In this document: piece after piece, positions 1 to 64,000 of the stretch | Layout of the letters: every line of letters starts with the position of its first letter | Numbering within the stretch: the first letter of the stretch is position 1 | IMG/VR virus record: IMGVR_UViG_3300032116_000127 | DNA length: 64,000 bases | From: an uncultured virus (IMG/VR IMGVR_UViG_3300032116_000127) | Taxonomy: Duplodnaviria > Heunggongvirae > Uroviricota > Caudoviricetes | Strand: one strand, 5' to 3' | The notes under the pieces: generated by a model | Told to the model about the DNA's origin: nothing | Databases searched by the model: none | What the model saw: only the letters and a program-made list of their open reading frames with translations | Made by a program: the position numbers and the translations under genes

Positions 1-182
1 TCTGCTCTTAATGTATCAATCATCGCTCTTGGAGACTCTAGATCAAATCTGTCTCTAATTGTCTGCCATGCAACGTTTTTACCTTTTGATAAAAGGTTAA
101 GCACTTGTTCTTTTTTTGATACTTGTTTCATAGTTCTTCTTGTAGAAGTTCTTGAACCAAATATTTTTCTTAGTATAGTCAT
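1..182 (-). CDS. Small HTH/winged-helix-like protein (3' end outside window)
   Basis: Hand translation MTILRKIFGS...KKEQVLNLLSKGKNVAWQTIRDRFDLESPRAMIDTLRA; AAGGAG RBS at ~193-198; not in ORF track. Confidence 0.6.
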   Translation of the reverse strand, partial: MTILRKIFGSRTSTRRTMKQVSKKEQVLNLLSKGKNVAWQTIRDRFDLESPRAMIDTLRA

Positions 183-236
183 TATATATTTACTCCTTGT
201 TATACTATATTGTTTATTTTTTACTTTACTCCCTAT

Positions 237-265
237 ATTATACTATAAAATTTCTTGGAAGTAAA
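237..265 (-). promoter_or_regulatory. sigma70-type early promoter TTTACT-N17-TATAAT
   Basis: Minus strand TTTACT tccaagaaattttatag TATAAT; identical copy at 10489-10517. Confidence 0.85.
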
Positions 266-273
266 ACCTTTAA

Positions 274-594
274 TTATACTATTAAAGATGGTTTTGTTAT
301 AATATCCAAACCAGAACCAAACATACGATTATATTCGTTAGTTAATGCTTCTGCTGGGATTGATGTTGTTAATATCATATCTGATCTAAAAGTAAATGTT
401 TTATCAGATGAAAAGGGTAGAAATGGTGCGAATGCTAATGACATTCTTTTTGGTTCTTTATTATCTTCACCTGTTAATATAACAGCAGGTGCTTCAACAA
501 TAAGTTCTTTTTCATCTTCTCTAATTACTTTACCAATCATATGTTGACCATTTAACAATACGATTATTTTAACTTGTGGATTATTTTGATTCAT
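274..594 (-). CDS. Sm-like (LSm/Hfq-fold) phage protein
   Basis: VKIIVLLNGQHMIGKV...LIVEAP...LAFAPFLPFS...Y..MFG pattern typical of Sm-like proteins of aquatic T4-like phages. Confidence 0.6.
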   Translation of the reverse strand: MNQNNPQVKIIVLLNGQHMIGKVIREDEKELIVEAPAVILTGEDNKEPKRMSLAFAPFLPFSSDKTFTFRSDMILTTSIPAEALTNEYNRMFGSGLDIITKPSLIV

Positions 595-601
595 AGACTA
601 T

Positions 602-630
602 ATTATACTATAAAAATACTTGTGTGTAAA
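602..630 (-). promoter_or_regulatory. Early promoter TTTACA-N17-TATAAT, probably leaderless
   Basis: -10 box lies 7 nt from the ATG at 594. Confidence 0.8.
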
Positions 631-633
631 GGT

Positions 634-816
634 TTAAAGAATCGGCTCTAATTCATCCTGGAGTAATTCTGATGGTGTTTTTGGAATAGATTTATCTGGG
701 GTTTTTGTTTCTTTTTCAAGATTGAAAGATTCTTCGCACTTGCAACCTTTAAGCAAACAACAAGGAATGCCCAAAGATTCAAGACGAAAAATACAATCTC
801 TTGAGAGATTGCTCAT
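634..816 (-). CDS. Small Cys-rich hypothetical protein
   Basis: 60 aa with C...CCxxxxCxC; packs tightly against the upstream ORF. Confidence 0.5.
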   Translation of the reverse strand: MSNLSRDCIFRLESLGIPCCLLKGCKCEESFNLEKETKTPDKSIPKTPSELLQDELEPIL

Positions 817-818
817 TT

Positions 819-983
819 TTATAGAAAACTTTTAAATGCTGTAAGCATACCTAAAACAAAAATTGAAATAACCATCATATAGACTGTTATTTGACAAATG
901 ATTGGAAGTTTATCCCAATTATTTTTAACAATTTTTTTAGTATTACTTACCCATTTGTTTTCACAAACGTTATAAGGAATCAT
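819..983 (-). CDS. Small membrane protein (54 aa)
   Basis: Hand translation MIPYNVCENKW...IICQITVYMMVISIFVLGMLTAFKSFL; one TM helix. Confidence 0.6.
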   Translation of the reverse strand: MIPYNVCENKWVSNTKKIVKNNWDKLPIICQITVYMMVISIFVLGMLTAFKSFL

Positions 984-1007
984 TTTATTTTATCTCTTAA
1001 TAAGTTT

Positions 1008-1039
1008 GGATTGGTAGAATAATTAAACTCTACCAATCC
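1008..1039 (-). other. Stem-loop downstream of hsp20
   Basis: GGATTGGTAGA / TCTACCAATCC 11-bp inverted repeat; no clear U-tract on the minus strand. Confidence 0.55.
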
Positions 1040-1055
1040 TCTTAAAACAGTATTA

Positions 1056-1508
1056 TTATTTTACTGCTATTTTTTTTGGTTTTTTGTGTTCTGGGATTAT
1101 TCTTTCTAGAACAACTTTTAACATACCATTTAGATACTGAGCATCTTTTACTTCGATGTTATCAGATAATGCAAACGATCTTTCGAATGCACGATTTGCT
1201 ATACCTTTGTATAGTTCAATATCTTTTGAATCTGATTTTGTTTCGTCAGATTTTGATTCACCTTTGATGATTAATTTGTCATCTTCTAATGTGATTTCAA
1301 TATCTGATTTTGCAAACCCAGCAACAGCCACTTCAATAACATATTTGTTATCATCAACTTTTTTTAAGTTGTATGGTGGATAGTTTGGTATCATTTTTCC
1401 AAATGACTCGTGTATATCGTGGAATCGTGCTAATTGATCATCGAATCCTACGAAAAACTTATCGAAGTCTTTGAATGCGTCATTAAAAAAAGTAGGAAGT
1501 CTAGTCAT
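1056..1508 (-). CDS. hsp20: Small heat-shock protein (IbpA-like alpha-crystallin)
   Basis: NYPPYN, IEVAVAGF, YKGIANRAFERSF, A.Y.NGML motifs; usual position near regA. Confidence 0.95.
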   Translation of the reverse strand: MTRLPTFFNDAFKDFDKFFVGFDDQLARFHDIHESFGKMIPNYPPYNLKKVDDNKYVIEVAVAGFAKSDIEITLEDDKLIIKGESKSDETKSDSKDIELYKGIANRAFERSFALSDNIEVKDAQYLNGMLKVVLERIIPEHKKPKKIAVK

Positions 1509-1711
1509 TACTTTCCTCCTTTGCTAACGTTCGCAACAAATGTTTCGCCTAAGCTTACGAATGATTTTGCTAATGTTTTGCTAAAAGTTTGAGTAGCATC
1601 AATAATTGAATTTACTGGTTCTGCTACTTTTGAGTCTTTGATGAATGTTTCAACAACAGACTTTTGTGCGTTTGACAGAGTGTCAATCGCTTGGTTTATG
1701 TGTGCTATCAT
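1508..1711 (-). CDS. Small amphipathic-helix protein, phasin-like
   Basis: 67 aa helical; strong AGGAGG RBS; TAATG stop/start overlap with hsp20; phasin similarity is by eye. Confidence 0.55.
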   Translation of the reverse strand: MIAHINQAIDTLSNAQKSVVETFIKDSKVAEPVNSIIDATQTFSKTLAKSFVSLGETFVANVSKGGK

Positions 1712-1810
1712 TATATCCTCCTATGAAAGCAAGGTTATTATTTACTACTGACTTTCCACTATTGGAACAATCAGGTGTGTTATATTCGATACAACGATCG
1801 AATATACACT
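1709..1810 (-). promoter_or_regulatory. ROSE-like RNA thermometer 5' UTR
   Basis: CCUUGCU-UUCAU-AGGAGG hairpin with bulged G sequesters the SD; two upstream hairpins at 1748-1774 and 1777-1809. Confidence 0.7.
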
Positions 1811-1813
1811 ATT

Positions 1814-1841
1814 ATATAGGTATTATTTTTAAAATTACTAG
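1814..1841 (-). promoter_or_regulatory. RpoH (sigma32)-like promoter CTAGTA-N15-CCTATAT
   Basis: Resembles the alphaproteobacterial CTTGAA-N15/16-CCTATAT consensus; directly upstream of the ROSE-like leader; overlaps a TATAAT. Confidence 0.5.
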
Positions 1842-1854
1842 TACCTATACAATA

Positions 1855-2010
1855 TTATTTATTCAAGTTATTGAATTTATTATCTTTTTTTTTATTCAAT
1901 AAGCTTAAATTTCGTGTCTTTGAGTCTATTTTCTTACCTAAAATAAGACCCATAAAGAATGCCATAACTATAAAAGCAACTATTAATAAAGTATGCCAAA
2001 TATAAAACAT
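1855..2010 (-). CDS. Small membrane protein (51 aa)
   Basis: Hand translation MFYIWHTLLIVAFIVMAFFMGLILGKK... Confidence 0.6.
   Translation of the reverse strand: MFYIWHTLLIVAFIVMAFFMGLILGKKIDSKTRNLSLLNKKKDNKFNNLNK
1864..1890 (-). promoter_or_regulatory. Putative IHF site
   Basis: AAAAAA-N8-ATTCAA-TAAC-TTG, one mismatch to A6-N8-WATCARNNNNTTR. Confidence 0.45.
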
Positions 2011-2011
2011 A

Positions 2012-2419
2012 TTAATCGCTTAGTCTATTAAAACGCACTTTTTTATTAAAAAGTTTTTTAAATTCTGGATTGATCAATACTTCTAGATTGCAATTTCTAA
2101 GTTCATCATCTGAGATATGATAATTCGCCCAATAATTTTGAAAACTGAATTGTGTGCCCAAACACGTCAGTTGATCCACATTAAAATTGTAATCTGTTGT
2201 GTGTATCACTTCCATTGCAAACTCACTCAGCCATTGCCCACACTCAGTGCCACGCATACGACCACCATCCCCATACAATCTTACCCATCCTGGAGAACAG
2301 TCTGAACGATGATAGACAAATCCATGACCATTGTTGTCAGCTGCACTCGCTGTGTTAGTGATAAAGTTTATAGAAAATATAGACAATAAAATTGCTATAC
2401 ATGTTATTATTTTTTTCAT
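2012..2419 (-). CDS. Secreted/periplasmic hypothetical protein
   Basis: Signal peptide MKKIITCIAILLSIFSINFITNTASA; start reassigned to ATG 2419; 4 Cys in mature part. Confidence 0.6.
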   Translation of the reverse strand: MKKIITCIAILLSIFSINFITNTASAADNNGHGFVYHRSDCSPGWVRLYGDGGRMRGTECGQWLSEFAMEVIHTTDYNFNVDQLTCLGTQFSFQNYWANYHISDDELRNCNLEVLINPEFKKLFNKKVRFNRLSD

Positions 2420-2420
2420 A

Positions 2421-2888
2421 TTATTTCGCTCTTTTTCCAATGTTATATTTAGCCACAAGTTCCCAACCTGCTTTGTCTTTATGTGCTAAAACTTTGATTT
2501 GACTTAAAGAAGCTTTGGATGAAATTTGAGCAAGATCTTTAATTTTTAATAATCCCCAATCAGCCAGTAATACAGCTATTGTATTTCTTCTTTCAATATC
2601 GTTTGTAGTAATATTAGATTCTTTTCCATCTAAAGAAAATAATTCTTTAAAATGAACGATAAAATATCTTCCTTGTTTATGTAATATATGACAAGATTGA
2701 TATAGTTTTTTATCAGTACGACTTGCGATACCGATACGTGTTAATGTTTCTCTAATTTTTAAAAAGTTATCTGGTTCGATCAGAAAAACTTCTAACATTT
2801 TGTCTGGACTCCATGCATATGGAACAGACTTATTTGAATCTTCTTTTACAGTCTCTAATGACTCTTGTTTATTTTCAATTTCACTCAT
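2421..2888 (-). CDS. regA: Translational repressor RegA
   Basis: PDNFLKIRETLTRIGIAS...LYQSCHILHKQGRYFIVHFKELF. Confidence 0.97.
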   Translation of the reverse strand: MSEIENKQESLETVKEDSNKSVPYAWSPDKMLEVFLIEPDNFLKIRETLTRIGIASRTDKKLYQSCHILHKQGRYFIVHFKELFSLDGKESNITTNDIERRNTIAVLLADWGLLKIKDLAQISSKASLSQIKVLAHKDKAGWELVAKYNIGKRAK

Positions 2889-3295
2889 TGCGTGCCACCT
2901 TTATAAAATTTTGATTTGATAATTTCAATCTGCTCTGGTTTTAAAAGGGATAATATCTCTTTTGCTTTTTGAGCAGAAACGTTATAATATTCCATAATAA
3001 AGGGTTCATTAGAATCTTTAGATTTTTTTGCCCACTTTTTATTCGAATATCTTTTCTTCTTAGCGACTATATTTAGGTAAAATAGAAATTGCCATTTCTT
3101 TGGAACATAGTGCAAAATGTTGATTTCATTAGCTATTTGGACTGTATCTGGGAACATAGAGAGAGATCTATTAATAATATAAGGCAAATAATCTTCTTCG
3201 AAAGTCTCTGTTTCGTGTAGGTTTTCTTTACTGTAATTGATAGCTGTGACGAACTTAAATGGATTCGTTTTATACTTTTTTACTTCCACTGACAT
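2885..3295 (-). CDS. gp62: Clamp loader small subunit
   Basis: YLPYIINRSLS.F.D...ANE.N; synteny 45-44-62-regA. Confidence 0.9.
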   Translation of the reverse strand: MSVEVKKYKTNPFKFVTAINYSKENLHETETFEEDYLPYIINRSLSMFPDTVQIANEINILHYVPKKWQFLFYLNIVAKKKRYSNKKWAKKSKDSNEPFIMEYYNVSAQKAKEILSLLKPEQIEIIKSKFYKGGTQ

Positions 3296-4233
3296 TTTTT
3301 CATTATCTCTGTCATTGCAGCAATCTTATTAATATTCGCATCTGCTACGAAAGCTGACTTGTATTGATAATCTGCTAGTATTAAAACCAACTCTGGTATT
3401 GAATTCTTTTCAATTGCTGGTTGGCACTTTTCAAATATCTCTGAGAATAAATTTGTAGTATCAATATCTGAATTAAGATCAACCCATTCACGCATTTTAT
3501 CCCACTCTTTATTCTTTAAGTATTTAAATAGTTTTGTATAAGACTCGTCTGATACACCTACAAGAACTCCTGTATCGATAGTACCACCTACAGAATATCT
3601 TTGTAGTTCGTTTAATGTTTTTCTAAAATCAGGAAAAAACTTTTGTATAAGAGTAGCGACTACTTTCTTATCGTATTTTATATTTTCTTTATCAAGAATC
3701 TCAATAACTCTATTGAAAAAATCAGCAGCAATAATTGCTCTTTCATCAGTTGGTATTTTAAAGTCAACTACAGAACATCTTGATTTAATCGGATCAATAA
3801 TTTTATTCTTAAAATTACAAGTAAGTATAAATCTACAATTAGAAGAGAACTCTTCTATAAATGCTCTTAAAGCTGGTTGCATTATATTCGGAGTCATATA
3901 ATCAGCTTCATCTAGGATAATAACTTTTTTTGCTGCAGTCAAAGATACAGTTGAAGCGAATCCTTTAATCTTTACTCTTAGAGTGTCAATCATACGACCC
4001 TCTTCTGAACCATTTATGATTATATACTCAGCACCAATTTCATCACATAATGCACGAGCGACAGTAGTCTTACCAACTCCTGCTGTACCATAAAATAGAA
4101 AATGTGGTATCTGTCCTCCTTTAATGAAAGACTTTAATGTAAGTTTAAAATTTTTAGGTAAGATACATTCGTTGATTGTACGAGGACGATACTTCTCAAC
4201 CCAAACAAATTGATTTTCAGATGTGTTTATCAT
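3280..4233 (-). CDS. gp44: Clamp loader AAA+ subunit
   Basis: WVEKYRP, Walker A GTAGVGKT, DEAD, SRC motif. Confidence 0.97.
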   Translation of the reverse strand: MINTSENQFVWVEKYRPRTINECILPKNFKLTLKSFIKGGQIPHFLFYGTAGVGKTTVARALCDEIGAEYIIINGSEEGRMIDTLRVKIKGFASTVSLTAAKKVIILDEADYMTPNIMQPALRAFIEEFSSNCRFILTCNFKNKIIDPIKSRCSVVDFKIPTDERAIIAADFFNRVIEILDKENIKYDKKVVATLIQKFFPDFRKTLNELQRYSVGGTIDTGVLVGVSDESYTKLFKYLKNKEWDKMREWVDLNSDIDTTNLFSEIFEKCQPAIEKNSIPELVLILADYQYKSAFVADANINKIAAMTEIMKKCQWK

Positions 4234-4250
4234 AATATAATATAGATGTA

Positions 4251-4273
4251 TAATGGGAGTATTCCTCCCATTA
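4251..4273 (-). other. Intergenic hairpin between gp45 and gp44
   Basis: TAATGGGAG-tattc-CTCCCATTA perfect 9-bp stem. Confidence 0.55.
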
Positions 4274-4275
4274 AA

Positions 4276-4977
4276 TTATTTGCCGATTACAGAATCAGAT
4301 TCGATTGCGATGTAATATACTAGCGAACCTTTAGTTGCTGAAAACTTAGATAGTTTTTTGCTATCAACTGTCACTACATAATCTGTAAGTACAATTTTTT
4401 GTAAATTTTCAACTTTCATATTTACTTTAAACTCTTTATCTGACGTACCAATATCTAGATTAAAAGCATTAGCTGTTGATTGTCCTGATTTTGCAGCTTG
4501 TTGTGCTTTTTTATCAGCAACTTCAACACTTACTTTACCATCTTTTGATACGATTGATATATCGCTTACTTTTAAAATTGCTGCTGACTTTGAAATCATA
4601 TCTAAATCTGCTGCTTTTAAATTAAAAGATACATCATTAGAAACAGGCAAACTTTCTTTTGATGGAACAAGTAGCATTTCACTTGCTGCTGAATAGAATT
4701 TAATTTTTTGATGACCTTTAGAAATCATACAAAAATTATCACCAAATGTTAAATCTGCATCTTCCATTAATGTATAAGCTGATAAAAAATCGTTTAATTC
4801 GTATATGCCAAAATTTCCAGAACCATTGATTGGCAAATTCTCTGAAATTTGTGCTACAGCCATTACACTTTTTGCTGGCGATATTGTTGATATTTTATTA
4901 CCATTCTTTAACATTAGATTGGCATTAATTCCTGCGAAGTTTTTCATAATCGCAATTGTTTCTTTACTTAGTTTCAT
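4276..4977 (-). CDS. gp45: Sliding clamp
   Basis: MKLSKETIAIMKNFAGIN, FGIYELNDFL, YYIAIE; AAGGAG RBS favours ATG 4977. Confidence 0.93.
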   Translation of the reverse strand: MKLSKETIAIMKNFAGINANLMLKNGNKISTISPAKSVMAVAQISENLPINGSGNFGIYELNDFLSAYTLMEDADLTFGDNFCMISKGHQKIKFYSAASEMLLVPSKESLPVSNDVSFNLKAADLDMISKSAAILKVSDISIVSKDGKVSVEVADKKAQQAAKSGQSTANAFNLDIGTSDKEFKVNMKVENLQKIVLTDYVVTVDSKKLSKFSATKGSLVYYIAIESDSVIGK

Positions 4978-4979
4978 TC

Positions 4980-5261
4980 TCACTCCTTTTCATTATTAAG
5001 TTTTTCTCCTTGATCGTGTATATATAAAGCAAGAAGAGCATAGTGTAAAATCTTTAAAAGATCTTTACGATTTTGTCCATCTTTATGCCCATACCTTTGA
5101 GCATATTTTAAAACATTGCCTAGTGTAAATCCTAGACCATGACCACAATCAACGATGAACTCTGTTGATTGAAATTTCTTTTTAGAATAATGACCTTTAT
5201 ATGTTTGGTCAATATATTGTTTAAATTCTTTTAATAGTTTATCTTCGTTAAATTTATACAT
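4980..5261 (-). CDS. DUF3310/SaV-like protein
   Basis: GHY...GFTLGNVLKYAQRYG.K...DLLK..HY. Confidence 0.7.
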   Translation of the reverse strand: MYKFNEDKLLKEFKQYIDQTYKGHYSKKKFQSTEFIVDCGHGLGFTLGNVLKYAQRYGHKDGQNRKDLLKILHYALLALYIHDQGEKLNNEKE

Positions 5262-5601
5262 TAGTTAATACATCTTTAAAAAATTGCTTATCTTCTTCTG
5301 TTTTTGATACTTCTGCTCTTATATTAGAATCTCCCACTGGAATAGTTTTAACTATATTATCAGGATTTAATCCTTTCGCAGGAAAAAAATAAACTCCTGG
5401 ACTTATTTTATTAGTTTTAAACAACCAATTTGGGTATCCAATTTTATCTGAATCTGCTTTACGATTTTTTAATAAATTCATATGAGCCGAATAACATTCT
5501 GCTGCTGAAATTACTCCAGTTTTCTCAAGATTTGGGAAAATTGTAATTACTGCATCAACCCATTTTCTTTGAGCTTTAGAAGCATTATCGTATGTTATCA
5601 T
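5254..5601 (-). CDS. Hypothetical protein, paralog A (homologous to the AAA+ N-domain)
   Basis: KIGYPNWLFKTNKISPGVYFFP shared with 5701-6066. Confidence 0.75.
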   Translation of the reverse strand: MITYDNASKAQRKWVDAVITIFPNLEKTGVISAAECYSAHMNLLKNRKADSDKIGYPNWLFKTNKISPGVYFFPAKGLNPDNIVKTIPVGDSNIRAEVSKTEEDKQFFKDVLTNV

Positions 5602-5607
5602 ATCAAT

Positions 5608-5636
5608 ATTATATTATAAATTTTATTGTAAGTAAA
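5608..5636 (-). promoter_or_regulatory. Early promoter TTTACT-N17-TATAAT, probably leaderless
   Basis: -10 box lies 6 nt from ATG 5601. Confidence 0.8.
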
Positions 5637-5700
5637 GTGGGAGAAAAAAGGATAATTTCTTATATGGGACTCCCACTTTACAATTTAATAAAAACTCCCA

Positions 5701-6066
5701 TTAAGAAACTCTTATATCAATACCAAAAGCTTTTAAATCATTTAAAAATGATTTATCTTCTTCTGATACTCTACTAGTAATAACAATTGGTTCAGCTTTA
5801 CCATTTAAAGATTGAGATGCTTTTTGTACTGTCACTCCCTCTGCTGGAAATAAGTATATTCCTCTTTTAATTTTATTAAGTTTAAACAACCAATTTGGAT
5901 ATCCAATTTTTGGAGTACCTGAAACTCTTTGTTTTTCTAATTGTTTAAAAGAGTCATAACATTGTGTTGCTGTAATATACCCTTTACTTACACAATCGGG
6001 TAGAATTTTAGAAACGTTTTCTACCCAACGTTTTTGTGATTTAGTAAGTGAATTCCAAGTTAGCAT
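5701..6066 (-). CDS. Hypothetical protein, paralog B (homologous to the AAA+ N-domain)
   Basis: KIGYPNWLFKLNKIKRGIYLFP; TAATG coupling to the ATPase gene. Confidence 0.75.
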   Translation of the reverse strand: MLTWNSLTKSQKRWVENVSKILPDCVSKGYITATQCYDSFKQLEKQRVSGTPKIGYPNWLFKLNKIKRGIYLFPAEGVTVQKASQSLNGKAEPIVITSRVSEEDKSFLNDLKAFGIDIRVS

Positions 6067-7235
6067 TAAGCACTCACTGTTTGTTGTTGATTAACTACAG
6101 CACTCGCAACTTCAGACTCTGATGGTTTCGGAGCCGAAGTTTCTCTGTTATTTGATACTTTGTCAAACAAATCAATAAAAGCAAGTCTTGTTGCTTCATC
6201 GAATCTATTTGTACATAACTGTATAGATTTATCAATATCTTTAAATACTGAATATGCTCTTACAATATGAACCAATCTTCTTGTAGTAATTGTTTCATCA
6301 ACACCACCTGATTCATTTGTTTTTCTAATCACATCAGCCCACTTAACTAGAGTCTGAGCGAATTTATCATTCTTACATTTATAAGAGTCCATCAGATTTT
6401 TAACAATCTTTAATTCAATCGATGGTGTTGGATATTCTTGTTGGAATGTCACAGCAAATCTCTCTAGAAATGCTTCATTCAAAACATTCGTACCAATATA
6501 TCTTCCATCTTCTGAACCTTTGCCTTTGGTATTCGCTGTGGCGAATATATTAAAACCATTTTTTGGAACGATAATCTCGTTCTTTAATTTAAAGTAGAAT
6601 GGCTTACCCTCTAGAATTGGTTGTAAACATAATAGAGTATTAGCACCACCAGCATCGATCTCATCAAGCAATAATGGGATTCCTAATCTCATTGCTATAA
6701 CAACTGGTCCCTCTACGATTTGTATATTACCATCGACAAGTGTTTTAGTACCGATTAATTGATCTTCGTCTGTTAAGCTGTTTAAATTAACTCTAATTAA
6801 AGAAATTTTATGTTTTGCACAAATTTGTTCAATCGAAGTAGATTTACCATTACCAGTCGGTCCAGTCACAAATGTTGGATAAAATTGTCTAGAAGTTATG
6901 ATAGTTTCTAAGTCTTTATAATTTCCGAATGGGACATAATTACTATCTCTAATTGGAACTAAAGACTTAACATCTAAATTAGAAGATTCAGATTTTACAG
7001 TATCAATTTTAACAACATTATTTGTCACTGAAGAAGAAACACTTGAAAGAGGAATAATATAAGATCCTCTCCCAGTTTTTTGGGCTTTCACCCAGTTATA
7101 AACTTCTGATTTGTTGTCAAACTTAGTAGTTTTAAAAACTTTAACAATCTGTTTCCAATTAAATTTATTCTCATCATTGGAATAAGATTTATGTAGAGAT
7201 TCTACAAACTTTTTTATATTCGCATTATTCATCAT
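6066..7235 (-). CDS. MoxR/CbbQ-family AAA+ ATPase (often labelled CobS-like)
   Basis: GPTGNGKS, LLLDEID, ATANTKGKGS.DGRY.GTNVLNEAFLERF, ITTRRLVHI; start moved to ATG 7235 because 7265 is only 2 nt from the -10 box. Confidence 0.9.
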   Translation of the reverse strand: MMNNANIKKFVESLHKSYSNDENKFNWKQIVKVFKTTKFDNKSEVYNWVKAQKTGRGSYIIPLSSVSSSVTNNVVKIDTVKSESSNLDVKSLVPIRDSNYVPFGNYKDLETIITSRQFYPTFVTGPTGNGKSTSIEQICAKHKISLIRVNLNSLTDEDQLIGTKTLVDGNIQIVEGPVVIAMRLGIPLLLDEIDAGGANTLLCLQPILEGKPFYFKLKNEIIVPKNGFNIFATANTKGKGSEDGRYIGTNVLNEAFLERFAVTFQQEYPTPSIELKIVKNLMDSYKCKNDKFAQTLVKWADVIRKTNESGGVDETITTRRLVHIVRAYSVFKDIDKSIQLCTNRFDEATRLAFIDLFDKVSNNRETSAPKPSESEVASAVVNQQQTVSA

Positions 7236-7267
7236 ATATTTGCCTTTTTTAGTTGGTTTATACATAT

Positions 7268-7337
7268 ATTATAGCATAATTCGTTGAAAAAGTATATACT
7301 TCCAGAAAATAAAAAAGATATATATTTCAATGGTTTA
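7268..7337 (-). promoter_or_regulatory. Promoter TATACT-N17-TATAAT (extended -10) with upstream IHF-like site
   Basis: -10 7268-7273, -35 7291-7296; AAAAAA-N8-TTTCAA-TGGT-TTA at 7311-7337. Confidence 0.65.
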
Positions 7338-7343
7338 GTCATA

Positions 7344-7526
7344 TTATAGTTTTTTATTTTCGTAGTCTTCTAGATTTTCATCGTTTTTTGGTATAATTTT
7401 AACTATTTTTGTCATTACATCCCCAGTGGTTATTTTAATTTCACCCAAAGTAAATAGTGTAGAACCAAAACAACCAGATAAGGATAGTAATATCATAAAT
7501 TTAAATATTAAAATATGGAGTCGCAT
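7344..7526 (-). CDS. Small lipoprotein
   Basis: MRLHILIFKFMILLSLSG-C lipobox; start reassigned to ATG 7526. Confidence 0.55.
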   Translation of the reverse strand: MRLHILIFKFMILLSLSGCFGSTLFTLGEIKITTGDVMTKIVKIIPKNDENLEDYENKKL

Positions 7527-7818
7527 TTTTATATTTGTCAAGCACTTCAACTCTATTCGTAATCCACTCATCAAACAAAGGAAGACTTTTTGAATTAGTG
7601 CCATCCCAATTAATAAATGCAGTTTCAAAAAATTCTATTCTCTCATTAGGAAATTTTTGTTTATGTTCAGCTTGATATTCAACTAATTGTTTTTTCCAAG
7701 CATCAAATAAAGTATCAGACACAAGAGGATTATCTTTATACCAATACATATAAGAATGTATAAGTATTTTAGATCTTAACTCTATAATTTTATCTTTTAA
7801 TGATATTGTTTCAGCCAT
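7501..7818 (-). CDS. Stand-alone NAD+-dependent DNA ligase domain-Ia-like protein
   Basis: HSYMYWYKDNPLVSDTLFD aligns in register with LigA HEYLYHVMDAPEIPDAEYD; no adenylation domain. Confidence 0.7.
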   Translation of the reverse strand: MAETISLKDKIIELRSKILIHSYMYWYKDNPLVSDTLFDAWKKQLVEYQAEHKQKFPNERIEFFETAFINWDGTNSKSLPLFDEWITNRVEVLDKYKNATPYFNI

Positions 7819-10025
7819 TATGCTACCTGCTTTGCAAAAGAAGTTAATAAGAATCTACTATTTCTATTTTGTTTTAAAAGCTTAGTAAATGATTTTGCTA
7901 TTTGATTTGCTGTTTTTTCTTTTGTAGAAGTCAAATCATTAACAATATTTAAAGCTTCAGGTTTAATATTTTCTATTGGGATTAAATAATATTCATCATA
8001 AGAATTAACTTGTTTTAATGCAGAAGCACCTAATTCTTTAAAATCTTTTGCTATTTTAATTACTGTAGATTCGTCAGCATTTCCAAACTGACCATCATTT
8101 GTATAACTGTTTAAATGAGATAATGTATTGCTTATATGTCTTCTATTGTTTCTTATTAAAGAAAACGCAAGACAAGTTGTATTTGGATCTTGATCTTTTA
8201 TTATTTTAATTAAAGTACCAGTTTGCATATATGTTTTAAATTCATATTCTTTATTATCTTTCCTAAGATATAAATGTTTTTTTATAGAATAACTGTAAGA
8301 TTCAAAACGTCTTGGCTGGATGCTATGTCCTTCGCCATCTGTTAATACTATAAAAGAAAGTTTTTGAACATTATTTAATTTTTTAAATCTTGGTAAGAAA
8401 TCAATCATATAATATAAAGATTCATTTAAAGGTGTTGATGCTAATTTATAATTAGAAACATTTTTATATACTTCAGAGAATAATAAAGCACCCATTTTAT
8501 TATATTCTTCTTTGTTCATTTTATTAGATAAAATTTCAACAACTCTAAACATCTCAACATCTAATTGATTTGTAATTGACTTTCTAGCTTGATTTTCTTC
8601 AGGCGATAGTTTATCATCATAGGGTATATATCTTTCACCAAATTGTTTTGTTCTTTCAACATCACATAATGCTTTCTCAGGATTAGAGTCAGATATACCA
8701 TTAGTGAAAGCAAGAACAGTAAATGGTATATTTGCTATTTTGCAAAAACTAGTCATCAAATAAACTTGTTTAATAACGTCTTTTAATATGCCACTCATAC
8801 TACCAGACCAATCCATTAACATAACCATTCCATGATTTTTTCCCTTTGGTAATGATTGGATAGTTTTAAATATTTCTTCTTTAATTTTATAAGATGCTAA
8901 TTTCCTAATATCAATTACACCAGTTTTATGTTCTTTTGTTTTATAATATTGATTTGCTGATTTTCTCATTTCAAATTCTTTAAGCAAGTAATTTACTTCT
9001 TTTTTGGTTTCTTGTAGATATGAATTGAATTCAATGCTCGCTAATCTTATTTTATCTTCAGTAGTTTCCCATCCTCCGTGACCTGCTTTTTTAGCATTCG
9101 CTAATTCTAAATCTTCCTTAGTTTTTCTAATTGCTAACCAAGCATCTACATCTGTCATATATTTTTTATATGGTACATAAGGATCAAATCCTACAAATTT
9201 TGGATTATAGTCAACAATAACAAATTCATTATTACTTGTATGTTTTGATAACATATTATCAAACTTATCTTGAATTGTTTCTTCAGTAGTATTATCAGTT
9301 TCAAGAACAGTTGTTTCAGGATTAGATTTAGAACCACCTATTTTATTTCCATCTGCGTCCAGTTCATCCATAAGAAGACCTTTTAAAGAATCTTTAAGTT
9401 GTTCACCTTGTTCATTCTCATCACCATTTTGTAAGTACAGTGCAGCAAGTTTTTCTAAAGCTTGTTTTTCTAATTCTTTTTTAGCAACAGAATAAGCAGT
9501 AAGTTTTTTCGCTAACTTCATAACATCATCAAACGTTTCGCAATTATCAATTTCTTTTATATAACCATATTCTTCTGCTGTAAATTTAACACCACAATTA
9601 TAACCAGCTTTATAAAATAAATTTGCTTTATTAATAAATTGTTCTTTCACTAAATCTCTACCTTTAACACCAAAAAAATTTCTATCAACTAATTCTTTAT
9701 AAGCTGAAACAAAGTCTTTTTTCAATCCTGGATATTCGTTTTGTATTTTCTTTTCAATCCTAACATCCTCAATAACATTCGCCCAAGAATGTAATAGTTT
9801 ATTATTATTAAATTCTTCTGTTTCTGATTTTCTAAATGGAGTGTAAAGAGCATGCCCTACTTCATGGGCAATCAACATATTTTCGATATTTTCGGAAAGG
9901 TTCTTCCAGACAGGAAGAGTAAGAACTCTAGTTTCAACGTTAAAAGATGCAGTCGCAACAGGCTGTCTTAAAACAGTTATATTTTCAGTAGAAAGTAGTT
10001 TCGCTAATAAATCTTTTTTATTCAT
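7818..10025 (-). CDS. HExxH metallopeptidase-like + vWA (MIDAS) protein (often labelled CobT-like)
   Basis: HEVGH, N..ED.RIEK, DWSGSM, STPL, LTDGE. Confidence 0.88.
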   Translation of the reverse strand: MNKKDLLAKLLSTENITVLRQPVATASFNVETRVLTLPVWKNLSENIENMLIAHEVGHALYTPFRKSETEEFNNNKLLHSWANVIEDVRIEKKIQNEYPGLKKDFVSAYKELVDRNFFGVKGRDLVKEQFINKANLFYKAGYNCGVKFTAEEYGYIKEIDNCETFDDVMKLAKKLTAYSVAKKELEKQALEKLAALYLQNGDENEQGEQLKDSLKGLLMDELDADGNKIGGSKSNPETTVLETDNTTEETIQDKFDNMLSKHTSNNEFVIVDYNPKFVGFDPYVPYKKYMTDVDAWLAIRKTKEDLELANAKKAGHGGWETTEDKIRLASIEFNSYLQETKKEVNYLLKEFEMRKSANQYYKTKEHKTGVIDIRKLASYKIKEEIFKTIQSLPKGKNHGMVMLMDWSGSMSGILKDVIKQVYLMTSFCKIANIPFTVLAFTNGISDSNPEKALCDVERTKQFGERYIPYDDKLSPEENQARKSITNQLDVEMFRVVEILSNKMNKEEYNKMGALLFSEVYKNVSNYKLASTPLNESLYYMIDFLPRFKKLNNVQKLSFIVLTDGEGHSIQPRRFESYSYSIKKHLYLRKDNKEYEFKTYMQTGTLIKIIKDQDPNTTCLAFSLIRNNRRHISNTLSHLNSYTNDGQFGNADESTVIKIAKDFKELGASALKQVNSYDEYYLIPIENIKPEALNIVNDLTSTKEKTANQIAKSFTKLLKQNRNSRFLLTSFAKQVA

Positions 10026-10038
10026 AATATATACATAT

Positions 10039-10109
10039 ATTCTACTATAAAATGATCTAAAAGTATATAATTAGGAGAAAATAAAAAAGGTATATAAATC
10101 AGTGACTTA
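10039..10109 (-). promoter_or_regulatory. Promoter TATACT-N17-TAGAAT with upstream IHF site
   Basis: -10 10039-10044, -35 10062-10067; AAAAAA-N8-AATCAG-TGAC-TTA at 10083-10109 matches WATCARNNNNTTR. Confidence 0.7.
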
Positions 10110-10133
10110 TATTAAAGTCGCCTTAATTTCGCC

Positions 10134-10295
10134 TTAATTGCTTGCTGATTCTTCTAAAAATGACTCTAAACCATTTAAAAAATCATTGATCGATTCGATC
10201 GGTATTTTAGAAATGTCTTTTTTATCAGTGACTGTTGAAATATAATCAGTCAAATTTTTATTTAATTCGTTATGTGATTTAAAAGAATATAACAT
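10134..10295 (-). CDS. Small hypothetical protein
   Basis: MLYSFKSHNEL...; start reassigned to ATG 10295. Confidence 0.45.
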   Translation of the reverse strand: MLYSFKSHNELNKNLTDYISTVTDKKDISKIPIESINDFLNGLESFLEESASN

Positions 10296-10452
10296 TAAAT
10301 AATAATCCTGCTGCAAAACCAACACCAAATATAATACCAACACGAGATAATTCAGCATACATCGCGTCTCTTTCTTTTTGTAATCTTAATTGGTGTTCGA
10401 ATGCTTGTTTTTGTTTTTGAAGGGAATTAATGTGGTCAAATCTTGAGTCCAT
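10279..10452 (-). CDS. Small membrane-anchored protein (57 aa)
   Basis: Hand translation MDSRFDHINSLQKQKQAF...VGIIFGVGFAAGLLFNVIFF; downstream of an early promoter. Confidence 0.55.
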   Translation of the reverse strand: MDSRFDHINSLQKQKQAFEHQLRLQKERDAMYAELSRVGIIFGVGFAAGLLFNVIFF

Positions 10453-10488
10453 AATAATAAAAGTACCTTTTTAGTTGATTAAGTATAT

Positions 10489-10517
10489 ATTATACTATAA
10501 AATTTCTTGGAAGTAAA
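10489..10517 (-). promoter_or_regulatory. Early promoter TTTACT-N17-TATAAT
   Basis: Part of a 32-bp perfect repeat with 234-265. Confidence 0.85.
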
Positions 10518-11306
10518 TTAATCAGGAATTCTTAATTTAGGTCTTAATTTCGCTTCATATTCTAGTTGTTGAGTAGTTGCTGCTTTTCTTAATTGTTTAT
10601 CTAATTTCTTTAAAGCCATATCTAATTTTAATTTACCTACTCTCTGAGTAAAGTCTATTCCTAACATATGGTCATATTCATGCTGAAATACTCTTGAATG
10701 AAACCCATCTAATTCGGTACGAACTTCTTCGCCTTTGAATGTAAAATATTTAACTTTAATTTTTTTTGGTCTTGATATTTTTAGCCATAATCCTGGACGA
10801 GATAAACATCCTTCTTCCATTAATTCAACTTCTTCTGAAGATTCTAATATTTCTGGATTAAAAACAGCATATTGATAGTTTTCAATAACTGTAATTGCAA
10901 ACACTTTTGCATCTATTCCTATTTGATTAGCTGAAAGACCAGCACCATTTAATTTTTGTGATACTTTAATCAATAATAATCCTAATTGTGCTGCTTCTTC
11001 TACTGGTTTTTTAAAGTCCCATTCTTTTGGTGGTGTTTTTAAACGTGGATCGTTCCATGGAATTAAACCATCAGTAGTTCTTACTGGTGTTATAATTTCT
11101 TTTCCATCTAAACTACTTGTTAGCTTTTCAACTTGTACTACAGTTGGTTCTGGTTTTAAAATACGTTTATCAAAAGATTCTTCTATAATAGGAAGTGATT
11201 TTGATTTCTTTTTTGCTTCTACTTCTTCAGCTGTAGCTAGTCTTGGGTTTATAGGATTACCATTTTCATCCACTGAATCCCAGACAACTTCTTTTACATC
11301 AGTCAT
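10518..11306 (-). CDS. def: Peptide deformylase with N-terminal extension
   Basis: GAGLSANQIG, EGCLS, QHEYDH motifs. Confidence 0.93.
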   Translation of the reverse strand: MTDVKEVVWDSVDENGNPINPRLATAEEVEAKKKSKSLPIIEESFDKRILKPEPTVVQVEKLTSSLDGKEIITPVRTTDGLIPWNDPRLKTPPKEWDFKKPVEEAAQLGLLLIKVSQKLNGAGLSANQIGIDAKVFAITVIENYQYAVFNPEILESSEEVELMEEGCLSRPGLWLKISRPKKIKVKYFTFKGEEVRTELDGFHSRVFQHEYDHMLGIDFTQRVGKLKLDMALKKLDKQLRKAATTQQLEYEAKLRPKLRIPD

Positions 11307-11617
11307 TACTTGCTTTCCTTTAATAATTTAGACACACGATCATATTCATGCTTCATATTATGTTGTTTTAATTCTAAGTCTTTTAGATTTGGTTCTGAAT
11401 CAGATAAAAACTTACTATGCTTTTTTTCATATATCCAGTTTTCAATTAATTTTAACTTAAAATGTAAATGATGTTGTTTATCTCTAAGAACAGTTTTAGA
11501 TTCATCTTTTCTGTCGACATCATTTGTTTGTGTTGATACTCCTTCACGAATTGGTTTTTTGCTTGGTTTATTTGTGAAAGGGTTTATTTCTACTTTTTCT
11601 TTTCTTTTTTTTCTCAT
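11306..11617 (-). CDS. Basic hypothetical protein
   Basis: 103 aa ORF coupled (TAATG) to def. Confidence 0.55.
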   Translation of the reverse strand: MRKKRKEKVEINPFTNKPSKKPIREGVSTQTNDVDRKDESKTVLRDKQHHLHFKLKLIENWIYEKKHSKFLSDSEPNLKDLELKQHNMKHEYDRVSKLLKESK

Positions 11618-11620
11618 AGT

Positions 11621-13333
11621 TTATGCATTTACGATTGTAGAGAAGTCGTTTTTCTTCTCAAATTTAATTGTACTCATAAATTTTTCAATTAGAGTATCAC
11701 CCTTATGACTAATTACGAAAACATTGACTTGAGAATCTAGTTGCGAAATTAGGTTTAAGAAATAATCTACACCTGATGCATCTAAAGATGAGTCAAATAT
11801 TTCATCCAGTACTAATAAAGATGTATTAATACTGTTCTTCATTTTTGCTATATGTCGCCATGTGAACAATATAGCTAAGTCAATACGCATTTTTTCACCC
11901 TCTGAAAAACTATCATAGGTGAATTCATCTCTATGTCTTGAACGTATCGTCTCAGTGAAGTTCTCATCTAATTCAAAATGAACATAAAAGTCCATCGCTT
12001 GTAAATATTTATTAATCAATTTATTCATTACAGGTAAATACTTTCGAATAATAGCAGTTTTAACACCTGAATCTTGTAAGAGTAATTTAGAAGTATTTTC
12101 TATTTCTATTGTTTGCATTAAACTATTCTTTTTATCAACATTAACTAATGCTAGTTCAGCTAGTTCTTTAATTTTATCTTTATATTTGTTGGTATCACTA
12201 GTTGTGTCTGATAGTGTTCGTTTTTCAGCTATACTGTTTTCAATATTAGTTTCAGTAAATTTTACACTAGTATTTAAATTAGATATTTCATTATTAATTT
12301 CTATTTTTTCATTAAATAATGTTCTTATTTCTCTTGATCTAGTTTCTCCAGCAGTCAAAGCTTCTAATAATTTAGAAAGTCTAGATTTTATATCTTCTTT
12401 TTCTTTTTCTAATTTACTTAATGCATGCTGTTTATGTTGTATAGGTGATTCGCAAGTAGGACAATTTTCGTTCTCATTAAAGAACATTATTTTTTCTTGT
12501 ATCTCAGCAATACGACTTTCATTTATTGCGATTAGTTTTCTTGCTTTGTCTACACGATCAAATACATCTACTGAGTCAATTGTTAAACTATCAATCTCTA
12601 AAAGTTTTTTATTTAATATAGTTATTTTGTTTTGTATTTCTTTTATATCTTCTCTATACTTTTCTATCTTTTCATCTATCTTAATTATATTCTCTTGTTT
12701 AGATACTGATAAATTTTCAAGTATAGTTTTTTGAGCTTGTATATTTGATTTAGCTATTTCTATATCTTTATTTACATCGACTAATGCTAATTTAGTATCA
12801 ACTGCTCTTATTTTAAGTATATCATTCATTTTACTGAATATACCTATATCTAAAATATCTTCAATTACTAATCTACGTTGATTTGTAGGTAATTGCATAA
12901 AAGGAATATAAGAAGCAGATCCTAAAATACAAACTTGACAGAATGTTCTATAATTAATTTTAAGTATTTGTTCTTCTATTTTCTTTTGACAATCACTGAT
13001 TGCTGCTGATTGATTTTGTAACACACCATTTTCATAATACTCAAATATATTAGGCTTAATTCCTCTTCTTATTTTATAGGTATTCGTTCCAGAAGAAAAT
13101 TCAATTTCTACTTCAGCATTTTTACCATTAATTGAGTTAATTAATTGATTCTTTTTTACTTGTCTAAATGGTTCACCGAATAAAACAAATGTAAGAGCAT
13201 CAAGCATAGTAGATTTACCATCACCATTTTTTCCTACCACGATTGTACTTCTTGTTTTATTCAATTGTATTTCGCACCAAACATTGCCTGTTGAGAGGAA
13301 ATTACGCCATTTCAATTTATGAAATATTATCAT
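11621..13333 (-). CDS. gp46: Rad50/SbcC-like recombination ATPase
   Basis: GKNGDGKST, zinc hook CPTC, FSEGEKMRIDLA, LDEIFDSSLD. Confidence 0.97.
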   Translation of the reverse strand: MIIFHKLKWRNFLSTGNVWCEIQLNKTRSTIVVGKNGDGKSTMLDALTFVLFGEPFRQVKKNQLINSINGKNAEVEIEFSSGTNTYKIRRGIKPNIFEYYENGVLQNQSAAISDCQKKIEEQILKINYRTFCQVCILGSASYIPFMQLPTNQRRLVIEDILDIGIFSKMNDILKIRAVDTKLALVDVNKDIEIAKSNIQAQKTILENLSVSKQENIIKIDEKIEKYREDIKEIQNKITILNKKLLEIDSLTIDSVDVFDRVDKARKLIAINESRIAEIQEKIMFFNENENCPTCESPIQHKQHALSKLEKEKEDIKSRLSKLLEALTAGETRSREIRTLFNEKIEINNEISNLNTSVKFTETNIENSIAEKRTLSDTTSDTNKYKDKIKELAELALVNVDKKNSLMQTIEIENTSKLLLQDSGVKTAIIRKYLPVMNKLINKYLQAMDFYVHFELDENFTETIRSRHRDEFTYDSFSEGEKMRIDLAILFTWRHIAKMKNSINTSLLVLDEIFDSSLDASGVDYFLNLISQLDSQVNVFVISHKGDTLIEKFMSTIKFEKKNDFSTIVNA

Positions 13334-14400
13334 TCTTTAACAATAGTCTCGTTCGCAATTGCTTCAGCATGCAACGAGTTTAAATATAATTTAAGTTTAT
13401 TTTTTTCAATACTAGTTGTGATTGTATCAACATAACCATTTAATATGCTAGTAGTGTCTTCTACGTTAATTTCATCAGATACGTTAGCAGATGAAAAGTC
13501 AACAAACGTTTCAAGTATTTTCACATCATATGGATTATGATTATGTAAATTTTTTATAAATGTATCAAACTTCAATAAATTTTTACGATTTGTTATAATT
13601 ACTTTTATATACTTGTTTCTATAATCTTCAAAATTTGGTGGATTCTCAGCAAAATAAGATTCATCATATTCTACTTTTAAGAACATAGTGTTTGGGTTTT
13701 GTATAAATTCTAATTTACGAGTTGCTGTATCAAATATATGAAAACCTTTTTTGTCATTATAATCAGACCAAGTCATTTCATATGGAGCACCCAAATAAGT
13801 AATATTATCATTTTGTGAACGATGATGAAAATGCCCTGACATAAGTAAATCAAATTTCATAAACTTATCTTTTGGTATTCCATCTTTGGATGGTGCACCA
13901 GTATGCATTTCAAATCCTTGAATATCAAAGTGTCCAATACAAACTTCTGCTTTTGTATTTTTAATTTCTTCCCAACATTTATCTTTGTTGTCTTCACATA
14001 TCCATGGAATATTACAAAATAGTGTTTCTTTTATTTGGATTGTTTGTGGTTCGTATAGAATTTTTATATTTGGATATTCAGTTAAGAGTAGAGATATGCT
14101 ATTAATCTCATTAGTGTTTCGGAAGTATGTGTCGTGATTACCAATTACAACATACATAGTAATGTTTCTTTCTCTTAATTTATCGAAGAAAAATGTTTTA
14201 CTCTGTTTTAATGTGTAATAATTGATATATTTGCGTCTATCAAATATGTCACCTAAGTGTAGTAATGTGTCTATCTTTAGTTCGTCTATTTTAGGAAAAA
14301 ACGTTGTATCAAAAAACTTATTTTGAGATTCTAAAAAGTGACTAATGTCATTACGTACACCAAAATGTGTATCAGTTATAATCGCTATCTTTGTCATCAT
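13330..14400 (-). CDS. gp47: Mre11/SbcD-like nuclease
   Basis: DTHFG, GDIFD, GNHD, SGHFH. Confidence 0.97.
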   Translation of the reverse strand: MMTKIAIITDTHFGVRNDISHFLESQNKFFDTTFFPKIDELKIDTLLHLGDIFDRRKYINYYTLKQSKTFFFDKLRERNITMYVVIGNHDTYFRNTNEINSISLLLTEYPNIKILYEPQTIQIKETLFCNIPWICEDNKDKCWEEIKNTKAEVCIGHFDIQGFEMHTGAPSKDGIPKDKFMKFDLLMSGHFHHRSQNDNITYLGAPYEMTWSDYNDKKGFHIFDTATRKLEFIQNPNTMFLKVEYDESYFAENPPNFEDYRNKYIKVIITNRKNLLKFDTFIKNLHNHNPYDVKILETFVDFSSANVSDEINVEDTTSILNGYVDTITTSIEKNKLKLYLNSLHAEAIANETIVKE

Positions 14401-14971
14401 CTAAATCAATCGTTTCAATATTATTTTTTATTTTTCTAGCAACAGATTTTTTAACTAGCCATTCATCAAAGTTATTTTGGCTTTCTATTGCTTGACTCAT
14501 CTTATTGACGAATTTATCAAAGTTTCTTTCTGACTCTGAAATTTCATCATCACTCATACCAAGTTCTTGAAAAAAAGTAGGTGGTAGAGAAGTAAGAATT
14601 TTAGTTTTAATATAAGCTTGTTTTCTTTCTTTCATAATACGTCTTAAAAATGCATAGTATATGATTTGAGTAAAATAAGCAAAGGGATTTTTAGATTTGG
14701 TAGGATCAAAGTTATGAAGATATTGAATGCAATTTTCAATACCATCTAATATCATATCGTCACGATATGTATAATTGTTAAAATTTGGACGTGTAGAAAG
14801 ACGTGTTGCTATTTTTAAAATACATTCACCTATATAATTAGGAATTCTTGGTGGATGTTCTTCTCCACTATCTTCTGCGTCAACACAATCTTTTTTCCAT
14901 TGAATTAATGCTTTAAGAAATTCAGCATTATTGACGTAATGTATTTTTGTTTCTTTAGTTTTTTTATTCAT
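14372..14971 (-). CDS. gp55: Late-transcription sigma factor
   Basis: HYVNN.EF, NF.NYTYRDDMI.DGIENC, NPFAYFTQIIYYAFLRRI; ATG 14971. Confidence 0.96.
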   Translation of the reverse strand: MNKKTKETKIHYVNNAEFLKALIQWKKDCVDAEDSGEEHPPRIPNYIGECILKIATRLSTRPNFNNYTYRDDMILDGIENCIQYLHNFDPTKSKNPFAYFTQIIYYAFLRRIMKERKQAYIKTKILTSLPPTFFQELGMSDDEISESERNFDKFVNKMSQAIESQNNFDEWLVKKSVARKIKNNIETIDLDDDKDSDYN

Positions 14972-15009
14972 TGTAAAGGATTTAAATATTAAAGAGTAAA
15001 TAGACTGCA

Positions 15010-15038
15010 ATTATACTCTAAAATATATTGTAAGTAAA
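15010..15038 (-). promoter_or_regulatory. Early promoter of gp55-47-46
   Basis: TTTACT-N17-TATAAT. Confidence 0.8.
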
Positions 15039-15053
15039 GTGTTTCAATATGCC

Positions 15054-15082
15054 TTTACTTTCAATTTTTTCCACATTATAAT
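15054..15082 (+). promoter_or_regulatory. Divergent plus-strand (antisense) promoter
   Basis: TTTACT ttcaattttttccacat TATAAT, perfect match to the phage early consensus. Confidence 0.65.
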
Positions 15083-15111
15083 AACACCTGTTGGGGTTTG
15101 AAATATTAATA

Positions 15112-15654
15112 TTAATGGATTACTTTCTTATCTTTATTCTTAATCTGATTGTAAATTTCTCTTATACCATCAATCTCTTCAGTAGTTAGTTCTTCTGTTT
15201 CTGTATCGTAATTACTTGTATATTCTTCTGGTTCTGGATCTGGAAATTGTTCGTCATGTCTCAAATCAGCCATTTCTTGTTTATCCATAAATCTATCCAT
15301 TAAATCTTCATAAGATCCCATTGCAACTAATCTTTCATGTTGATTATACAATGACATAAAGAATGGTATTGCGAACGAATGAAGTTTCTTTATGAAAAAA
15401 ACGTCTTTTTTCGGAAATGTAAAAACTCTATTTTCGGCGAAACTACAATATGGTCCTGCAGTCACTTGTTCTATAATTCCACCTTGTTTTGTAATTCTTG
15501 GATAATTTTTAAGAGCAAATGGATATTCAATAGTAATTTCTTTTTCGTCTTCTTTTAAACGAATCGCTAATATTGATTCACCTGTAGATAATCTTACAAT
15601 AACAAAATCTTCATTCGATTTTATTATTCTCGGTGTCGATGATTTTTGATGCAT
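15112..15654 (-). CDS. Sm-like fold protein with acidic tail
   Basis: FVIVRLSTGESILA...ITIEYP...PY..F...FTF pattern; usual uvsW-gp55 spacer gene. Confidence 0.55.
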   Translation of the reverse strand: MHQKSSTPRIIKSNEDFVIVRLSTGESILAIRLKEDEKEITIEYPFALKNYPRITKQGGIIEQVTAGPYCSFAENRVFTFPKKDVFFIKKLHSFAIPFFMSLYNQHERLVAMGSYEDLMDRFMDKQEMADLRHDEQFPDPEPEEYTSNYDTETEELTTEEIDGIREIYNQIKNKDKKVIH

Positions 15655-17167
15655 CTAATTTTACCTCTACTAATGAATAGTTAAATTTTTCCTCATCATA
15701 AGTTTGCATTCTTGACAACAAATGTCTATAAGTATGATTTTTCCATTTCTTATAAGATAAGTCATCAGCAATATCAAACAAATTACAAGTAGTTTTATTC
15801 TTATTTAATCGTAGTCCTCTTCCAATACTTTGTAAATTAAGTATTTTACTCTTAATCGGACTTGCTAATATAATGTTTTCAATACTTGGTATATTCACAC
15901 CTGTACTGAAAGTTCCATAACTTGCGACTATAATACAATTGTTTGTATCTGCTGCAATATCTCTTACTTGTTCTCTATCAGAAACGATTGTATCACCAGA
16001 GATTAAATATATTTTTTTATTATATTTCTTCTCTAATCTATTTAGTTTTTCATATAAAGGGATTCCGTGTTTCTTTACGTATTGGTAAAGTATTAAAGTA
16101 TTACCTTTACAGTTAAGAGCAAGATTGGTAATATAGTTATTTCTTTTATCACAAGAAACTAGCCAATCTATTTCGTCTGAATAAACGTTATTTTTTCTTC
16201 CTTCGCGTGATATATCATCATATGAAAGGAGTAAACAAATAATTTTTAAGTCTGCTAATTTTTTCTGGTCAATCAAATCAGATGTAGTTGTGACTTTTTC
16301 TACGATTCCAAAAAGTCCTTCGAGTACTAATTTATTTATTTTACTGTTATCGATTGTTCCAGTTGTACCAATACGAAATTTTATCTTATTACATTTTTCC
16401 ATTATTGTAATAAGACTTCTTGCCTTAAATTTATGGACTTCGTCTCCGAAAACTACATCAAACTGCTCGAAGAATGATTTTGGTAATTTGTAAATACTTT
16501 GCCAAGTAGTAATTAATATATTTTTTGTAAGTTCTTTTGAAAACCCTGCATAAAGCTTTTGAATATGAGTATCTACTTTCCAACCATTTTTAGTTGAATA
16601 ATCATCAAAGTCTTTATATAACTGTTCAACTAGATTAGTTGTTGGAACTATAATTAAGCATTTCTTATTGTTTTTTAATGTTGAATACCAACGTAATATA
16701 GAATACATTATTAGACTCTTCCCACTGGCAGTTGGACTCAACAATAGGGCTCTTCGTCGCTTTAAAGCGGAATAAACCGCATTATATTGATAGTCTCTTA
16801 CTGATAGGTCTGAGTCGTTTTTAGAGGTTATATTTAATGAATTTATAAAGGTTTTAACCTCTTCTTCTGTTATAGGTTCAATATACTTTGGAAACCCTAA
16901 TTCAGATATGGTATAACCACGTTCAAAGGCAAATTTGCGTACATAAGGAATTAAACCAGTATAAACTGTCTTACGAAGTAAATCATAAAGACGTGTTTTA
17001 CCATCCCATATACGTGCTCTGTATTGTGGTGTAAAATGGGCTCCTGGAACATAAAACGTAAAATAGTCTGATAATTCTTTTTCTATACCTAAATCATCTG
17101 AGAATACACGAACGTGCGTTTCAGTATAGTTTTCGATTGTAATTTGGGATTTATTATCTTCGGACAT
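15611..17167 (-). CDS. uvsW: SF2 RNA-DNA/DNA helicase
   Basis: RDYQ, SPTASGKS, GDEVH, TTGT, QSIGRGLR. Confidence 0.96.
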   Translation of the reverse strand: MSEDNKSQITIENYTETHVRVFSDDLGIEKELSDYFTFYVPGAHFTPQYRARIWDGKTRLYDLLRKTVYTGLIPYVRKFAFERGYTISELGFPKYIEPITEEEVKTFINSLNITSKNDSDLSVRDYQYNAVYSALKRRRALLLSPTASGKSLIMYSILRWYSTLKNNKKCLIIVPTTNLVEQLYKDFDDYSTKNGWKVDTHIQKLYAGFSKELTKNILITTWQSIYKLPKSFFEQFDVVFGDEVHKFKARSLITIMEKCNKIKFRIGTTGTIDNSKINKLVLEGLFGIVEKVTTTSDLIDQKKLADLKIICLLLSYDDISREGRKNNVYSDEIDWLVSCDKRNNYITNLALNCKGNTLILYQYVKKHGIPLYEKLNRLEKKYNKKIYLISGDTIVSDREQVRDIAADTNNCIIVASYGTFSTGVNIPSIENIILASPIKSKILNLQSIGRGLRLNKNKTTCNLFDIADDLSYKKWKNHTYRHLLSRMQTYDEEKFNYSLVEVKLDASKIIDTENNKIE

Positions 17168-17604
17168 TAAGCACCACTAACGAACTTTTTCCACTCTAAT
17201 GAATTTCTTATTATCCAATCTCGTGACTTGATCTGTTGTAATATAGATTCAAGAAGTTCCTGTATGCTCGTTAAATATTCAATTTTAAGTTTGGCTTTAA
17301 TTAAATCAGCATCACCATTTAGAAATTCATCCATTTCATTTCTTAATGGTTTTATACCTTGCCATTGTTCCCAACCAGCAAGTTCTAATTCACCCTTACT
17401 CATTTCACCACGATAATATCTAAATTTTTTTACACGCATACTATTATATTCAGATTGTGCTGATGTAATACGATGTTTATATGAAATGAGTAAGTTTAAA
17501 TATTTTGAATGTAAGACTGGTGTACGAACAGATTCTCGATCTAAATGATTATCGTCTATAATACAGTCTTGTTTCCATTGTTCTTGTATTTCTTCAAGTG
17601 TCAT
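17167..17604 (-). CDS. uvsY: Recombination mediator
   Basis: W..D..ID...L..ES...P.LHSKYL; R.W.I.N..EW.KF..G. Confidence 0.92.
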   Translation of the reverse strand: MTLEEIQEQWKQDCIIDDNHLDRESVRTPVLHSKYLNLLISYKHRITSAQSEYNSMRVKKFRYYRGEMSKGELELAGWEQWQGIKPLRNEMDEFLNGDADLIKAKLKIEYLTSIQELLESILQQIKSRDWIIRNSLEWKKFVSGA

Positions 17605-17611
17605 AATTCAT

Positions 17612-17640
17612 ATTATACTATAAAAAAGCTTGTAAGTAAA
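17612..17640 (-). promoter_or_regulatory. Early promoter of uvsY-uvsW, probably leaderless
   Basis: TTTACT-N17-TATAAT, 7 nt from ATG 17604. Confidence 0.8.
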
Positions 17641-17645
17641 GGGTT

Positions 17646-18011
17646 TTAAGCTTTATTTGAAGTATTTTTTTCGTCAAATCCTTGATACATTATGCAAGAT
17701 TCACCTGATGGAACAGTGATTGTTTCTATAATTGCTTTTGGTGATTTTGCATTCTTATAGTGTGCTATAATAAAGACTGGATTTCCATTGCTTTCGGCAC
17801 CAGTTCTTCCAGTGTATGTTTTTGACATAATCCAACCCTTAGATTCTAAAAAAGCATGAAGTGTTGTTGAGTCATTACAAATTACTGGTATTTCTTCAAT
17901 CCAAGATGAATCTGGATACTTATCACTTTGTGGCAATCCTTGTGCAAAGCTTCGCCCTGCTCCAATAGTAAGCAAAAATGATAAAAATAATATGAATATA
18001 TTTTTTTGCAT
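17646..18011 (-). CDS. Secreted hypothetical protein
   Basis: Signal peptide ending SFA; two Cys (PVIC...GESC). Confidence 0.6.
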   Translation of the reverse strand: MQKNIFILFLSFLLTIGAGRSFAQGLPQSDKYPDSSWIEEIPVICNDSTTLHAFLESKGWIMSKTYTGRTGAESNGNPVFIIAHYKNAKSPKAIIETITVPSGESCIMYQGFDEKNTSNKA

Positions 18012-18035
18012 TTAACAGTCTCTTTCTAATTTATT

Positions 18036-18599
18036 TTAGTAGACTGTCGAAGAAGAAGGACTCTGTATTGTAAAATAACTATATCTTAGAGTCACAGTAT
18101 TTGTAATGTAAGTCACATCGGTACTTTTAGAGTCGAATATCATCGACGACAACCCTGTTGGAAACATATCTCTAAACGTAATTATTTTACTAATTGCGTT
18201 ATTATTATTTAGTATTAAAAGTGTACCATCTGAAAAATTTTTTGCTAATTCTTTTAAATTTGCTTTATAAGCTTCAGTATCAGTGGTTGGAAAATTTAAA
18301 TATTGTTCATAATTTCTTGGTTTGCCAAGGGCAACCATCCAACGATAAAGTGCAAGATAATTTTCCATATCTTCATCTACGATAAATTCTAAATTACAAA
18401 CACCATAAGTAATTTTTTCTCCTGGAATGTAAGCATCTGAAAGTGGTGTTCCTTGAGCAATCTCACCTAATGTAAGATCAGGTATATTAATCGACTGAAC
18501 GAAATAATTTACATTTGGAATACGTGCAAATGAAAAAGAAAATCCGTTAGGATTAAGTGGATTAATATTAGATGGTTTATTTGAAGTTTTAAGAGTCAT
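18036..18599 (-). CDS. gp3: Tail tube terminator/completion protein
   Basis: N.L.PNGF.F...RIPNV.YF.Q..NIP, FIVDEDMENY, SDGTL; position after gp23. Confidence 0.8.
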   Translation of the reverse strand: MTLKTSNKPSNINPLNPNGFSFSFARIPNVNYFVQSINIPDLTLGEIAQGTPLSDAYIPGEKITYGVCNLEFIVDEDMENYLALYRWMVALGKPRNYEQYLNFPTTDTEAYKANLKELAKNFSDGTLLILNNNNAISKIITFRDMFPTGLSSMIFDSKSTDVTYITNTVTLRYSYFTIQSPSSSTVY

Positions 18600-18607
18600 A
18601 TTATAAT

Positions 18608-18615
18608 TATTTAGT
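18608..18615 (-). promoter_or_regulatory. Late (gp55) promoter ACTAAATA
   Basis: T4-like late box upstream of gp3; same box before several structural genes. Confidence 0.65.
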
Positions 18616-18623
18616 ATAAATGA

Positions 18624-18656
18624 AAAAGGGGGAAGACTTTTACATCTCCCCCCTTT
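18624..18656 (-). terminator. Rho-independent terminator after gp23
   Basis: GGGGGGAGA-loop-TCTTCCCCC followed by TTTTT on the minus strand. Confidence 0.85.
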
Positions 18657-18681
18657 AAAATTATATAATCAACCTTACAAA

Positions 18682-19953
18682 TTACATTAAATTTGTAATT
18701 GCAACTTTTCTGTAGTAGTAGTTAGAAGCTGCTTGTAAGTTCGTGTTATTACCATCAAGTTGTACAAATGGGTTTGACACCATTCCGTATCTTGTTTTGA
18801 ACGCGATCTTAGGTTGGAATGTAGAAGGATCTACTGCACGTACTAATTGTAATGGTACGTATGGGCAATAGAATATTCCAGCATCAAATGCTGAACTACC
18901 TTTATATCCTACTAATAACAGCTGAGTTGAAGCTGAGTTAGCAGAATATGGATCTACAAACACTTTGTAGCGACCATTAAGGACACCAGCAAAAGTTGTA
19001 GAAGCTTCGTCTACATTTAGATTAGTTGAAAGAGCTGGAGCATAGTCCAAAGCACCTGACATTGCTAACGCACTCGCTACATCAGAAGAAGCAATAATGA
19101 AATTACCTTTTCCTCTACGAGTTTGTTGAGCGATCGCATTTGCTTCTCTCTCTACTTGGAATAATAACCCTTTGAACTTCTCAACTGACCATCTTCCATT
19201 TGAATCTACATCAAGATCAAAAGTACCAGCTGCTGCTGTACCTACTTGTGCTCCTGTTTTAGCTACTCCATAAATTGTACGAATAACTTCTCTATTGATT
19301 TCCGCTAGGATTTCAGTAGATAGGATATTTGACAATTCACTTTCAGCATCTAAACCATGAACTGATTTTAGATCTTGTGCTAATTCAACTGTGTACTCAG
19401 CTTTTAAAGCACGAGTTTTCGCAGTCACTGAAGTTTTCTCGATTGAAAACGCCATTTGATTGAACGTTCCTGAATCGCCTAATCCTTCAGCATCAGTTGT
19501 TGATAATCCAGAACCAGTTGTATAAGCACCACTTACTGGATTTGAACCAGCATGTGTACCTGTACCACCGAAGTCTGAATCAGCTTCGTTAAATAAAGCT
19601 TCTGTTCCATTCTGTGCTGTATATCTGCTTTTCATAGCGAATATTAAGCCAGTTGGTTGTGTCATCGGCTGTACTCCGCAAACGTCATAAGCGATCATTT
19701 GTGGAATTGCACGACGTACTAATGAGATCAATACTGGATCAAATTTAGCTACTCCTGAAGTATCTGGTAAAGCACCAGCTGCATTCGCGTGAGTTGCTTC
19801 AAAAAGTGCTTGCTTTTCTTCATTAATAGAACGTTCTTGGTTCTCTAATAGAACAGCTGTCACTTCTTTTCGGTAAGCATCTTTAATAGGTGCTACACCT
19901 GCGTGATCTAATACTGGAGCCCATTTTTTTAAAAGATCTTTACGATCTGCCAT
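18682..19953 (-). CDS. gp23: Major capsid protein
   Basis: FDPVLISLVRR, GVQPM..PTGLIFAM, LAQDLK.VHG.DAE.EL, FQPKI.FKTRYG. Confidence 0.98.
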   Translation of the reverse strand: MADRKDLLKKWAPVLDHAGVAPIKDAYRKEVTAVLLENQERSINEEKQALFEATHANAAGALPDTSGVAKFDPVLISLVRRAIPQMIAYDVCGVQPMTQPTGLIFAMKSRYTAQNGTEALFNEADSDFGGTGTHAGSNPVSGAYTTGSGLSTTDAEGLGDSGTFNQMAFSIEKTSVTAKTRALKAEYTVELAQDLKSVHGLDAESELSNILSTEILAEINREVIRTIYGVAKTGAQVGTAAAGTFDLDVDSNGRWSVEKFKGLLFQVEREANAIAQQTRRGKGNFIIASSDVASALAMSGALDYAPALSTNLNVDEASTTFAGVLNGRYKVFVDPYSANSASTQLLLVGYKGSSAFDAGIFYCPYVPLQLVRAVDPSTFQPKIAFKTRYGMVSNPFVQLDGNNTNLQAASNYYYRKVAITNLM

Positions 19954-19977
19954 GTTATTCTCCCTTATTATTGTTAA

Positions 19978-21570
19978 TTAAATTTGTTTCTTTGAGCGAT
20001 TTAATAGGTCTGCATATGCAGCTATTTTTACGTCAGTTATTTTAACTGACTCGTTAATAACGATTGGCTCATCAGTCACTATTGTATCTACTATTGTTTT
20101 AGTAGAATTTTGAGTCGCAGACACTGCTGAGAAATAATTATCTCTTATTGTCTGTACTTTTCTCTCAAAAGACGCATCATCTTCAAACGTTAGCTCTTCA
20201 GCTAATGATTTAAGTTTTTCTGCATCTGTTGACACTAGATCTTTTGAAGCTGCTGTTATGATTTCATTTTTTCGTAAATCACTAAATGCTTTTGAAATTT
20301 TAGCATTTTCAGCTGTTGCTTCATCAAGTTTTTTCTTGGTAGTATTAAGTTGATCTTGAAGATCAGAAAGTACATCAAATCTTTCATTTGGTACTTCAAT
20401 GTAATGGTCTTCGAATAAATTTCTTAAACCACTTACAAAGTCTTCAAGTATTTCAGTCTTAATACCTGATTCAAGAGCGATTTCATTTTGTAAGACCCAC
20501 TGCTCAACTACATAGCTGAGATATCCATCAACTTTTTCAATCAGGCTCTCTTTGATAACTGCCATGTTTTTAACATTTTCAGTTCTCAATTCATTTGAAA
20601 CACGAGTAATTTCATCTTTTACTCTATTAATTACTACGTTTTCGAATATTACTTTTGCTTTTGCTTTAAACTCTTCAGAAAGTGTTTCACCTTTTAATAA
20701 TGCATCAACATCAGCAGATACATCTACTTTAATTGATTCATTAGTTTTTTCGTTCATTTTCACTTCATCTGGTTTTTTAGCATTTTTTTCTTTAATTTTT
20801 TCTTCATCATCTTCAGATTCAGACTCAGATTTCATTTCTTTTTCTTCTTCATCATCATCTTCTTCTTCAGACTCATCATCTTCAGATTCGTCTTCTTTTT
20901 CGTCTTCAGACTCAGATACTGCTTTTACTTCAGCTTTTTCTTTTTCAGCTTTAGCTTTTTCTTCAGCTTCTCTTTTAGCTTTTTCTTCTTCAGTTTCTTC
21001 TTTAACAGCATCTTTCTTTTCTTCTTTATCCTTAATTGCTTTTTGCAATTCTGGTGGTAAAGTTTTTTGTTTATCTGTTAATTCTTGTTCTTTAACTGCG
21101 TCAGCTTTTTCTTTTTCAGCTTTAGCTTTTGCTTCGTCTTCAGCTTTTTTCTTTTCGTCGTCAGTCATTTCTGTTTCTTTTACGATTTCTTTTTCTTTAG
21201 CTTTTTCATCTTCTTTTTTCTTATCATCTGTGTTAGGAGCCACTTCTGATTCAGATTTAGTAGATGCTTTTTCTGCTTCTGCTTTTGCCTTTTCTTCTTC
21301 TTCTCTTTTTTTCTTTTCTTCTTCAGTTTCTTCAGTTTTTAATGCTTGACCTGTGAATGGACTGATTTCTTCTTTCTTAAGAATACCTTTAGCAATTTCG
21401 TGTGCTTTTTTAATTGTTTCTTTTTCAAGAGGTGGTTCATCACCTGTAATTTCTTTTGCTTTTGCCATACCAATAGCATAAGCACTACCCTCTTTATCTT
21501 GTTCAGATAAAAGAGTTTTAGCTTTCTTCGCTTCAGCTAACAGCTTTGCGATTGTTTCTTCGATTTTCAT
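19978..21570 (-). CDS. gp22: Prohead core scaffold with long charged N-terminal insertion
   Basis: LSEEFK.KA..IFE, VDGYL.YVVEQW, F..GL..LF..HYIEVP; synteny 21-22-23. Confidence 0.92.
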   Translation of the reverse strand: MKIEETIAKLLAEAKKAKTLLSEQDKEGSAYAIGMAKAKEITGDEPPLEKETIKKAHEIAKGILKKEEISPFTGQALKTEETEEEKKKREEEEKAKAEAEKASTKSESEVAPNTDDKKKEDEKAKEKEIVKETEMTDDEKKKAEDEAKAKAEKEKADAVKEQELTDKQKTLPPELQKAIKDKEEKKDAVKEETEEEKAKREAEEKAKAEKEKAEVKAVSESEDEKEDESEDDESEEEDDDEEEKEMKSESESEDDEEKIKEKNAKKPDEVKMNEKTNESIKVDVSADVDALLKGETLSEEFKAKAKVIFENVVINRVKDEITRVSNELRTENVKNMAVIKESLIEKVDGYLSYVVEQWVLQNEIALESGIKTEILEDFVSGLRNLFEDHYIEVPNERFDVLSDLQDQLNTTKKKLDEATAENAKISKAFSDLRKNEIITAASKDLVSTDAEKLKSLAEELTFEDDASFERKVQTIRDNYFSAVSATQNSTKTIVDTIVTDEPIVINESVKITDVKIAAYADLLNRSKKQI

Positions 21571-21615
21571 TTATATTCTCCTAATTTAAATATATAAAGA
21601 ATGGATTTCCATTCA

Positions 21616-21623
21616 TATTTAGT
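21616..21623 (-). promoter_or_regulatory. Late promoter ACTAAATA for gp22-23
   Basis: Followed by a GAATGG/CCATTC hairpin and AGGAG RBS. Confidence 0.65.
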
Positions 21624-22279
21624 TATTTTATTTTGTCAAGGAACTTAGCAAATTGTATTGCTTGAGCTTCAGCAAGTGCTATTCTGTTTGTACTTGCTAT
21701 CTCTTTTCTTACTTGCTCTATATCCTTTTCAACAAATTTACCATCAACGAATACCCATTCTTTTCCTTCCATAACACCACGCACAAATGCGTCTGGTGCT
21801 GATGGATCAGCAACTATATCACCAGCAGTAGCCAGCATAAAGTCATCTTGTACTAATTGAGTTCCGTCATTTTTTGCTCTTAACGATCCCATCCCTCTAG
21901 ATGAAACACCTAAATTAGCACCCTCGTCAATTAAACTTTTAACGATTTTACCATAAGGTGTGTCCATTATTTTTGCTTTTCCGACATAATTATTGCCATC
22001 AAGCTTCAATTCTTTTATCATGTGCGACACTCTATCTAAATTAATAGTAGGAGAATCAGGATGACCTAATTCACCATACGCACGATTCTTTTCAATATTT
22101 TCTTTTGTATATCTTTCAACTTCTTTTTTCATTACATCCATTGGATATATTCTACCATTACGATTTTTAATTTCACCTTGTAAAAATACTCCTTCAATAA
22201 AATAGGTTTTTGATGTTTCTCCTTTTGGAGTTTCAACTAAATATTTTACTGATTCTGTAAATTCTCTTATAAGTTTCAT
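21623..22279 (-). CDS. gp21: Prohead protease
   Basis: KNRNGRIYP, GELGHP, GVSSRGMGSL, DIVADPSAPDAFV. Confidence 0.97.
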   Translation of the reverse strand: MKLIREFTESVKYLVETPKGETSKTYFIEGVFLQGEIKNRNGRIYPMDVMKKEVERYTKENIEKNRAYGELGHPDSPTINLDRVSHMIKELKLDGNNYVGKAKIMDTPYGKIVKSLIDEGANLGVSSRGMGSLRAKNDGTQLVQDDFMLATAGDIVADPSAPDAFVRGVMEGKEWVFVDGKFVEKDIEQVRKEIASTNRIALAEAQAIQFAKFLDKIK

Positions 22280-22283
22280 TTAA

Positions 22284-22706
22284 TTAACTACCTCTAGCGT
22301 TCGGATCATCATAAGAACCGAATGTCGATAATTCTATCTTAGTTTCAAATCCTGAATTCTTACGTAATGTTAAATACACATAAGATTCTTCTGACATACT
22401 GCAAACGATATCATGTGTATTATTAATTCCATCAACCCAGCCATCAAAGAAAAATTGATCTGGTTGGTCACAAGGAGCAGCAAATATGCCTACATTGTCT
22501 CTTGTTAGACGAAATGAAGATCCATTAACACCAGTAAAAGTTATTGCTACAATATTAATTTTTACTGTGCCTTCAATAACTTCTGTACTTAGCAAAGCAT
22601 CGACATCTAAATCAAAAGTGGCTGTTTGATTCGTACCACCAGTATTTGCAAATTTCACTACAACTTCATTTTTTGATTTTTTCAATATAGTCTTTGTGAC
22701 TGCCAT
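22284..22706 (-). CDS. Hypothetical protein in head cluster
   Basis: 140 aa, AGGAG RBS, between the gp67-like gene and gp21. Confidence 0.6.
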   Translation of the reverse strand: MAVTKTILKKSKNEVVVKFANTGGTNQTATFDLDVDALLSTEVIEGTVKINIVAITFTGVNGSSFRLTRDNVGIFAAPCDQPDQFFFDGWVDGINNTHDIVCSMSEESYVYLTLRKNSGFETKIELSTFGSYDDPNARGS

Positions 22707-22722
22707 TTGATTAAACTCCTAA

Positions 22723-22905
22723 TTAGTTTTTATCGTTGCTTGTTATTTTATCTTTAAATATCGTATTAGCAACTTCTTGCTTTAAACTATCTAATCTTGC
22801 TGATACTTTTTCAGCCATTACTGTTGAAAACGATGCATTAATTGCATCAGCATTTCCTATTTCAATATTATCAATTAAGTCTTTAATTTTGTTTTTCATA
22901 TCCAT
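22723..22905 (-). CDS. Small prohead core protein (gp67-like)
   Basis: Helical 60 aa directly after portal; F...M..KV...L...K.EVA..IF. Confidence 0.55.
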   Translation of the reverse strand: MDMKNKIKDLIDNIEIGNADAINASFSTVMAEKVSARLDSLKQEVANTIFKDKITSNDKN

Positions 22906-22908
22906 AAA

Positions 22909-24474
22909 TTATTCCTTTTTAGTTTCATTAGCAAAAGGTTCTTCAAGATCAATTTCATCTTGTTTTGTATCTATTGCTTCATCGTCAGTTTCAGCAGTTT
23001 GAGCTACTTTTAAATCTTGTAATTTACCTTGCTCGCTTGCTATTTCTTTATCATTTTTCGCAATATCATCTTCTGTTTGTCTCAGAATATTTTTGCGCAC
23101 CCAATTGATACTATAATATTTTCCAATATATTGTTCAATAGAATTTAACATATTAATTCTTTGAGCTAATATTTCATTTTCTTTTAATTCAGTAAAGAAA
23201 TTATCTCTTAAAAAATCAAAACGAATATCTTGACTAAATTGTTCCCACTCTTGATCTTTTATAATTCCTTTTAAAATCAATTGCACTCTTAAAATACTGT
23301 AAAAAATAGTGCTAAATTTACGTCTTAATCTATCAATAAATTTTTGGAAGTTTAATTCATCACGACTTATTTCGCTTGCTCTTCCTAAATTAAACCCTGT
23401 TTCACTTAACAATCTTGTAACAGGAACATTTAAAGATTGATATAATTTCTTTTGAAAATATTGTACATCAGCTATTTCGCCTAAATTTTGTCCACCTTGG
23501 AGTGTAGTAATTTCAGTTCCTCTACCACCCTCTCTTCTTGGCATCCAAAAGTCTTCAAGCATTGACATGTGTTTACGATCATCTCGTACTTCACCTGTTG
23601 ATGCATCATATACAACTTTATTTCTAAACTTATTCATGATGTCGTTTACATACTGTTCTGCTTTTAACTTAGGCAGATTACCAACATCAATATAAAATAT
23701 TCTTCGTTCAGGTGCTCTTGATAAACGATAGATTACTATACTATCTTCTACCATTTTTAACTGGTTCACTGGTTTTATCGCTTTATGTAAATGCGATAAT
23801 ATCATACCAGAATTTAAATCAGTTAATCCTGATGGAGCGAATACAACTGAATCTAAAGATAGTTTAATACCTGTTGCTAGACTATCAGTGATTCCTTTGT
23901 CATTGTAAATGTAGTATTCTTCTATATCTTTTACTACGTCAACACCCTTATCATTTTTTTCTTTTTTATAATTTTTAATCTTACGTATTTTACGTGGATC
24001 TATAAATCTTAATTCATTAATTCCGTTTTTAGTATTTTTAGGATCTATAACTATATGATAGTATAGTCTTCCATCAACATACCATGTACGAAATATATCG
24101 TGACCACGTATATCAAACTCTAATAATTTATAAACTTCTTCGAACTCTTTTCTTATAGCTTCTTTAATTTTATCTGATGCTTTTAAATCATCCAAAACTA
24201 CGTCAACTGAAAGACGTTGATTATCTAATACAATTGATTCATTTACAATATCTTCAATTGCATTATCAGCATCTGGGTAATAAGAAACTTCACGATATCT
24301 TTTTATTAAATCGTTTTCGCCCTTAATACTCGCATCTAAATCAAGTGTTAATCCATAATAAGCCGATGCGTCTGCTACCAACGTCGAACCATCTAAATTA
24401 GATGGTGTGACTACCGAACTAATTTCTTTCTTCGGTGTTTTTCTTTTAATCTCAAAGCCAAATAATTCTGCCAT
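22909..24474 (-). CDS. gp20: Portal vertex protein
   Basis: WYVDGR, YR.SRAPERRIFYIDVGNLPK.KAEQY, EDFWMPRREGGRGTEITTL.GG. Confidence 0.98.
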   Translation of the reverse strand: MAELFGFEIKRKTPKKEISSVVTPSNLDGSTLVADASAYYGLTLDLDASIKGENDLIKRYREVSYYPDADNAIEDIVNESIVLDNQRLSVDVVLDDLKASDKIKEAIRKEFEEVYKLLEFDIRGHDIFRTWYVDGRLYYHIVIDPKNTKNGINELRFIDPRKIRKIKNYKKEKNDKGVDVVKDIEEYYIYNDKGITDSLATGIKLSLDSVVFAPSGLTDLNSGMILSHLHKAIKPVNQLKMVEDSIVIYRLSRAPERRIFYIDVGNLPKLKAEQYVNDIMNKFRNKVVYDASTGEVRDDRKHMSMLEDFWMPRREGGRGTEITTLQGGQNLGEIADVQYFQKKLYQSLNVPVTRLLSETGFNLGRASEISRDELNFQKFIDRLRRKFSTIFYSILRVQLILKGIIKDQEWEQFSQDIRFDFLRDNFFTELKENEILAQRINMLNSIEQYIGKYYSINWVRKNILRQTEDDIAKNDKEIASEQGKLQDLKVAQTAETDDEAIDTKQDEIDLEEPFANETKKE

Positions 24475-24511
24475 AATCTATTTCCGAGTCCCTTGTCGAA
24501 ACTCTGTTATA

Positions 24512-25105
24512 TTATATTTTAATTGGGAATGAACCAACTGGTGTATCAATTGAAATATTCACTCCTACACCATCACGTGAAGCTGTATCACTATCAAAGT
24601 AGTTGTATTGAAATTCAACATCAAACGTTTCAACTGCATTTGCTGTATCATAGTCTAATTGAACTACACCAATAGAAATTGGGTAAGCATCAACAAAACG
24701 ATATGATTTAATAATTGCACCTGAACGATCTAATTGTCTTACTACTAAATCCGTTTGATAATCTCTTGGATTTACACGACCATTAGTTGTTTGATAGTTT
24801 TGAATACCATTTGACCAACGTTCCATCGCATTTCTTATATTGAAGTTTGTATCATTATAAATTGTGACAGTCCATGGAGCAAATGTTCTTTCTCCTGCAA
24901 AATTAACAGCACGACCACGATATTGAACTGGAATGTTCTCTATTGTGCTTGCTGGTAATTGTGCTGCTTTACATAAAAATTGAGCTTGCGCACTTGCCAA
25001 AATCCCTGCAACAACGTAGCTAGGGAAAATTAACTCAACACGAAACTGATTGGGACGTGCCCCACCACCAGTCATTTGTGCTTTAAAATCTGCTATATCA
25101 GCCAT
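24512..25105 (-). CDS. gp19: Tail tube protein
   Basis: GGARPNQF.V, CKAAQLPAS, GERTF.PWTVTI.ND. Confidence 0.95.
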   Translation of the reverse strand: MADIADFKAQMTGGGARPNQFRVELIFPSYVVAGILASAQAQFLCKAAQLPASTIENIPVQYRGRAVNFAGERTFAPWTVTIYNDTNFNIRNAMERWSNGIQNYQTTNGRVNPRDYQTDLVVRQLDRSGAIIKSYRFVDAYPISIGVVQLDYDTANAVETFDVEFQYNYFDSDTASRDGVGVNISIDTPVGSFPIKI

Positions 25106-25125
25106 TTAAGTTTCTCCTTTAATTA

Positions 25126-26835
25126 TTAGCCACCGATTTCACTAAAATTAACACTTGATCTTGCTGCTACAAATGTTAGATTAATGAAGTTGATTGAGCG
25201 ATTAGGTTTAATGAAAATGCTTGCTACAAATTCATTTTTGTCGATTACTTCTGCTGTATTATTAGTTTCATCACACACAACTCTAAAATCAGTAATACCA
25301 CGACGACCTTGTACGTCTCTTAAGAATGGTTCTATTTGATTTTTAAATTGAGCACGAGTGAAAGCATCATTGAACTCAAACAATTGTGCTTTTGCAGCAA
25401 TTGAAATCGCTTTTTCTAATACAATGAATAATCTTCGTACGTTAATTCTATCGAAAGCACTTGGTGCTGACAATAAAGTTTTGTCTCCAAATAATTGTGT
25501 TCCTTCTCCTGGAAACGTCACAACTGGATTTACACCTTTTTGATAAAGTGAATCTCTTTGTGTTCTATTTGGATTAAATGCTAGTTTAACAACATTTTTA
25601 ATTTGACCACGATTTGCACCAGCTGGTGAATACCATGGATCTTGAGCATAATCTGTTCTTGCGGCAAGACCTGCTACATCACCATTTAATGGGACATAAC
25701 GATACTTGTCATTATAACGATCATACTGAAACTTATAACCAGAATCTAATATAGCATAAGAAGAACTTGGAAGTGCTGTTCTATATGTTATAATATCTGC
25801 TACTGGAGTCGCTGAAGAATCAGAAATATAAGAACCACCTGCTGCTTCTGGAGAGATAAAAGCTACTGAATCTTTTCTTACTTCTACAACGTTATTAATT
25901 ACATAAGTTGCTGTTGCTGCTGTCGCTTTTCCTAAAAGGACTAACGATATGTCAAGCTGATCGTTTGCAAACAATGCATAACCTGTTTGAATGTTTCCTG
26001 CAGTTATACCTGCATAGTCATCAACACCACCAGTTAAAGAGGCATTTACTGCTGCGTTGATATCTTTGTAAGGTTGTGCTGCTGGAGCAGTACCCCAAGC
26101 AACTGCGTTAGCATTCGCTACGTTATTTACTTCTGCTGCTTGAGTAGGATGATCCATCCACCAAATGTATTTTGAATTTGAATTAATTACATCTCTGTAA
26201 TAATTATTCGAACCATCTGATTTTTTAGCACCTACTGCTTTTGATACATATTCAAATTTTTCTAAAATTGTACCAGCTGTGCCAGTAAATAACCCATCTT
26301 CATCGATTACGATAATATGTAATTCGTCATTTGATACGTTATTTGATGTTGCCCAAGCTGATGTGTCTGGTGATCTATCAAAGCTAGTTTCATAAGTCCA
26401 ACCTGTGAAAGTCGACTTATCTGCCATTGATACTTTTAATGAATTGCCCAATGAACCAGCCCATTTAGCTGCAAATTCACCAACAGTTCCTTGACCACCT
26501 GCATATGATGATAAGTATTGTTCTGCGTTTTTAATTTTAACTGCGGTACCAGAAACTACTGCATTTTTATCTACACTGCCACTTCCTCTTACTACGAATA
26601 AATTATTCGAGTATGATAAAAAGTTAGCTGCAGTAAAGAATGATTCAAAATTTGAATCATCTGGTTTACCGAATCTCTCTACTAATTCGTTTTCGGATGT
26701 AATTTGCACTGGATCTTCGATTGGTCCCCATGCGAATTTACCTACAAATGCACCTGCACTTGTGGCAACATTAGGAACTATGCTTGTGAAGTCCTTTTCT
26801 GTGACAATTACTCCTGGACTTAATTGGAATGCCAT
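25126..26835 (-). CDS. gp18: Tail sheath protein
   Basis: SPGV...E.D, W.SPAG.NRG, GDKT, SAFDRINVRRLF, KP.RSINFI.L.F. Confidence 0.98.
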   Translation of the reverse strand: MAFQLSPGVIVTEKDFTSIVPNVATSAGAFVGKFAWGPIEDPVQITSENELVERFGKPDDSNFESFFTAANFLSYSNNLFVVRGSGSVDKNAVVSGTAVKIKNAEQYLSSYAGGQGTVGEFAAKWAGSLGNSLKVSMADKSTFTGWTYETSFDRSPDTSAWATSNNVSNDELHIIVIDEDGLFTGTAGTILEKFEYVSKAVGAKKSDGSNNYYRDVINSNSKYIWWMDHPTQAAEVNNVANANAVAWGTAPAAQPYKDINAAVNASLTGGVDDYAGITAGNIQTGYALFANDQLDISLVLLGKATAATATYVINNVVEVRKDSVAFISPEAAGGSYISDSSATPVADIITYRTALPSSSYAILDSGYKFQYDRYNDKYRYVPLNGDVAGLAARTDYAQDPWYSPAGANRGQIKNVVKLAFNPNRTQRDSLYQKGVNPVVTFPGEGTQLFGDKTLLSAPSAFDRINVRRLFIVLEKAISIAAKAQLFEFNDAFTRAQFKNQIEPFLRDVQGRRGITDFRVVCDETNNTAEVIDKNEFVASIFIKPNRSINFINLTFVAARSSVNFSEIGG

Positions 26836-26895
26836 TTTGCTCTCTCCTCTTTAATTATTGACACGTTTCTTGACAAACGTGCTATTTCTCTTACC

Positions 26896-26903
26896 TATTT
26901 AGT
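26896..26903 (-). promoter_or_regulatory. Late promoter ACTAAATA for gp18
   Basis: Late box; leader contains a CACGTTT/AAACGTG hairpin. Confidence 0.65.
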
Positions 26904-26907
26904 TTTT

Positions 26908-28491
26908 TCAAAAATTCGAAGGGTTTTCTCGATCATTTCCATCATTTAAGAAGCCAAATGGAGTCAACTCTTCTTCAATCTCTTGTATTTGTTTTTTATA
27001 TAACTCTTTTCTTATGTTTACATCAGTGATTTCTCTAAAATATACGTCACCAGTAAGCCAAGCAAAGAGTACACACGTCATCACTAAATCATCAGTATAG
27101 CCATCGTCAGCTGAAAAATAACCATTTTTGCTGATAAATGTAGTTAATTCGCTAATAATAGTTGAATCAAATATTAATAAACTATTATTCTCAATTAAAT
27201 TCTTTAATATGCTACAACCTTTTCTTTTTACAGCTACATCAGTTGTAACACCTAGTGCACTTGATTTATCACCAAATCCACCAGTAATTCTTTGTCCTTC
27301 ATTCTTATGTCTTGCAACAAAGATAATGTTCTCATATTCTAATTCACTATGTAATATATAGGGAACTGTTTCACCACTATTAATTTCAATCAACACAAAA
27401 GCTTTATTATAATCTCTTCCAACTTTATCTATAATACTTGGAATGAGTAATATGCTAATTGTATTAGAACGATATTTACCTACAACTTTATAAGGCATTT
27501 CTGTTATATCAAAAATGCTAAATGCTGTATAATCTCTTCCTGTTCCTTTACTCAAATCAACTACAATTACATACTTATGATTTGGTTCAGGCTTTTCTAA
27601 TATATCTAAACCATCTTTAGAATATATAAATGGTTTAGGAGATAAATTTCTTAAAGTTTCACCATTAATAAGTGTAAGTGAACTTCCTAAAAATTCACAA
27701 AGTATTTCTTGATTAAATTTTATATCACCAAGTAATTTTCTTTGTGCTTCAGCCCAAGCTTTATCACGTCCTGGAATTTTATCGTAAGGAATAAAAAGAT
27801 TTTTAAATCCATTTTTATTATTTACAGCATCATTCCAAAATTTCCAAAAGTGATTATATCCTAATGGAGTAGAACTTAATAATATTTTTGTAGTTTCTCC
27901 TGCCATAATAGTAGGATAAACTGAAGTAAAAAATTCTTCTGCGATTTGATTTGGTATAATTGCAGCTTCATCAATATATAACCAATTAACTGACTTACCA
28001 CGTATCGCACTTGGCGTTGTAGCAGAAGTAAATACTTTGCTACCATTTTCTAATTCTATATCTCCTTTATTCCAAGTCACAACACCTTGTTGCAACCATA
28101 AAGGTAAATTTTCATACATTAATTGATAACGATCTAAAACTTCTCTTGCGGTACTTCCTTTATTTGCTAATATACCAACAGTGACGTTATCATTAAACAA
28201 TGTATAATGAACAATACATGCAGCAGAAGTAATAGTTTTTCCTTGCTGTCTTCCTTCCATTAAAATCACTTTACGATTATTCATGATTGTTCTTACTTTT
28301 TCTTTTTGACAATCATATAAAGCGAAAGGAATTAATCCTAAATCTAATGAAACTATTTTACAATAATTTTCTATAAAGTAAATTGGGTCTTCTTTACATT
28401 TAAGAAATTCTTGTACTTCTTGTTTTGTAAATTTTACTTTTACGCCAACAGCTTTAAGTGCTGTGTTTGCATTATAAAAATTTGTAGGCAT
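26908..28491 (-). CDS. gp17: Terminase large subunit
   Basis: DPIYFIENY, RQQGKT, YIDEAA, SSTP.G.NHF, DDLVM. Confidence 0.97.
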   Translation of the reverse strand: MPTNFYNANTALKAVGVKVKFTKQEVQEFLKCKEDPIYFIENYCKIVSLDLGLIPFALYDCQKEKVRTIMNNRKVILMEGRQQGKTITSAACIVHYTLFNDNVTVGILANKGSTAREVLDRYQLMYENLPLWLQQGVVTWNKGDIELENGSKVFTSATTPSAIRGKSVNWLYIDEAAIIPNQIAEEFFTSVYPTIMAGETTKILLSSTPLGYNHFWKFWNDAVNNKNGFKNLFIPYDKIPGRDKAWAEAQRKLLGDIKFNQEILCEFLGSSLTLINGETLRNLSPKPFIYSKDGLDILEKPEPNHKYVIVVDLSKGTGRDYTAFSIFDITEMPYKVVGKYRSNTISILLIPSIIDKVGRDYNKAFVLIEINSGETVPYILHSELEYENIIFVARHKNEGQRITGGFGDKSSALGVTTDVAVKRKGCSILKNLIENNSLLIFDSTIISELTTFISKNGYFSADDGYTDDLVMTCVLFAWLTGDVYFREITDVNIRKELYKKQIQEIEEELTPFGFLNDGNDRENPSNF

Positions 28492-28510
28492 AAGCCCTAA
28501 CCACCCCTTA

Positions 28511-29437
28511 TTATATAACTACTATATTTCCTAACATATTCGCAGGTTCAGCTTGACTGCGATATTTAAATGTGTTTCCTGTAGCAGCAGACATCGGTAT
28601 TGTAAATGTAATCGTTTGATTTTGGTCTGCTATATTTGGAGAAGCACCTTGTGATGAAATATAATCGTTTGCTGGAGCAACGTTAGAAGAATCAAGTATT
28701 TCTAAAATTTGTCCTGAACGTGTATTTGTAAATCTTATAGTTTCACCTCTTTGCGCAATAATGTCTGGGTCATTTGATCCAGCTACAGGCAATCCTGGAC
28801 CAGTCACTAGATAATTACTAGTTGTAGCACCACCAAAAGAATATGTTCTATTTGTAATAATTGCACCAGTTGCTCCATTCACTGAAGAAATTGCAGCATC
28901 TAAAGTAATAGCTGAAGCAGTTGGATTTGATATTGACATACCAGTACCAGCAATAATCGCAATATCAGATAATGAAGCATTTGATCCTGTTAAACGAATT
29001 GTTCTTTGACCTGCTTGAATAGCTTCAGCACTTAAAGAAAAAGTGACAGGAGCTGGATTATTATTTGTAACAGTTATTGTACTTGCATCAGTACGAGTGA
29101 TTGTAAGTCCAGCATTTGCTGATAAAATTGATACATCATCAGTTGTTGCATCTGATCCTGTTAATCTTACTTTTGCACCACTTGCTACTGTTTCAGCACT
29201 AATGGCATAAGTAGTATTTGTGTCTATATCTGTGTTTGGTACGAAATTAGTTCCATCAAATTTAAGTGTTGCGCCATTTGAAATAGCTGTTGATGGTATT
29301 GCAACACGCACAGTGCTTCCACCTAATGCGTTATATAATTCGTCAAAGTTAGAATTAATTTTTACACCACCATCACGTAAAGTATTACCTGTTCCGTCAT
29401 TTGGTGTTAAACCAACTCCAATTATCTGTTTTGCCAT
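28511..29437 (-). CDS. Virion protein with gp9/gp10-like N-terminus
   Basis: MAKQ.I..G..PNDGTG..LR.GG.KIN.NF.ELY; cupredoxin-like C-terminus lacking Cys/His. Confidence 0.7.
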   Translation of the reverse strand: MAKQIIGVGLTPNDGTGNTLRDGGVKINSNFDELYNALGGSTVRVAIPSTAISNGATLKFDGTNFVPNTDIDTNTTYAISAETVASGAKVRLTGSDATTDDVSILSANAGLTITRTDASTITVTNNNPAPVTFSLSAEAIQAGQRTIRLTGSNASLSDIAIIAGTGMSISNPTASAITLDAAISSVNGATGAIITNRTYSFGGATTSNYLVTGPGLPVAGSNDPDIIAQRGETIRFTNTRSGQILEILDSSNVAPANDYISSQGASPNIADQNQTITFTIPMSAATGNTFKYRSQAEPANMLGNIVVI

Positions 29438-29449
29438 ATTTGTTTCCTA

Positions 29450-30211
29450 TTATGTTATATCGTATTCGGAAGTTTTAAATATATCTTCCCATGTTTCACT
29501 CGTAATTCCACCTGTATTTAGGTTAGCTATTATCGTGTTTTGTCTATCTGGATTGCCAATATCAACAATCGTTTTAGATATAATTTTACCATCTGGGTTT
29601 GCATATCCAAAAAGATTAAGTTTTAATTGAAAACCTAATGTCCATGTCACAAACCTACGTGTCTCAAAAGTACCATCATATTCATCTACAAATGTAACAC
29701 TATTTAAAATAATAGGAACATCAGTGACAATATCAAGAGGTGTTTTCATCGATTGAATACTCATCGTGAATTCTGGTGTAAAATAAGGTAGAATTTGTTC
29801 TACTATTTGTAAACCATCCTCTGTATTTTTAGATATACAATATAAATTTATATCTAAATTATATGGTACAGGAGCGAATACTCTATTTGCTGTATTTACT
29901 CCAGCTCCAAGTGTTTTATTCTTATCAATAGATGCCATACGTGAAACTTTTCTTGTCGCATCTAAATTCAACCCAGTCATTTCAAAAGAAAGACGAGGTA
30001 AAGTAGTCATCACTTGATTAGAAAGAGTAGGATCTTGTTCTATACGTTGTATCCATTTTTCTTTCGGAGCATAAGCAATTGGAATTAATAACGTTTGTTC
30101 TACTGTTCCGTTTGCTTTTTTTCTTTCAATTTTAAGATCTGAAAATATTTTTGCAAATCCTATAATACAATTTCGTATTGTTTCGTGATAATATGGTGGT
30201 TTATTTAACAT
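29450..30211 (-). CDS. gp15: Tail sheath stabiliser/completion protein
   Basis: YHETIR, P.AYAPKEKW, LPRLSFE, QIVEQILPYF.P. Confidence 0.93.
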   Translation of the reverse strand: MLNKPPYYHETIRNCIIGFAKIFSDLKIERKKANGTVEQTLLIPIAYAPKEKWIQRIEQDPTLSNQVMTTLPRLSFEMTGLNLDATRKVSRMASIDKNKTLGAGVNTANRVFAPVPYNLDINLYCISKNTEDGLQIVEQILPYFTPEFTMSIQSMKTPLDIVTDVPIILNSVTFVDEYDGTFETRRFVTWTLGFQLKLNLFGYANPDGKIISKTIVDIGNPDRQNTIIANLNTGGITSETWEDIFKTSEYDIT

Positions 30212-30213
30212 GA

Positions 30214-31131
30214 TTAAAATTCTCCAAATGGATTATTTTCAGACCATGCCACTTTATTATTATTCACATCTCTTTCAACTTTAACTGAGACGTTATCACC
30301 AAAGCCACCTTGTTTATCAATATTCATATTTAAAGTACAAGTAGCAACAGCTTGAATTCCTCCAGCTGGTGGTGCACTTATTGAAATTGTAGGTACACTC
30401 TTAAAACCATTTCCAACGTTTGTAATCGTAGCACTATTTATTTTACCATTTAATATAGTACAAGTAGCTGTAGCATTTGTAAGTGGATTTCCACCATTAA
30501 ATGTTATTGTTGGTGCCACCAAATAACCTGCACCAAGATTCGTAAACGTAATAGAATTTACATACATTACTTCATTACGTGTAGGATCAGTATTGAATGT
30601 TTTTAATGGTTCAAATACATCAATTTCAGGTACACCTGTATCAATTTTTTCAGAAGAATATTGAAATAATTCAACTTGTAATTTATAAGTATAAAGTTTT
30701 CCTAATTGATAAAAAGGATCTTTATCTTTTACAAATCTTATTTCAAATAAACTTTTAGTTAAAGGGAAATAAATTAAATCTCCTTCAACTGGACGATTTG
30801 TTAAAATCGTATTACCATATTGACCAACTAATTGATTCCATCTTCTTCTTGCTACAACTAATGTAGCTGATGATTCAATCATTAAACCAAATTTGCTTAC
30901 AAAAGAACCTGCTCCATCATAATCTTTTACATTTTCAAAATACATTTCAACTGGGTAAGCATGATTAAATGTACTTAATGTATCTTCACCAAGAATTTGA
31001 TCTTTATTTACATATTTTCTTGGTATATAATATACAGTTTGAGCATAAATTCCTAAAGATTCTATAATTAAATCTTCTATTAGGTTTTGCTCATTAGCAG
31101 TTCCTTGTGTAAAATAAACATTTCTAGACAT
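30214..31131 (-). CDS. gp14: Neck protein
   Basis: EQ.L.EDL..ES, YIPR, SKFGL, RP.EGDLIYFP, PFYQLGK, NPFGEF. Confidence 0.93.
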   Translation of the reverse strand: MSRNVYFTQGTANEQNLIEDLIIESLGIYAQTVYYIPRKYVNKDQILGEDTLSTFNHAYPVEMYFENVKDYDGAGSFVSKFGLMIESSATLVVARRRWNQLVGQYGNTILTNRPVEGDLIYFPLTKSLFEIRFVKDKDPFYQLGKLYTYKLQVELFQYSSEKIDTGVPEIDVFEPLKTFNTDPTRNEVMYVNSITFTNLGAGYLVAPTITFNGGNPLTNATATCTILNGKINSATITNVGNGFKSVPTISISAPPAGGIQAVATCTLNMNIDKQGGFGDNVSVKVERDVNNNKVAWSENNPFGEF

Positions 31132-31135
31132 ATGT

Positions 31136-31876
31136 TTATCCTACTGAAAATTCTAATGGTGCGTTCTTTCCAACTAATGTGTCTTCTAATTCTTTAATTT
31201 CTTCTTTTGCTTCAGCATATAGTTTATCACCATCAAGTGTCACACCTCCAGGAAGTTCTAATCCTGAAAATTTTTTTAAATTAGTTCCCCACTGTGCTTT
31301 AAAAAGAGCAGTGGTATAAGATTTCAACCATGGCTCATTATACATTTTAGTAAATGAAGCAGGATCTATTGCTTTATATCCATCATATATAATATAATCG
31401 CCAGCTTTTACAGCAGTTCCCCATTTAATATCTATATTTAATCTGTTTGTTAAACGATTAAAACGAAATAAAGGTTGACCATTTAATATTGTATCAAGTA
31501 ATTGTAAATGATTCATTACTGTTGTAAAATAAACAATCGAAGTAGATGTTAAATCATACAAATCATTTAATCTTAATTGATATTGTAAATCAAATATATT
31601 TTTACTAGTTGATGACCCTGCATATATAGGGAACACCTTACTCACACCATAAACTATATCAGCAACAGGAATGTACTTATTGCTAATATCTTGATTTGTA
31701 ATTAGATGTGAAACATAAGTACGTTCAGAACCATCCCAATGATTAATATTGAAATATTCTATTGCTTCATCTAGACGATCTTCTAATTGACCATCATCAA
31801 CGTTAATTTCTACAACTGGTGCACCTAATTTTCTAAGTGCGTAATCTTTAAGTCCTTCTCTTGTAGAGACAGGCAT
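31136..31876 (-). CDS. gp13: Neck protein
   Basis: LRKLGAPVVEINVDD.Q, WLK.Y.TAL.K.QWG.NL.KF.G..LPGGVTL.G. Confidence 0.95.
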   Translation of the reverse strand: MPVSTREGLKDYALRKLGAPVVEINVDDGQLEDRLDEAIEYFNINHWDGSERTYVSHLITNQDISNKYIPVADIVYGVSKVFPIYAGSSTSKNIFDLQYQLRLNDLYDLTSTSIVYFTTVMNHLQLLDTILNGQPLFRFNRLTNRLNIDIKWGTAVKAGDYIIYDGYKAIDPASFTKMYNEPWLKSYTTALFKAQWGTNLKKFSGLELPGGVTLDGDKLYAEAKEEIKELEDTLVGKNAPLEFSVG

Positions 31877-31878
31877 AA

Positions 31879-34800
31879 TTAACCTCCAAGGGCAATTGCA
31901 AATGCTGCAGCAGTGCCACTAGTTGCGGCAATCCCATTTGCCGCAGTTGCGACAGACACATTACTTCCTGCAGGATATCCTCCTCCTGAGTTTGTGTTGA
32001 ATTGTAAATAACCATCTGCATGCATCATTATTTTCGTAGTTCCCATAATAATTGAATTCCCAGATAAATATAAATCTCTAAACTTAGCACCTGTTGCTCC
32101 TAAGTCCATTGTGCTATCAGCTGATGGTATAACTGAATTTCCTACAACAATTGTTCCAGTTCCTTTTGGTGTAATACTAATTCCAATATTTGTATCAGTA
32201 CCTGTAGCAGAAATAGTAGGACGATTTGTTGTTGCAGCATTTGCAAGTGTTAATTGATTTACTGCTGAAGCTGTTGCTGTTAATGCTAATAAACTATTTC
32301 CATTTGTATCTAAAATATTAGTCCCAATTCTAGGAGATGTTAATGTTTTATTTGTTAATGTATCTGTAGTTGCTCTTCCAACTAATGTATCAGTAGAAGT
32401 TGGTAATGTTAAAGTTCCTGTGTTAGAAATGCTTGAAATAACAGGTGATGTTAATGTTTTATTCGTTAATGTTTCAGAACCATCTAAAGTTGCAAGAGTT
32501 CCAGTTGTTGGTAAAGTTATTGATGTGTTTGCAGTAGTTGTTAAACTAAGAGTATGTGCACCACTATGTGTGAAATTGCCACCAAGTGTAAGTGTTTTAC
32601 CAGAGTTATTTACTCCAGTTCCACCATATTGACCAGCGATTACTGAACCTTGCCATGTTCCACTTGAAATTGTTCCTAATGTTGTAATTGTGTTTTGACC
32701 AGCATATGTTGAAGCAATATCAATACTGTTTGCATTTACAGTAATACGATCTGCAGTTCCAACTGCGTCAATTGTATTACCATCTTTTGTTAATCCATTT
32801 CCAGCTGTTATTTGACCAGCACCAGAAAATTGAGTAAACGAAATATCTGTAGTTCCGAATGTGACCATTGGAACTGTTTGTACAAATCCTTGACTTCCAA
32901 ATTGTGTTCCGAATGATACGAATAAAAAGTCTCCACTCGCAACTTCTGAAACAGAATCAAAATCTGTCGCTCTTGTTAATATTGTTCTTGTTGCGTCAAT
33001 AGTATAGATACCATTATGAGCAGCATTTGCTTGATTTTTAATTAAAAGTCTATCACCACTTACTACTGTGTATGATGTATCTAAAGTTGTTAAAGCATTT
33101 TGTAATGTTAATGTCGCACCAACTCCGTCTGTACCATTTTCATATGTGACAGTACCACTTGTTAAATTTGCAAGTGTATCTGTTGTTGCAGCTTTTACTG
33201 CAGCATGAACATGAAGACCTGCTTCAAGAGCATCAACATAAGATTTTGGAACAAGAGAATTAGCACCAAATCCTGCTCTTCCAGTATAACCAGAAGGAAC
33301 ATTTACAACTCCTGTTCCATTTGGTGATAATGCTATGCTAGAATTACTTGTAGTGTTAATAGTTGTTATAACTGGTGAAGTTAAAGTTTTATTTGTTAAT
33401 GTTTCAGTACCACTAATTGTAACAAAATTATCATCTGATAAAGCTGTATTAAATTGAGCTGTAGTTCCAGTAATTGTATTATTAGCTAAATTGATTGATT
33501 TATTCGTTAATGTATCTGTAGTTGCACGACCAACTAAAGTGTCAGTTGCTGATGGTACTGTGATAGTATTCGTTGTTGAAATCGAAATTGCAACAATATT
33601 CAGTTGTGCTCCTGTTGCTCCTGTCACTGGAATATTCAGTTGTGCTCCAAAAAAACTTGAACTTCCACTTTGTGTTAAGGTAGCTGTCGTGCTATTATTA
33701 TATGTGACAACGAACACAGTTCCTGCTGTAGTGGCAGCAAGATAATTAGAAAAATTTGGTTCAGCAAGATTTGTGTTTATGCTAATTTGATTTTGTTCTG
33801 GTTCTACGTAGAAGGAGTTAGATGTCCAATCTCCTCCAGCTGAACTATAATTTACTGTTGTAGCTGATACAATCGAACTAATTCTAGGAGATGTTAATGT
33901 CTTATTTGTTAATGTTTCTGTTCCAGTTAATGAAACGAAATTATCATCTGATAATGCAGTATTGAATTCTGCTAATGTACCAGTAATGGTATTAGTAGTT
34001 AATGAAACTGATTTATTTGTTAAAGTATCTGTTGTAGCTTTACCAACTAATGTATCAGTTGCAGCTGGAAGTGTTAAAGTTCCTGAAGCAGTAGCTGAAG
34101 GAGTAAGTGTAGTTGTTCCAGATGTTGATCCATTTAAGTATAAATTTTTTCCTGAAGCAAGTGCTAAATGTTCTGATGAAGTAAATGCATCTGTAGCATC
34201 TACCCAATTAAATGTTTTATCTGTTGCACCTTTAATTGTAATACCAGCACCATCGGCTGTAATATCTGTAGGAGAAGCAACTGAAGCTAATTCTATATTT
34301 TTATCATCTACAGTTAAAGTTGTAGAATTAACAGTTGTCGTTGTACCATTTACAGTTAAATTTCCTGTGACTGTTAAATTATTATTTACTGTTGTTGTAC
34401 CAGAATTAGCACCAAGATTTAAAGATGTAGCAGCACCACCCATGTTTAGAGTAGTTGCTGTTGTATTTAATAAATTAAATGTAGTTTGGTTAGTAGTTAA
34501 ATCACCACCTTTGACTTGAACATCACCATCAACTGTTAAATCTGCTTTAATAGTAGTAGTTCCACTATTTGAACCAATTGCAGTTGCTGTAGAAGAACCA
34601 CCTATGTTTAGAGTAGTTGCTGTTGTATTTAATAAATTGAAAGTTGTTTGAGAAGTTGTTAGATCGCCACCATTAATAGCTACATCACCACCGATTGTAG
34701 CATCACTTGTTGTAGTTAATAAAACTGATCTAACATCTGACCATTTTTTAGCTGAACTACCTAATGCGTATGTGTTATCAGTATTTGGTAATATATTTGA

Positions 34801-35124
34801 ATTTACATCTGCGCCAAATACAACATTATCAGTGTCAGCATCACCCATAGTGATAGTGCCACCATTAAATGTAGTTGTACCAGTGACAGTTAAATTACCA
34901 CCTACAGATACGTCACCTGATGTATTTAAAGAAGTGAATGTTGGAGTTGCTGAAGCGAATACGTTTGACATATCAGCACGAAGTAATTCAAGACCACCTG
35001 CTGTTGATCCGTCATGTACGACTGCTGTTTTCTTTGATGTATTAATTGTGACTTCACCAACTACACCTGTGAAAGATGAGTGTTGAGCTGTTGTTCCTCT
35101 TCGTAATTGTAATTGTGTTGGCAT
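31879..35124 (-). CDS. Long tail fibre-like protein
   Basis: Mtd-like N-terminus QLRRGTTAQH..FTG..GE...HDG.TAGG; TxTLTNK repeats; ends AFAIALGG. Confidence 0.8.
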   Translation of the reverse strand: MPTQLQLRRGTTAQHSSFTGVVGEVTINTSKKTAVVHDGSTAGGLELLRADMSNVFASATPTFTSLNTSGDVSVGGNLTVTGTTTFNGGTITMGDADTDNVVFGADVNSNILPNTDNTYALGSSAKKWSDVRSVLLTTTSDATIGGDVAINGGDLTTSQTTFNLLNTTATTLNIGGSSTATAIGSNSGTTTIKADLTVDGDVQVKGGDLTTNQTTFNLLNTTATTLNMGGAATSLNLGANSGTTTVNNNLTVTGNLTVNGTTTTVNSTTLTVDDKNIELASVASPTDITADGAGITIKGATDKTFNWVDATDAFTSSEHLALASGKNLYLNGSTSGTTTLTPSATASGTLTLPAATDTLVGKATTDTLTNKSVSLTTNTITGTLAEFNTALSDDNFVSLTGTETLTNKTLTSPRISSIVSATTVNYSSAGGDWTSNSFYVEPEQNQISINTNLAEPNFSNYLAATTAGTVFVVTYNNSTTATLTQSGSSSFFGAQLNIPVTGATGAQLNIVAISISTTNTITVPSATDTLVGRATTDTLTNKSINLANNTITGTTAQFNTALSDDNFVTISGTETLTNKTLTSPVITTINTTSNSSIALSPNGTGVVNVPSGYTGRAGFGANSLVPKSYVDALEAGLHVHAAVKAATTDTLANLTSGTVTYENGTDGVGATLTLQNALTTLDTSYTVVSGDRLLIKNQANAAHNGIYTIDATRTILTRATDFDSVSEVASGDFLFVSFGTQFGSQGFVQTVPMVTFGTTDISFTQFSGAGQITAGNGLTKDGNTIDAVGTADRITVNANSIDIASTYAGQNTITTLGTISSGTWQGSVIAGQYGGTGVNNSGKTLTLGGNFTHSGAHTLSLTTTANTSITLPTTGTLATLDGSETLTNKTLTSPVISSISNTGTLTLPTSTDTLVGRATTDTLTNKTLTSPRIGTNILDTNGNSLLALTATASAVNQLTLANAATTNRPTISATGTDTNIGISITPKGTGTIVVGNSVIPSADSTMDLGATGAKFRDLYLSGNSIIMGTTKIMMHADGYLQFNTNSGGGYPAGSNVSVATAANGIAATSGTAAAFAIALGG

Positions 35125-35125
35125 T

Positions 35126-35482
35126 TTATACTAATCCTTCGTTGTCAATAATTCTTAATCCCTCTGTTGCCATATTGTCATAAGTAAATAAAACTACTTG
35201 ACCAAAGGCATCACTTGTTGGGTCAGTTATATTACCATAATCAGCTAAAGGGAATGCACCAAATTTAATTGCAAACGCTAATTGATTAAATAGATCGTCA
35301 TCTTGTCCTTCTTGACCACCTGCTGTAGCACCAGCACTAAAATATGCTATTTGTCCTGCAGCATTCTTATAATACAATCTTCCGTCTGCGTAATTTAACG
35401 CAACTTCTTTATAACTTAAATCATTAACTGATGGCGCAAGATTCGGTACTGCTGAACCTTTTAATTTAATTATTGTCGCCAT
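35126..35482 (-). CDS. Small fibre-associated protein
   Basis: IKLK.S....AP....L...E.ALNYADG.LYYKN fibre N-terminal motif. Confidence 0.65.
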   Translation of the reverse strand: MATIIKLKGSAVPNLAPSVNDLSYKEVALNYADGRLYYKNAAGQIAYFSAGATAGGQEGQDDDLFNQLAFAIKFGAFPLADYGNITDPTSDAFGQVVLFTYDNMATEGLRIIDNEGLV

Positions 35483-35523
35483 CAGTTATTTCCTATTTTT
35501 TCTTTTTTTTATTTTGATTTTGT

Positions 35524-35718
35524 TTATTCTTCATCTTCCTCAAAGCTATCAGAGTCCGAATCTTCATCCCAGTCGGTATCTTCTTCTGAGTCATCTTCGT
35601 CCTCCTCTTCGCAACATTCGTGATTTTCAAGTTCTTCAACTTTATCACGAAGAGTCATCAAATCTTCTTCAATTCTATCAATAATATCTGAAACAGTTTG
35701 TTTTTTCTTCTTAGCCAT
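35524..35718 (-). CDS. Very acidic small protein
   Basis: 64 aa, basic N-terminus, coiled coil, D/E tail; AGGAG RBS. Confidence 0.7.
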   Translation of the reverse strand: MAKKKKQTVSDIIDRIEEDLMTLRDKVEELENHECCEEEDEDDSEEDTDWDEDSDSDSFEEDEE

Positions 35719-35768
35719 ACTTGTCTCCTATTTGTTAGTAGATTATATAATCTAAGATATTATATCAA

Positions 35769-38360
35769 TTATGCGTATGATCCTCCGTCCACATCACCAT
35801 ACACTAAAGTCGTTCCATTTGATTGTAATACTTTTCCAATTGTACCAATTGATAATTTATTTAGAGCATTTGCTGCAGCACCAACTAATATGTCGCCTAC
35901 TGAATATGATGAATTTCCTGTACCACCATAAACTGTACCAACTGTACTACCTTGCCATGTTCCACTTGAAATTGTTCCTAATGTTGTGATTGAATTTTGT
36001 CCAACATAAGTTGAAGCAATATCAATTGAATCTGCACCAACTGAAATACGATCAGATGTTCCACCTACTGCTAAAACACCATTACTAAATGTTAATCCGT
36101 TTCCTGCAGTTGTAGATTTTAATCCTAATTCGTCAGAAACTATTTCTAAACCACCATTTGTTTGTAAAACGATATCAAATGTTGTTCCTGTTAATGCTAA
36201 TCCTTGACCAGCTGTATAAGTTCCTGCTCCAGAAAATTGTTCAAATACAATATTCGTAGAACCAAATGTGACCATCTGAATTGTTTGTACCCAACCAGTT
36301 TTTCCATTTGTTGTACCATATGCTACAAATAAAAAGTCTCCACTCGCAACTTCAGATATTGTATTAAAGTCAGAAGCACGTGTAAGTACTGTTGAAGATG
36401 TACGAACATAGATACCATTATGAGCAGCATTCGCTTGGTTTTTAACCAATATACGATCGCCATTTACTAATGAGTATCCATCTAATATACTAATTCCTGT
36501 CGAAAGAGTAATTGTTGCTCCATCACCATTTGTTCCATTATCGTAAGTTGCTGTTCCACCAGAATGTGTTTCAAGTGTAGTTGTTGTAGCAGCTTTTACT
36601 GATGCATGAACGTGAAGTCCTTCAGCAACTGCATCTACGTATGCTTTATTCGCAGCATCTTGTGCATTTACTGGTGCATCAATGTTTTCAATTCTTCTAA
36701 AGTTTGCAGAAATATGACCTGTTCCATTCGGAGCAAGTGTAATTCCACCATTTACATCTGTAGCACTAATTGTGTTTCCATCAATTCTTATGTTATCAAC
36801 ATCTAATTGTAGAACACCAGCTAATGTGTTTGTAGTTGAACCATTTGTTAAAACTGTAGAACCTAATGTAATATTTTTTGTAGAAACTGCGCCAGAACTA
36901 ACTGTAAAATTGTCAGTATTGAAAGAAGCCACACCCTTGTTAGATGTAGAAGCATCTTCAGCTGCAATTGTTAATACATTATTTGTGACAGTAGTATCAA
37001 TTCCTTCACCACCACTAAACGTTAATGTATCTGTTAAATGAGCAATCGCATCTGTTCCTGTATCACCTGCAATATTTAATGTAGTTGAAATATTTTCTGT
37101 TCCAGCAGCAGTTAATTGTCCTTGTGCATTTACAGTAAATGTAGGGATTGCTGTAGTTGAACCATAAGAACCAGCAGTGACAGTTGTATTTGTAATATTG
37201 ATTGTAGAACTATTTCCTACATCACTATTTGTAACAGTAATACCAGTTCCTGAAGTGACTGCACCACCAACTGTGTCGTAAATAAATTCAGCAAGAGATG
37301 TACTTGAATCTGTGTGAATATTTCCGATAATTGTTTTTCCAGTTCCATTTGGAGTAATTGAAATATCTCCATTAGTATTATCAGCAATTGTGATTGAACT
37401 AGAATTTGTTCCTGAATTTGTATTTAAAATTAAATCACCAGAACCATTTGTTGTAATTGTAGCGTCTGCATTTATATCACCAATTCTTACTGTATCTGTA
37501 TTAAGATTAACATTACCTGTTCCATTTGGTTCAATAGTAATGTCTCCATTTGAATTTGTAGATGATAATGTATTTGTATCTAATCTTAAATTGTCAATAT
37601 TAATAACACCACCAACATTTAAATTTTCAGCAATACCAACACCACCATCAACAACTAATGCTCCAGTTGTAATTGATGTTGAAGTTAAAGTTGAATTAAT
37701 ATTTGTTGTTAAAATTGTGCTTGCAACATCTAAACTGTCAGTATCAAGAGACATTCTCTCAGCACCATCAGTGACAAAAGAAAGTGTGTCATTTGAAGCT
37801 CCTGGAGTACTCTCAGCTGAAATGTATGTTAAACCATCAACTGATTTTACACCACCAAGTGATCCCCAAGTTGATCCTGAATATCCCTCAAAAGCAGATG
37901 TGTCTGTATTATAACGTATTGCACCTTGTATAGCTGGTGCTCTTTGACCTGTAGTACCAACTGGAATTACAACTCCATTTGTACCAAGAATAGATACATA
38001 ACCAGTTCCATTTGGATCAAGTACAATATTTCCATTGGCATCTGTAGAAGATATTGTATTTCCATTTAGATCTAGATTATCTACTTTTAAGTTATCAATT
38101 GTGCTGTTTGCATCTGTAATAATTGCTGAAGATGCAGTTAGTGTACCACGAGTGTGGTCTAATAAATCTGTAAAATACTTTCCACCTATAACTAAGTGAC
38201 TCGCAGCATTTCCGTTTGTTTCTGTACCAAGTCCTAGATAGAGACGATCACCACCATTGGAGTCGTTATTTGTAAGACCTGAATATGCAAGTTCTCCTGC
38301 TGCAAGTGTTGCGGGATTACCTGCTGTCGTCGAACGTTTAATTCTTATAATTGATGCCAT
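35769..38360 (-). CDS. Tail fibre-like protein
   Basis: IRIKRS...P..L..GELAY; DN...DGNTIS.T..NG.I...PNGTG repeats; ends DGGSY. Confidence 0.8.
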   Translation of the reverse strand: MASIIRIKRSTTAGNPATLAAGELAYSGLTNNDSNGGDRLYLGLGTETNGNAASHLVIGGKYFTDLLDHTRGTLTASSAIITDANSTIDNLKVDNLDLNGNTISSTDANGNIVLDPNGTGYVSILGTNGVVIPVGTTGQRAPAIQGAIRYNTDTSAFEGYSGSTWGSLGGVKSVDGLTYISAESTPGASNDTLSFVTDGAERMSLDTDSLDVASTILTTNINSTLTSTSITTGALVVDGGVGIAENLNVGGVINIDNLRLDTNTLSSTNSNGDITIEPNGTGNVNLNTDTVRIGDINADATITTNGSGDLILNTNSGTNSSSITIADNTNGDISITPNGTGKTIIGNIHTDSSTSLAEFIYDTVGGAVTSGTGITVTNSDVGNSSTINITNTTVTAGSYGSTTAIPTFTVNAQGQLTAAGTENISTTLNIAGDTGTDAIAHLTDTLTFSGGEGIDTTVTNNVLTIAAEDASTSNKGVASFNTDNFTVSSGAVSTKNITLGSTVLTNGSTTNTLAGVLQLDVDNIRIDGNTISATDVNGGITLAPNGTGHISANFRRIENIDAPVNAQDAANKAYVDAVAEGLHVHASVKAATTTTLETHSGGTATYDNGTNGDGATITLSTGISILDGYSLVNGDRILVKNQANAAHNGIYVRTSSTVLTRASDFNTISEVASGDFLFVAYGTTNGKTGWVQTIQMVTFGSTNIVFEQFSGAGTYTAGQGLALTGTTFDIVLQTNGGLEIVSDELGLKSTTAGNGLTFSNGVLAVGGTSDRISVGADSIDIASTYVGQNSITTLGTISSGTWQGSTVGTVYGGTGNSSYSVGDILVGAAANALNKLSIGTIGKVLQSNGTTLVYGDVDGGSYA

Positions 38361-38372
38361 TTTTTTCTCCTA

Positions 38373-38660
38373 TTAAAATTCCCCACTGTCTACTGTTTGT
38401 AGATTTAATGTTTTAGTTGCTGTCCATTTCGAAGTATTTGTTTTATAAACTAATAATGAACCATTATTTAATCCCTCTGATACTATATCAACTTGCACGT
38501 TTTCAGAAAGTGGTACTGCAGCACCACTCGTTCCTTGAATTCCTATTGTTGTAATTGTTGAACCACCACCATCTGTTGTAGTTGAAGTTGTCAGAGTAGT
38601 ATTACTCGGACTAATCGTACTACCTTGTGAGTCTACATTTACTGTTAATGTATCAGCCAT
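38373..38660 (-). CDS. Small virion-associated protein
   Basis: GSLLVY...TSKW.AT..L....DSGEF. Confidence 0.6.
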   Translation of the reverse strand: MADTLTVNVDSQGSTISPSNTTLTTSTTTDGGGSTITTIGIQGTSGAAVPLSENVQVDIVSEGLNNGSLLVYKTNTSKWTATKTLNLQTVDSGEF

Positions 38661-38996
38661 TTATCTTGTGACCTCTGGTGTTATTGTTATAATTCCTTCA
38701 ACTAATCTACTTTTTAAGCTGAATGAATCTGTCAATTCAACATCATACACATATCTTCCAGCTTTCATCGCTGACGAAGTTGCATTTCCTAATGCAAGTT
38801 TAATTTTTCCACTTGTATTTGGAGCAACAAATGTAGTAGTTATAGCAGTATAAGACGTTGAACCATAACCTTTTCGCATTTGCCCAGAAACTGTACAATT
38901 TGTAAAATCTCTTGGTGTTCCATCAGTATTATTGAATGTTAAAATAGCAGACCAATCTGATCCTTGATCTATAAAAAAATCTGTTATTTGTGCCAT
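38661..38996 (-). CDS. Virion structural adaptor (Ig/BppU-like)
   Basis: IDQG.D, QMRK.Y.S, G.I.L.L, GRYVYDVE, R.VEG....TPEVTR. Confidence 0.7.
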   Translation of the reverse strand: MAQITDFFIDQGSDWSAILTFNNTDGTPRDFTNCTVSGQMRKGYGSTSYTAITTTFVAPNTSGKIKLALGNATSSAMKAGRYVYDVELTDSFSLKSRLVEGIITITPEVTR

Positions 38997-39006
38997 TTCT
39001 TATACC

Positions 39007-39014
39007 TATTTATT
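39007..39014 (-). promoter_or_regulatory. Late promoter AATAAATA
   Basis: TAAATA box 10 nt upstream of ATG 38996. Confidence 0.5.
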
Positions 39015-39025
39015 AAAACTAAAAA

Positions 39026-39724
39026 TTAAAAAGCATTAATTTTATACTCAAACCAACCAAAATCTGTACCACCAATTACTCCTAAAAACACAAACCAACG
39101 TGTTTTTCTATCATTTTCTGTAAATGCTGACTGTCCTGTCATAGTAATAGTTGCAGTAGCACTATTTTGTACTGTTATAGTGCCTTGTCCTGTTGAAAGA
39201 TTTTGATTATTTGTATTAATAGTCACAGTGATTGCACCAACAGTTGATCCTGCTGGTCTATTTAACCAAAACATATCTCCAATCGCAGGAGAAGCTGGTA
39301 ATGTTAAACTATAATTAAGATCATTCCCTAAAATAAAAAATTTACCAACACCATAAGTAAGTGTTGTTGAACCAACTGCTGGAACTATAACATCACTAGG
39401 AAATTTACCTCTTAATGAAGATGAAAGTTTATCAGCACTGATTGAATTGTCAGGGATTGTATTTTGAAGATATTGTGTTGAAAGATAAATTGCAAATAGA
39501 CTAACACCTGCTAAAATGGGAGCACCTGCTATAGAAATAGCACTACCCCCATTTATAATTGTGTAATCTGTACTTGGTTTTTGAATTAAGCCATTCTTAA
39601 TTAAAAGAATGCTTCCTGCTGAACCAATTGGAAAATCTAAAGCAAATGTTGTCGAACTTCCATTCGGAGCAAACACTTGTATTTCAGAATTACCATGTAT
39701 TGGATCTCTACCCAAGTAAGCCAT
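39026..39724 (-). CDS. Fibre/baseplate-associated protein (MAYLG type)
   Basis: MAYLG, F..NGS.T.F.L, NG.IQ.P..DY, LTLPASP..GD. Confidence 0.65.
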   Translation of the reverse strand: MAYLGRDPIHGNSEIQVFAPNGSSTTFALDFPIGSAGSILLIKNGLIQKPSTDYTIINGGSAISIAGAPILAGVSLFAIYLSTQYLQNTIPDNSISADKLSSSLRGKFPSDVIVPAVGSTTLTYGVGKFFILGNDLNYSLTLPASPAIGDMFWLNRPAGSTVGAITVTINTNNQNLSTGQGTITVQNSATATITMTGQSAFTENDRKTRWFVFLGVIGGTDFGWFEYKINAF

Positions 39725-39742
39725 AGGATTGTTTCTTTCCTT

Positions 39743-42700
39743 TTAAGCTTGAGATTCAGACCAAGATAATTTTCCTGTCACGATTAATGGTGAAGCTTGT
39801 GTAATCGTTGAAGTATCCGTAGGTTGAATCGCAATAGTTAATAAGTCAGGACCATTAGGATAAACTGAGTCACCACCTAAAATCGAATTACCCATATCAA
39901 TTAACCCACTAAGTACAAAGTTAGTTGAACCAGCTGAAGCTTGAGATGAGAAAATAACAGTTCCATCTTTAATAATGTCACCTGTATCATGAGATATTGC
40001 GTTAGATAAAGATGGAGATTGAGTTTTTTCAAAAGTCAATTTAGATGGGTTTCCATTTAGAATGAAAAACACGTTCAATGATTTATTCGTAGTGACAGCA
40101 CCTGAGTCTAATTTCATTTGCATACGATTTATAATTTCTCGTTCACCTACTGCACCAGTTATACCAGAGTCAACTGCAGGTGCTAAACGAATCGAAATAA
40201 GAGGAATAGGACGTGTTAAGTCAACTGCTCCATTTCCGAATGCGTTTTCACCAATTGTAAAGCTTGTGCTAGTTGGTATTTCTGGATTGTTTGGAACTGA
40301 TGTTGTTGCAGGGAAAGAAGTAAATATACGTGAACTTGCTCCAGCTTTTTGAACCTGAGAAACATAAGTACCATCTGGTATATTACCAGTCGCATCTTTA
40401 ATTAATTGTCCCACAATCGCTTTATTAGCATCTGCTTCAGCACATTGGAAAGAATACACAAACACACGACGTGAGTTTAATGTAATTTCATTGAATTGAC
40501 TTGCTGCTGATGATGTTACAGTTTGAGTTAATCCAAGTGCGAACACGAAAGGTTTTGACTGTGCTGTAAATAAGTAAGCATCGTCATCATCAAACGTACC
40601 ATCCATAATAACAGATGTACCAAAGTGGAATAATGTAGGAGCTGATGTCGGAGCATCTCCGTTTTCAATTTCATATCTTGCAGGTAAGTTTCCTGAACGT
40701 AAATATGACTCATTTAATTTGTTATTGTGTATAAATTCATGGTGGTAATGAATATGACCTTTGGCGTCTTTTGTACCAAATCTTATTTTACCAGCACCAT
40801 ACCAAGAATAGTCAGCATAACACATTTGAATTTTATGAATATCAAAAATATATCCATTCGGACCAGTTCCGTCACATGGATCAATATTCCAATTAGCTTG
40901 TTCTACTTTTACATCTTCGCGAATTGTCGCTTTGATTCCAGTAGCTGTAATTCCACGATAAGGAGGTTGAACAACCATACGAGAATCAGAGTCAATTGCG
41001 ATAACACGATATATTTGACCTCTTATCTGTACATGATCTCCAACAACTAATTGTGTTTGGAATGAAGTATTATTACCAGTTATCACTTGAGAATTTTTAG
41101 TCGCAGCAACGTTTCCTGATAATTGAAGTGTGCTAGATCTTCTTACAACATATAGTTTTTGACCATCATATTCAAAGAAGAAACCATTCGCATCATCAAA
41201 CATACCTGCACGAATAGCTGATTGAGACCAAGAATCTCTACCATATTCTGGGAATCCTGCAGCACTTTGTTGTTGTGGTATAGCACCAACAAGATATGTA
41301 AATGTGTTTATATCTTGTACTGAATGAACTGGGAATGTTCCGTTATAAACGTTATTTCCAGTTGTCACAATAGCTTTATCTATAATTACTACGTTTCCTA
41401 CAGATAAATTATGTGGTTCTTGACATGTTGCTCTTATAGCATTTGGAGTAGCACCACCAATGTTTATATACTCAAGCTTTTGTAAAGTTTTCAAAGGCGA
41501 AAAGTTAATCGCAAATGAGTTTTGAATACCTTTACCAGATTGATATCTAAAGTATTTACGTGATTGACGAACAATCTTACTGTTTGGTGAAGTTCCTGCT
41601 GTTATATCAATACCTCCGTCAAATGATTTATGTAAAGAGAAACCATCTGGACGTAAATTTACAGAACTAATTGTAGCATAGTTTGCAGTCGTAAATGTAG
41701 ATGGGAATCCTGCAAGTGCTGGATCTATCGACATTTCTGTGTCAGAAACAACACGATCAATAATAAATTCATAAAGTCTAGCTCCAATATAAATGAAAAT
41801 TGAATCAAATCTTTTGAATTTGCTTAAGAATCTTGTACCAGAACCAATAATTGTTCTTGCATTTTGTGTTCCACTTACTGATCCTGTTTGTTTAGTTGTT
41901 TTCAAAACGTTTGTTGTTTGAATAGACTGAGTTTGAGCAGTTCCTGTTGGTGTTAATTGTAACACTTGTCCACCAATCGCTGAAACATAAGAGTTAGCTA
42001 AAGAAATTGCTATCTCAGATACAGGGATTGCGTAAAGATAAGTGTTATCTACTCCAGCAGCTGCAACTATATCAGTGTTTCCTGCTCCTGGAACGTATGA
42101 TACTAATTCTCCTGGATAGAAGTTTGTAGGATTGTAAGGAGTACTTAGTGTTCCTAAAACAATTGTATCATTTGTTGAATTGACAGCACCACTATTCGCA
42201 TCAGAACGAGAATCAAAAGAATATGTTCTTGCTGGAATTTTAAATGGAGCATTTACTGTAAATGACTCAGAAGTTGGTGTAGTAGCTATTGTATAGATAC
42301 CATCATACGCACCATCTTGAGAAAGAACATTAAATGTTTGAACACCTGAACCTGATGAAGTAAGAAGAATTGTTCCTACTGTAGCTGATACAACAAGTCT
42401 AAGTTCCCACCAGTTTGTCATTCCTGGAACAGCAGCGTTTACACCTGATGTTGGAGAAACAGTCACAGTCACACCAACTGGAGAACCAGTTAAGAATGAT
42501 GAAACATCTTTTGGAATCCATGTTGGTTCATTTTGGAAAATGCTTGAATCTTGTCCGTTCACTGCACCAATGTTATATACTATATTATCAGCAAATCTTG
42601 TTCTTAAGAAACGATTTGATGTTGATAATCTTCCTCTATGTTGTATCATTGTCACAGTACATTGAGTCGGTGCTGTTCCTAATGGAGTTTCAATGTTTAC

Positions 42701-45328
42701 AGTAAACACTTGGTTTAATGCAGTGCTTGTACTTCCAAAAGATGCAGTTGTAGCAGTACCAGAACCACTAGTATTCGCAGCTTTAATTATTAAACGAGAA
42801 TCGTTTACGAATTGAAGAGAATAGTTTGTGCCACTTGTTAATCCACCAATCGGTGTTCCTGCAGTTGTATAAGTTGCAGTTGTTTGTCCTGATATTTTGT
42901 GGTTTTGAATATAAACTGTATTATAAAGAGTGTTTACTCTGTTATTTGCAACACTGAAAGCTGCTGGGAAAGAAGCTATATCATTTGTAAATGGTGTAGT
43001 TTTAGATGTAAATCTTAAATAGTTTGCGTTTACAACGTTTGCAGTCACAGAAAATTCAGAAACAGTATAAGGAACAACTGTTGCTGAAGAGTTTACGAAT
43101 GCGAATCTATTTGTTGTAGAATATCCAGCACCAGTAATTGAAATTGTACAAGTTTCATTATTTGTGATTCCATGACTTGGAATATAAAATGTATTTTTTA
43201 AAGCAGTTAAATCATCAGCGAAACTGTAATATATTTCAGAGCCAGCAGCATAATCTGAATTTCCAGTTTCTGGATAATTAACAATAAAACTTCCAAGTGT
43301 AGTTGTATCACTGACTTGATAATTGTATGGAGGATTTGAAGTTCCATATCTTCCATTATTTCTTGTATTTGCTTGGAATGTAAAACCATCTGATGAACCA
43401 TTTGTAGAAGATCCATTCGGAACTCGACCTTGGAATCCTATAATTCTATTTCCTGCACGTGATCCTTTTCCAAATTGTCCTCCAGCTAAATCTGCTCCTG
43501 AATGTGCTGTATTTAAAGAAGTTGGTACGTGATCTATTACTATATAATAAATGTGACGATAGTTTGAAGTAGGATTACCAAATTTATCTCTGTTAATCGC
43601 ACCAAATTGATATTGAATATCTATGAAATAACTTCCACCTGAAACATAAAAACATCTTGTTACATCTGTATTAGGGAATTCATTTCCAGGAGATGCACCT
43701 TTAGCACCAAGAGAATAACTAATATTACCACTACCAAGATTTAAATAATTTCTTGCTATGTAAGTGATATTAATTGGACTTCCTGCAGTGTTTGCACCTT
43801 CAAAATATAATTGATTAATTATTCCTCGAGTTGGAACACGAGATGCTCCCATTATAGATTGTACGTTCCATGTAAATGAGTTTGTGTTTGTATTATTGAT
43901 ATAACCTACATCATAATTTCCTGTAGCACCTGTAGTCACGTTTCTTGAGAAGAAAGCAGTATATCTTGTAGAATCACTTCTACCCTCAACCTTATAAACT
44001 AATTGTAATCTAGGATAACCTCTTGTTGTAGATATTGCTGTAAGATTTACAAAACTTGCAAGTGTACCATAATCAGTTGCTAATTTAATTGTGTTAGCGT
44101 CTACGATAGAAGCATAATAAACTGTTCCATCAGTCATTCCACCATTTGTTGTAGCAGTTGTGTCGTCGCCACGAACTGGATCGTTAAAAAGTAATGCTGC
44201 ATTCGCAGTTAATCCGTGGCTATTCCAAGTGATTTCATCTGCAGCTGCGTTAATATCTGAAGTTTGTAAATATTTACCATAAGTAGTTTGCCAATCCCAT
44301 GTAACAACTGGACGATCGTATTGAAGATCTGCTGATCCAGTAGAAGAAGTTCCATCTACGTTGTTTGTAATAGTAATAGTTGGAGATGAATCTATGTAAG
44401 GACGACCATCTGGTGCAGTTAATGTTGGATCTGTGATAGTTAATTCTTTAGGACCAATTGTTTGTCTTAAATAAATTTTTGTTCCAATTTTAAGACCATG
44501 TGGCTCTAGTGTTCTTACAGATAGTGTTGAAGGACTTGCGCCATTTGTTTGAATAGGAGCAACTGGATTATCTGATGCATCTCTTGCATTTAAATCTAAA
44601 ATTAAATTTGATCCTTCAAAGAATTTAGCAGGAATAACTGAAGTATATGAACCAGCAACGTTTTCTGTTGCAATTGCAGTTTGATCTATTTCGTAGAAAA
44701 ATTCTGTTGAATTAACAACACCTGTGACTAAGAATGCTCCTTCGCAAGTGATATTGCTAACACCTGTGACTTGAATAGCATTTCCTACTATTTGATTGTG
44801 AGGAAGTGTAAATACACATCTTACTTGTTTTGAATTTGTTGTTGTATTAATTGAAACTAATCCTTCAAGAGTCAAATCTCCTGAAGATGAATAAATTGTA
44901 GGAATATTTAAAACTGTTTGAAGTGTTTCCCATTTTGTTGACTGAGAACCATATTCAAAGTCTGTATCGATTAAGTTTTCTGGATTTGATACACGTAATT
45001 TGTTCACTGGATCGATCATGGCTTCTTCGAATCCAACTCTTGAGAACTCTTCTTCTATAAAAATTTGTAATTTAGAATCAGCTGTAATAGGACCAGCAGC
45101 TGCAGTTGCAAAATTTACAGCAAGAACTAATCTAGTTTGATTTAATGCTGGTATGTATGCGCATGAAGTTGCACCTAAAGTGCTATCTGCAAAGTTATAA
45201 ACAATTTTATTTGCGCCAGCTGTGACGTTTGTGATTAATAAAAGTCTTTCGATTGGTATATTACCATCGAGTAATACTGCATTTTGAGCTACATCAATAT
45301 CAGATGCTAAGAAGAGTTTTTTTGCCAT
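39743..45328 (-). CDS. Large virion structural protein (1861 aa)
   Basis: LLLITNVT...YNFAD, K.RVS.P..LIDTDFEYG.Q.TKWE, RQSRKYFRYQSGKG, WYGAG. Confidence 0.75.
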   Translation of the reverse strand: MAKKLFLASDIDVAQNAVLLDGNIPIERLLLITNVTAGANKIVYNFADSTLGATSCAYIPALNQTRLVLAVNFATAAAGPITADSKLQIFIEEEFSRVGFEEAMIDPVNKLRVSNPENLIDTDFEYGSQSTKWETLQTVLNIPTIYSSSGDLTLEGLVSINTTTNSKQVRCVFTLPHNQIVGNAIQVTGVSNITCEGAFLVTGVVNSTEFFYEIDQTAIATENVAGSYTSVIPAKFFEGSNLILDLNARDASDNPVAPIQTNGASPSTLSVRTLEPHGLKIGTKIYLRQTIGPKELTITDPTLTAPDGRPYIDSSPTITITNNVDGTSSTGSADLQYDRPVVTWDWQTTYGKYLQTSDINAAADEITWNSHGLTANAALLFNDPVRGDDTTATTNGGMTDGTVYYASIVDANTIKLATDYGTLASFVNLTAISTTRGYPRLQLVYKVEGRSDSTRYTAFFSRNVTTGATGNYDVGYINNTNTNSFTWNVQSIMGASRVPTRGIINQLYFEGANTAGSPINITYIARNYLNLGSGNISYSLGAKGASPGNEFPNTDVTRCFYVSGGSYFIDIQYQFGAINRDKFGNPTSNYRHIYYIVIDHVPTSLNTAHSGADLAGGQFGKGSRAGNRIIGFQGRVPNGSSTNGSSDGFTFQANTRNNGRYGTSNPPYNYQVSDTTTLGSFIVNYPETGNSDYAAGSEIYYSFADDLTALKNTFYIPSHGITNNETCTISITGAGYSTTNRFAFVNSSATVVPYTVSEFSVTANVVNANYLRFTSKTTPFTNDIASFPAAFSVANNRVNTLYNTVYIQNHKISGQTTATYTTAGTPIGGLTSGTNYSLQFVNDSRLIIKAANTSGSGTATTASFGSTSTALNQVFTVNIETPLGTAPTQCTVTMIQHRGRLSTSNRFLRTRFADNIVYNIGAVNGQDSSIFQNEPTWIPKDVSSFLTGSPVGVTVTVSPTSGVNAAVPGMTNWWELRLVVSATVGTILLTSSGSGVQTFNVLSQDGAYDGIYTIATTPTSESFTVNAPFKIPARTYSFDSRSDANSGAVNSTNDTIVLGTLSTPYNPTNFYPGELVSYVPGAGNTDIVAAAGVDNTYLYAIPVSEIAISLANSYVSAIGGQVLQLTPTGTAQTQSIQTTNVLKTTKQTGSVSGTQNARTIIGSGTRFLSKFKRFDSIFIYIGARLYEFIIDRVVSDTEMSIDPALAGFPSTFTTANYATISSVNLRPDGFSLHKSFDGGIDITAGTSPNSKIVRQSRKYFRYQSGKGIQNSFAINFSPLKTLQKLEYINIGGATPNAIRATCQEPHNLSVGNVVIIDKAIVTTGNNVYNGTFPVHSVQDINTFTYLVGAIPQQQSAAGFPEYGRDSWSQSAIRAGMFDDANGFFFEYDGQKLYVVRRSSTLQLSGNVAATKNSQVITGNNTSFQTQLVVGDHVQIRGQIYRVIAIDSDSRMVVQPPYRGITATGIKATIREDVKVEQANWNIDPCDGTGPNGYIFDIHKIQMCYADYSWYGAGKIRFGTKDAKGHIHYHHEFIHNNKLNESYLRSGNLPARYEIENGDAPTSAPTLFHFGTSVIMDGTFDDDDAYLFTAQSKPFVFALGLTQTVTSSAASQFNEITLNSRRVFVYSFQCAEADANKAIVGQLIKDATGNIPDGTYVSQVQKAGASSRIFTSFPATTSVPNNPEIPTSTSFTIGENAFGNGAVDLTRPIPLISIRLAPAVDSGITGAVGEREIINRMQMKLDSGAVTTNKSLNVFFILNGNPSKLTFEKTQSPSLSNAISHDTGDIIKDGTVIFSSQASAGSTNFVLSGLIDMGNSILGGDSVYPNGPDLLTIAIQPTDTSTITQASPLIVTGKLSWSESQA

Positions 45329-45347
45329 TGCGTGTTTCCTTTAGGAT

Positions 45348-46007
45348 TTAATTATCAGTTATTACATATCGTGGGTTTAAATTATCACTCTTATTGTATA
45401 TACCAATAGGTGCTATAATTAAGTACATACCTTTTCCAGTAAAGGTTATATTCTTATCATAGATGTCCAAACCAATAGGACGATATTTTTCAATTGTTTT
45501 ACCATCTATATTTATATTATCATCTAATGAGATAAATCTATAAAAAGATGTATTTTTGTTTATTTTAAAAATTTCTGGTGTATTATTCAATATATTTGAA
45601 TAACCATCCCATATTACTTTATCGAGTGGATCTGAAACACAATAAAATATACTTTTTTCAGATACAGTCTTTAATCTTACGTGAGATTTACTCGCTGTTT
45701 TGAGTATTTCTTCATCTGAAGGAAGTGAATTACCGAAATAATCTTTTCGATCACCATATCCTTTCATAATATTAGAATAATGGAATCTAAAGTTTGGTCC
45801 CATTACTCCTAAATCTTGTTTTGTGTCCCAATCACGAATTGAAACTAATCCCTCTTTTAAAACTGTGAGAGTACATAGTTCTATGTTTGGAATACCAATC
45901 CATCCTTCTTTATCTTTAAAACCTGTTGCTTTTTGAAGGACTAAATTATCTTTACGATTACTAAAAACTATTTCCCAATCCCATTCATCACTCGATTTAA
46001 ATCTCAT
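45348..46007 (-). CDS. Hypothetical protein
   Basis: 219 aa, non-fibre composition, inside the fibre cluster. Confidence 0.55.
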   Translation of the reverse strand: MRFKSSDEWDWEIVFSNRKDNLVLQKATGFKDKEGWIGIPNIELCTLTVLKEGLVSIRDWDTKQDLGVMGPNFRFHYSNIMKGYGDRKDYFGNSLPSDEEILKTASKSHVRLKTVSEKSIFYCVSDPLDKVIWDGYSNILNNTPEIFKINKNTSFYRFISLDDNINIDGKTIEKYRPIGLDIYDKNITFTGKGMYLIIAPIGIYNKSDNLNPRYVITDN

Positions 46008-46024
46008 AATATGAAAATAATTGG

Positions 46025-46255
46025 TTATCCACCAAGAGCGATTGACATTGCCATTGAAATTTCACTTGGATCAACAGTTTGCCATTTTGCTCCATTATAA
46101 AGTTCGTATTTGCCCACAGTGGTATTAAATCTCATATCTCCTGTAGTTGGAGTATTCGAACGATTATCGCTTGTATCTGCTACTAAGCCTGTACCTTTTC
46201 CTCTAAATTTAAGGTCGTCTTGAATCGAGTTCGAAAGAATTTTGCTAATAGGCAT
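46025..46255 (-). CDS. Mini fibre adaptor
   Basis: MPISKI; GDMRFNTT....E.YNG..W; ends AMSIALGG. Confidence 0.6.
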   Translation of the reverse strand: MPISKILSNSIQDDLKFRGKGTGLVADTSDNRSNTPTTGDMRFNTTVGKYELYNGAKWQTVDPSEISMAMSIALGG

Positions 46256-46266
46256 TTTACTTCCCT

Positions 46267-46274
46267 TATTTAGT
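46267..46274 (-). promoter_or_regulatory. Late promoter ACTAAATA
   Basis: Box upstream of ATG 46255. Confidence 0.6.
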
Positions 46275-46278
46275 ATTT

Positions 46279-48195
46279 TTATACGTTTGCCATATACGTT
46301 AAATTAATTAATAACGTACTTGTACCTGTTAAATTTGCAACTGTTGCATCAGTTGAACCATCAGTAGTAATTTGCAACGTTAATGTATTTGGTATTGTAG
46401 TGACATATGGATTTGTCATACCAGTGGTATTTGTAGTTAAAATAGGCGAATATTCATCTATTATATTACCACTATTATTTATTAGAAATGGTAAGCTACC
46501 AATCTTAATAGAACCAGAATTTCCTACTCCTAACGAAGATATAACCATACGAATACTTATATGAACTAATCTTCCAATTTTAATAAATTTTCCTGCTGTT
46601 GTTGAAAGCACTATTGGTGTTCCACCAATCGTAGCTGGAACAAGTGTAGGTGAAAAGTCACCCTCTCTATATTCATCAAGTGTATTTGCGTCTACACTTG
46701 GATTTGCCGATCCAGGAAATACTATATTTCCATTAGTATTAATTACGCCATTAAAAGTGACTGCAGAAGAATATGATTGAGTACTACCAGATGTTGGATT
46801 ATGTGGTGTATATCCAATATTTGCAATCGCTGCACCAGCAGCAAGTTTTGAACTTGTAATTGTTGAATTAGCTATTTTAGTTCCAGTTATTGTTAAATCT
46901 TGAAGAGCAGACGCAGTTATAGAACCATCTGTAAAAGAATTTCTTGAAACTGTGCTAAATCCTAAATGAAGTACATTTACATTTACTCCAGCATTTAATG
47001 GAGATTGAGTCACTAACTCATTCCCATTTTGTAAAGTGTATCCTGTTGTGTCAGTTTGTACTACTCCATTCAGAGTCACTAAAATACTCTGAACACTTAC
47101 AGGCACTTTTGATAATGTAAATGTTTGTTGACCTTGTGTAGCTGTAAATTTATCAACTGTAAAAGTTTTTAAATTATCTGATAAAGCTAAATCTGTGACA
47201 CTTCCAGCTGTAGGATTTATTTGATAATTACTTCCACCCATGTGGTTAATTAAAATTTTTTGTCCTAATTTTGGATAACCTGTAAATTGTAATGCTTTAA
47301 ATTTTAAAGTTGAAGCTGCAGTTATAGAAAATGTTCCAGCTATAACGTTTTCATATGTGATTGTATCATTTAAATAATTTACTGATTTTGGTTCTTTATA
47401 AGAAATAGATTGTCCACCATTCCCTACTGTGACAAAATTTGCAGTAGAGGTTTGAATTACATCTATATAACTTGATGTAGCATTTGCAACTATTCCAGTT
47501 GCATTAGAACCAGTTTGTGTTATTAGATCAGAAATTTTAGGTGCTTCTATTTCAGTAGAATGAGAAAATACTGTAAAATATTTGTCATCTGATAATATTG
47601 CTCCAGTATTTGCTCTCGGAGTTAATCCACTTGGTGTTAAAGCCAAATAATCATTTGCAGTGACATCATAAATTATTACATATTCAGTGATTCCATTATT
47701 TAAAAATGTACCAGATACAGTTATACCAACAAAAGGATTTGGTTGAGTAAGTGAATCTGTTTTATTTAAAGTGATAGAAGCAATTAAATTATTATTTGAA
47801 ATTAAACGTTGTTCTAATCTAAAGGTGTTTGCAGATCTTCCTGTAAATGAACCAGTTCCATTTAATAATGCATTAACTGATTGATATACATTTCCAGATA
47901 AAGAATAATCTACAACCCCTGTGTATATACTTCCAGTTGGTTTTGCAATTGTAACATTTTTAACACTATTTGTACTAGCATTTGAAAGAGTTAATCTTTG
48001 AATATCTTTAATAGTATAAGCACTAATTGGTTCTTGAGGAACGTTGTCAACAAAAGCAAGAACATTACTTTCAAATCCTCCAGGAACTTCCTGTGAAAGA
48101 ACATATTCTCTTTGTGTACCATTTCCAACAAATTCATCTCTTGGACGAATTTGAGTTGTAAGTGGTGATACTGCTGATGAACCAATATAAGCCAT
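46279..48195 (-). CDS. Fibre-like protein (MAYIG type)
   Basis: MAYIG, F.GNG, NGV.Q, LDEY.EG.F.P, G.F.KIGRLV C-terminal fibre domain. Confidence 0.7.
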   Translation of the reverse strand: MAYIGSSAVSPLTTQIRPRDEFVGNGTQREYVLSQEVPGGFESNVLAFVDNVPQEPISAYTIKDIQRLTLSNASTNSVKNVTIAKPTGSIYTGVVDYSLSGNVYQSVNALLNGTGSFTGRSANTFRLEQRLISNNNLIASITLNKTDSLTQPNPFVGITVSGTFLNNGITEYVIIYDVTANDYLALTPSGLTPRANTGAILSDDKYFTVFSHSTEIEAPKISDLITQTGSNATGIVANATSSYIDVIQTSTANFVTVGNGGQSISYKEPKSVNYLNDTITYENVIAGTFSITAASTLKFKALQFTGYPKLGQKILINHMGGSNYQINPTAGSVTDLALSDNLKTFTVDKFTATQGQQTFTLSKVPVSVQSILVTLNGVVQTDTTGYTLQNGNELVTQSPLNAGVNVNVLHLGFSTVSRNSFTDGSITASALQDLTITGTKIANSTITSSKLAAGAAIANIGYTPHNPTSGSTQSYSSAVTFNGVINTNGNIVFPGSANPSVDANTLDEYREGDFSPTLVPATIGGTPIVLSTTAGKFIKIGRLVHISIRMVISSLGVGNSGSIKIGSLPFLINNSGNIIDEYSPILTTNTTGMTNPYVTTIPNTLTLQITTDGSTDATVANLTGTSTLLINLTYMANV

Positions 48196-48214
48196 TTTTT
48201 ATTTTCTTAGTTTA

Positions 48215-48538
48215 TTATACGTCTTCTAAAACACTTGCCACAACATCAACTGATGTAGCTGTGTTTGAAACTACTTTTAAAACTTCGTTTGCTTTTAATA
48301 CTATTTTTTGTCCTGATATAAGCTGCAAAGTTCCACCTGCTGGAACTGGAGCATTTTTAACAAGATAAAAATCTGACCCTGATGAAGTTATATAAGCATC
48401 AACTTGAATAGCTGCATTTATTTTATTGCATACATCTAGTTCAATTACGATACTTTTTTTACTCACAGGTGTTGTGTATATAGTTGCAGGCGAAGTTCCT
48501 ACGTCTCTTGCTAGACCATTTGTAAATACATTTGCCAT
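48215..48538 (-). CDS. Small beta-sandwich virion adaptor
   Basis: MAN.F, YT.P, CN, LVKNAPVP.G..L....GQK.VL, D...S.LE. Confidence 0.65.
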   Translation of the reverse strand: MANVFTNGLARDVGTSPATIYTTPVSKKSIVIELDVCNKINAAIQVDAYITSSGSDFYLVKNAPVPAGGTLQLISGQKIVLKANEVLKVVSNTATSVDVVASVLEDV

Positions 48539-48542
48539 TCTA

Positions 48543-48752
48543 TTATCCTAGTGCGATTGTTATAGCCAAAGAAAATCCACGTGCTTCATTTATACCAGAA
48601 ACTAAATCTGGTTGTGCATTATCAAGTAATGCTAAATCACCAATGTAATCTTCTTGGTTATTAGTTTTTGTAATTACTTCATTCGTTTGAACACGCCATT
48701 GATCGAACGTATTCGCCTGAGATACAGTATTTACAACTGCTTGTTTTGCCAT
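48543..48752 (-). CDS. Small virion protein
   Basis: NTFDQWR..TN, DLV..INE, ends LAITIALG. Confidence 0.6.
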   Translation of the reverse strand: MAKQAVVNTVSQANTFDQWRVQTNEVITKTNNQEDYIGDLALLDNAQPDLVSGINEARGFSLAITIALG

Positions 48753-48755
48753 TGT

Positions 48756-48971
48756 TTATTTTCCTTGTACTATTTGTTTTAAAATATTCTTAATTTCTGA
48801 TATATCATTCTTAAGACTATTTATTTCATTCTCTATTATTCTTGAACGAAGACTTGCATTCTCTTGTATTTTTTTATATTCTTCGTATTCAGAATTAGAT
48901 GTGTTAATTACTGCTTGTGTATGAATATCCCTTTTTAAATTAGGATGATCTTTCACTTTAACAAATTTCAT
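48756..48971 (-). CDS. Small coiled-coil protein
   Basis: KV..HP.L.RD....AVIN; usual neighbour of VrlC-like genes. Confidence 0.65.
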   Translation of the reverse strand: MKFVKVKDHPNLKRDIHTQAVINTSNSEYEEYKKIQENASLRSRIIENEINSLKNDISEIKNILKQIVQGK

Positions 48972-48974
48972 ATA

Positions 48975-51900
48975 TTAACTATAAGCAATTACTCTTAAAT
49001 TTTTAACTTTTGGTACATAAACAGGATTTGTTGATTTAAATACTAACTTAACCTGTAAGTTTTTAAATGCAGCAATATTCTCTAATGTAGCAATTCTTTC
49101 TCTAAACACATCTAATGAGTCTTTTGATGTAATAGGTAAAGTTATTGAATTAAATTTTAACGTATTTAAATTTACTTCATCGTTCCAAGCACGATAATAA
49201 AGAGTTAAATCTGTATCGTTTGGTATATTTGCATCAAATATAACTTTAATATTATTTGCTGGATTTGTTAATGCTAATGTACGAGTTATATAGTTAGCTA
49301 AATTTGTAGATCCAGTTGGAGCATAGTCATCAACAAAAGCATCGTACTGTTGTATTTTCCAAGAAGCTAATGGTTTTCTTACAGCCATAACAACACCACT
49401 AATTGCTACTGTAGCATTTGCTGAAAGTGTAATTGACCCAGCAGCAACAGCAGTCACTGTTCCAACTACTTTTTTCTCTAATCTTTGTGCTGTTCCACCA
49501 TCTGGTGTCACTACATCATAAAGCGTTGTTGATACAATAATATCACCTGCTGAAATTTTTGATGTATTATCTGCAGTTGATGTAATAGAAGTGCTATTTG
49601 TAAGAGAAGTTTGAACACCATCTAAATTAAATTCTAAAAAGTCATTTACTACATCAAGGAACATAGTGTTTGTTGTAGGAATATTTACAAATGGTCTATC
49701 TAGTGTAATTGTCACTTTATTTCCATCTGCTGAACCTGCAAATCTATCTAAACTAAATTCCTCAGCTACATTTGCTATTTCATATGTTCCGTCTAATTTA
49801 TTTGCGTAAATTCCTGTTAAAATTAATTCTGCTCCAATTTGCGTATTAGCTAATAAATTATCAGCAGCATCAATCCAAGTCACTAACTGACCATTTCCTG
49901 AAGCATTATGAGATAATTGAACTACTGATCTTGCAACTATTTTGTAAGCAACACCAACTGCATTTGTTGCAAGAGCATTTGCAGTTAATACGATTGTAGT
50001 TGCGTTTGTAATTGTATCAATTACACCAATTGCAGTATCTCCTACTCGAAGTGTATCCCCAACTCTTGCTTCAGTTGTAAATGATGTGCCAACACCAGTC
50101 ACTGTAGTAGATGCTGTGCTTGTAGTTATTGTTCCTGTTCCTGTAATAAAAGTATCTGAATCTACAATTGTGTTATTAACTAATATATTTCGATTATCAA
50201 CACCAGAAACATTTAAATTAGAACCAGTTTTATTATCTATTGAATTTGAAATAGCATAAATTGATGCTTTTTGTAAATCAATCACAGGTGATATGTTTGG
50301 ATTATTTGATCTTAATTGAGCACGTATTTTTAAACTTGGTCTCTTTAATAAAGGAGACGTTGAAAGTAATACTTGGTTCTCATAAGATTTAATTACTTTT
50401 CTATTCGTAAAATAATAGTTTTCATTCGCAACTATTGGTAAGAAATCAGTAGGTGTACCAGCAGCATCTGAAGCAGAAACAAAATAATTTATACTTGTGT
50501 CTGTAAAAATTAAATCGTTAGTTTTTAAATAAATGGCATCTACATTTAATTGACGAGAACATAAAACATTTGTTCCACCAACATTTGATTTTACAAAGTT
50601 AGCAGTTGATCCTGTTAATAAATTTACACCATTTGCATCAGTAGTTTGTAATTGTATCATGAAAGAATCTTTTGTTAATCCTTCAGCTAATACTAAATGA
50701 GATCCATTTAATAATGTATGTGGTGCACCATTTGGTGAAGTTGCACCATAAAGTCCTGGAGCAACACCTGATATAATTGCAACATCATTGAAATTAAATC
50801 CATGATTTCTTGCTCTTACTCTTACATGTGGTGTTGATGGAGTAAATTCAAAAGGATTTTCATCTAATGTATATGTAATTGGTGGATTAGCTTTTAATTC
50901 AACATCAGCAACAACACTTGTATCAAATGTACAAGAATATAATTTAAATTTCATATCCAATAAAGGATTAATTTTATATTCTTGTGAATTTTGTGATAGA
51001 TATAAAGATCCAGTTAATGGTTGTTGAGTAATAATGTTTGTAGTAATTAAATCAGATTCTCCTAATTCAGAAATAAATATTTTTGCTCCTGGCTCGTCTG
51101 TTCTTACTACGATAGCATAAGTTTCATTATCTTGTAAATATACAGGTGCTAAAAATTTAAAGTTAGTTGCAGCTGAACCATTTGTTGATGTATTAATCTC
51201 AGAAGGAGATTTTGTCACAGTTGTAAATGGAACTACACGTGAAGATGGTACACCATTATTAGTCACTCTTAATTCAACAATAATAGGTCTTGCTCCTGCT
51301 TCTTCAAAATATAAATCTACTGAGGAAACGAAAGCCCCACCTTTTGATGACACGACAAATGTTTGTGCTACAGGATCATGACCACGTTGAATTGTGTAAA
51401 GTAATCGAGTAGTTGTAGTTGTACGTCTTGCTGGAATTTCTTCATATATTCTATCTTGTACATATCTTACATCTCTTGAGTTTACAATAGTTCTTTCTTT
51501 ACTTAAAGTTGTACCAGATGCAATATAAGAAGCAGATCCTTTCGAATCAAAATCAGCATCATTATTTGAAATATTATCGATTAATTTAAATGTTCTTTCT
51601 CCTGTTCTAAACATATTTTCTGGTATATTAAATACACAGCAAACTGAACCATTAGAGTCAGTACGAATTGTATCTCCTACTGATTTCATTGTAGGAGCGA
51701 TTGAAGAATCTGTTCCATTATTAATTGCAGTTATTGTTACACGATTCTTAGCACCAGATCCTATATCAACTTCTCCAGTTAATACATCACCAATAGCAAA
51801 TCCATTTTTAATATTAATTATTGAAATATTTCGAATAGTTGCCGATGTTTGTGGTCCTTCAAAATTAGCAATACCACTTGCTTGTAATCTTTGTAATCTA

Positions 51901-54900
51901 GCACCATCTCCTGCTGGATATACTGCAGTTGTATAAGAATCAAATGGTTCAATTAATGAACCATCAATTTTTGCTAATGTTATTGTAGTTCCAGCTACTG
52001 CTATAACTTTAAATATTTTTAAATTTAATTGTTTTGAATGATTGTTTCCAAAAGTAGTAATAGTTGAAGTAAAATTATTTTCAATTATAGTTGAAACAAC
52101 TTCAGGATTTGCTCTTACTGCATCAAAGTTATATAAATGAACGTGATGTCCAGGAGAAATTCCTGTAGCAGAAGATACTGTTAATGTAAATGATGTTTCA
52201 CCAAGTGCATTTGTTATATGATTAACTGTTTGGATTACAACTGGTGTATGTTCTGAATTTTTTAGTATATCACCGAAATAAAATGCTGGTTGAAATACAC
52301 CTTGAGAATCTGTTCTTGCTAAATCATCAGAAAGAACTGTTTGAATAGTTTGTTGAACATTAAAGTTTAAATCTGCAGCACCAGCAACTTTTGTTAAACG
52401 AAATACATCTGCTGGTTTAACATAAGAAGAGTCTACTCTTATACCATCAAAAAATGCATAAAATTTAGTATCTGGTTTTAAATTTCTAGCAATAACTGAT
52501 ACAGTTCTTGGACGAATAAAAGGTATATAAGAAATATCTACAACACGATCGCCATAATTTATTTGATTTACACTTCCTGATAATGATGTTTGAATTCCTT
52601 CACGTGATTGCGTTCCTGTTTGAGTTGTAATTGTTTCTTCAAATCCTGCGTTCCAAGTTTCATATGTTCTTACTTGATCAGTTGATCCAGTCCAGTTATA
52701 AGACCACTCGTTCCACTGAGATCCTGTAACACCTAATCTTTCACCTAAAAATCTTATAGCATCATATCCATTATCATCATTCACATTCAGATCTGGTCTT
52801 CTATCAGTTTCTTTCCAGAAATCTCCTTCAGGTGTTAATTCAATCTCGCCTTTAAATGCACCAATTTTATATGGATTTACATCAATAGTTCTTGAAGCAT
52901 TTGGATTAAAAATAAATGATGATTCAGTATATGGTAATGTAATTAAATCATTTGTTCTTTGATAATCTCTACTCGCTCTTTGCGGACCAGAATCTAAGTT
53001 TTCAATAATATCTAAAGCATCTGTAAAGTGCATTGGTCTTAATTCTCTTTTTGCACTATCAACTGCAATACGATAATCAGGATGTTGAACATTACCTACA
53101 CCATGACCTGTAAATTGATCTACTAAAAATCCATTTTTAAATCTATCTAAACCACTTGTAGCTGATTTAATACTAAATGTTGATGTTTCTTTTTCTAATA
53201 AATTTAAACTTGTATAATATTCTAAATTTGAAAGACGTCTTTCAAGGAAACCAATATCACGCATTGTGTATCTACGATTATCACGTTTAAATATTTGTAC
53301 ATCTGATGCTTTTTTAGTATAAGCTGGTAAGAAAACTGTTCCTAAAATTAATCCTTCTTTTGGATCTTCTGGTTGTTTTGGTTCGAATGCTGGTACTCCT
53401 GTAAGAATAGAAAAATTACCAACACTGTCTAAAATTATTTTATCCCATCGTGGTAAATAATTTGCAATACTTGTATTAAAATCTGTACCAATTTTTGGTA
53501 TATTTGGTGTAAACGTATTTAATCCAGAAATTACTGGACGATAATCAATAACATCGTGTAATGGGATTGTAGTTGTTGTACCATCAGGATTTGTTATTTT
53601 AAATTCTGGTATATCTTCATAAGGTATAGATGAATAACTATCAACACTGAAATAATTTCCTGTACCACTGTAAGCGAAATATCTATAAACTACTTGTATA
53701 GCACCTGTTGGTATTCCCACACCATCTCTTAATACTAATGCACCTTTTTGATAATGAGATAATCTTTGACCTGAATCTAATGTAAATCTGTCAGTTATAT
53801 TAATTGCACCAGCTGAACTGTATGAATTGTAATTTCCTGGAGTCATAAACACAGAAACTATTTCACAAACATCAGCATGATCTAATAAAATAGATTTACC
53901 TGTTACAGCTAATGCAGTCGTGATAGTTTGTGTATATGAAGTTTTTGTTTTAATTTTTTCTCTAGCACTTACACCAGTTTGAAATATACTTGTTAAAAGT
54001 GTATAACTTCTTGCACCTGTTAATCCAGTAATTGTGATAGTTTTACGATTTGCTTCACTATCAAAAGAAATTGATGCAGAAGTTAAATTTACAACTGTTT
54101 TTGCTACGTTATCAAATAATGTATAGTTTGATAAATCTGTATCAGTTAAGAAAAATTCTGTTGATTCTGTTAATGTGTGAATCCAATCACCACCAGCAGT
54201 TGACGTTGCAGTTATTGTACGTCTTACAGTTTGAGTAGAAGAAAGTACAGTATCTTGAAGTGTTGCTGAATCTAAACCACGTAAAGTTTTTGTATTCTCA
54301 ATTCCTGTATTAAATACTAATGATTGAAATTCAGGATTATAAATTGGTGATGAGCCACGAGCATAAACCACACCTGTGTAATTTGCCGCAAAATTTCTAT
54401 CAATTGTTAATGAAGTTGGAGAAGCTATTGCATCTACAAATCCAACAAATGTATTTGATGTTGTAAGAACTACAGCATCTCCTACTTTAAATTCATCTTG
54501 AAATCTTGTACCAACACCTGTAAGTGTTGCAGCACCAGAAGTACCTGATACTGTACCGATTAAAGATACTGGAGTTGTTGTTTGATCTACTTGTGCGAAA
54601 AATCCAATTGGATTAGTTGCACCAACATCAGTTATCCATTTTACATCTCTCTCAAAATTATAACCTGATTCTAATTTAAGATCAAATAAACCAAGTTTAA
54701 AAGTTGGAGAAGAATAAGAAGATGAATGTAATTGAAACGATTTAATTCTAGCAGTTCCGATTAATCCAGTTTTGTTTATATTAGTTGTTGTTCCGATTGT
54801 TGGTGGAGTAATGTGATTATCAATACCAGCCCAAAGATATATTATTCCAAATGTGCTTATTGGTGGAAGACCTTGTACTGATGAAACTAATATGTGATTT

Positions 54901-56174
54901 CCTACAGTTGTTCCGATAGGTTGATCATCTAATCTTGATATATGTCCATTTTCAACATTATTAATTGGTCTTGCTTTGTTTATACTTAAAAATCTAGTTG
55001 AAACTGATTCAACTTCATATCCTTCGATATATGCTTTTCCTGGATCAACAGCGATTGCTACTTTATCGTTGCTTCCATATGTAATTCCTGCAACTGGAGT
55101 TGCTGGGGTAATAGGAAACACACCACCATTTGTACCAGTGTTTAAATGTTCTCTAGATGTAAGATTAAATTTATTTACTTCGTAAGAACCAGATTCATCA
55201 AATGTTCTTCGAGCAAAAGTTTTTTCTATTTCAGCATAAGAAGTTTTATCAACTTTATGTAATAATTGACCATCTTTTAAACGTAATAATTCTATAAATT
55301 TAATTGTATCTGTTGTGTTTAAAGCAAGTCTTTTTAAATTAACTGAAACTTTATATCTATGTGCTCCTGGAGCAGCAAAGTTATTTGAACCTTGTGCATT
55401 ATCGTTTAATGAAGAATCTTGTTCTGGTGTAATTACTTCTTCTATAACTTCAAACCCTACACGAGCAGTGACAGTATTTGTAAATCTTCCAACATATAAA
55501 TGTAATTCAGGATTTTTTACAAAATATCCATCAATATAATATATTCCTTCTTTCACTTCAACAACTGTTCCATAACCCAATACGTCAGTTGTTGGACTAT
55601 TAGTATAAACAGTTGCAGCTTGACCTGTATCACCGAATGTTTTAACAGTCACTGAAATATCAGATACTTGATTTGCTGTTAATCGATAATTATTTGCAGT
55701 TGTATTATCAGCTGCAGTTGCAGTAATTATTTCTCCTGGAATAAATCTTTTAGTTTCTCCATCAGAAGCAGTGTCAGTCATTTTAAAATAAAGAGTAGCA
55801 ACATTGCTATCTCCTGGAACCATACATCCGCACTCAGATGTATCAATCACAACAGCTTTAACACCTGATGTTTGACCTGTAATTATTTTATCTCTGAATT
55901 GAGTTAGATAAGATGTGACATTTGTATTACCAAATAGATCTTCTAGTTTTGCAAAGTGTACTTGATTATCAAAATTGACTTCTCCTGGAACAACCATTGA
56001 TCCGTTTTTAAAGACATGGTCACCAAAACGACTAATTTGATTTTGAAGGATTGTTTGAAGTTGAGTTAATTCACGTGCTTGTACTGCATATCCTGGACGA
56101 AACAATACACGAAGGAATTGTTTTGACTCATTAAAGTCATCAAAATATGGAGTGACGTTAAAATTTATACTCAT
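48975..56174 (-). CDS. VrlC/DUF4815-like giant baseplate protein
   Basis: N..PYFDDF...K.F..VLFRPG.AVQARELTQLQ.ILQNQ, APGAHR, YTMRDIG.LE.R..NLEYYTSL, DP.AQTF. Confidence 0.85.
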   Translation of the reverse strand: MSINFNVTPYFDDFNESKQFLRVLFRPGYAVQARELTQLQTILQNQISRFGDHVFKNGSMVVPGEVNFDNQVHFAKLEDLFGNTNVTSYLTQFRDKIITGQTSGVKAVVIDTSECGCMVPGDSNVATLYFKMTDTASDGETKRFIPGEIITATAADNTTANNYRLTANQVSDISVTVKTFGDTGQAATVYTNSPTTDVLGYGTVVEVKEGIYYIDGYFVKNPELHLYVGRFTNTVTARVGFEVIEEVITPEQDSSLNDNAQGSNNFAAPGAHRYKVSVNLKRLALNTTDTIKFIELLRLKDGQLLHKVDKTSYAEIEKTFARRTFDESGSYEVNKFNLTSREHLNTGTNGGVFPITPATPVAGITYGSNDKVAIAVDPGKAYIEGYEVESVSTRFLSINKARPINNVENGHISRLDDQPIGTTVGNHILVSSVQGLPPISTFGIIYLWAGIDNHITPPTIGTTTNINKTGLIGTARIKSFQLHSSSYSSPTFKLGLFDLKLESGYNFERDVKWITDVGATNPIGFFAQVDQTTTPVSLIGTVSGTSGAATLTGVGTRFQDEFKVGDAVVLTTSNTFVGFVDAIASPTSLTIDRNFAANYTGVVYARGSSPIYNPEFQSLVFNTGIENTKTLRGLDSATLQDTVLSSTQTVRRTITATSTAGGDWIHTLTESTEFFLTDTDLSNYTLFDNVAKTVVNLTSASISFDSEANRKTITITGLTGARSYTLLTSIFQTGVSAREKIKTKTSYTQTITTALAVTGKSILLDHADVCEIVSVFMTPGNYNSYSSAGAINITDRFTLDSGQRLSHYQKGALVLRDGVGIPTGAIQVVYRYFAYSGTGNYFSVDSYSSIPYEDIPEFKITNPDGTTTTIPLHDVIDYRPVISGLNTFTPNIPKIGTDFNTSIANYLPRWDKIILDSVGNFSILTGVPAFEPKQPEDPKEGLILGTVFLPAYTKKASDVQIFKRDNRRYTMRDIGFLERRLSNLEYYTSLNLLEKETSTFSIKSATSGLDRFKNGFLVDQFTGHGVGNVQHPDYRIAVDSAKRELRPMHFTDALDIIENLDSGPQRASRDYQRTNDLITLPYTESSFIFNPNASRTIDVNPYKIGAFKGEIELTPEGDFWKETDRRPDLNVNDDNGYDAIRFLGERLGVTGSQWNEWSYNWTGSTDQVRTYETWNAGFEETITTQTGTQSREGIQTSLSGSVNQINYGDRVVDISYIPFIRPRTVSVIARNLKPDTKFYAFFDGIRVDSSYVKPADVFRLTKVAGAADLNFNVQQTIQTVLSDDLARTDSQGVFQPAFYFGDILKNSEHTPVVIQTVNHITNALGETSFTLTVSSATGISPGHHVHLYNFDAVRANPEVVSTIIENNFTSTITTFGNNHSKQLNLKIFKVIAVAGTTITLAKIDGSLIEPFDSYTTAVYPAGDGARLQRLQASGIANFEGPQTSATIRNISIINIKNGFAIGDVLTGEVDIGSGAKNRVTITAINNGTDSSIAPTMKSVGDTIRTDSNGSVCCVFNIPENMFRTGERTFKLIDNISNNDADFDSKGSASYIASGTTLSKERTIVNSRDVRYVQDRIYEEIPARRTTTTTRLLYTIQRGHDPVAQTFVVSSKGGAFVSSVDLYFEEAGARPIIVELRVTNNGVPSSRVVPFTTVTKSPSEINTSTNGSAATNFKFLAPVYLQDNETYAIVVRTDEPGAKIFISELGESDLITTNIITQQPLTGSLYLSQNSQEYKINPLLDMKFKLYSCTFDTSVVADVELKANPPITYTLDENPFEFTPSTPHVRVRARNHGFNFNDVAIISGVAPGLYGATSPNGAPHTLLNGSHLVLAEGLTKDSFMIQLQTTDANGVNLLTGSTANFVKSNVGGTNVLCSRQLNVDAIYLKTNDLIFTDTSINYFVSASDAAGTPTDFLPIVANENYYFTNRKVIKSYENQVLLSTSPLLKRPSLKIRAQLRSNNPNISPVIDLQKASIYAISNSIDNKTGSNLNVSGVDNRNILVNNTIVDSDTFITGTGTITTSTASTTVTGVGTSFTTEARVGDTLRVGDTAIGVIDTITNATTIVLTANALATNAVGVAYKIVARSVVQLSHNASGNGQLVTWIDAADNLLANTQIGAELILTGIYANKLDGTYEIANVAEEFSLDRFAGSADGNKVTITLDRPFVNIPTTNTMFLDVVNDFLEFNLDGVQTSLTNSTSITSTADNTSKISAGDIIVSTTLYDVVTPDGGTAQRLEKKVVGTVTAVAAGSITLSANATVAISGVVMAVRKPLASWKIQQYDAFVDDYAPTGSTNLANYITRTLALTNPANNIKVIFDANIPNDTDLTLYYRAWNDEVNLNTLKFNSITLPITSKDSLDVFRERIATLENIAAFKNLQVKLVFKSTNPVYVPKVKNLRVIAYS

Positions 56175-56213
56175 GCTTCTTTATATAGTTGTTAAGAAAG
56201 TAGAAACTAAATT

Positions 56214-57629
56214 CTACATTTCTACGATAATTTTAATATCTTCGATTTGATCGATAGCACGATTGATTGGTCTACGATTTTCAACATAGATCACATCACC
56301 ACTGTCTGGCTGTATTTCTGGATTTGATAAAGCACCAGAAGTAAATGTCACAGCAGTTGGTGTAGTTCCATCAGCAGCATACATCGTCACAGTTTCAGCT
56401 GGTTGAAATGCTACACCAGTTGGATTATCTGTGCTTGTTTGTATGTATCTAATAGTTGTGTTCGCTGTATCAATGCTAGTAATTCTTCCGACTGCACCTG
56501 AAGTACCACCTACGATTTTTCTATCATTTAATAATGTACCAGCTAATGCTGAATAAGCGATTGATTTAGATGCTGTTCTTGTTGAAAGAGTAGCAACAGT
56601 TGTAGAACCAAAATTATAAGGATCACGTATTAATGTGATACGACGATAATCATTGTCAACTGGGAAGTCGCCAGATCCATCATTGTATTCTAATCTTACG
56701 TTCATCATTACATAGAATCCACCTAATTCTTTTATAGCATCAGAACCATGTCCACCTTTTGGTGAAATAATTGCAGTTGCACCAGCATTCGCACCACCAC
56801 CACCTGTGAATGCTACATTGGCATAAGTGTATCCTGAACCACCTGAAGTAATATCTACTCTTATAATTGTGTTTGTACCAGCATCACGCACAGCAGTTGC
56901 TGTAGCACCTGTACCATCACCTGTGATTGTCACAGTTGGAGTACTTGAATATCCTGATCCTACGTTTGTGATAACAATATTATCAATACGTCCGTCAACA
57001 GCAGCTTGTTCAACTAGATATTGATTGTAATATGCATCAGTCACTCCAGGATTTGTTATAAGACGTTTAACTGGAATAAAATCGGTAGAAACGAATTTTA
57101 AAACGTTAGCAGGAGAAACTGTAAACATATATTTCCAAGCATAACCATCAGCTGTAGAAAATATAGCAGTTCCTGTTCCTGTTGGTTTATTTACAGAAGC
57201 AACAACAACACCATTTGAATTTCTGTTATCAATAACTTTATAAACGTTATATTCATCAGTTATCACGAAAAAGTTTGAATCAAATAAAGTTGCAGGAGTT
57301 GTAGCACCACCAGAGTTTATGTTCACTCCAGCAGTCACACCATTATAGTCATGACGATAAATGTCATAATACTTTCCTGATGTCCAATCTCTTCTTGGGA
57401 TTGCTAATATTACATCAGATGCTTGTACTCGCTTTAAAGCGATCATGTCATCCCAGTAATATAATTCGTCGCCGACTGTATCTTTTGGTGTATCTGGTAA
57501 GTTATCATCAGCCCAACTTTGTGGACGACCTATACCAAGATATATTGATGTTGGGGATGCTTCATCGAATCCCTCTAAAAATGATTGCGCATTATGAATG
57601 CGGAATTTGTTTGAAATAATTGCTGCCAT
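56214..57629 (-). CDS. gp8: Baseplate wedge protein
   Basis: GRPQ.W, YNVYK..DN, DGY.WKYMF, P.GGHG....ELG, SG..IYVENR.PI.R..DQ.EDIK. Confidence 0.9.
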   Translation of the reverse strand: MAAIISNKFRIHNAQSFLEGFDEASPTSIYLGIGRPQSWADDNLPDTPKDTVGDELYYWDDMIALKRVQASDVILAIPRRDWTSGKYYDIYRHDYNGVTAGVNINSGGATTPATLFDSNFFVITDEYNVYKVIDNRNSNGVVVASVNKPTGTGTAIFSTADGYAWKYMFTVSPANVLKFVSTDFIPVKRLITNPGVTDAYYNQYLVEQAAVDGRIDNIVITNVGSGYSSTPTVTITGDGTGATATAVRDAGTNTIIRVDITSGGSGYTYANVAFTGGGGANAGATAIISPKGGHGSDAIKELGGFYVMMNVRLEYNDGSGDFPVDNDYRRITLIRDPYNFGSTTVATLSTRTASKSIAYSALAGTLLNDRKIVGGTSGAVGRITSIDTANTTIRYIQTSTDNPTGVAFQPAETVTMYAADGTTPTAVTFTSGALSNPEIQPDSGDVIYVENRRPINRAIDQIEDIKIIVEM

Positions 57630-57648
57630 GGTTATTTTTCCTTAATGT

Positions 57649-60285
57649 TTATGTGTATAAGTCGAATAATAAATTGTTATTATCCCAATTGTAAATAGAC
57701 GCATCCATTTCTACACTGTCTGCATCCATAGTAAATGTATCATCAAACGTGAATCGAGCATCGTCTGTCGAGAATCTTAAAGCTGATGCTGGAAGCCTGA
57801 TAATACCAATCTCTGATTCAATTGCAAAATTGACTTTCCTATAAGGGTTATTTAGTATTTCTCCTACAGTTAAGTTGGTAAAATCTTTAATTTGAGTATT
57901 ACCATAATTCCAATAATTAAAGTTTGGATTTGGGTAAGTATTCGCTAATCCATATGTACCTGTTGTATATGCAGGAGTTCCATCACTATTTGCGAATTTA
58001 GTACCTGAAATACTTGGTTTATGAGTAAATTTATATCTTTCAAGATCAACTAAATTTATACCATATCTTCTTGCACTTCCATCGAAAGCAGGAGTTGATT
58101 TATTAAGTAAAGTGACTGGATTTCTATCTAGTTTATTCGCTTTTGTTAATAATTTAGCAAGATTAATTTCAAGCTGTTTCGCTTGTTCGAATCCTATAAC
58201 TTCTGCTCTTAAATCCAACAAATGTATTTCTTGTGGTGTAAGGTTTGGAAAGTTTAATGTTGGTAAGAATTCTGAAGCTAATACACTTATATTTAGTGTT
58301 GAAACTACGAAGTCTGTTATGCCCAAAATTATCTGATTTTTACTTAAAGTAGCATACATTTCTCCTGCTGTACGATAGTTTCCTACAGCTTTCATCTTTA
58401 AGTCTATTAGTTGACGAATATTATAGTTTAATATTTCTCTTCGAAGTTTAGTTTCGGTTTTTATAGTATTTTTAATTTTAACTTCTCCAAATAATGCCAG
58501 ACCAATTGGATGTAATAATTTTTTTACAGCATCACGATATAGGTTAATACTCTGTCCTACTTTTACAACATATGAAAAATCTTGGTAGTAAAGAGAGTCT
58601 TGAATACGTTTAGAACTTTCAGATATTTGTCCGTCTGAAGAACTAAATCCACCAACTTGAGAAGTGACTGCATTTACTCTTACTCGAATATTTGGATTTG
58701 AAATAGAACAAATAGTTGCAGTTGTATTAGAAGTTAAACCTCTAATCCTCATATTGTGTTGAAATTGTCCTGATTCTTCTCTTACAAATATATCAGCATC
58801 TTCATCTAATATATAACCACTCTCATCTTCTTTTAAAAATCCATTAAAAGATGTTCCTTCTTTTAATTTAATTAAATGTGTATCATTATCTATTTTTTCT
58901 AATATTGCTTGAGCAACTTGTTGTTTCTCATTTAAAAATTTATCACCATTTTCTAATATTAAATTATCATCAGTATTTCTTTCTAAACGAATTGATTGTG
59001 GCAAACTTGTAATAGTTTCACCTGTTATAAAACTTCCTGATGGGTTTTTAATAACTACAGAAAGAGGTACAAAAAAATAAGGAGGATTTATATAGTCAAA
59101 TCCACTTTCAGAAGTCACAATACTTGTTATTCTACCAATACTGTTTGATGCTGCTAATATTTTACCATTTGCTCTTCCAGATCCAGTTGGTAAAGAACAA
59201 ATAGGAAGTTTGCTGTAAAAAGCACCACCTGAAAGTAAAGTTGCTTTCTTAATTGCACCTGAATTTGAAGATTCAATATCAATATCTCCTAATTCTTCTG
59301 AAAGTAATTTTCCTGAATCGTCTTCTAATAAAAAAGAATCTCTATCTACTTCTGAAACAAATCCTGTTGCAGTTAATGATGGTGATAACTCTGGTCCTCC
59401 AGTTCCTGTATTATTAAAACTAATTACATCCCCTATTTGATATCCAACACCACCTGCTGCTACAATTAATTCAGAAACAGATCCAGGAGAAACTGCTCCT
59501 ACTTCTGAACGAGCAAGGACTCCTGTTGGTGAAGAAAAATAAACTATGTCACCAACATTACTGTAAGTTCCACCTTGATTATTAATGATTGAAAATTGTT
59601 GAATGATTGGTAATACAGTACAAACTATTGGAGTATTATCAATAAAAGATGTTCCAGTAATAGTATATGTTTGAATATCATTTGTTTGTTTAAATGTTCC
59701 TATAATACTATCTTTACTTAATGTTAATTCAGCTATGTCTTGTGTCAAATATCGAAAAAGAATTACGTTCTCTACTCGAGCTGTTGCTTTTTCTACATCG
59801 CCATTTGGAAATATTCTTGTTTGAGTAATTAATTGTCCTAGTAAATTACGAGCATCACCAGTGGTAGAAACAACACGAATTAATTGTCTTTCGCTCCATT
59901 TACCATCTGATACACGAAGCATATCAACTTTAGGAAAATATACTTCGGCATCTTCATTAAACAATATACGAAAAAGAAATTTATATGAAGCTTCTGTTCC
60001 TTTTGATAGGTATAAATCTTTAATGTGTTTAGCTAAGAATCTTTTATCTGATATAACTTCTCTTGGAATACTGTGTAATATTTCTTTTGAAAAGAATTCA
60101 ATAAACATATTGACTGTGTTGTCAATATCTCTTATATCTTCTAAATGTTGTTGTGGGTAAAAATTTTCAAGCCACTCATAGTATGCTTTTAAAAAATCAA
60201 TAAACTTTTGATTATCATCCCTTACAAATTCAGGAACTTGTTTATTAACTACTATTGATGCTGTTGCTTTTACTGAAGCTGGCAT
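57649..60285 (-). CDS. gp7: Baseplate wedge initiator
   Basis: Q.PEFV, F..FLKAYYEWLE, Y.SKGT..S...LFRILF, IQDS.YYQDFSYV.K, HP.G...FGE. Confidence 0.8.
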   Translation of the reverse strand: MPASVKATASIVVNKQVPEFVRDDNQKFIDFLKAYYEWLENFYPQQHLEDIRDIDNTVNMFIEFFSKEILHSIPREVISDKRFLAKHIKDLYLSKGTEASYKFLFRILFNEDAEVYFPKVDMLRVSDGKWSERQLIRVVSTTGDARNLLGQLITQTRIFPNGDVEKATARVENVILFRYLTQDIAELTLSKDSIIGTFKQTNDIQTYTITGTSFIDNTPIVCTVLPIIQQFSIINNQGGTYSNVGDIVYFSSPTGVLARSEVGAVSPGSVSELIVAAGGVGYQIGDVISFNNTGTGGPELSPSLTATGFVSEVDRDSFLLEDDSGKLLSEELGDIDIESSNSGAIKKATLLSGGAFYSKLPICSLPTGSGRANGKILAASNSIGRITSIVTSESGFDYINPPYFFVPLSVVIKNPSGSFITGETITSLPQSIRLERNTDDNLILENGDKFLNEKQQVAQAILEKIDNDTHLIKLKEGTSFNGFLKEDESGYILDEDADIFVREESGQFQHNMRIRGLTSNTTATICSISNPNIRVRVNAVTSQVGGFSSSDGQISESSKRIQDSLYYQDFSYVVKVGQSINLYRDAVKKLLHPIGLALFGEVKIKNTIKTETKLRREILNYNIRQLIDLKMKAVGNYRTAGEMYATLSKNQIILGITDFVVSTLNISVLASEFLPTLNFPNLTPQEIHLLDLRAEVIGFEQAKQLEINLAKLLTKANKLDRNPVTLLNKSTPAFDGSARRYGINLVDLERYKFTHKPSISGTKFANSDGTPAYTTGTYGLANTYPNPNFNYWNYGNTQIKDFTNLTVGEILNNPYRKVNFAIESEIGIIRLPASALRFSTDDARFTFDDTFTMDADSVEMDASIYNWDNNNLLFDLYT

Positions 60286-60290
60286 AGTTT

Positions 60291-62138
60291 TTATCTACTA
60301 GTTGAGAATATAAAATCTTTTCCTGATACACTTTCACCAGAAGCAATTTTATCAGATATAACATTTACTTCTATATCTTGTTCTCTTATAAATGCTAATT
60401 GATTTCTAACAGATATTACATCATAAGAAGCAGGTTCTACTCTAAAAGTTATTTTACCATTAGTATCACCTTGTGTTATGTTGATACTATCAATTGATAT
60501 TTTACCAGTTGAATAATTTACTGTACCGATATATGATGGTGTATAAATTTTAACGTTTGCAGCAGTAAGATAAAACAATCTTAAATTACCGATTGCATTG
60601 TCTTCAATATAATACGTATCTGTACTTCCTGCTATTTTAAATCCTGATGACGACACAGAAATAGAAGCATTTTGTGTTGAAGTTGGTCTATAAATTGGAT
60701 TATTTAATGAAAATGTATATTTTGTATTTGTATTAAATTGTGGTGTTAAAAGATACTTTAATTGAATTTTAGTAATGTTTGATACAATGCTACTTTCACT
60801 AGTATCAATTAAAATTGATAATGCTGATTCACGAAATACTGCATCAAATTTATTTAAATTATTTGTGTTATAGTTTTTAATTGCATCAATAACGATGCTT
60901 TTTATAGTATCAGCACTACGAGTTGTTGATTTAGGATTATAATACACATTTGAATTTACTGATATGTATAATATGTCAGGATCTACTATTTCAGGAATAA
61001 TACTCACTAAGCTTTTTCCTTTTACAATATCTTTAATTATAATTTGTTTTGTACTTTGTGTAAGAGTATCTCCTGTTTTTGGTTTAATGCAAATATATGC
61101 TTTTCCATAAATTGGTGGATCATTTTCTTCCCCACCCCAAACAGAAATAGCATCTACATTATTATAAAATTTAGGAATAAGTGTTTTATAATCTTCTGCA
61201 GTCACAGCACGATTTTGAGCTGTAAAATTTTTAGGAGCATTATATTTTATACTGTCTATCGACTCAGGTACAGAACCACCTGCTGCAATAGATTTAGTCA
61301 CAATTGATACGTTAGCTGTATTTGTGAATGCATTTCCTGTGTATGTGAAAGTAGATGTACCATTTGGTTCTGATTCACTGCAAACAAAATAATCTATAAT
61401 AATGTTTGCACCATTTGCTGGAGCAAATCCCAATAAGCCATCACCAAAAGAAATAACATAATTACCATCATCATTTTCTTTTAAAAAATAAACACGTGAT
61501 GATGGAGTTAATGTAGCGAAATTATCAGCAAGAGTATATACTGTATTTGCTGCTGATCCTGCTACTTCTTGAACGTTCACTTTAATTGTTGAAGTATCTA
61601 CTTTAAGATTTGGAACTGTATAAGAACCATTTGTGACCATTGAATATGTTTTTTGTAATAATCTTCCTTCAATTATAGGAATATTTAAAAATGAATATGT
61701 ATTTGTGACTGAACGAGAAACAGTAATTGCACTATCAGTTGAGAAATTAAAATTACTTCCACTGAAATTTGAACTAAATGAAGTTCCTGCTGGTATAGTA
61801 AGTGTAGTTGGATTTCCTGACACGTTAGAAATTATTATATCAACAAGTGCTCTTGAAGCAATACTTGATGATGGAGTATATCCTAATGACTTAGCAAGAC
61901 TTACAACTGATGAACGTTTAACAGCACTATCTAAAAACATTTCATTAACACTCAAATTATAATATAAAGCATTATAGTGTGTGTTATAGGCAAGTACATC
62001 TAATAGAATCGAAAGACCAGATCCTTCAAAATTGTAATCGCTAAATGCATTTTGTGCTTTTAAATAAGTTTTTATATTCTTTTTTATTTCATCAAAATCT
62101 AATTCAGTGACTTTAATGTTTCTACTTGTTTCTGCCAT
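60291..62138 (-). CDS. gp6: Baseplate wedge protein
   Basis: LDFD.IK, DY.FEGSGLS.L.DVLAYNTHY, FGDG, AP.....QNRAVT..DY, WGGE.N.PP.YGK. Confidence 0.95.
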   Translation of the reverse strand: MAETSRNIKVTELDFDEIKKNIKTYLKAQNAFSDYNFEGSGLSILLDVLAYNTHYNALYYNLSVNEMFLDSAVKRSSVVSLAKSLGYTPSSSIASRALVDIIISNVSGNPTTLTIPAGTSFSSNFSGSNFNFSTDSAITVSRSVTNTYSFLNIPIIEGRLLQKTYSMVTNGSYTVPNLKVDTSTIKVNVQEVAGSAANTVYTLADNFATLTPSSRVYFLKENDDGNYVISFGDGLLGFAPANGANIIIDYFVCSESEPNGTSTFTYTGNAFTNTANVSIVTKSIAAGGSVPESIDSIKYNAPKNFTAQNRAVTAEDYKTLIPKFYNNVDAISVWGGEENDPPIYGKAYICIKPKTGDTLTQSTKQIIIKDIVKGKSLVSIIPEIVDPDILYISVNSNVYYNPKSTTRSADTIKSIVIDAIKNYNTNNLNKFDAVFRESALSILIDTSESSIVSNITKIQLKYLLTPQFNTNTKYTFSLNNPIYRPTSTQNASISVSSSGFKIAGSTDTYYIEDNAIGNLRLFYLTAANVKIYTPSYIGTVNYSTGKISIDSINITQGDTNGKITFRVEPASYDVISVRNQLAFIREQDIEVNVISDKIASGESVSGKDFIFSTSR

Positions 62139-62530
62139 TATCGTGTTCTTTCAAGTGTTAAAGTTAATTCTATTGGTGTAGCTGTATTAATAATTTTAAA
62201 TACAATACGAATATCTACGTAATTCTCATCAGGTCGAACATTAACAAAAACATCAACTAGTTGTACTCTTGGTTCGTAATTTCTTATTACATCTACTATA
62301 CTTCTTTTAATAATTGAAACAGACATTTCAGTGACTGGTTCAAATAATAAACCACGAACTTGACTGCCAATTTCACTATGGAATGGTCTTTCAAAATTTT
62401 TAGTAAGTATTAAATTTCGGACACTTTGTTTAATCGCTTGTTCATCATATTTTATAGCTACATCCTTATTAACTGGATGTGCTGTAAAATTAAGATCTAA
62501 ATCTGTAAATGTTCTTGTATTTGTAGGCAT
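62138..62530 (-). CDS. gp25: Baseplate wedge/sheath initiator
   Basis: DLDL.F..HP, AIKQSVRNL.LT...ERPF, YEPRV. Confidence 0.95.
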   Translation of the reverse strand: MPTNTRTFTDLDLNFTAHPVNKDVAIKYDEQAIKQSVRNLILTKNFERPFHSEIGSQVRGLLFEPVTEMSVSIIKRSIVDVIRNYEPRVQLVDVFVNVRPDENYVDIRIVFKIINTATPIELTLTLERTR

Positions 62531-62534
62531 ATTA

Positions 62535-62542
62535 TATTTAGT
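62535..62542 (-). promoter_or_regulatory. Late promoter ACTAAATA
   Basis: Only 4 nt from ATG 62530. Confidence 0.55.
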
Positions 62543-62844
62543 TATCCTATATTAACTTTTGGTGAACAAAGTGGTCCGACAGAATCGCCACAGGCTATTG
62601 GGTCTCCTAATCTAACAGCCATTTTTCCTTCTATAAAAACCTTTTTTGATCCTAATACTACTCTTCTAGATGCTCCACTGTGTACTATTAAACCACAAAT
62701 ATGTGAAATATAAATTGTATGATTTACTAAAGGAACTGCTAATCCATTAATAGTTGTTTTCAAACTAAATGGTCCAGCAGGCAATCTTGCTGGCCAACAG
62801 CCATGTCCTGATGATAAAGTAGTTGTTAGTGCTGCTAATGGCAT
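62542..62844 (-). CDS. PAAR spike-tip protein (gp5.4-like)
   Basis: GHGCWP, H.C...H, GS..V...G....R.GD.I.CG. Confidence 0.9.
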   Translation of the reverse strand: MPLAALTTTLSSGHGCWPARLPAGPFSLKTTINGLAVPLVNHTIYISHICGLIVHSGASRRVVLGSKKVFIEGKMAVRLGDPIACGDSVGPLCSPKVNIG

Positions 62845-62846
62845 AT

Positions 62847-64000
62847 TTATTTAACCTCTGATATTAAAGAGAAACCATCCGATACTTTTAAATGGTCTCT
62901 CATAGTAAATGTTTCGAATCTATTTCCTGCATATTTCCATGAACAATGCAACCAAACTGATTTTTTACCTGCATACGATAATACTATACGATCAAATCCA
63001 TAAGGTAAAGATAAAACTAAATCTATTGCTGCTTGATAATGTTGAGCACGATTCCAACTTGAGAATATAATATCAACAGCTTCACCTGTGTAATGTTGAG
63101 ATGTTTCAGGAGATCCTGCTTGAATTTGATTATTTCTATATCCATTTACAATTAAAACGTTTTTGAATAAATCTTTCATTGGTTCAATAAGATATGTTGC
63201 CATTCCTTTTAAATTACAAACTATTTGTTTTGGTTCTACTCCCATTTGTGATATAATAGGAATACCACCATTTCGATTTAATGCTCCTAATTGAACACGA
63301 GCAGATAATTGTAAGCTAGGTTCGTAATTAGTTAAACCATAAATGTATTCACATTTTTGTTCTGCTGTTGCTATTTCTGATTTAACTGTTGGTACAGTTT
63401 TAACAGAAACATTACCTAAATCTAAATTTTTACGAATATATAAACCACGTTGTATTTGTCGTTCACGATGAGTTTGGGCATCTCCTTCATCAGGAACTTC
63501 ATAAACAAAATACTCTCTTGCTGAACGTGAATTAACTTGTAATTCAGGTATAACTGGCATTTGTGTATCAATAATTTCATTTGTTGTAATTGCTAATCCT
63601 GATGGAGTAAATCCATTGGCTATTTCTACTTTACTACCATCTAATTCTAAAACTTGTGCTGCACCTAATGTAGCCATTCCTTTTGACTCCATACGTATTT
63701 GTCCAGCAACTAATCTAAATTCACCACCAACATTTAAATTCATATCACCAGCAACTGTGACTTTGCAATCATTATTGATTACAACTTCTCCTGGACCATC
63801 TATTCTTATTTTTGCTCCAGCTTTAAGCACTGCATTTAATTCACCATAAACTGTTAAATTTTTTGTACCACCAACTAATTCATATGTATTTCTTTCACTC
63901 AATTGATAACGATCTCCTACTACACGATCAGTTAATGTACCATTATGATCCCATTCCATCCAACTTCCACGTTTATGGAATATATTAATTCTTTCAGCAT
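62847..64000 (-). CDS. gp5: Central spike gp5 (5' end outside window) with C-terminal M15 peptidase
   Basis: Frame open to window edge (AERINIFHKRGSWME); V.G beta-helix repeats; GYR...SQH..GEAVD...WLH; adjacent to PAAR and gp25. Confidence 0.8.
   Translation of the reverse strand, partial: AERINIFHKRGSWMEWDHNGTLTDRVVGDRYQLSERNTYELVGGTKNLTVYGELNAVLKAGAKIRIDGPGEVVINNDCKVTVAGDMNLNVGGEFRLVAGQIRMESKGMATLGAAQVLELDGSKVEIANGFTPSGLAITTNEIIDTQMPVIPELQVNSRSAREYFVYEVPDEGDAQTHRERQIQRGLYIRKNLDLGNVSVKTVPTVKSEIATAEQKCEYIYGLTNYEPSLQLSARVQLGALNRNGGIPIISQMGVEPKQIVCNLKGMATYLIEPMKDLFKNVLIVNGYRNNQIQAGSPETSQHYTGEAVDIIFSSWNRAQHYQAAIDLVLSLPYGFDRIVLSYAGKKSVWLHCSWKYAGNRFETFTMRDHLKVSDGFSLISEVK

Follow-up and report, generated by a model that had tools for sequence, protein, structure and literature searches.

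Why should a phage genome have lost a five-base word almost everywhere, and kept it only between one T and one A? The question is raised by a stretch of 64,000 nucleotides from an uncultured virus of the Caudoviricetes (IMG/VR record IMGVR_UViG_3300032116_000127), referred to here as the window, which represents, for a lytic T4-like phage with a GC content of 32%, the half of the genome concerned with structure and replication. The word GTWAC (GTAAC or GTTAC) occurs 15 times in these 64,000 bases, in all 15 cases with T before and A after, and is absent from the initial 13 kb (Table 1). The preliminary description of this DNA, based on a partial reading, had claimed a depletion of GTWAC, an exclusive TGTWACA context, and an absence from the first 10 kb. 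The tabulation of the flanks of every copy bears this out, with no other copy in the parts left unread at the time, and the coordinates given in that description are those of the leading T.

The depletion is pronounced under both of the null models applied. The 15 copies compare with 109.1 ± 9.1 expected from 100 dinucleotide shuffles, and with 114.6 ± 6.3 from 300 synonymous-codon shuffles of the 60 minus-strand ORFs that make up 95% of the window, a codon-preserving check suggested in the preliminary description, which takes no account of codon-pair bias. Under the synonymous-codon shuffles, TGTWACA is close to its expected number (15 seen, 20.7 ± 4.1 expected), while GTWAC outside this context is represented by 0 copies against 93.9 ± 6.7, with a shuffle minimum of 78. 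GTAAC/GTTAC is the most depleted of the 5-mers in the window, and all eight one-mismatch neighbours of GTWAC are at expectation.

The abundance of GTSAC, also claimed at the outset, amounts to a 2.5-fold enrichment (102 copies, with 41.0 ± 5.8 expected), and the codon usage of the Val-Thr pairs follows the same pattern. GTG or GTC is used in 83 of the 96 pairs, against 218 of the 1345 Val codons overall, and each of the 13 remaining pairs reads T-GTW-ACA. The apparent lack of GTTAAC and GTATAC extends across the whole window (0 copies of each, with 15.3 ± 4.3 and 9.9 ± 2.5 expected, respectively), and two further words, ACSGT (0 against approximately 45) and CCGG (0 against approximately 16), are missing as well. 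All the long ORFs of the window lie on one strand; nonetheless, the coding strand is purged to the same degree as the template strand, and each shows a depletion of GTAAC as well as of GTTAC. Where a relative that is not depleted (G004) carries GTWAC, the window has varied substitutions, spread over every position of the motif. The purge is exact to GTWAC, symmetric between the strands, effected by silent recoding, lineage-specific, and operates at the level of the DNA, and these properties support the sequence-specific, DNA-targeting defence that had been proposed.

The lineage pattern emerged from the comparison with related phages, a small sample of related members in which the avoidance differs from one lineage to another. 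G001, which is 99.97% identical to the window over 56,909 bases, has TGTWACA at 15 of its 15 GTWAC sites. The complete genome G002 (144,834 bases, 92% identical) contains 0 GTWAC against approximately 207 expected, and G005 contains none in 40 kb, whereas G004 (portal identity 85%) has 34 copies, irrespective of the flanks. The same TGTWACA rule is seen in a second clade (portal identity 69%, GC 37%), with 5 of 7 copies in G003 and 4 of 4 in G006. A megablast search of 8 kb of the window against a collection of cultured phages returned no match, and a scan of the S21 protein of the phage against genome contigs for a host yielded only short matches of 48–62%, mostly to Verrucomicrobiota MAGs, which were judged to be uninformative and set aside.

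Table 1. Surviving and purged recognition words in the window; positions include the flanking bases, and the core start refers to GTWAC.
Feature	Positions	Core start	Observation
Purged domain	1..64000		No GTWAC except TGTWACA; also no ACSGT, CCGG, GTTAAC, or GTATAC; GGCC, 1 copy
TGTAACA survivor	13017..13023	13018	Coding frame GTG-TTA-CAA; G002 has GTAAT
TGTAACA survivor, portal gene	23416..23422	23417	TGTGACA in L002, L003, L004, L011, G002; TGTTACA in L006, L007
TGTAACA survivor	27244..27250	27245	TGTGACA in L002, L003, L004, L006, G002
TGTAACA survivor	29066..29072	29067	Relatives have GTTAA or GTAAG
TGTAACA survivor	29693..29699	29694	TGTCACA in L002, L003, L004, G002
TGTAACA survivor	33418..33424	33419	G002 has GTAGC
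TGTAACA survivor	37230..37236	37231	G002 has GTGAC
TGTTACA survivor	40514..40520	40515	G002 has GTCAC
TGTAACA survivor	41958..41964	41959	Coding frame GTG-TTA-CAA; G002 has GCAAC
TGTTACA survivor	43658..43664	43659	G002 has GTGAT
TGTAACA survivor	44300..44306	44301	G002 has GTCAC
TGTAACA survivor	47950..47956	47951	G002 has GTGAC
TGTTACA survivor	51735..51741	51736	G002 has AGTCACA
TGTAACA survivor	52725..52731	52726	G002 has AGTGACA
TGTTACA survivor	53901..53907	53902	G002 has AGTCACA
TCCWGGA sites (n = 31)	656..63795		31 of the 32 CCWGG of the window have T...A flanks; leading T at 656, 2288, 5395, 9726, 10791, 17042, 18420, 25507, 26812, 27769, 28793, 31247, 37800, 42086, 42110, 42422, 43685, 46711, 48079, 50754, 52149, 53835, 55038, 55365, 55734, 55812, 55983, 56091, 57045, 59482, 63789
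TCCTGGC	51087..51093		Sole CCWGG of the window flanked by T on a single side

The dependence on the flank is not private to GTWAC, given that a 5' T has the same sparing effect on CCWGG, and on no fewer than seven words besides. In the window, CCWGG with T..A flanks is present in 31 copies against 6.6 expected, while one copy has a single T flank (16.3 expected), and none is without a T flank (9.0 expected). The corresponding values in G002 are 61 against 13.5, 1 against 29.9, and 0 against 17.4. The coding sequence reflects this, with 29 of the 31 TCCWGGA in the frame CCW-GGA, and all 30 Pro-Gly pairs of the window encoded by CCW-GGA, 29 of them directly preceded by T, even though the commonest Gly codon overall is GGT. 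The alternative for Pro-Gly, CCS-GG, would give rise to CCGG, another of the purged words. A 5' T also spares CCGT, CGCT, CGGT, CGGC, GCGG, CCTCC, and CCTTC in the genome of the window, an effect that is very rare for a 5' A, C, or G, and the purges of VCCGT/ACGGB, VCCWGG/CCWGGB, and VGCGG/CCGCB are as complete on the coding strand as on the template strand. Steps of TG are still spared in G002, where TGCGG is found 23 times (37.8 expected) and VGCGG five times (67.2 expected).

The preference for T can be quantified by counting as spared those cores in which three of the 5' flanks are purged (observed/expected, O/E, ≤0.15) and the fourth is not (≥0.5). By this measure, the window has 15 cores spared by T, one each by A and C, and none by G; G002 has 17 spared by T, one by C, and none by the others, and T is the only sparing letter in G003 (44 cores) and G009 (11 cores). 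Among the depleted cores that start with C or G, the O/E is 0.31–0.63 for the T flank versus 0.01–0.15 for the other three flanks, whereas T is not favoured before the cores that start with A or T (0.03–0.32). Because the sparing is tied to a first base of C or G, it behaves as a dinucleotide property of the DNA. As the T...A escape is common to GTWAC, the unrelated CCWGG, and other C/G-initial words, it appears to reside in the DNA of the phage, at its T-C/G steps. The footprint agrees with a confinement to T-C and T-G steps indirectly, through the restriction to C/G-initial cores, and it has exceptions. Flanks of T..A do not rescue CCGG (0 against 2.2 in the window, 0 against 5.2 in G002, and 0 against 4.5 in G003) or GGCC (1 against 2.8, 0 against 3.7, and 0 against 4.8, respectively), and in G009, a T preceding ACSGT, which forms a T-A step, is also effective.

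A candidate source of such a property is found beyond the window. In G001, a Tet_JBP gene lies 8.7 kb past base 1 of the window, and its product has 97.9% amino acid identity with that of G002, which was recognized among the ORFs of this genome by Pfam PF12851 at 82.6 bits (cut-off 34.9; E 2.4e-23). The HxD...H triad is intact, with H280-x-D282 and H333 invariant in eight homologues, and homologues are also present in G003, G005, and G007–G011. The adjoining gene, likewise outside the window, encodes a protein of 334 amino acids (96% identical in G001). Its predicted structure (pLDDT 94.5) has a GT-B fold, for which the best full-length TM matches in Foldseek are the structures 1j39, 1c3j, 1bgt, and 1bgu of T4 beta-glucosyltransferase (TM 0.65–0.69, E 4e-8 to 4e-7). 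Searches of both proteins against the sequences of the PDB gave chance-level matches only, and Pfam returned Glyco_trans_1_2 alone for the 334-residue protein, at E 0.12. The predicted fold suggests a putative group-transfer enzyme that may act on 5-hydroxymethyluracil (5hmU). The slot beside the Tet gene is occupied in G005 and G009 by an amino acid:DNA transferase (ADDT, E ~1e-22), together with a P-loop kinase that belongs to the Ploopntkinase3 family. No DNA methylase of the families PF01555, PF00145, or PF02086 was detected in the complete genome G002, nor in four further records, the C5-cytosine methylase profile PF00145, which covers the known family, being without a match in G002, G001, G003, G004, and G006. 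No ParB-like neighbour of the Tet gene was found.

Taken together, these observations suggest a process in four steps. In the first, which is visible as a footprint in the sequence, selection at the level of the DNA has removed every GTAAC and GTTAC other than those with a 5' T on both strands, mostly through the replacement of GTW-ACN (Val-Thr) with GTS-ACN. In the second, the selecting agent would be a host endonuclease with GTWAC as its palindromic site, most probably a restriction enzyme of the orthodox Type II kind. That restriction drove the purge, as these two steps hold, is highly probable. In the third, to which the genome-wide pattern points, the T of a T-S step directly 5' of the site on each strand would protect that site, and the TGTWACA exception would thus be a property of the phage DNA, rather than the blind spot of a single enzyme, with CCWGG and the other C/G-initial words under the same rule. 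This step is considered to be reasonably likely. In the fourth, based on the gene content of G001 and on published enzymology, the mark would be a post-replicative modification of thymine, in which the TET/JBP dioxygenase would oxidize the thymine of T-S steps to 5-hydroxymethyluracil, for the enzyme similar to T4 beta-glucosyltransferase to glycosylate to a residue resembling base J. The phage would then have deleted the sites beyond the reach of this partial shield, and tolerated those it covers. The entire chain, from host restriction at GTWAC to the partial protection given by the thymine of T-C/G steps, is considered to be somewhat more probable than improbable. One observation runs against the shield, in that every CCTGG contains an internal T-G step, and yet unflanked CCWGG is purged, so that the enzyme would have to be unaffected by a mark inside the site.

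The possession of the cassette does not translate directly into the retention of TGTWACA. Even though the Tet and glycosyltransferase genes of G001 are shared by G002 (98% and 96% amino acid identity), the latter contains 0 TGTWACA against 33.4 expected, and a correlation of retention with the type of cassette was rejected on this ground. Given that G002 and G005 both have Tet and no GTWAC, the shield alone does not decide whether TGTWACA is retained, and either the host enzyme or the detailed context of the mark must be assumed to differ. The copies of TGTWACA in the window look like recent regains, because the closest relatives share TGTSACA at three of the four sites that they cover, and sister lineages may therefore still be moving towards different balances of shield and purge.

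In the controls without a Tet homologue, there is no T-specific sparing (no core spared by T in HTVC008M, and one in S-IOM18), and in Melnitz, where the Tet match is weak (29%), two cores spared by T are found amid three spared by A and six by G. Tet homologues are present in Cr30 and DLP6, which lack T-flank sparing, although few words are purged in either. In HTVC008M, eight cores are spared by the letter G, which implies that flank-specific sparing can have other origins. This bears on the alternative that survives best, in which the exception would lie in the host enzyme, which would read an asymmetric GTWACB (VGTWAC), like a Type IIS, Type III, or BREX-like system, or act as a symmetric dimer with halves that reject a 5' T, and the phage DNA would carry no modification. 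Such an enzyme fits the GTWAC data of the window perfectly, a variant that accepts any flank could explain G002, and "not-X" positions exist in the motifs of methylases, such as GADTC and BAAAA, among those presented by Hiraoka et al. (2022, PMC8919816). However, several unrelated enzymes with an identical blind spot would be needed to account for CCWGG and the seven other words spared by T, and a rule that depends on the word starting with C or G is a dinucleotide property of the DNA, all of which makes this explanation unlikely. The site GTWACB, as formulated in the preliminary description, is a correct formal account of what is absent, but is probably wrong as the cause of the TGTWACA exception, since CCWGG and other words share the 5' T escape.

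A mark on the adenine of the flanking T:A pair (the A after C or G), added by a Mom-type enzyme like that of phage Mu or by an adenine methylase with a short motif, would leave the same trace, as the footprints cannot tell which base of the pair is marked, and the consensus of Mom is similar to the S-A context. Such a mark is nevertheless very unlikely, given that the complete G002 has no N6/N4 or D12 methylase domain, that Pfam gave no Mom-like match among its 129 ORFs, and that a thymine pathway is present instead, in the form of Tet with either the glycosyltransferase, or the kinase and ADDT. There is even less reason to suppose that the phage avoids a GTWAC nuclease of its own, used for the degradation of host DNA, for example. 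While G002 does encode HNH, GIY-YIG (SegE-like), and PD-(D/E)XK nucleases, and the avoidance is common to two phage clades, these enzymes belong to homing or recombination types, and none of them was seen to follow the avoidance across genomes. Moreover, no fewer than six further classical restriction palindromes are purged alongside GTWAC, as pressure from host restriction-modification predicts, and the T-flank rule is left unexplained. The probability that no selection by cleavage was involved, but mutation bias, selection on RNA or translation, or errors of sequencing or assembly where a motif is modified, is very low, as nothing specific favours it beyond the blindness of the codon-shuffle null to codon-pair effects, and it is countered by the symmetry of the strands despite the one-sided arrangement of the genes, the normal frequency of the one-mismatch neighbours, the diverse substitutions at the G004 sites, and the recurrence of the pattern in independent contigs.

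The avoidance of restriction sites and the hypermodification of thymidine are each already known, and here they appear to be coupled. This coupling leaves a sharp quantitative footprint, with 0 of the approximately 94 unflanked copies expected, 15 of 15 survivors flanked by T, and 30 of 30 Pro-Gly pairs in one codon pair. If the partial shield is real, the contexts in which uncultured phages partially modify their DNA could be read from the sequence alone, and the footprint would reveal the context rule of an unstudied modification, together with a GTWAC restriction activity not yet described. It would also predict a restriction specificity which, in the motif data of Hiraoka et al. (2022, PMC8919816), had no REBASE match in 2021, and would bear on the question of defence versus regulation in partial thymine oxidation, raised by O'Toole et al. 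(2026, PMC13229309). It is suggested, more tentatively, that a widespread group of aquatic T4-like phages may carry partial, base-J-like glycosylated T at T-C and T-G steps, which would protect restriction sites from a flanking position, beyond the recognized bases, and may have deleted uncovered sites in full. A published description of a flank-dependent purge combined with thymine modification was not found in the literature outside subscription journals, judged in part by title and abstract, and a search of the same scope yielded no GTWAC nuclease.

Restriction enzymes that cut pentanucleotide palindromes of the form GT-N-AC include MaeIII (GTNAC) and Tsp45I (GTSAC). Neither specificity fits the window, because GTSAC is enriched 2.5-fold. 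The absence of a matching enzyme, noted in the preliminary description, is consistent with the report of Hiraoka et al. (2022, PMC8919816), whose account of the motifs describes m6A on GTWAC in two marine MAGs of the Poseidoniia/Euryarchaeota, with no match among the methylase motifs of REBASE. Enzymes that read exactly GTWAC do exist in aquatic microbes, then, although this account refers to methylation only, with no nuclease seen, and these archaea, with a GC content of ~49–50%, are unlikely hosts for a T4-like phage of 32% GC. In the survey of non-temperate dsDNA phages by Rusinov et al. (2018, PMC6286503), palindromes are also lost completely or nearly so by silent recoding, several words at once. 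The differences here are the dependence of the purge on the flank, with T...A spared, which is absent from the abstract of that survey, and a word, GTWAC, for which no enzyme is known.

The closest parallels to the proposed mark are the thymine hypermodifications of the phages M6, ViI, and phiW-14, which are placed at TG and TC, and for which Flodman et al. (2019, PMC6449724) suggest that a flanking T (tGCCGGC) may confer resistance. The likeness would lie in the partial, post-replicative modification of T, the preference for TS, and the blocking of Type II enzymes. In those phages, 5hmdU is made before replication by a dUMP hydroxymethylase, whereas the TET/JBP enzyme would act here on the polymer; their evidence comes from digestion, and that presented here is an evolutionary footprint. 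In the lineage of the window, a glycosyltransferase resembling that of T4 replaces the kinase and transferase of these systems. The cassette of G005 and G009, in turn, matches the metavirome clusters described by Lee et al. (2021, PMC8989533), in whose contigs TET_JBP is found beside genes for 5-hmdU kinase, transferase, amidoligase, and glutaminotransferase.

Phage TET/JBP dioxygenases that oxidize T after replication have been characterized by O'Toole et al. (2026, PMC13229309), with 5mYOX97 preferring NTC, and 5mYOX176 preferring NTG. Likened by their description in that source, rather than by sequence, the proteins share the TET/JBP fold, the lack of a partner C5-methylase, an association with glycosyltransferases that is frequent among the published enzymes, and, as proposed here, the T-C/T-G specificity. 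O'Toole et al. (2026, PMC13229309) consider partial modification to fit regulation better than defence, whereas the sequence footprints described here would argue for a role in anti-restriction. The gene neighbourhoods also differ from those of 5mYOX97 and 5mYOX176, in that no ParB-like neighbour accompanies the Tet gene here.

The proposed chemistry has a counterpart in the base J pathway of the kinetoplastids, where the hydroxylases JBP1/2 and a glucosyltransferase convert T to 5hmU and then to glucosyl-hmU at a subset of thymines. The transferase of the phage is likened to that of phage T4, and presumably not to the kinetoplastid enzyme. Base J belongs to another kingdom and has a role in the control of transcription, while the chemistry proposed for this phage is the same.

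The pentamer GTWAC (GTAAC or GTTAC) occurs 15 times in the window, and the exact count confirms the preliminary description in that all 15 copies lie within TGTWACA, that is, with a T on the 5' side of both strands; the site coordinates given there are those of the leading T. The expectation from 100 dinucleotide-preserving shuffles is 109.1 ± 9.1 copies, and that from 300 permutations of the synonymous codons in the 60 called ORFs, which all lie on the minus strand and span 95% of the window, is 114.6 ± 6.3. Under this codon shuffle, 15 copies of TGTWACA were observed against 20.7 ± 4.1 expected, and none of GTWAC in any other context against 93.9 ± 6.7 (minimum 78), and the depletion proposed from reading the sequence thus holds against a codon-preserving null. 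Given the T...A share of 0.18 in the codon shuffle, the probability that all 15 survivors would be flanked in this way is near 7e-12. No pentamer is more strongly depleted than GTWAC under either null, and the eight one-mismatch neighbors of GTWAC are at expectation.

GTSAC is enriched (102 copies versus 41.0 expected), and, as had already been noticed, the Val-Thr pairs favor GTG or GTC, which are used in 83 of the 96 pairs, versus 218 of 1345 among all Val codons. The remaining 13 pairs are, without exception, T-GTW-ACA, and none of the 96 is GTW-ACT, despite ACT being common. GTTAAC and GTATAC, on which the first reading was unsure, are truly absent (0 versus 15.3 and 0 versus 9.9 expected, respectively). 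The depletion is equal on both DNA strands, while the genes occupy one strand only, and the purge therefore acts on double-stranded DNA. The suggestion of an undescribed, sequence-specific DNA-targeting defense stands, and no description of the GTWAC purge and its T-flank pattern was found in the literature searched. The window also contains no CCGG, and a single GGCC.

The PHROG profiles identify the window as a T4-like myophage (clamp loader, gp46/47-like nuclease, major head protein, portal, sheath, large terminase, and baseplate), with a GC content of 31.6%. Its portal shares under 60% identity with every cultured-phage portal, and comes closest to those of marine cyanomyophages and of the Methylophilales phage Melnitz. 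G001, the most similar record (69.5 kb), matches window bases 1-56,909 at 99.97% identity and extends 12.6 kb past base 1; all 15 of its GTWAC copies are TGTWACA. Among the 80 IMG/VR loci found through the portal, GTWAC is either confined to TGTWACA or absent in the ten close ones (portal 92-100%). The complete relative G002 (144,834 bases, with terminal repeats, 92% identical to the window) has no GTWAC, versus approximately 207 expected, and G005, a 40 kb record of the close clade, also has none. In a second clade, TGTWACA accounts for all four copies in G006 and for five of the seven in G003 (portal 69%, GC 37%). G004 (portal 85%) has 34 copies, with any flank. Among bacterial genomes, the closest matches to the ribosomal protein S21 of G002 come from Verrucomicrobiota MAGs; at 48-62% over about 45 residues, they are too weak to name the host.

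The portal tree places the undepleted G004 lineage between the two clades that avoid the site, which implies that the avoidance arose at least twice, or was lost once. At the GTWAC positions of G004, the window shows many different replacements, across all five motif positions, and this variety argues against an artefact. At the 15 sites of the window, G002 has a core-destroying substitution in every case, W to S in ten of them. Four of these sites are covered by the closest relatives, and at three of them the loci L002-L004 and G002 share TGTSACA, with other non-site words at the fourth; the loci L006 and L007 have the opposite W at one window site. By parsimony, the TGTWACA copies of the window would be recent regains, limited to the tolerated context.

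The exception made for flanking T is not restricted to GTWAC. Relative to the codon-shuffle null, CCWGG survives nearly always as TCCWGGA: in the window, 31 copies have a T on both sides (6.6 expected), one has it on one side (16.3), and none lacks it (9.0), with corresponding counts of 61 (13.5), one (29.9), and none (17.4) in G002. The total is unchanged, the recoding having hit the flanks and left the core untouched. Given that CCS-GG would create the purged word CCGG, Pro-Gly has to be encoded by CCW-GGN; all 30 such pairs are CCW-GGA, though the commonest Gly codon is GGT, and 29 are preceded by a T. A scan of all 4- and 5-mers selected the cores that are purged behind three of the four possible 5' letters (observed/expected, O/E, ≤0.15) and spared behind the remaining one (O/E ≥0.5). 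The cores recovered, which overlap and are not independent, were spared by T in 15 cases in the window (A 1, C 1, G 0), 17 in G002 (A 0, C 1, G 0), 44 in G003, and 11 in G009, with A, C, and G at 0 in both of the latter records. Those of the window form about nine groups (CCWGG, CCGT, CGCT, CGGT/CGGC, GCGG, CCTCC, CCTTC, CCTCA, and GTWAC), GTWAC falling below the cut-off of the scan because it needs a T on both sides. Depleted cores that start with C or G have a T-flank O/E of 0.31-0.63, versus 0.01-0.15 for the other flanks, while those that start with A or T gain no advantage from the T flank (O/E 0.03-0.32). As the sparing is tied to the base with which the word starts, the protective unit would be the T-C or T-G step abutting the site.

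A blind spot common to several unrelated nucleases is unlikely, and a feature of the phage DNA would explain the flank pattern more simply. The preliminary description had proposed an asymmetric site, GTWACB, but as CCWGG and other words share the T exception, this proposal would be better replaced, on the word counts of a few, mutually related genomes, by a partial thymine shield at T-C and T-G steps.

No N6/N4, D12, or C5 DNA methylase domain was found in the complete relative G002. A candidate source of the proposed shield is its 432-aa TET/JBP dioxygenase (Tet; Pfam 82.6 bits, cut-off 34.9), whose gene adjoins that of a gp41-like helicase. The Tet residues H280-x-D282 and H333 are invariant across eight homologs. 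Tet is also found in G001 (97.9% amino acid identity), G003, G005, and G007-G011. The next gene, which lies outside the window in G001, encodes a protein of 334 aa (96% identical in G001) with no significant Pfam match, for which a language-model look-up returned T4 glucosyltransferase clusters. Its AlphaFold model, derived from 39 homologs (pLDDT 94.5), has a predicted GT-B fold in Foldseek, with T4 beta-glucosyltransferase as the best full-length match (TM 0.65-0.69, E 4e-8 to 4e-7). The position following Tet is a swap site, occupied by this BGT-like glycosyltransferase in G001 and G002, and by other cassettes in G005, G009, and G003. Both G005 and G009 have a glutamine amidotransferase, an amino acid:DNA transferase (ADDT, E about 1e-22), and a P-loop kinase of the Ploopntkinase3 family, accompanied by an amidoligase and an LMW phosphatase in G005, and by a GNAT acetyltransferase in G009, while G003 has an FkbM-type methyltransferase and an inositol-phosphate-synthase-like protein, with a kinase nearby.

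Positions of genes and regions in the window and in the records G001 and G002
Feature	Record	Position	Observation
Replication-gene region	window	1-13016	TGTWACA 0 versus ~4 at the window's average rate; may be chance
Spacer	window	4233-4276	merely 42 bases where G002 has the HNH ORF
Tail-fibre-like ORF, 1081 aa	window	31879-35124	phrog_30390 and phrog_2647; internal repeats (70-80% nucleotide identity) common to both large ORFs
Tail-fibre-like ORF, 863 aa	window	35769-38360	same families and repeats
Tet	G001	8.7 kb past window base 1	outside the window
HNH endonuclease ORF	G002	L082:11769-12278	between gp45 (sliding-clamp) and gp44 (clamp-loader) homologs
ORF, 201 aa	G002	L083:8367-8972	downstream, by a few genes, of Tet and the adjoining glycosyltransferase; missing in G001
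Ribosomal protein S21	G002	L085:18074-18421	

Some of the counts do not fit a thymine shield alone. TGTWACA is missing from both G002 and G005, although both carry Tet, and G002 also has the glycosyltransferase found in G001; G002 nonetheless spares other words behind TG. Something besides the shield would then decide the fate of TGTWACA, most obviously a host enzyme that is not blocked by the mark, or a finer context rule. Flanking T does not rescue CCGG or GGCC, and every CCTGG contains an internal T-G step, yet its unflanked copies are purged. ACSGT (ACCGT/ACGGT) is absent from the window (0 versus ~45 expected), G002 (0 versus ~86), and G003 (0 versus ~75), with no rescue by T flanks, while in G009, its purge is confined to the class without any T flank (4 versus 119.7). 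In G003 (L093-L096), GATC follows the opposite rule, with no copies flanked by T on both strands (19.2 expected), five with one T flank (103), and an excess without a T flank (167 versus 116); GAWTC is similar, and ACGT is absent (0 versus 148). The GATC pattern could reflect a TGATC-specific or modification-dependent nuclease.

Among the control phages, S-IOM18, which has no Tet homolog, has one core spared by T, and Melnitz, with only a weak 29% Tet match, has two, among three spared by A and six by G. C48C1 has Tet, and its CCGG is spared where a T precedes it (24 versus 112 in the no-T class, other classes at expectation); Cr30 and DLP6 also have Tet, and show no flank sparing and few purged words. 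In the cultured Pelagibacter phage HTVC008M (W03, L111-L118), which has no Tet homolog, GTWAC is not depleted, T spares none of the cores, and the GATC and GANTC-type words are purged unless preceded by a 5' G, which spares eight such cores. This G-flank rule may point to another kind of context-specific modification, or to another enzyme specificity.

The reading of a thymine shield appears to fit the published systems. O'Toole et al. report that phage TET/JBP enzymes oxidize T post-replication, at 20-35% coverage and with a preference for NTC or NTG (PMC13229309). Flodman et al. located the modified thymidines of M6, ViI, and phiW-14 at TG and TC steps, and suggested that resistance may be increased by a T beside the site, as in tGCCGGC (PMC6449724). 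Metavirome clusters for thymidine hypermodification, primed by TET_JBP, were described by Lee et al. (PMC8989533), and the arrangement of the cassettes in G005 and G009 matches that of the clusters in their account.

Follow-up and report, generated by a model that had tools for sequence, protein, structure and literature searches.

Surveys of marine and freshwater viromes count the gene called cobS among the standard 'auxiliary metabolic genes', and T4-like cyanophages have it as a core gene; we know of no demonstration of its function in phages. The cobS naming is standard in the available text of papers on cyanophages and pelagiphages (PMC3037559, PMC7029224). For the bacterial CobS-CobT motor, the accessible part of a preprint (bioRxiv 10.64898/2026.10.09.757910) describes the vWA domain as engaging the ATPase pore and CobT's N-terminal domain as docking on CobS. 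For group 2.2 jumbo phages, the available sections of Iyer et al. 2021 (PMC7824862) describe a MoxR ATPase paired with a vWA protein that carries a metallopeptidase at its N-terminus, and they propose, on the model of an archaeal virus, that the pair serves in virion assembly, peptidolytic processing included. Solo Nlig-Ia forms have been reported in 81 phages and read as NAD+-binding (Iyer et al. 2022, PMC9503650).

The window analysed here is a stretch of 64,000 nucleotides from an uncultured virus, and its source genome is a T4-like aquatic myophage, kin of the pelagiphages HTVC008M and Mosig. Six genes lie together on its minus strand, in the order vWA/HExxH protein (735 aa, 7818..10025), solo Nlig-Ia protein (NAD+-binding domain Ia of LigA; 105 aa, 7501..7818), small lipoprotein-like ORF (7344..7526, within an open frame at 7344-7628), CobS-like MoxR AAA+ ATPase (399 aa, 6066..7265), paralog B (parB, 121 aa, 5701..6066) and paralog A (parA, 115 aa, 5254..5601). 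The ORF coordinates agree with the order given in a preliminary description of this DNA, as well as with the TAATG couplings it had noted for the Nlig-Ia gene and paralog B: one base is shared by the vWA stop and the Nlig-Ia start at 7818, and one by the ATPase stop and the parB start at 6066. The ATPase and vWA genes sit between gp46 and gp45. The same position, from gp46 to gp45/gp44, is occupied in HTVC008M, Mosig, Syn33 and P-TIM68 by the syntenic 'cobS' and 'peptidase' pair of T4-like cyanophages and pelagiphages (Kyanoviridae), which belongs to the same two families (phrog_249, 8.2e-102; phrog_459, 1.9e-152). The preliminary description had likewise called a vWA and MoxR pair common in T4-like phages.

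The ATPase consists of a basic N-terminal alpha/beta domain of ~65 residues (approximately residues 18-78 of the 399-aa ORF, 7032..7214), a linker and the AAA+ core. It matched Pfam AAA_5 (PF07728) at 1.1e-13 (51.8 bits against a cut-off of 22) and phrog_249 at 8.2e-102, and the Walker A (G125-P-T-G-N-G-K-S-T133) and Walker B (L189-L-D-E-I-D194) motifs were invariant in 43 sequences. By its AAA_5 domain and these intact motifs, the protein is a MoxR-class AAA+ ATPase. The CbbQ_C lid scored 18.9 bits, slightly below the cut-off of 20.6. The best NCBIfam match was CobS (TIGR01650, E 3.8e-25), with an alignment that covered ATPase residues 132-369 only (model positions 68-313 of 327) and left the CobS N-terminus unmatched. 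As a CobS equivalog the protein was rejected, at 88.8 bits against a cut-off of 558.55. The ATG at 7235 is likely the true start of the gene. Relatives mostly begin with MM, and many end in a C-terminal tail of the form (D/E)E(I/V)PF.

The 735-aa partner matched phrog_459 'peptidase' over its full length (1.9e-152). A zincin metallopeptidase signature comprises HExxH and a downstream acidic ligand, and a vWA MIDAS motif has the form DxSxS...T...D. Both were present, as H54-E55-x-x-H58 with E86/D87 and as D405-x-S407-x-S409 with T531 and D563, and all of these positions were invariant in 25 relatives, down to 31% identity. The N-terminal region is accordingly zincin-like by its motifs and a predicted metallopeptidase. 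Pfam vWA matches were weak among the 25 relatives (VWA_CoxE in 4, best 0.0031; VWA_2 in 3; DUF444 in 2), CobT_C was touched by 1 of the 25 (E 0.2), and a PDB sequence search with the vWA-protein profile gave no match at E <= 1.

Compared with the described systems, the locus is like the jumbo-phage pair in architecture, by which and not by sequence the two are likened. The available text on that pair (PMC7824862) mentions neither an ATPase N-terminal domain nor a free paralog, and it describes adjacent genes, whereas in the window the Nlig-Ia gene and the small ORF stand between the vWA and ATPase genes; in distant relatives those two genes are 89-136 nt apart. The bacterial CobS-CobT motor is the closest curated family for the AAA+ core, and its partner is also a vWA protein, but the ATPase N-terminus is different and the phage partner has HExxH where CobT has its N-domain. 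CobN (PF02514) was absent from the nearest record, a 69.5-kb fragment that is 39% complete. The vWA/HExxH and MoxR pair is already known; of the ATPase N-domain and its free form no description was found in the literature.

The small genes behind the ATPase gene encode stand-alone homologs of the ATPase's N-terminal domain. ParB and parA are paralogs by BLASTP (43/111 identical, 39%, E 9e-31), and the domain tree places them next to each other (support 94). BLASTP gave no significant match between the ATPase and either small protein (E 22 and 0.26), and the question was settled by profile comparison. An hhalign run of 102 small proteins against 43 ATPase N-termini returned a probability of 97.9% (E 3.2e-13, 62 columns) and an independent run 97.6%; the real pair gave 75.9, against 14.7 for a reversed alignment and 16.0 for the best of 30 column shuffles. 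The preliminary description had proposed that the domain occurs three times, once fused and twice free, and these comparisons confirm that homology, over the same residues that it had aligned. It had also suggested an HMM search of ATPase N-termini with the small proteins: an HMM built from the small proteins matched residues 18-86 of the window's ATPase (E 3e-4), and seven other window proteins tested gave E 0.5 or worse. Of the 47 ATPase ORFs listed for the wider clade of the window, 37 matched this HMM at E <= 1e-3 (best 4.6e-8). In the HTVC008M-like clade it hit 68 of 80 ATPase N-termini, with 7.8e-8 for HTVC008M's own ATPase. For cyanophage CobS, hhalign did not show N-terminal homology, the values being 0.8% to the small proteins and 6.4% to the N-termini of the ATPases. 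Each small protein has the domain first, then a linker that varies, and an acidic helix motif that is conserved at the C-terminus. Basic charge marks the N-domain (median pI 9.65, net +6), acidic charge the tail.

AlphaFold models of the free and fused domains, a comparison also suggested in the preliminary description, had the same order of elements, H-E-H-H-E-E (a1-b1-a2-a3-b2-b3). In parB (pLDDT 94.4) these were H9-21 (+23-28), E30-32, H33-45, H58-63, E65-67 and E70-72, and in the ATPase N-domain (pLDDT 85-88) H4-17, E24-26, H27-36, H42-51, E53-55 and E58-60. Both models follow the winged-helix order, which is also that of the winged-helix domains of MCM8, Cdt1, ORC and Dcc1, the most frequent class of weak structural match. 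The best Foldseek match was the MCM8 winged-helix domain at E 0.62. The best VIA-align Z values were 3.7 for parB and 5.8 for the ATPase N-domain, the latter matching the MCM8 winged-helix domain at 5.5, where the tool's own guide for a meaningful Z is about 8. The weak PDB matches were split between winged-helix domains (Z 3.5-5.5 only for MCM8, Cdt1, ORC and Dcc1) and EF-hand-like domains, which scored the same, and no sequence relationship of the domain to the MCM8, Cdt1, ORC or Dcc1 domains was found. Of the earlier label 'winged-helix-like', the secondary-structure order stood and the structural matches were weak (Z 5.8 or less); the models may point, weakly, to that fold class. When parB was searched against viral structure models, the top hit was a family member (E 9e-6), followed by a dynein-type AAA ATPase (prob 0.95); CobS entries stood at ranks 4, 6 and 46.

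Loci were fetched through the small protein, taking the best 80 of 209 matches, all viral. The ATPase gene was directly upstream of the small gene in 78 of these 80, and the remaining two begin at a contig end and are uninformative for the upstream gene. In L167, a divergent member of the family, the small gene is found ~600 nt upstream of gp45, and neither next to it nor elsewhere in the 31-kb fragment is there an ATPase gene, so the link of the small gene to the ATPase is not obligatory; with it the tally was 78 of 81 viral loci linked, two uninformative and one divergent exception. The gap from the ATPase gene to the small gene was -1 to 132 nt in 77 of the 78 loci, with a single case of 474 nt, and flanking intervals were 89-963 nt and 348-3288 nt long. 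Gp45 was within 0.35-3.3 kb in every locus that extended far enough downstream. Co-occurrence of the ATPase, the vWA/HExxH protein and the free domain in distant relatives, which had been put forward as a check on the module, was thus found in 78 of 81 loci (the best 80 of 209 matches plus L167). Since the linked loci are all T4-like with strongly conserved synteny, the adjacency may come partly from local duplication and inherited gene order.

At 50% identity the small-protein family fell into 120 clusters; almost all are proteins that stand alone, measure 90-180 aa and have intact frames, which we count in favour of selection on them. It was met only in viral or metagenomic sequence, and no Pfam or PHROG model matched it. 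The sister clade of HTVC008M-like phages, including HTVC008M and Mosig, has the fused domain only, unlike the window's phage, and no free copy was found in cultured phages, a tblastn search with two family members against 50,697 records giving no match. The sister clade and the cultured phages do without the free copy, which was counted against an accessory role for it.

The remaining genes are accessories found in the closest relatives only, and the earlier idea of a six-gene system did not hold. The 105-aa protein matched Nlig-Ia (PF22745) at 8.8e-17, with 62 bits where the cut-off is 27 (residues 9-95 to model positions 4-88 of 92), and, like the solo proteins of other phages (PMC9503650), is a stand-alone domain; it differs from them in lying between vWA and ATPase genes in the closest relatives only. 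It was present in 17 close relatives and in none of 37 more distant loci with both vWA and ATPase genes, so no support was found for it as a module member. The lipoprotein-like ORF encodes 60 aa from the ATG at 7526 or 50 aa from that at 7496 (MRLHILIFKFMILLSLSGC...), with a hydrophobic stretch followed by L-S-G-C. The bacterial lipobox at the end of a signal peptide is L-x-[GAS]-C. The frame was open in 9 distinct close-relative variants, with the Cys and preceding L(S/L)(G/N) of this putative lipobox and a C-terminal EDYENKKL kept, and the ORF was seen only between the Nlig-Ia and ATPase genes, in close relatives with Nlig-Ia. A second paralog, giving two free copies, was found only in L003-L024, and paralog A is a lineage-specific tandem duplicate.

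The module had been said to have a promoter class of its own, and a near-identical element does precede the vWA and ATPase genes. The vWA element (10034..10089, minus strand) has a T-rich block, TATATACTTTT and a -10-like TAGAAT; the ATPase element (7268..7317, minus strand) has the same T-rich block and TATATACTTTT, a 17-nt spacer and TGcTATAAT, and is conserved in the close relatives L003, L008, L019, L021 and L025. A fuzzy scan of the 64 kb gave five matches, with the full element at these two genes only. ParA has a promoter-like site, TTTACT-17-TATAAT, at 5636-5608. The sites before the vWA gene, the ATPase gene and, in some relatives, the small gene are putative sigma-70-like promoters of early type rather than late motifs of T4 type. 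Contigs from lake-water RNA libraries cover the genes, with the ATPase/parB junction bridged in 2 runs; they are weak evidence of expression because DNA carry-over is possible.

We give about even chances to the reading that makes the free domain an accessory (as adaptor or regulator) serving an early-expressed remodelling or protease machine and not a cobalt chelatase. The free copies would have arisen by duplication of the ATPase's targeting domain and would act in trans as accessory subunits of the ATPase/vWA-peptidase machine, recognising whatever the fused domain binds, be it a nucleic acid or a target protein, and delivering this ligand or competing for it. The machine would be expressed early from the sigma-70-like promoters and would remodel or cleave protein targets, inserting no cobalt into corrin, and the Nlig-Ia protein, the lipoprotein-like ORF and the second paralog would be lineage-specific additions. 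The small proteins might instead be independent nucleic-acid-binding factors of the replication and early-gene module, such as transcription or replication accessories, that share the domain by descent and mark by their position the site of a duplication. This is rather unlikely in our estimation. Their basic N-domain and acidic tail, the winged-helix-like element order, weakly matched by the winged-helix domains of MCM8, Cdt1, ORC and DpnI, the constant nearness of gp45, the L167 gene near gp45 without an ATPase gene, and the promoter-like site of parA and some orthologs all fit it. The distance to gp45, however, varies ten-fold where in 77 of 78 loci the ATPase gap keeps to -1 to 132 nt, the small protein was linked with no repeated operator-like sequence, and the matches to DNA-binding winged helices fall under the tool's meaningful level.

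A virion-assembly chaperone with a processing protease, in which the N-domain and the free copies recruit structural proteins, would follow the proposal made for the same architecture in group 2.2 jumbo phages in the available text of PMC7824862; with the genes in the replication/recombination block between gp46 and gp45 and not in the structural block, preceded by sigma-70-like promoters and linked to structural genes in none of the loci examined, we judge it improbable. That the pair is a genuine CobS/CobT motor of an aerobic cobaltochelatase, an auxiliary metabolic gene set with the small proteins as unrelated passengers, seems very unlikely. Standard annotation in the available text of the cyanophage and pelagiphage papers (PMC3037559, PMC7029224), CobS as the best NCBIfam match and the single CobT_C contact speak for it, but the AAA+ core alone aligns, far below the CobS cut-off, the partner's invariant HExxH region replaces the CobT N-domain that docks on CobS in the accessible preprint text (bioRxiv 10.64898/2026.10.09.757910), and CobN was not found in the nearest record, itself a partial fragment.

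A bolder proposal, which we hold improbable, is that the 'cobS' of marine viruses is non-metabolic, the motor of a three-part machine (MoxR ATPase, vWA-metalloprotease and free copies of the ATPase's basic targeting domain) whose early targets in infection would be proteins bound to DNA or associated with the replisome. The free domains, basic at the head and acidic at the tail, would govern the place or the time of its action, and in many relatives the (D/E)E(I/V)PF tail of the ATPase would mimic the tip of the C-terminus of bacterial SSB and thereby dock on replication and repair proteins of the host. The pelagiphage-type 'CobS' has a non-CobS N-terminal domain, which an entire clade of uncultured phages retains in free form too, beside the ATPase gene. 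The free domain is a concrete candidate for a third component of a widespread, unexplained phage machine, and its occurrence in fused and free form provides a testable argument for a protein-remodelling or protease machine over a cobalamin enzyme.

The window is AT-rich (26-36% G+C), and all genes around the module lie on the minus strand, running from a gp46-like nuclease subunit (11621-13333) to the clamp loader gp44 (3280-4233). Between these are, in order, a peptide deformylase (10518-11306), a 735-aa vWA/HExxH protein (7818-10025; phrog_459 'peptidase', 1.9e-152), a 105-aa Nlig-Ia protein (7501-7818; PF22745, 8.8e-17), a small lipoprotein-like ORF (within 7344-7628), a 399-aa ATPase (6066-7265; AAA_5, 1.1e-13; phrog_249 'porphyrin biosynthesis', 8.2e-102), two small proteins designated parB (121 aa, 5701-6066) and parA (115 aa, 5254-5601), a DUF3310 protein (4980-5261) and the sliding clamp gp45 (4276-4983). 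The family scans concur with the identities given in the preliminary description, and both of the TAATG couplings it reported were confirmed as overlaps in the sequence. No match to parA or parB was obtained in Pfam, PHROGs or NCBIfam. The true start of the ATPase is probably the ATG at 7235, because most relatives begin MM... and this ATG closely follows a TGcTATAAT box. The peptide deformylase carries an ~80-residue N-terminal extension, its Pfam domain covering residues 83-227 of 262. Two overlapping small ORFs, 10279-10452 (-) and 10134-10358 (-), lie between the deformylase and vWA genes and had no family match in Pfam or PHROGs; the 57-aa ORF of this pair has a C-terminal hydrophobic, membrane-like stretch.

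The two small proteins are clear paralogs of each other (39% identity, E 9e-31). Pairwise BLASTP of the ATPase against parA or parB was not significant, and profiles were therefore needed. Relatives of the small proteins were collected by word search (14), by exhaustive profile search (120 clusters, nearly all stand-alone proteins of 90-180 aa) and from 80 viral loci, the best 80 of 209 viral matches. These loci also supplied 43 distinct ATPase N-termini. It had been claimed from the sequence that the ATPase N-terminus aligns with both small proteins, and the profile alignment coincides: hhalign scored the small proteins against the ATPase N-termini at 97.6% in one run, and at 97.9% with tool-made alignments (E 3.2e-13, 62 columns). 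In the control, the score was 75.9 for the real pair, against 14.7 after reversal of the alignment and at most 16.0 in 30 column shuffles. Direct matches of a small-protein HMM to phage ATPase N-termini were obtained as well. This 182-sequence HMM reached E <= 1e-3 in 37 of the 47 listed ATPase ORFs (best 4.6e-8), including the window ATPase (3e-4, residues 18-86), and it matched HTVC008M CobS at 7.8e-8, the Mosig ATPase at 4.7e-5 and 68/80 ATPases from the HTVC008M-like set of viral contigs. The exhaustive profile search, run with a narrow 15-sequence alignment, had no ATPase N-terminus among its 120 matches; the four long matches were repeat proteins and one over-extended ORF. Homology of cyanophage CobS N-termini with the domain was not demonstrated, the alignment there being of low diversity. 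Pfam searches with 102 small proteins and the 43 N-termini returned scattered noise, and CobS_N was absent from the families listed for the N-termini and from the 25 of 58 listed for the small proteins. The best ESM Atlas score was 0.82, to viral clusters without a name. In a quick domain tree built on few columns, the copies of parA type and parB type cluster with each other (support 94), which fits a recent tandem duplication; the tree is poorly resolved. Fused domains of the same phage clade are nested within an unresolved grade of free copies (support 75), and the tree is too coarse to place the origin of the free copies.

In the loci found through the small protein, the small gene is tightly linked to the ATPase gene. 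Among the best 80 of 209 loci, the ATPase gene is directly upstream of the small gene in 78, and the other two start at a contig end. The two genes are separated by -1 to 132 nt, apart from a single gap of 474; the vWA-to-ATPase interval is 89 to 963 nt and that from the small gene to gp45 is 348 to 3288 nt. Tandem copies, two per locus, were limited to the 22 closest loci (L003-L024), and the other 58 have a single copy. Several results stand against strict coupling. In L167, a viral contig locus with a divergent member (2103-2429), the small gene has no ATPase gene beside it and is ~600 nt upstream of gp45, and no MoxR ATPase was found in this 31-kb fragment; phages of the HTVC008M-like clade carry the domain in fused form, essentially without a free copy (one weak match across 80 loci, of which 73 were informative). 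The small gene in L167 sits behind the gene for a 329-aa protein of no known family. Locus scans with single divergent members gave one locus from one scan and none from the other. A tblastn search of two family members against 50,697 phage records returned nothing, and a pattern scan of limited sensitivity across 185,579 bacterial and archaeal genomes found no relative.

AlphaFold models support the kinship of the free domain (parB, pLDDT 94.4) and the fused domain (pLDDT 85-88 across the 60 N-terminal residues of the ATPase): in both, a helix and a strand are followed by two helices and then two strands. When parB was searched against viral structure models, the top match was a family member (E 9e-6); a dynein-type AAA ATPase ranked second (prob 0.95), with CobS entries further down at ranks 4, 6 and 46. 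Foldseek of parB against the PDB gave nothing at E <= 1e-3, the best match being the MCM8 winged-helix domain (E 0.62). The best VIA-align scores were weak (Z 3.7 for parB; Z 5.8 for the ATPase N-domain, with the MCM8 winged helix at 5.5). Winged-helix domains were the commonest class among the weak structural matches, and EF-hand-like proteins scored equally. Profiles of the small proteins and ATPase N-termini found nothing significant in PDB sequences; the ATPase N-terminal profile gave faint EF-hand-like rows, calmodulin and troponin C, at E 0.37-1.1. The first helix-loop-helix of the ATPase N-domain (~7032-7214, -) and its relatives reads F..L.E.FPD..T.G.V....LL..M..L, an EF-hand-like pattern, and the putative calcium-ligand positions in the small-protein and N-terminus alignments are without acidic residues. 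Because the PDB matches are weak, EF-hand-like proteins score equally and the calcium positions are not acidic, the models suggest a domain that is winged-helix-like by topology, short of a fold assignment. The free form starts from a domain of basic character (median pI 9.65, net +6), to which are added a linker that differs widely in length and is often lysine-rich, and a conserved C-terminal acidic motif, ..(D/E)(D/E)F..L...G(I/V)... The last 22 residues have a median net charge of -4, and in the parB model the acidic tail is a helix and a strand packed on the domain. A complex prediction of full-length ATPase with parB, each with its own alignment, scored 0.00 and carries no weight for or against binding.

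A promoter class proper to the module had been proposed, and this held up for two of its genes: the vWA and ATPase genes share a near-identical upstream element made of a T-rich block, TATATACTTTT and a -10 box (7268-7317 (-) before the ATPase gene and 10034-10089 (-) before the vWA gene). The full element occurs at only these two sites in 64 kb and is conserved in close relatives. In distant relatives, TTGACTTTAATT-N11-TATAAT precedes both the vWA and ATPase genes and, in some of these relatives, the small gene as well, and a hairpin often precedes the site of the ATPase gene. The promoter-like site of parA is of a different, commoner type, TTTACTT.CAA...TATAAT, with six on the minus strand of the window. 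These sites, TTTAC(T/A)..CAA-N-TA(G/A)TATAAT, are at 17640, 15038, 10517, 5636, 630 and 265, and are probably the general early promoter type of the phage. The promoter sites are sigma-70-like and therefore suggest early or middle expression of the module. Contigs from four lake-water RNA libraries match the window at 90-99%. They cover Nlig-Ia, the small ORF, parA, parB and, with a single contig of 1097 nt, the ATPase gene, and in two runs they cross from the ATPase gene into parB; some stretches of the vWA gene were uncovered, and no inference was drawn from this gap. These contigs are no more than a hint of transcription, since DNA carry-over is possible. DNA near-identical to 5254-10109 was found in lake-water, marine and 'fungus'-labelled metagenome runs, 11 studies in all, and 14 runs contain at least half of its sampled words. 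The near-identical DNA in many runs, with parts in lake-water RNA libraries, suggests a widespread aquatic lineage.

The preliminary description had proposed a six-part system, which was not borne out, as the Nlig-Ia protein and the small ORF are accessories of close relatives outside the conserved system. The Nlig-Ia gene was present in 17 close loci and in none of 37 more distant loci with both flanking genes. The small ORF, 60 aa from ATG 7526 (7344-7526, -), was seen only in close relatives with Nlig-Ia. It has a hydrophobic stretch followed by L-S-G-C, kept in 9 variants, and could encode a phage lipoprotein. Its C-terminal EDYENKKL is conserved, and if ATG 7526 is the start, the ORF shares 26 nt with the Nlig-Ia gene at the 3' end of the latter. 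Solo Nlig-Ia proteins are reported in 81 phages and have been read as NAD+-binding (PMC9503650).

The ATPase/vWA-peptidase pair is already known. The closest cultured relatives are the Pelagibacter phages HTVC008M and Mosig (Kyanoviridae), with 66-69% DNA identity over small parts, and these phages, like cyanophages Syn33 and P-TIM68, have the order gp46 ... 'peptidase' ... 'cobS' ... gp45, gp44, as in the window. This synteny makes the pair a known one, together with reports that list cobS among cyanophage core genes (PMC3037559), list cobS and cobT among pelagimyophage auxiliary metabolic genes (PMC7029224) and describe, for jumbo phages of group 2.2, a MoxR ATPase whose partner is a vWA protein with a metallopeptidase fused at its N-terminus (Iyer et al. 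2021, PMC7824862). No experimental test of its function was found in the literature consulted. Across 25 relatives, with identity down to 31%, the HExxH of the vWA protein is invariant and its MIDAS-type motif is complete; matches of the protein to curated vWA models were weak, and its profile found nothing significant in PDB sequences. The ATPase is of the MoxR class with intact Walker motifs.

Bacterial SSB docks on replication and repair proteins through an acidic ...IPF tip. In 28/43 aligned ATPases, a Pro/Ala/Val-rich stretch leads to a terminal (D/E/Q)E(I/V)PF (one VDPF), which we take to resemble that tip. These tails belong to loci L031-L082; the window ATPase instead ends ...QQQTVSA, and ATPases of the HTVC008M-like clade end in long acidic Asp/Glu/Ser runs. 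Apparent second HMM matches at ATPase C-termini had domain E-values of 69-200 and were thus set down to acidic low-complexity tails, not homology.

The vWA domain of a MoxR/vWA pair engages both the ring of the ATPase and a target. CobST structures concur (bioRxiv 10.64898/2026.10.09.757910). The fused N-domain would serve the phage ATPase for targeting or docking, and the free copies, made from the same transcription unit, would bind the same ligand, either handing it to the machine as an adaptor or competing for it with the ATPase as a regulator. Whatever the motor presents would in turn be cleaved by the HExxH region. That the free domain is an accessory subunit of the ATPase/vWA-peptidase machine is, in our judgement, about an even chance. 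The small proteins could otherwise be an independent nucleic-acid-binding factor, a reading to be set beside their basic domain and the ATPase-free L167 on one side and the adjacency in nearly all loci on the other; we consider it unlikely. Service of the whole module in virion assembly, as proposed for the jumbo-phage pair by Iyer et al. 2021 (PMC7824862), is to be set beside promoters that suggest early or middle expression, and seems somewhat less likely still. It is quite improbable that the pair is a true cobaltochelatase: the cobS name notwithstanding, the ATPase scored 88.8 bits against the TIGR01650 cut-off of 558.55, its AAA+ core alone aligning, and the CobS/CobT equivalog was rejected.

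No description of the ATPase N-terminal domain or of its free paralogs was found in the main texts of the open-access literature searched. With the accessory role standing at about even, what is new is a third component, previously unremarked, beside the known phage MoxR/vWA-peptidase pair.
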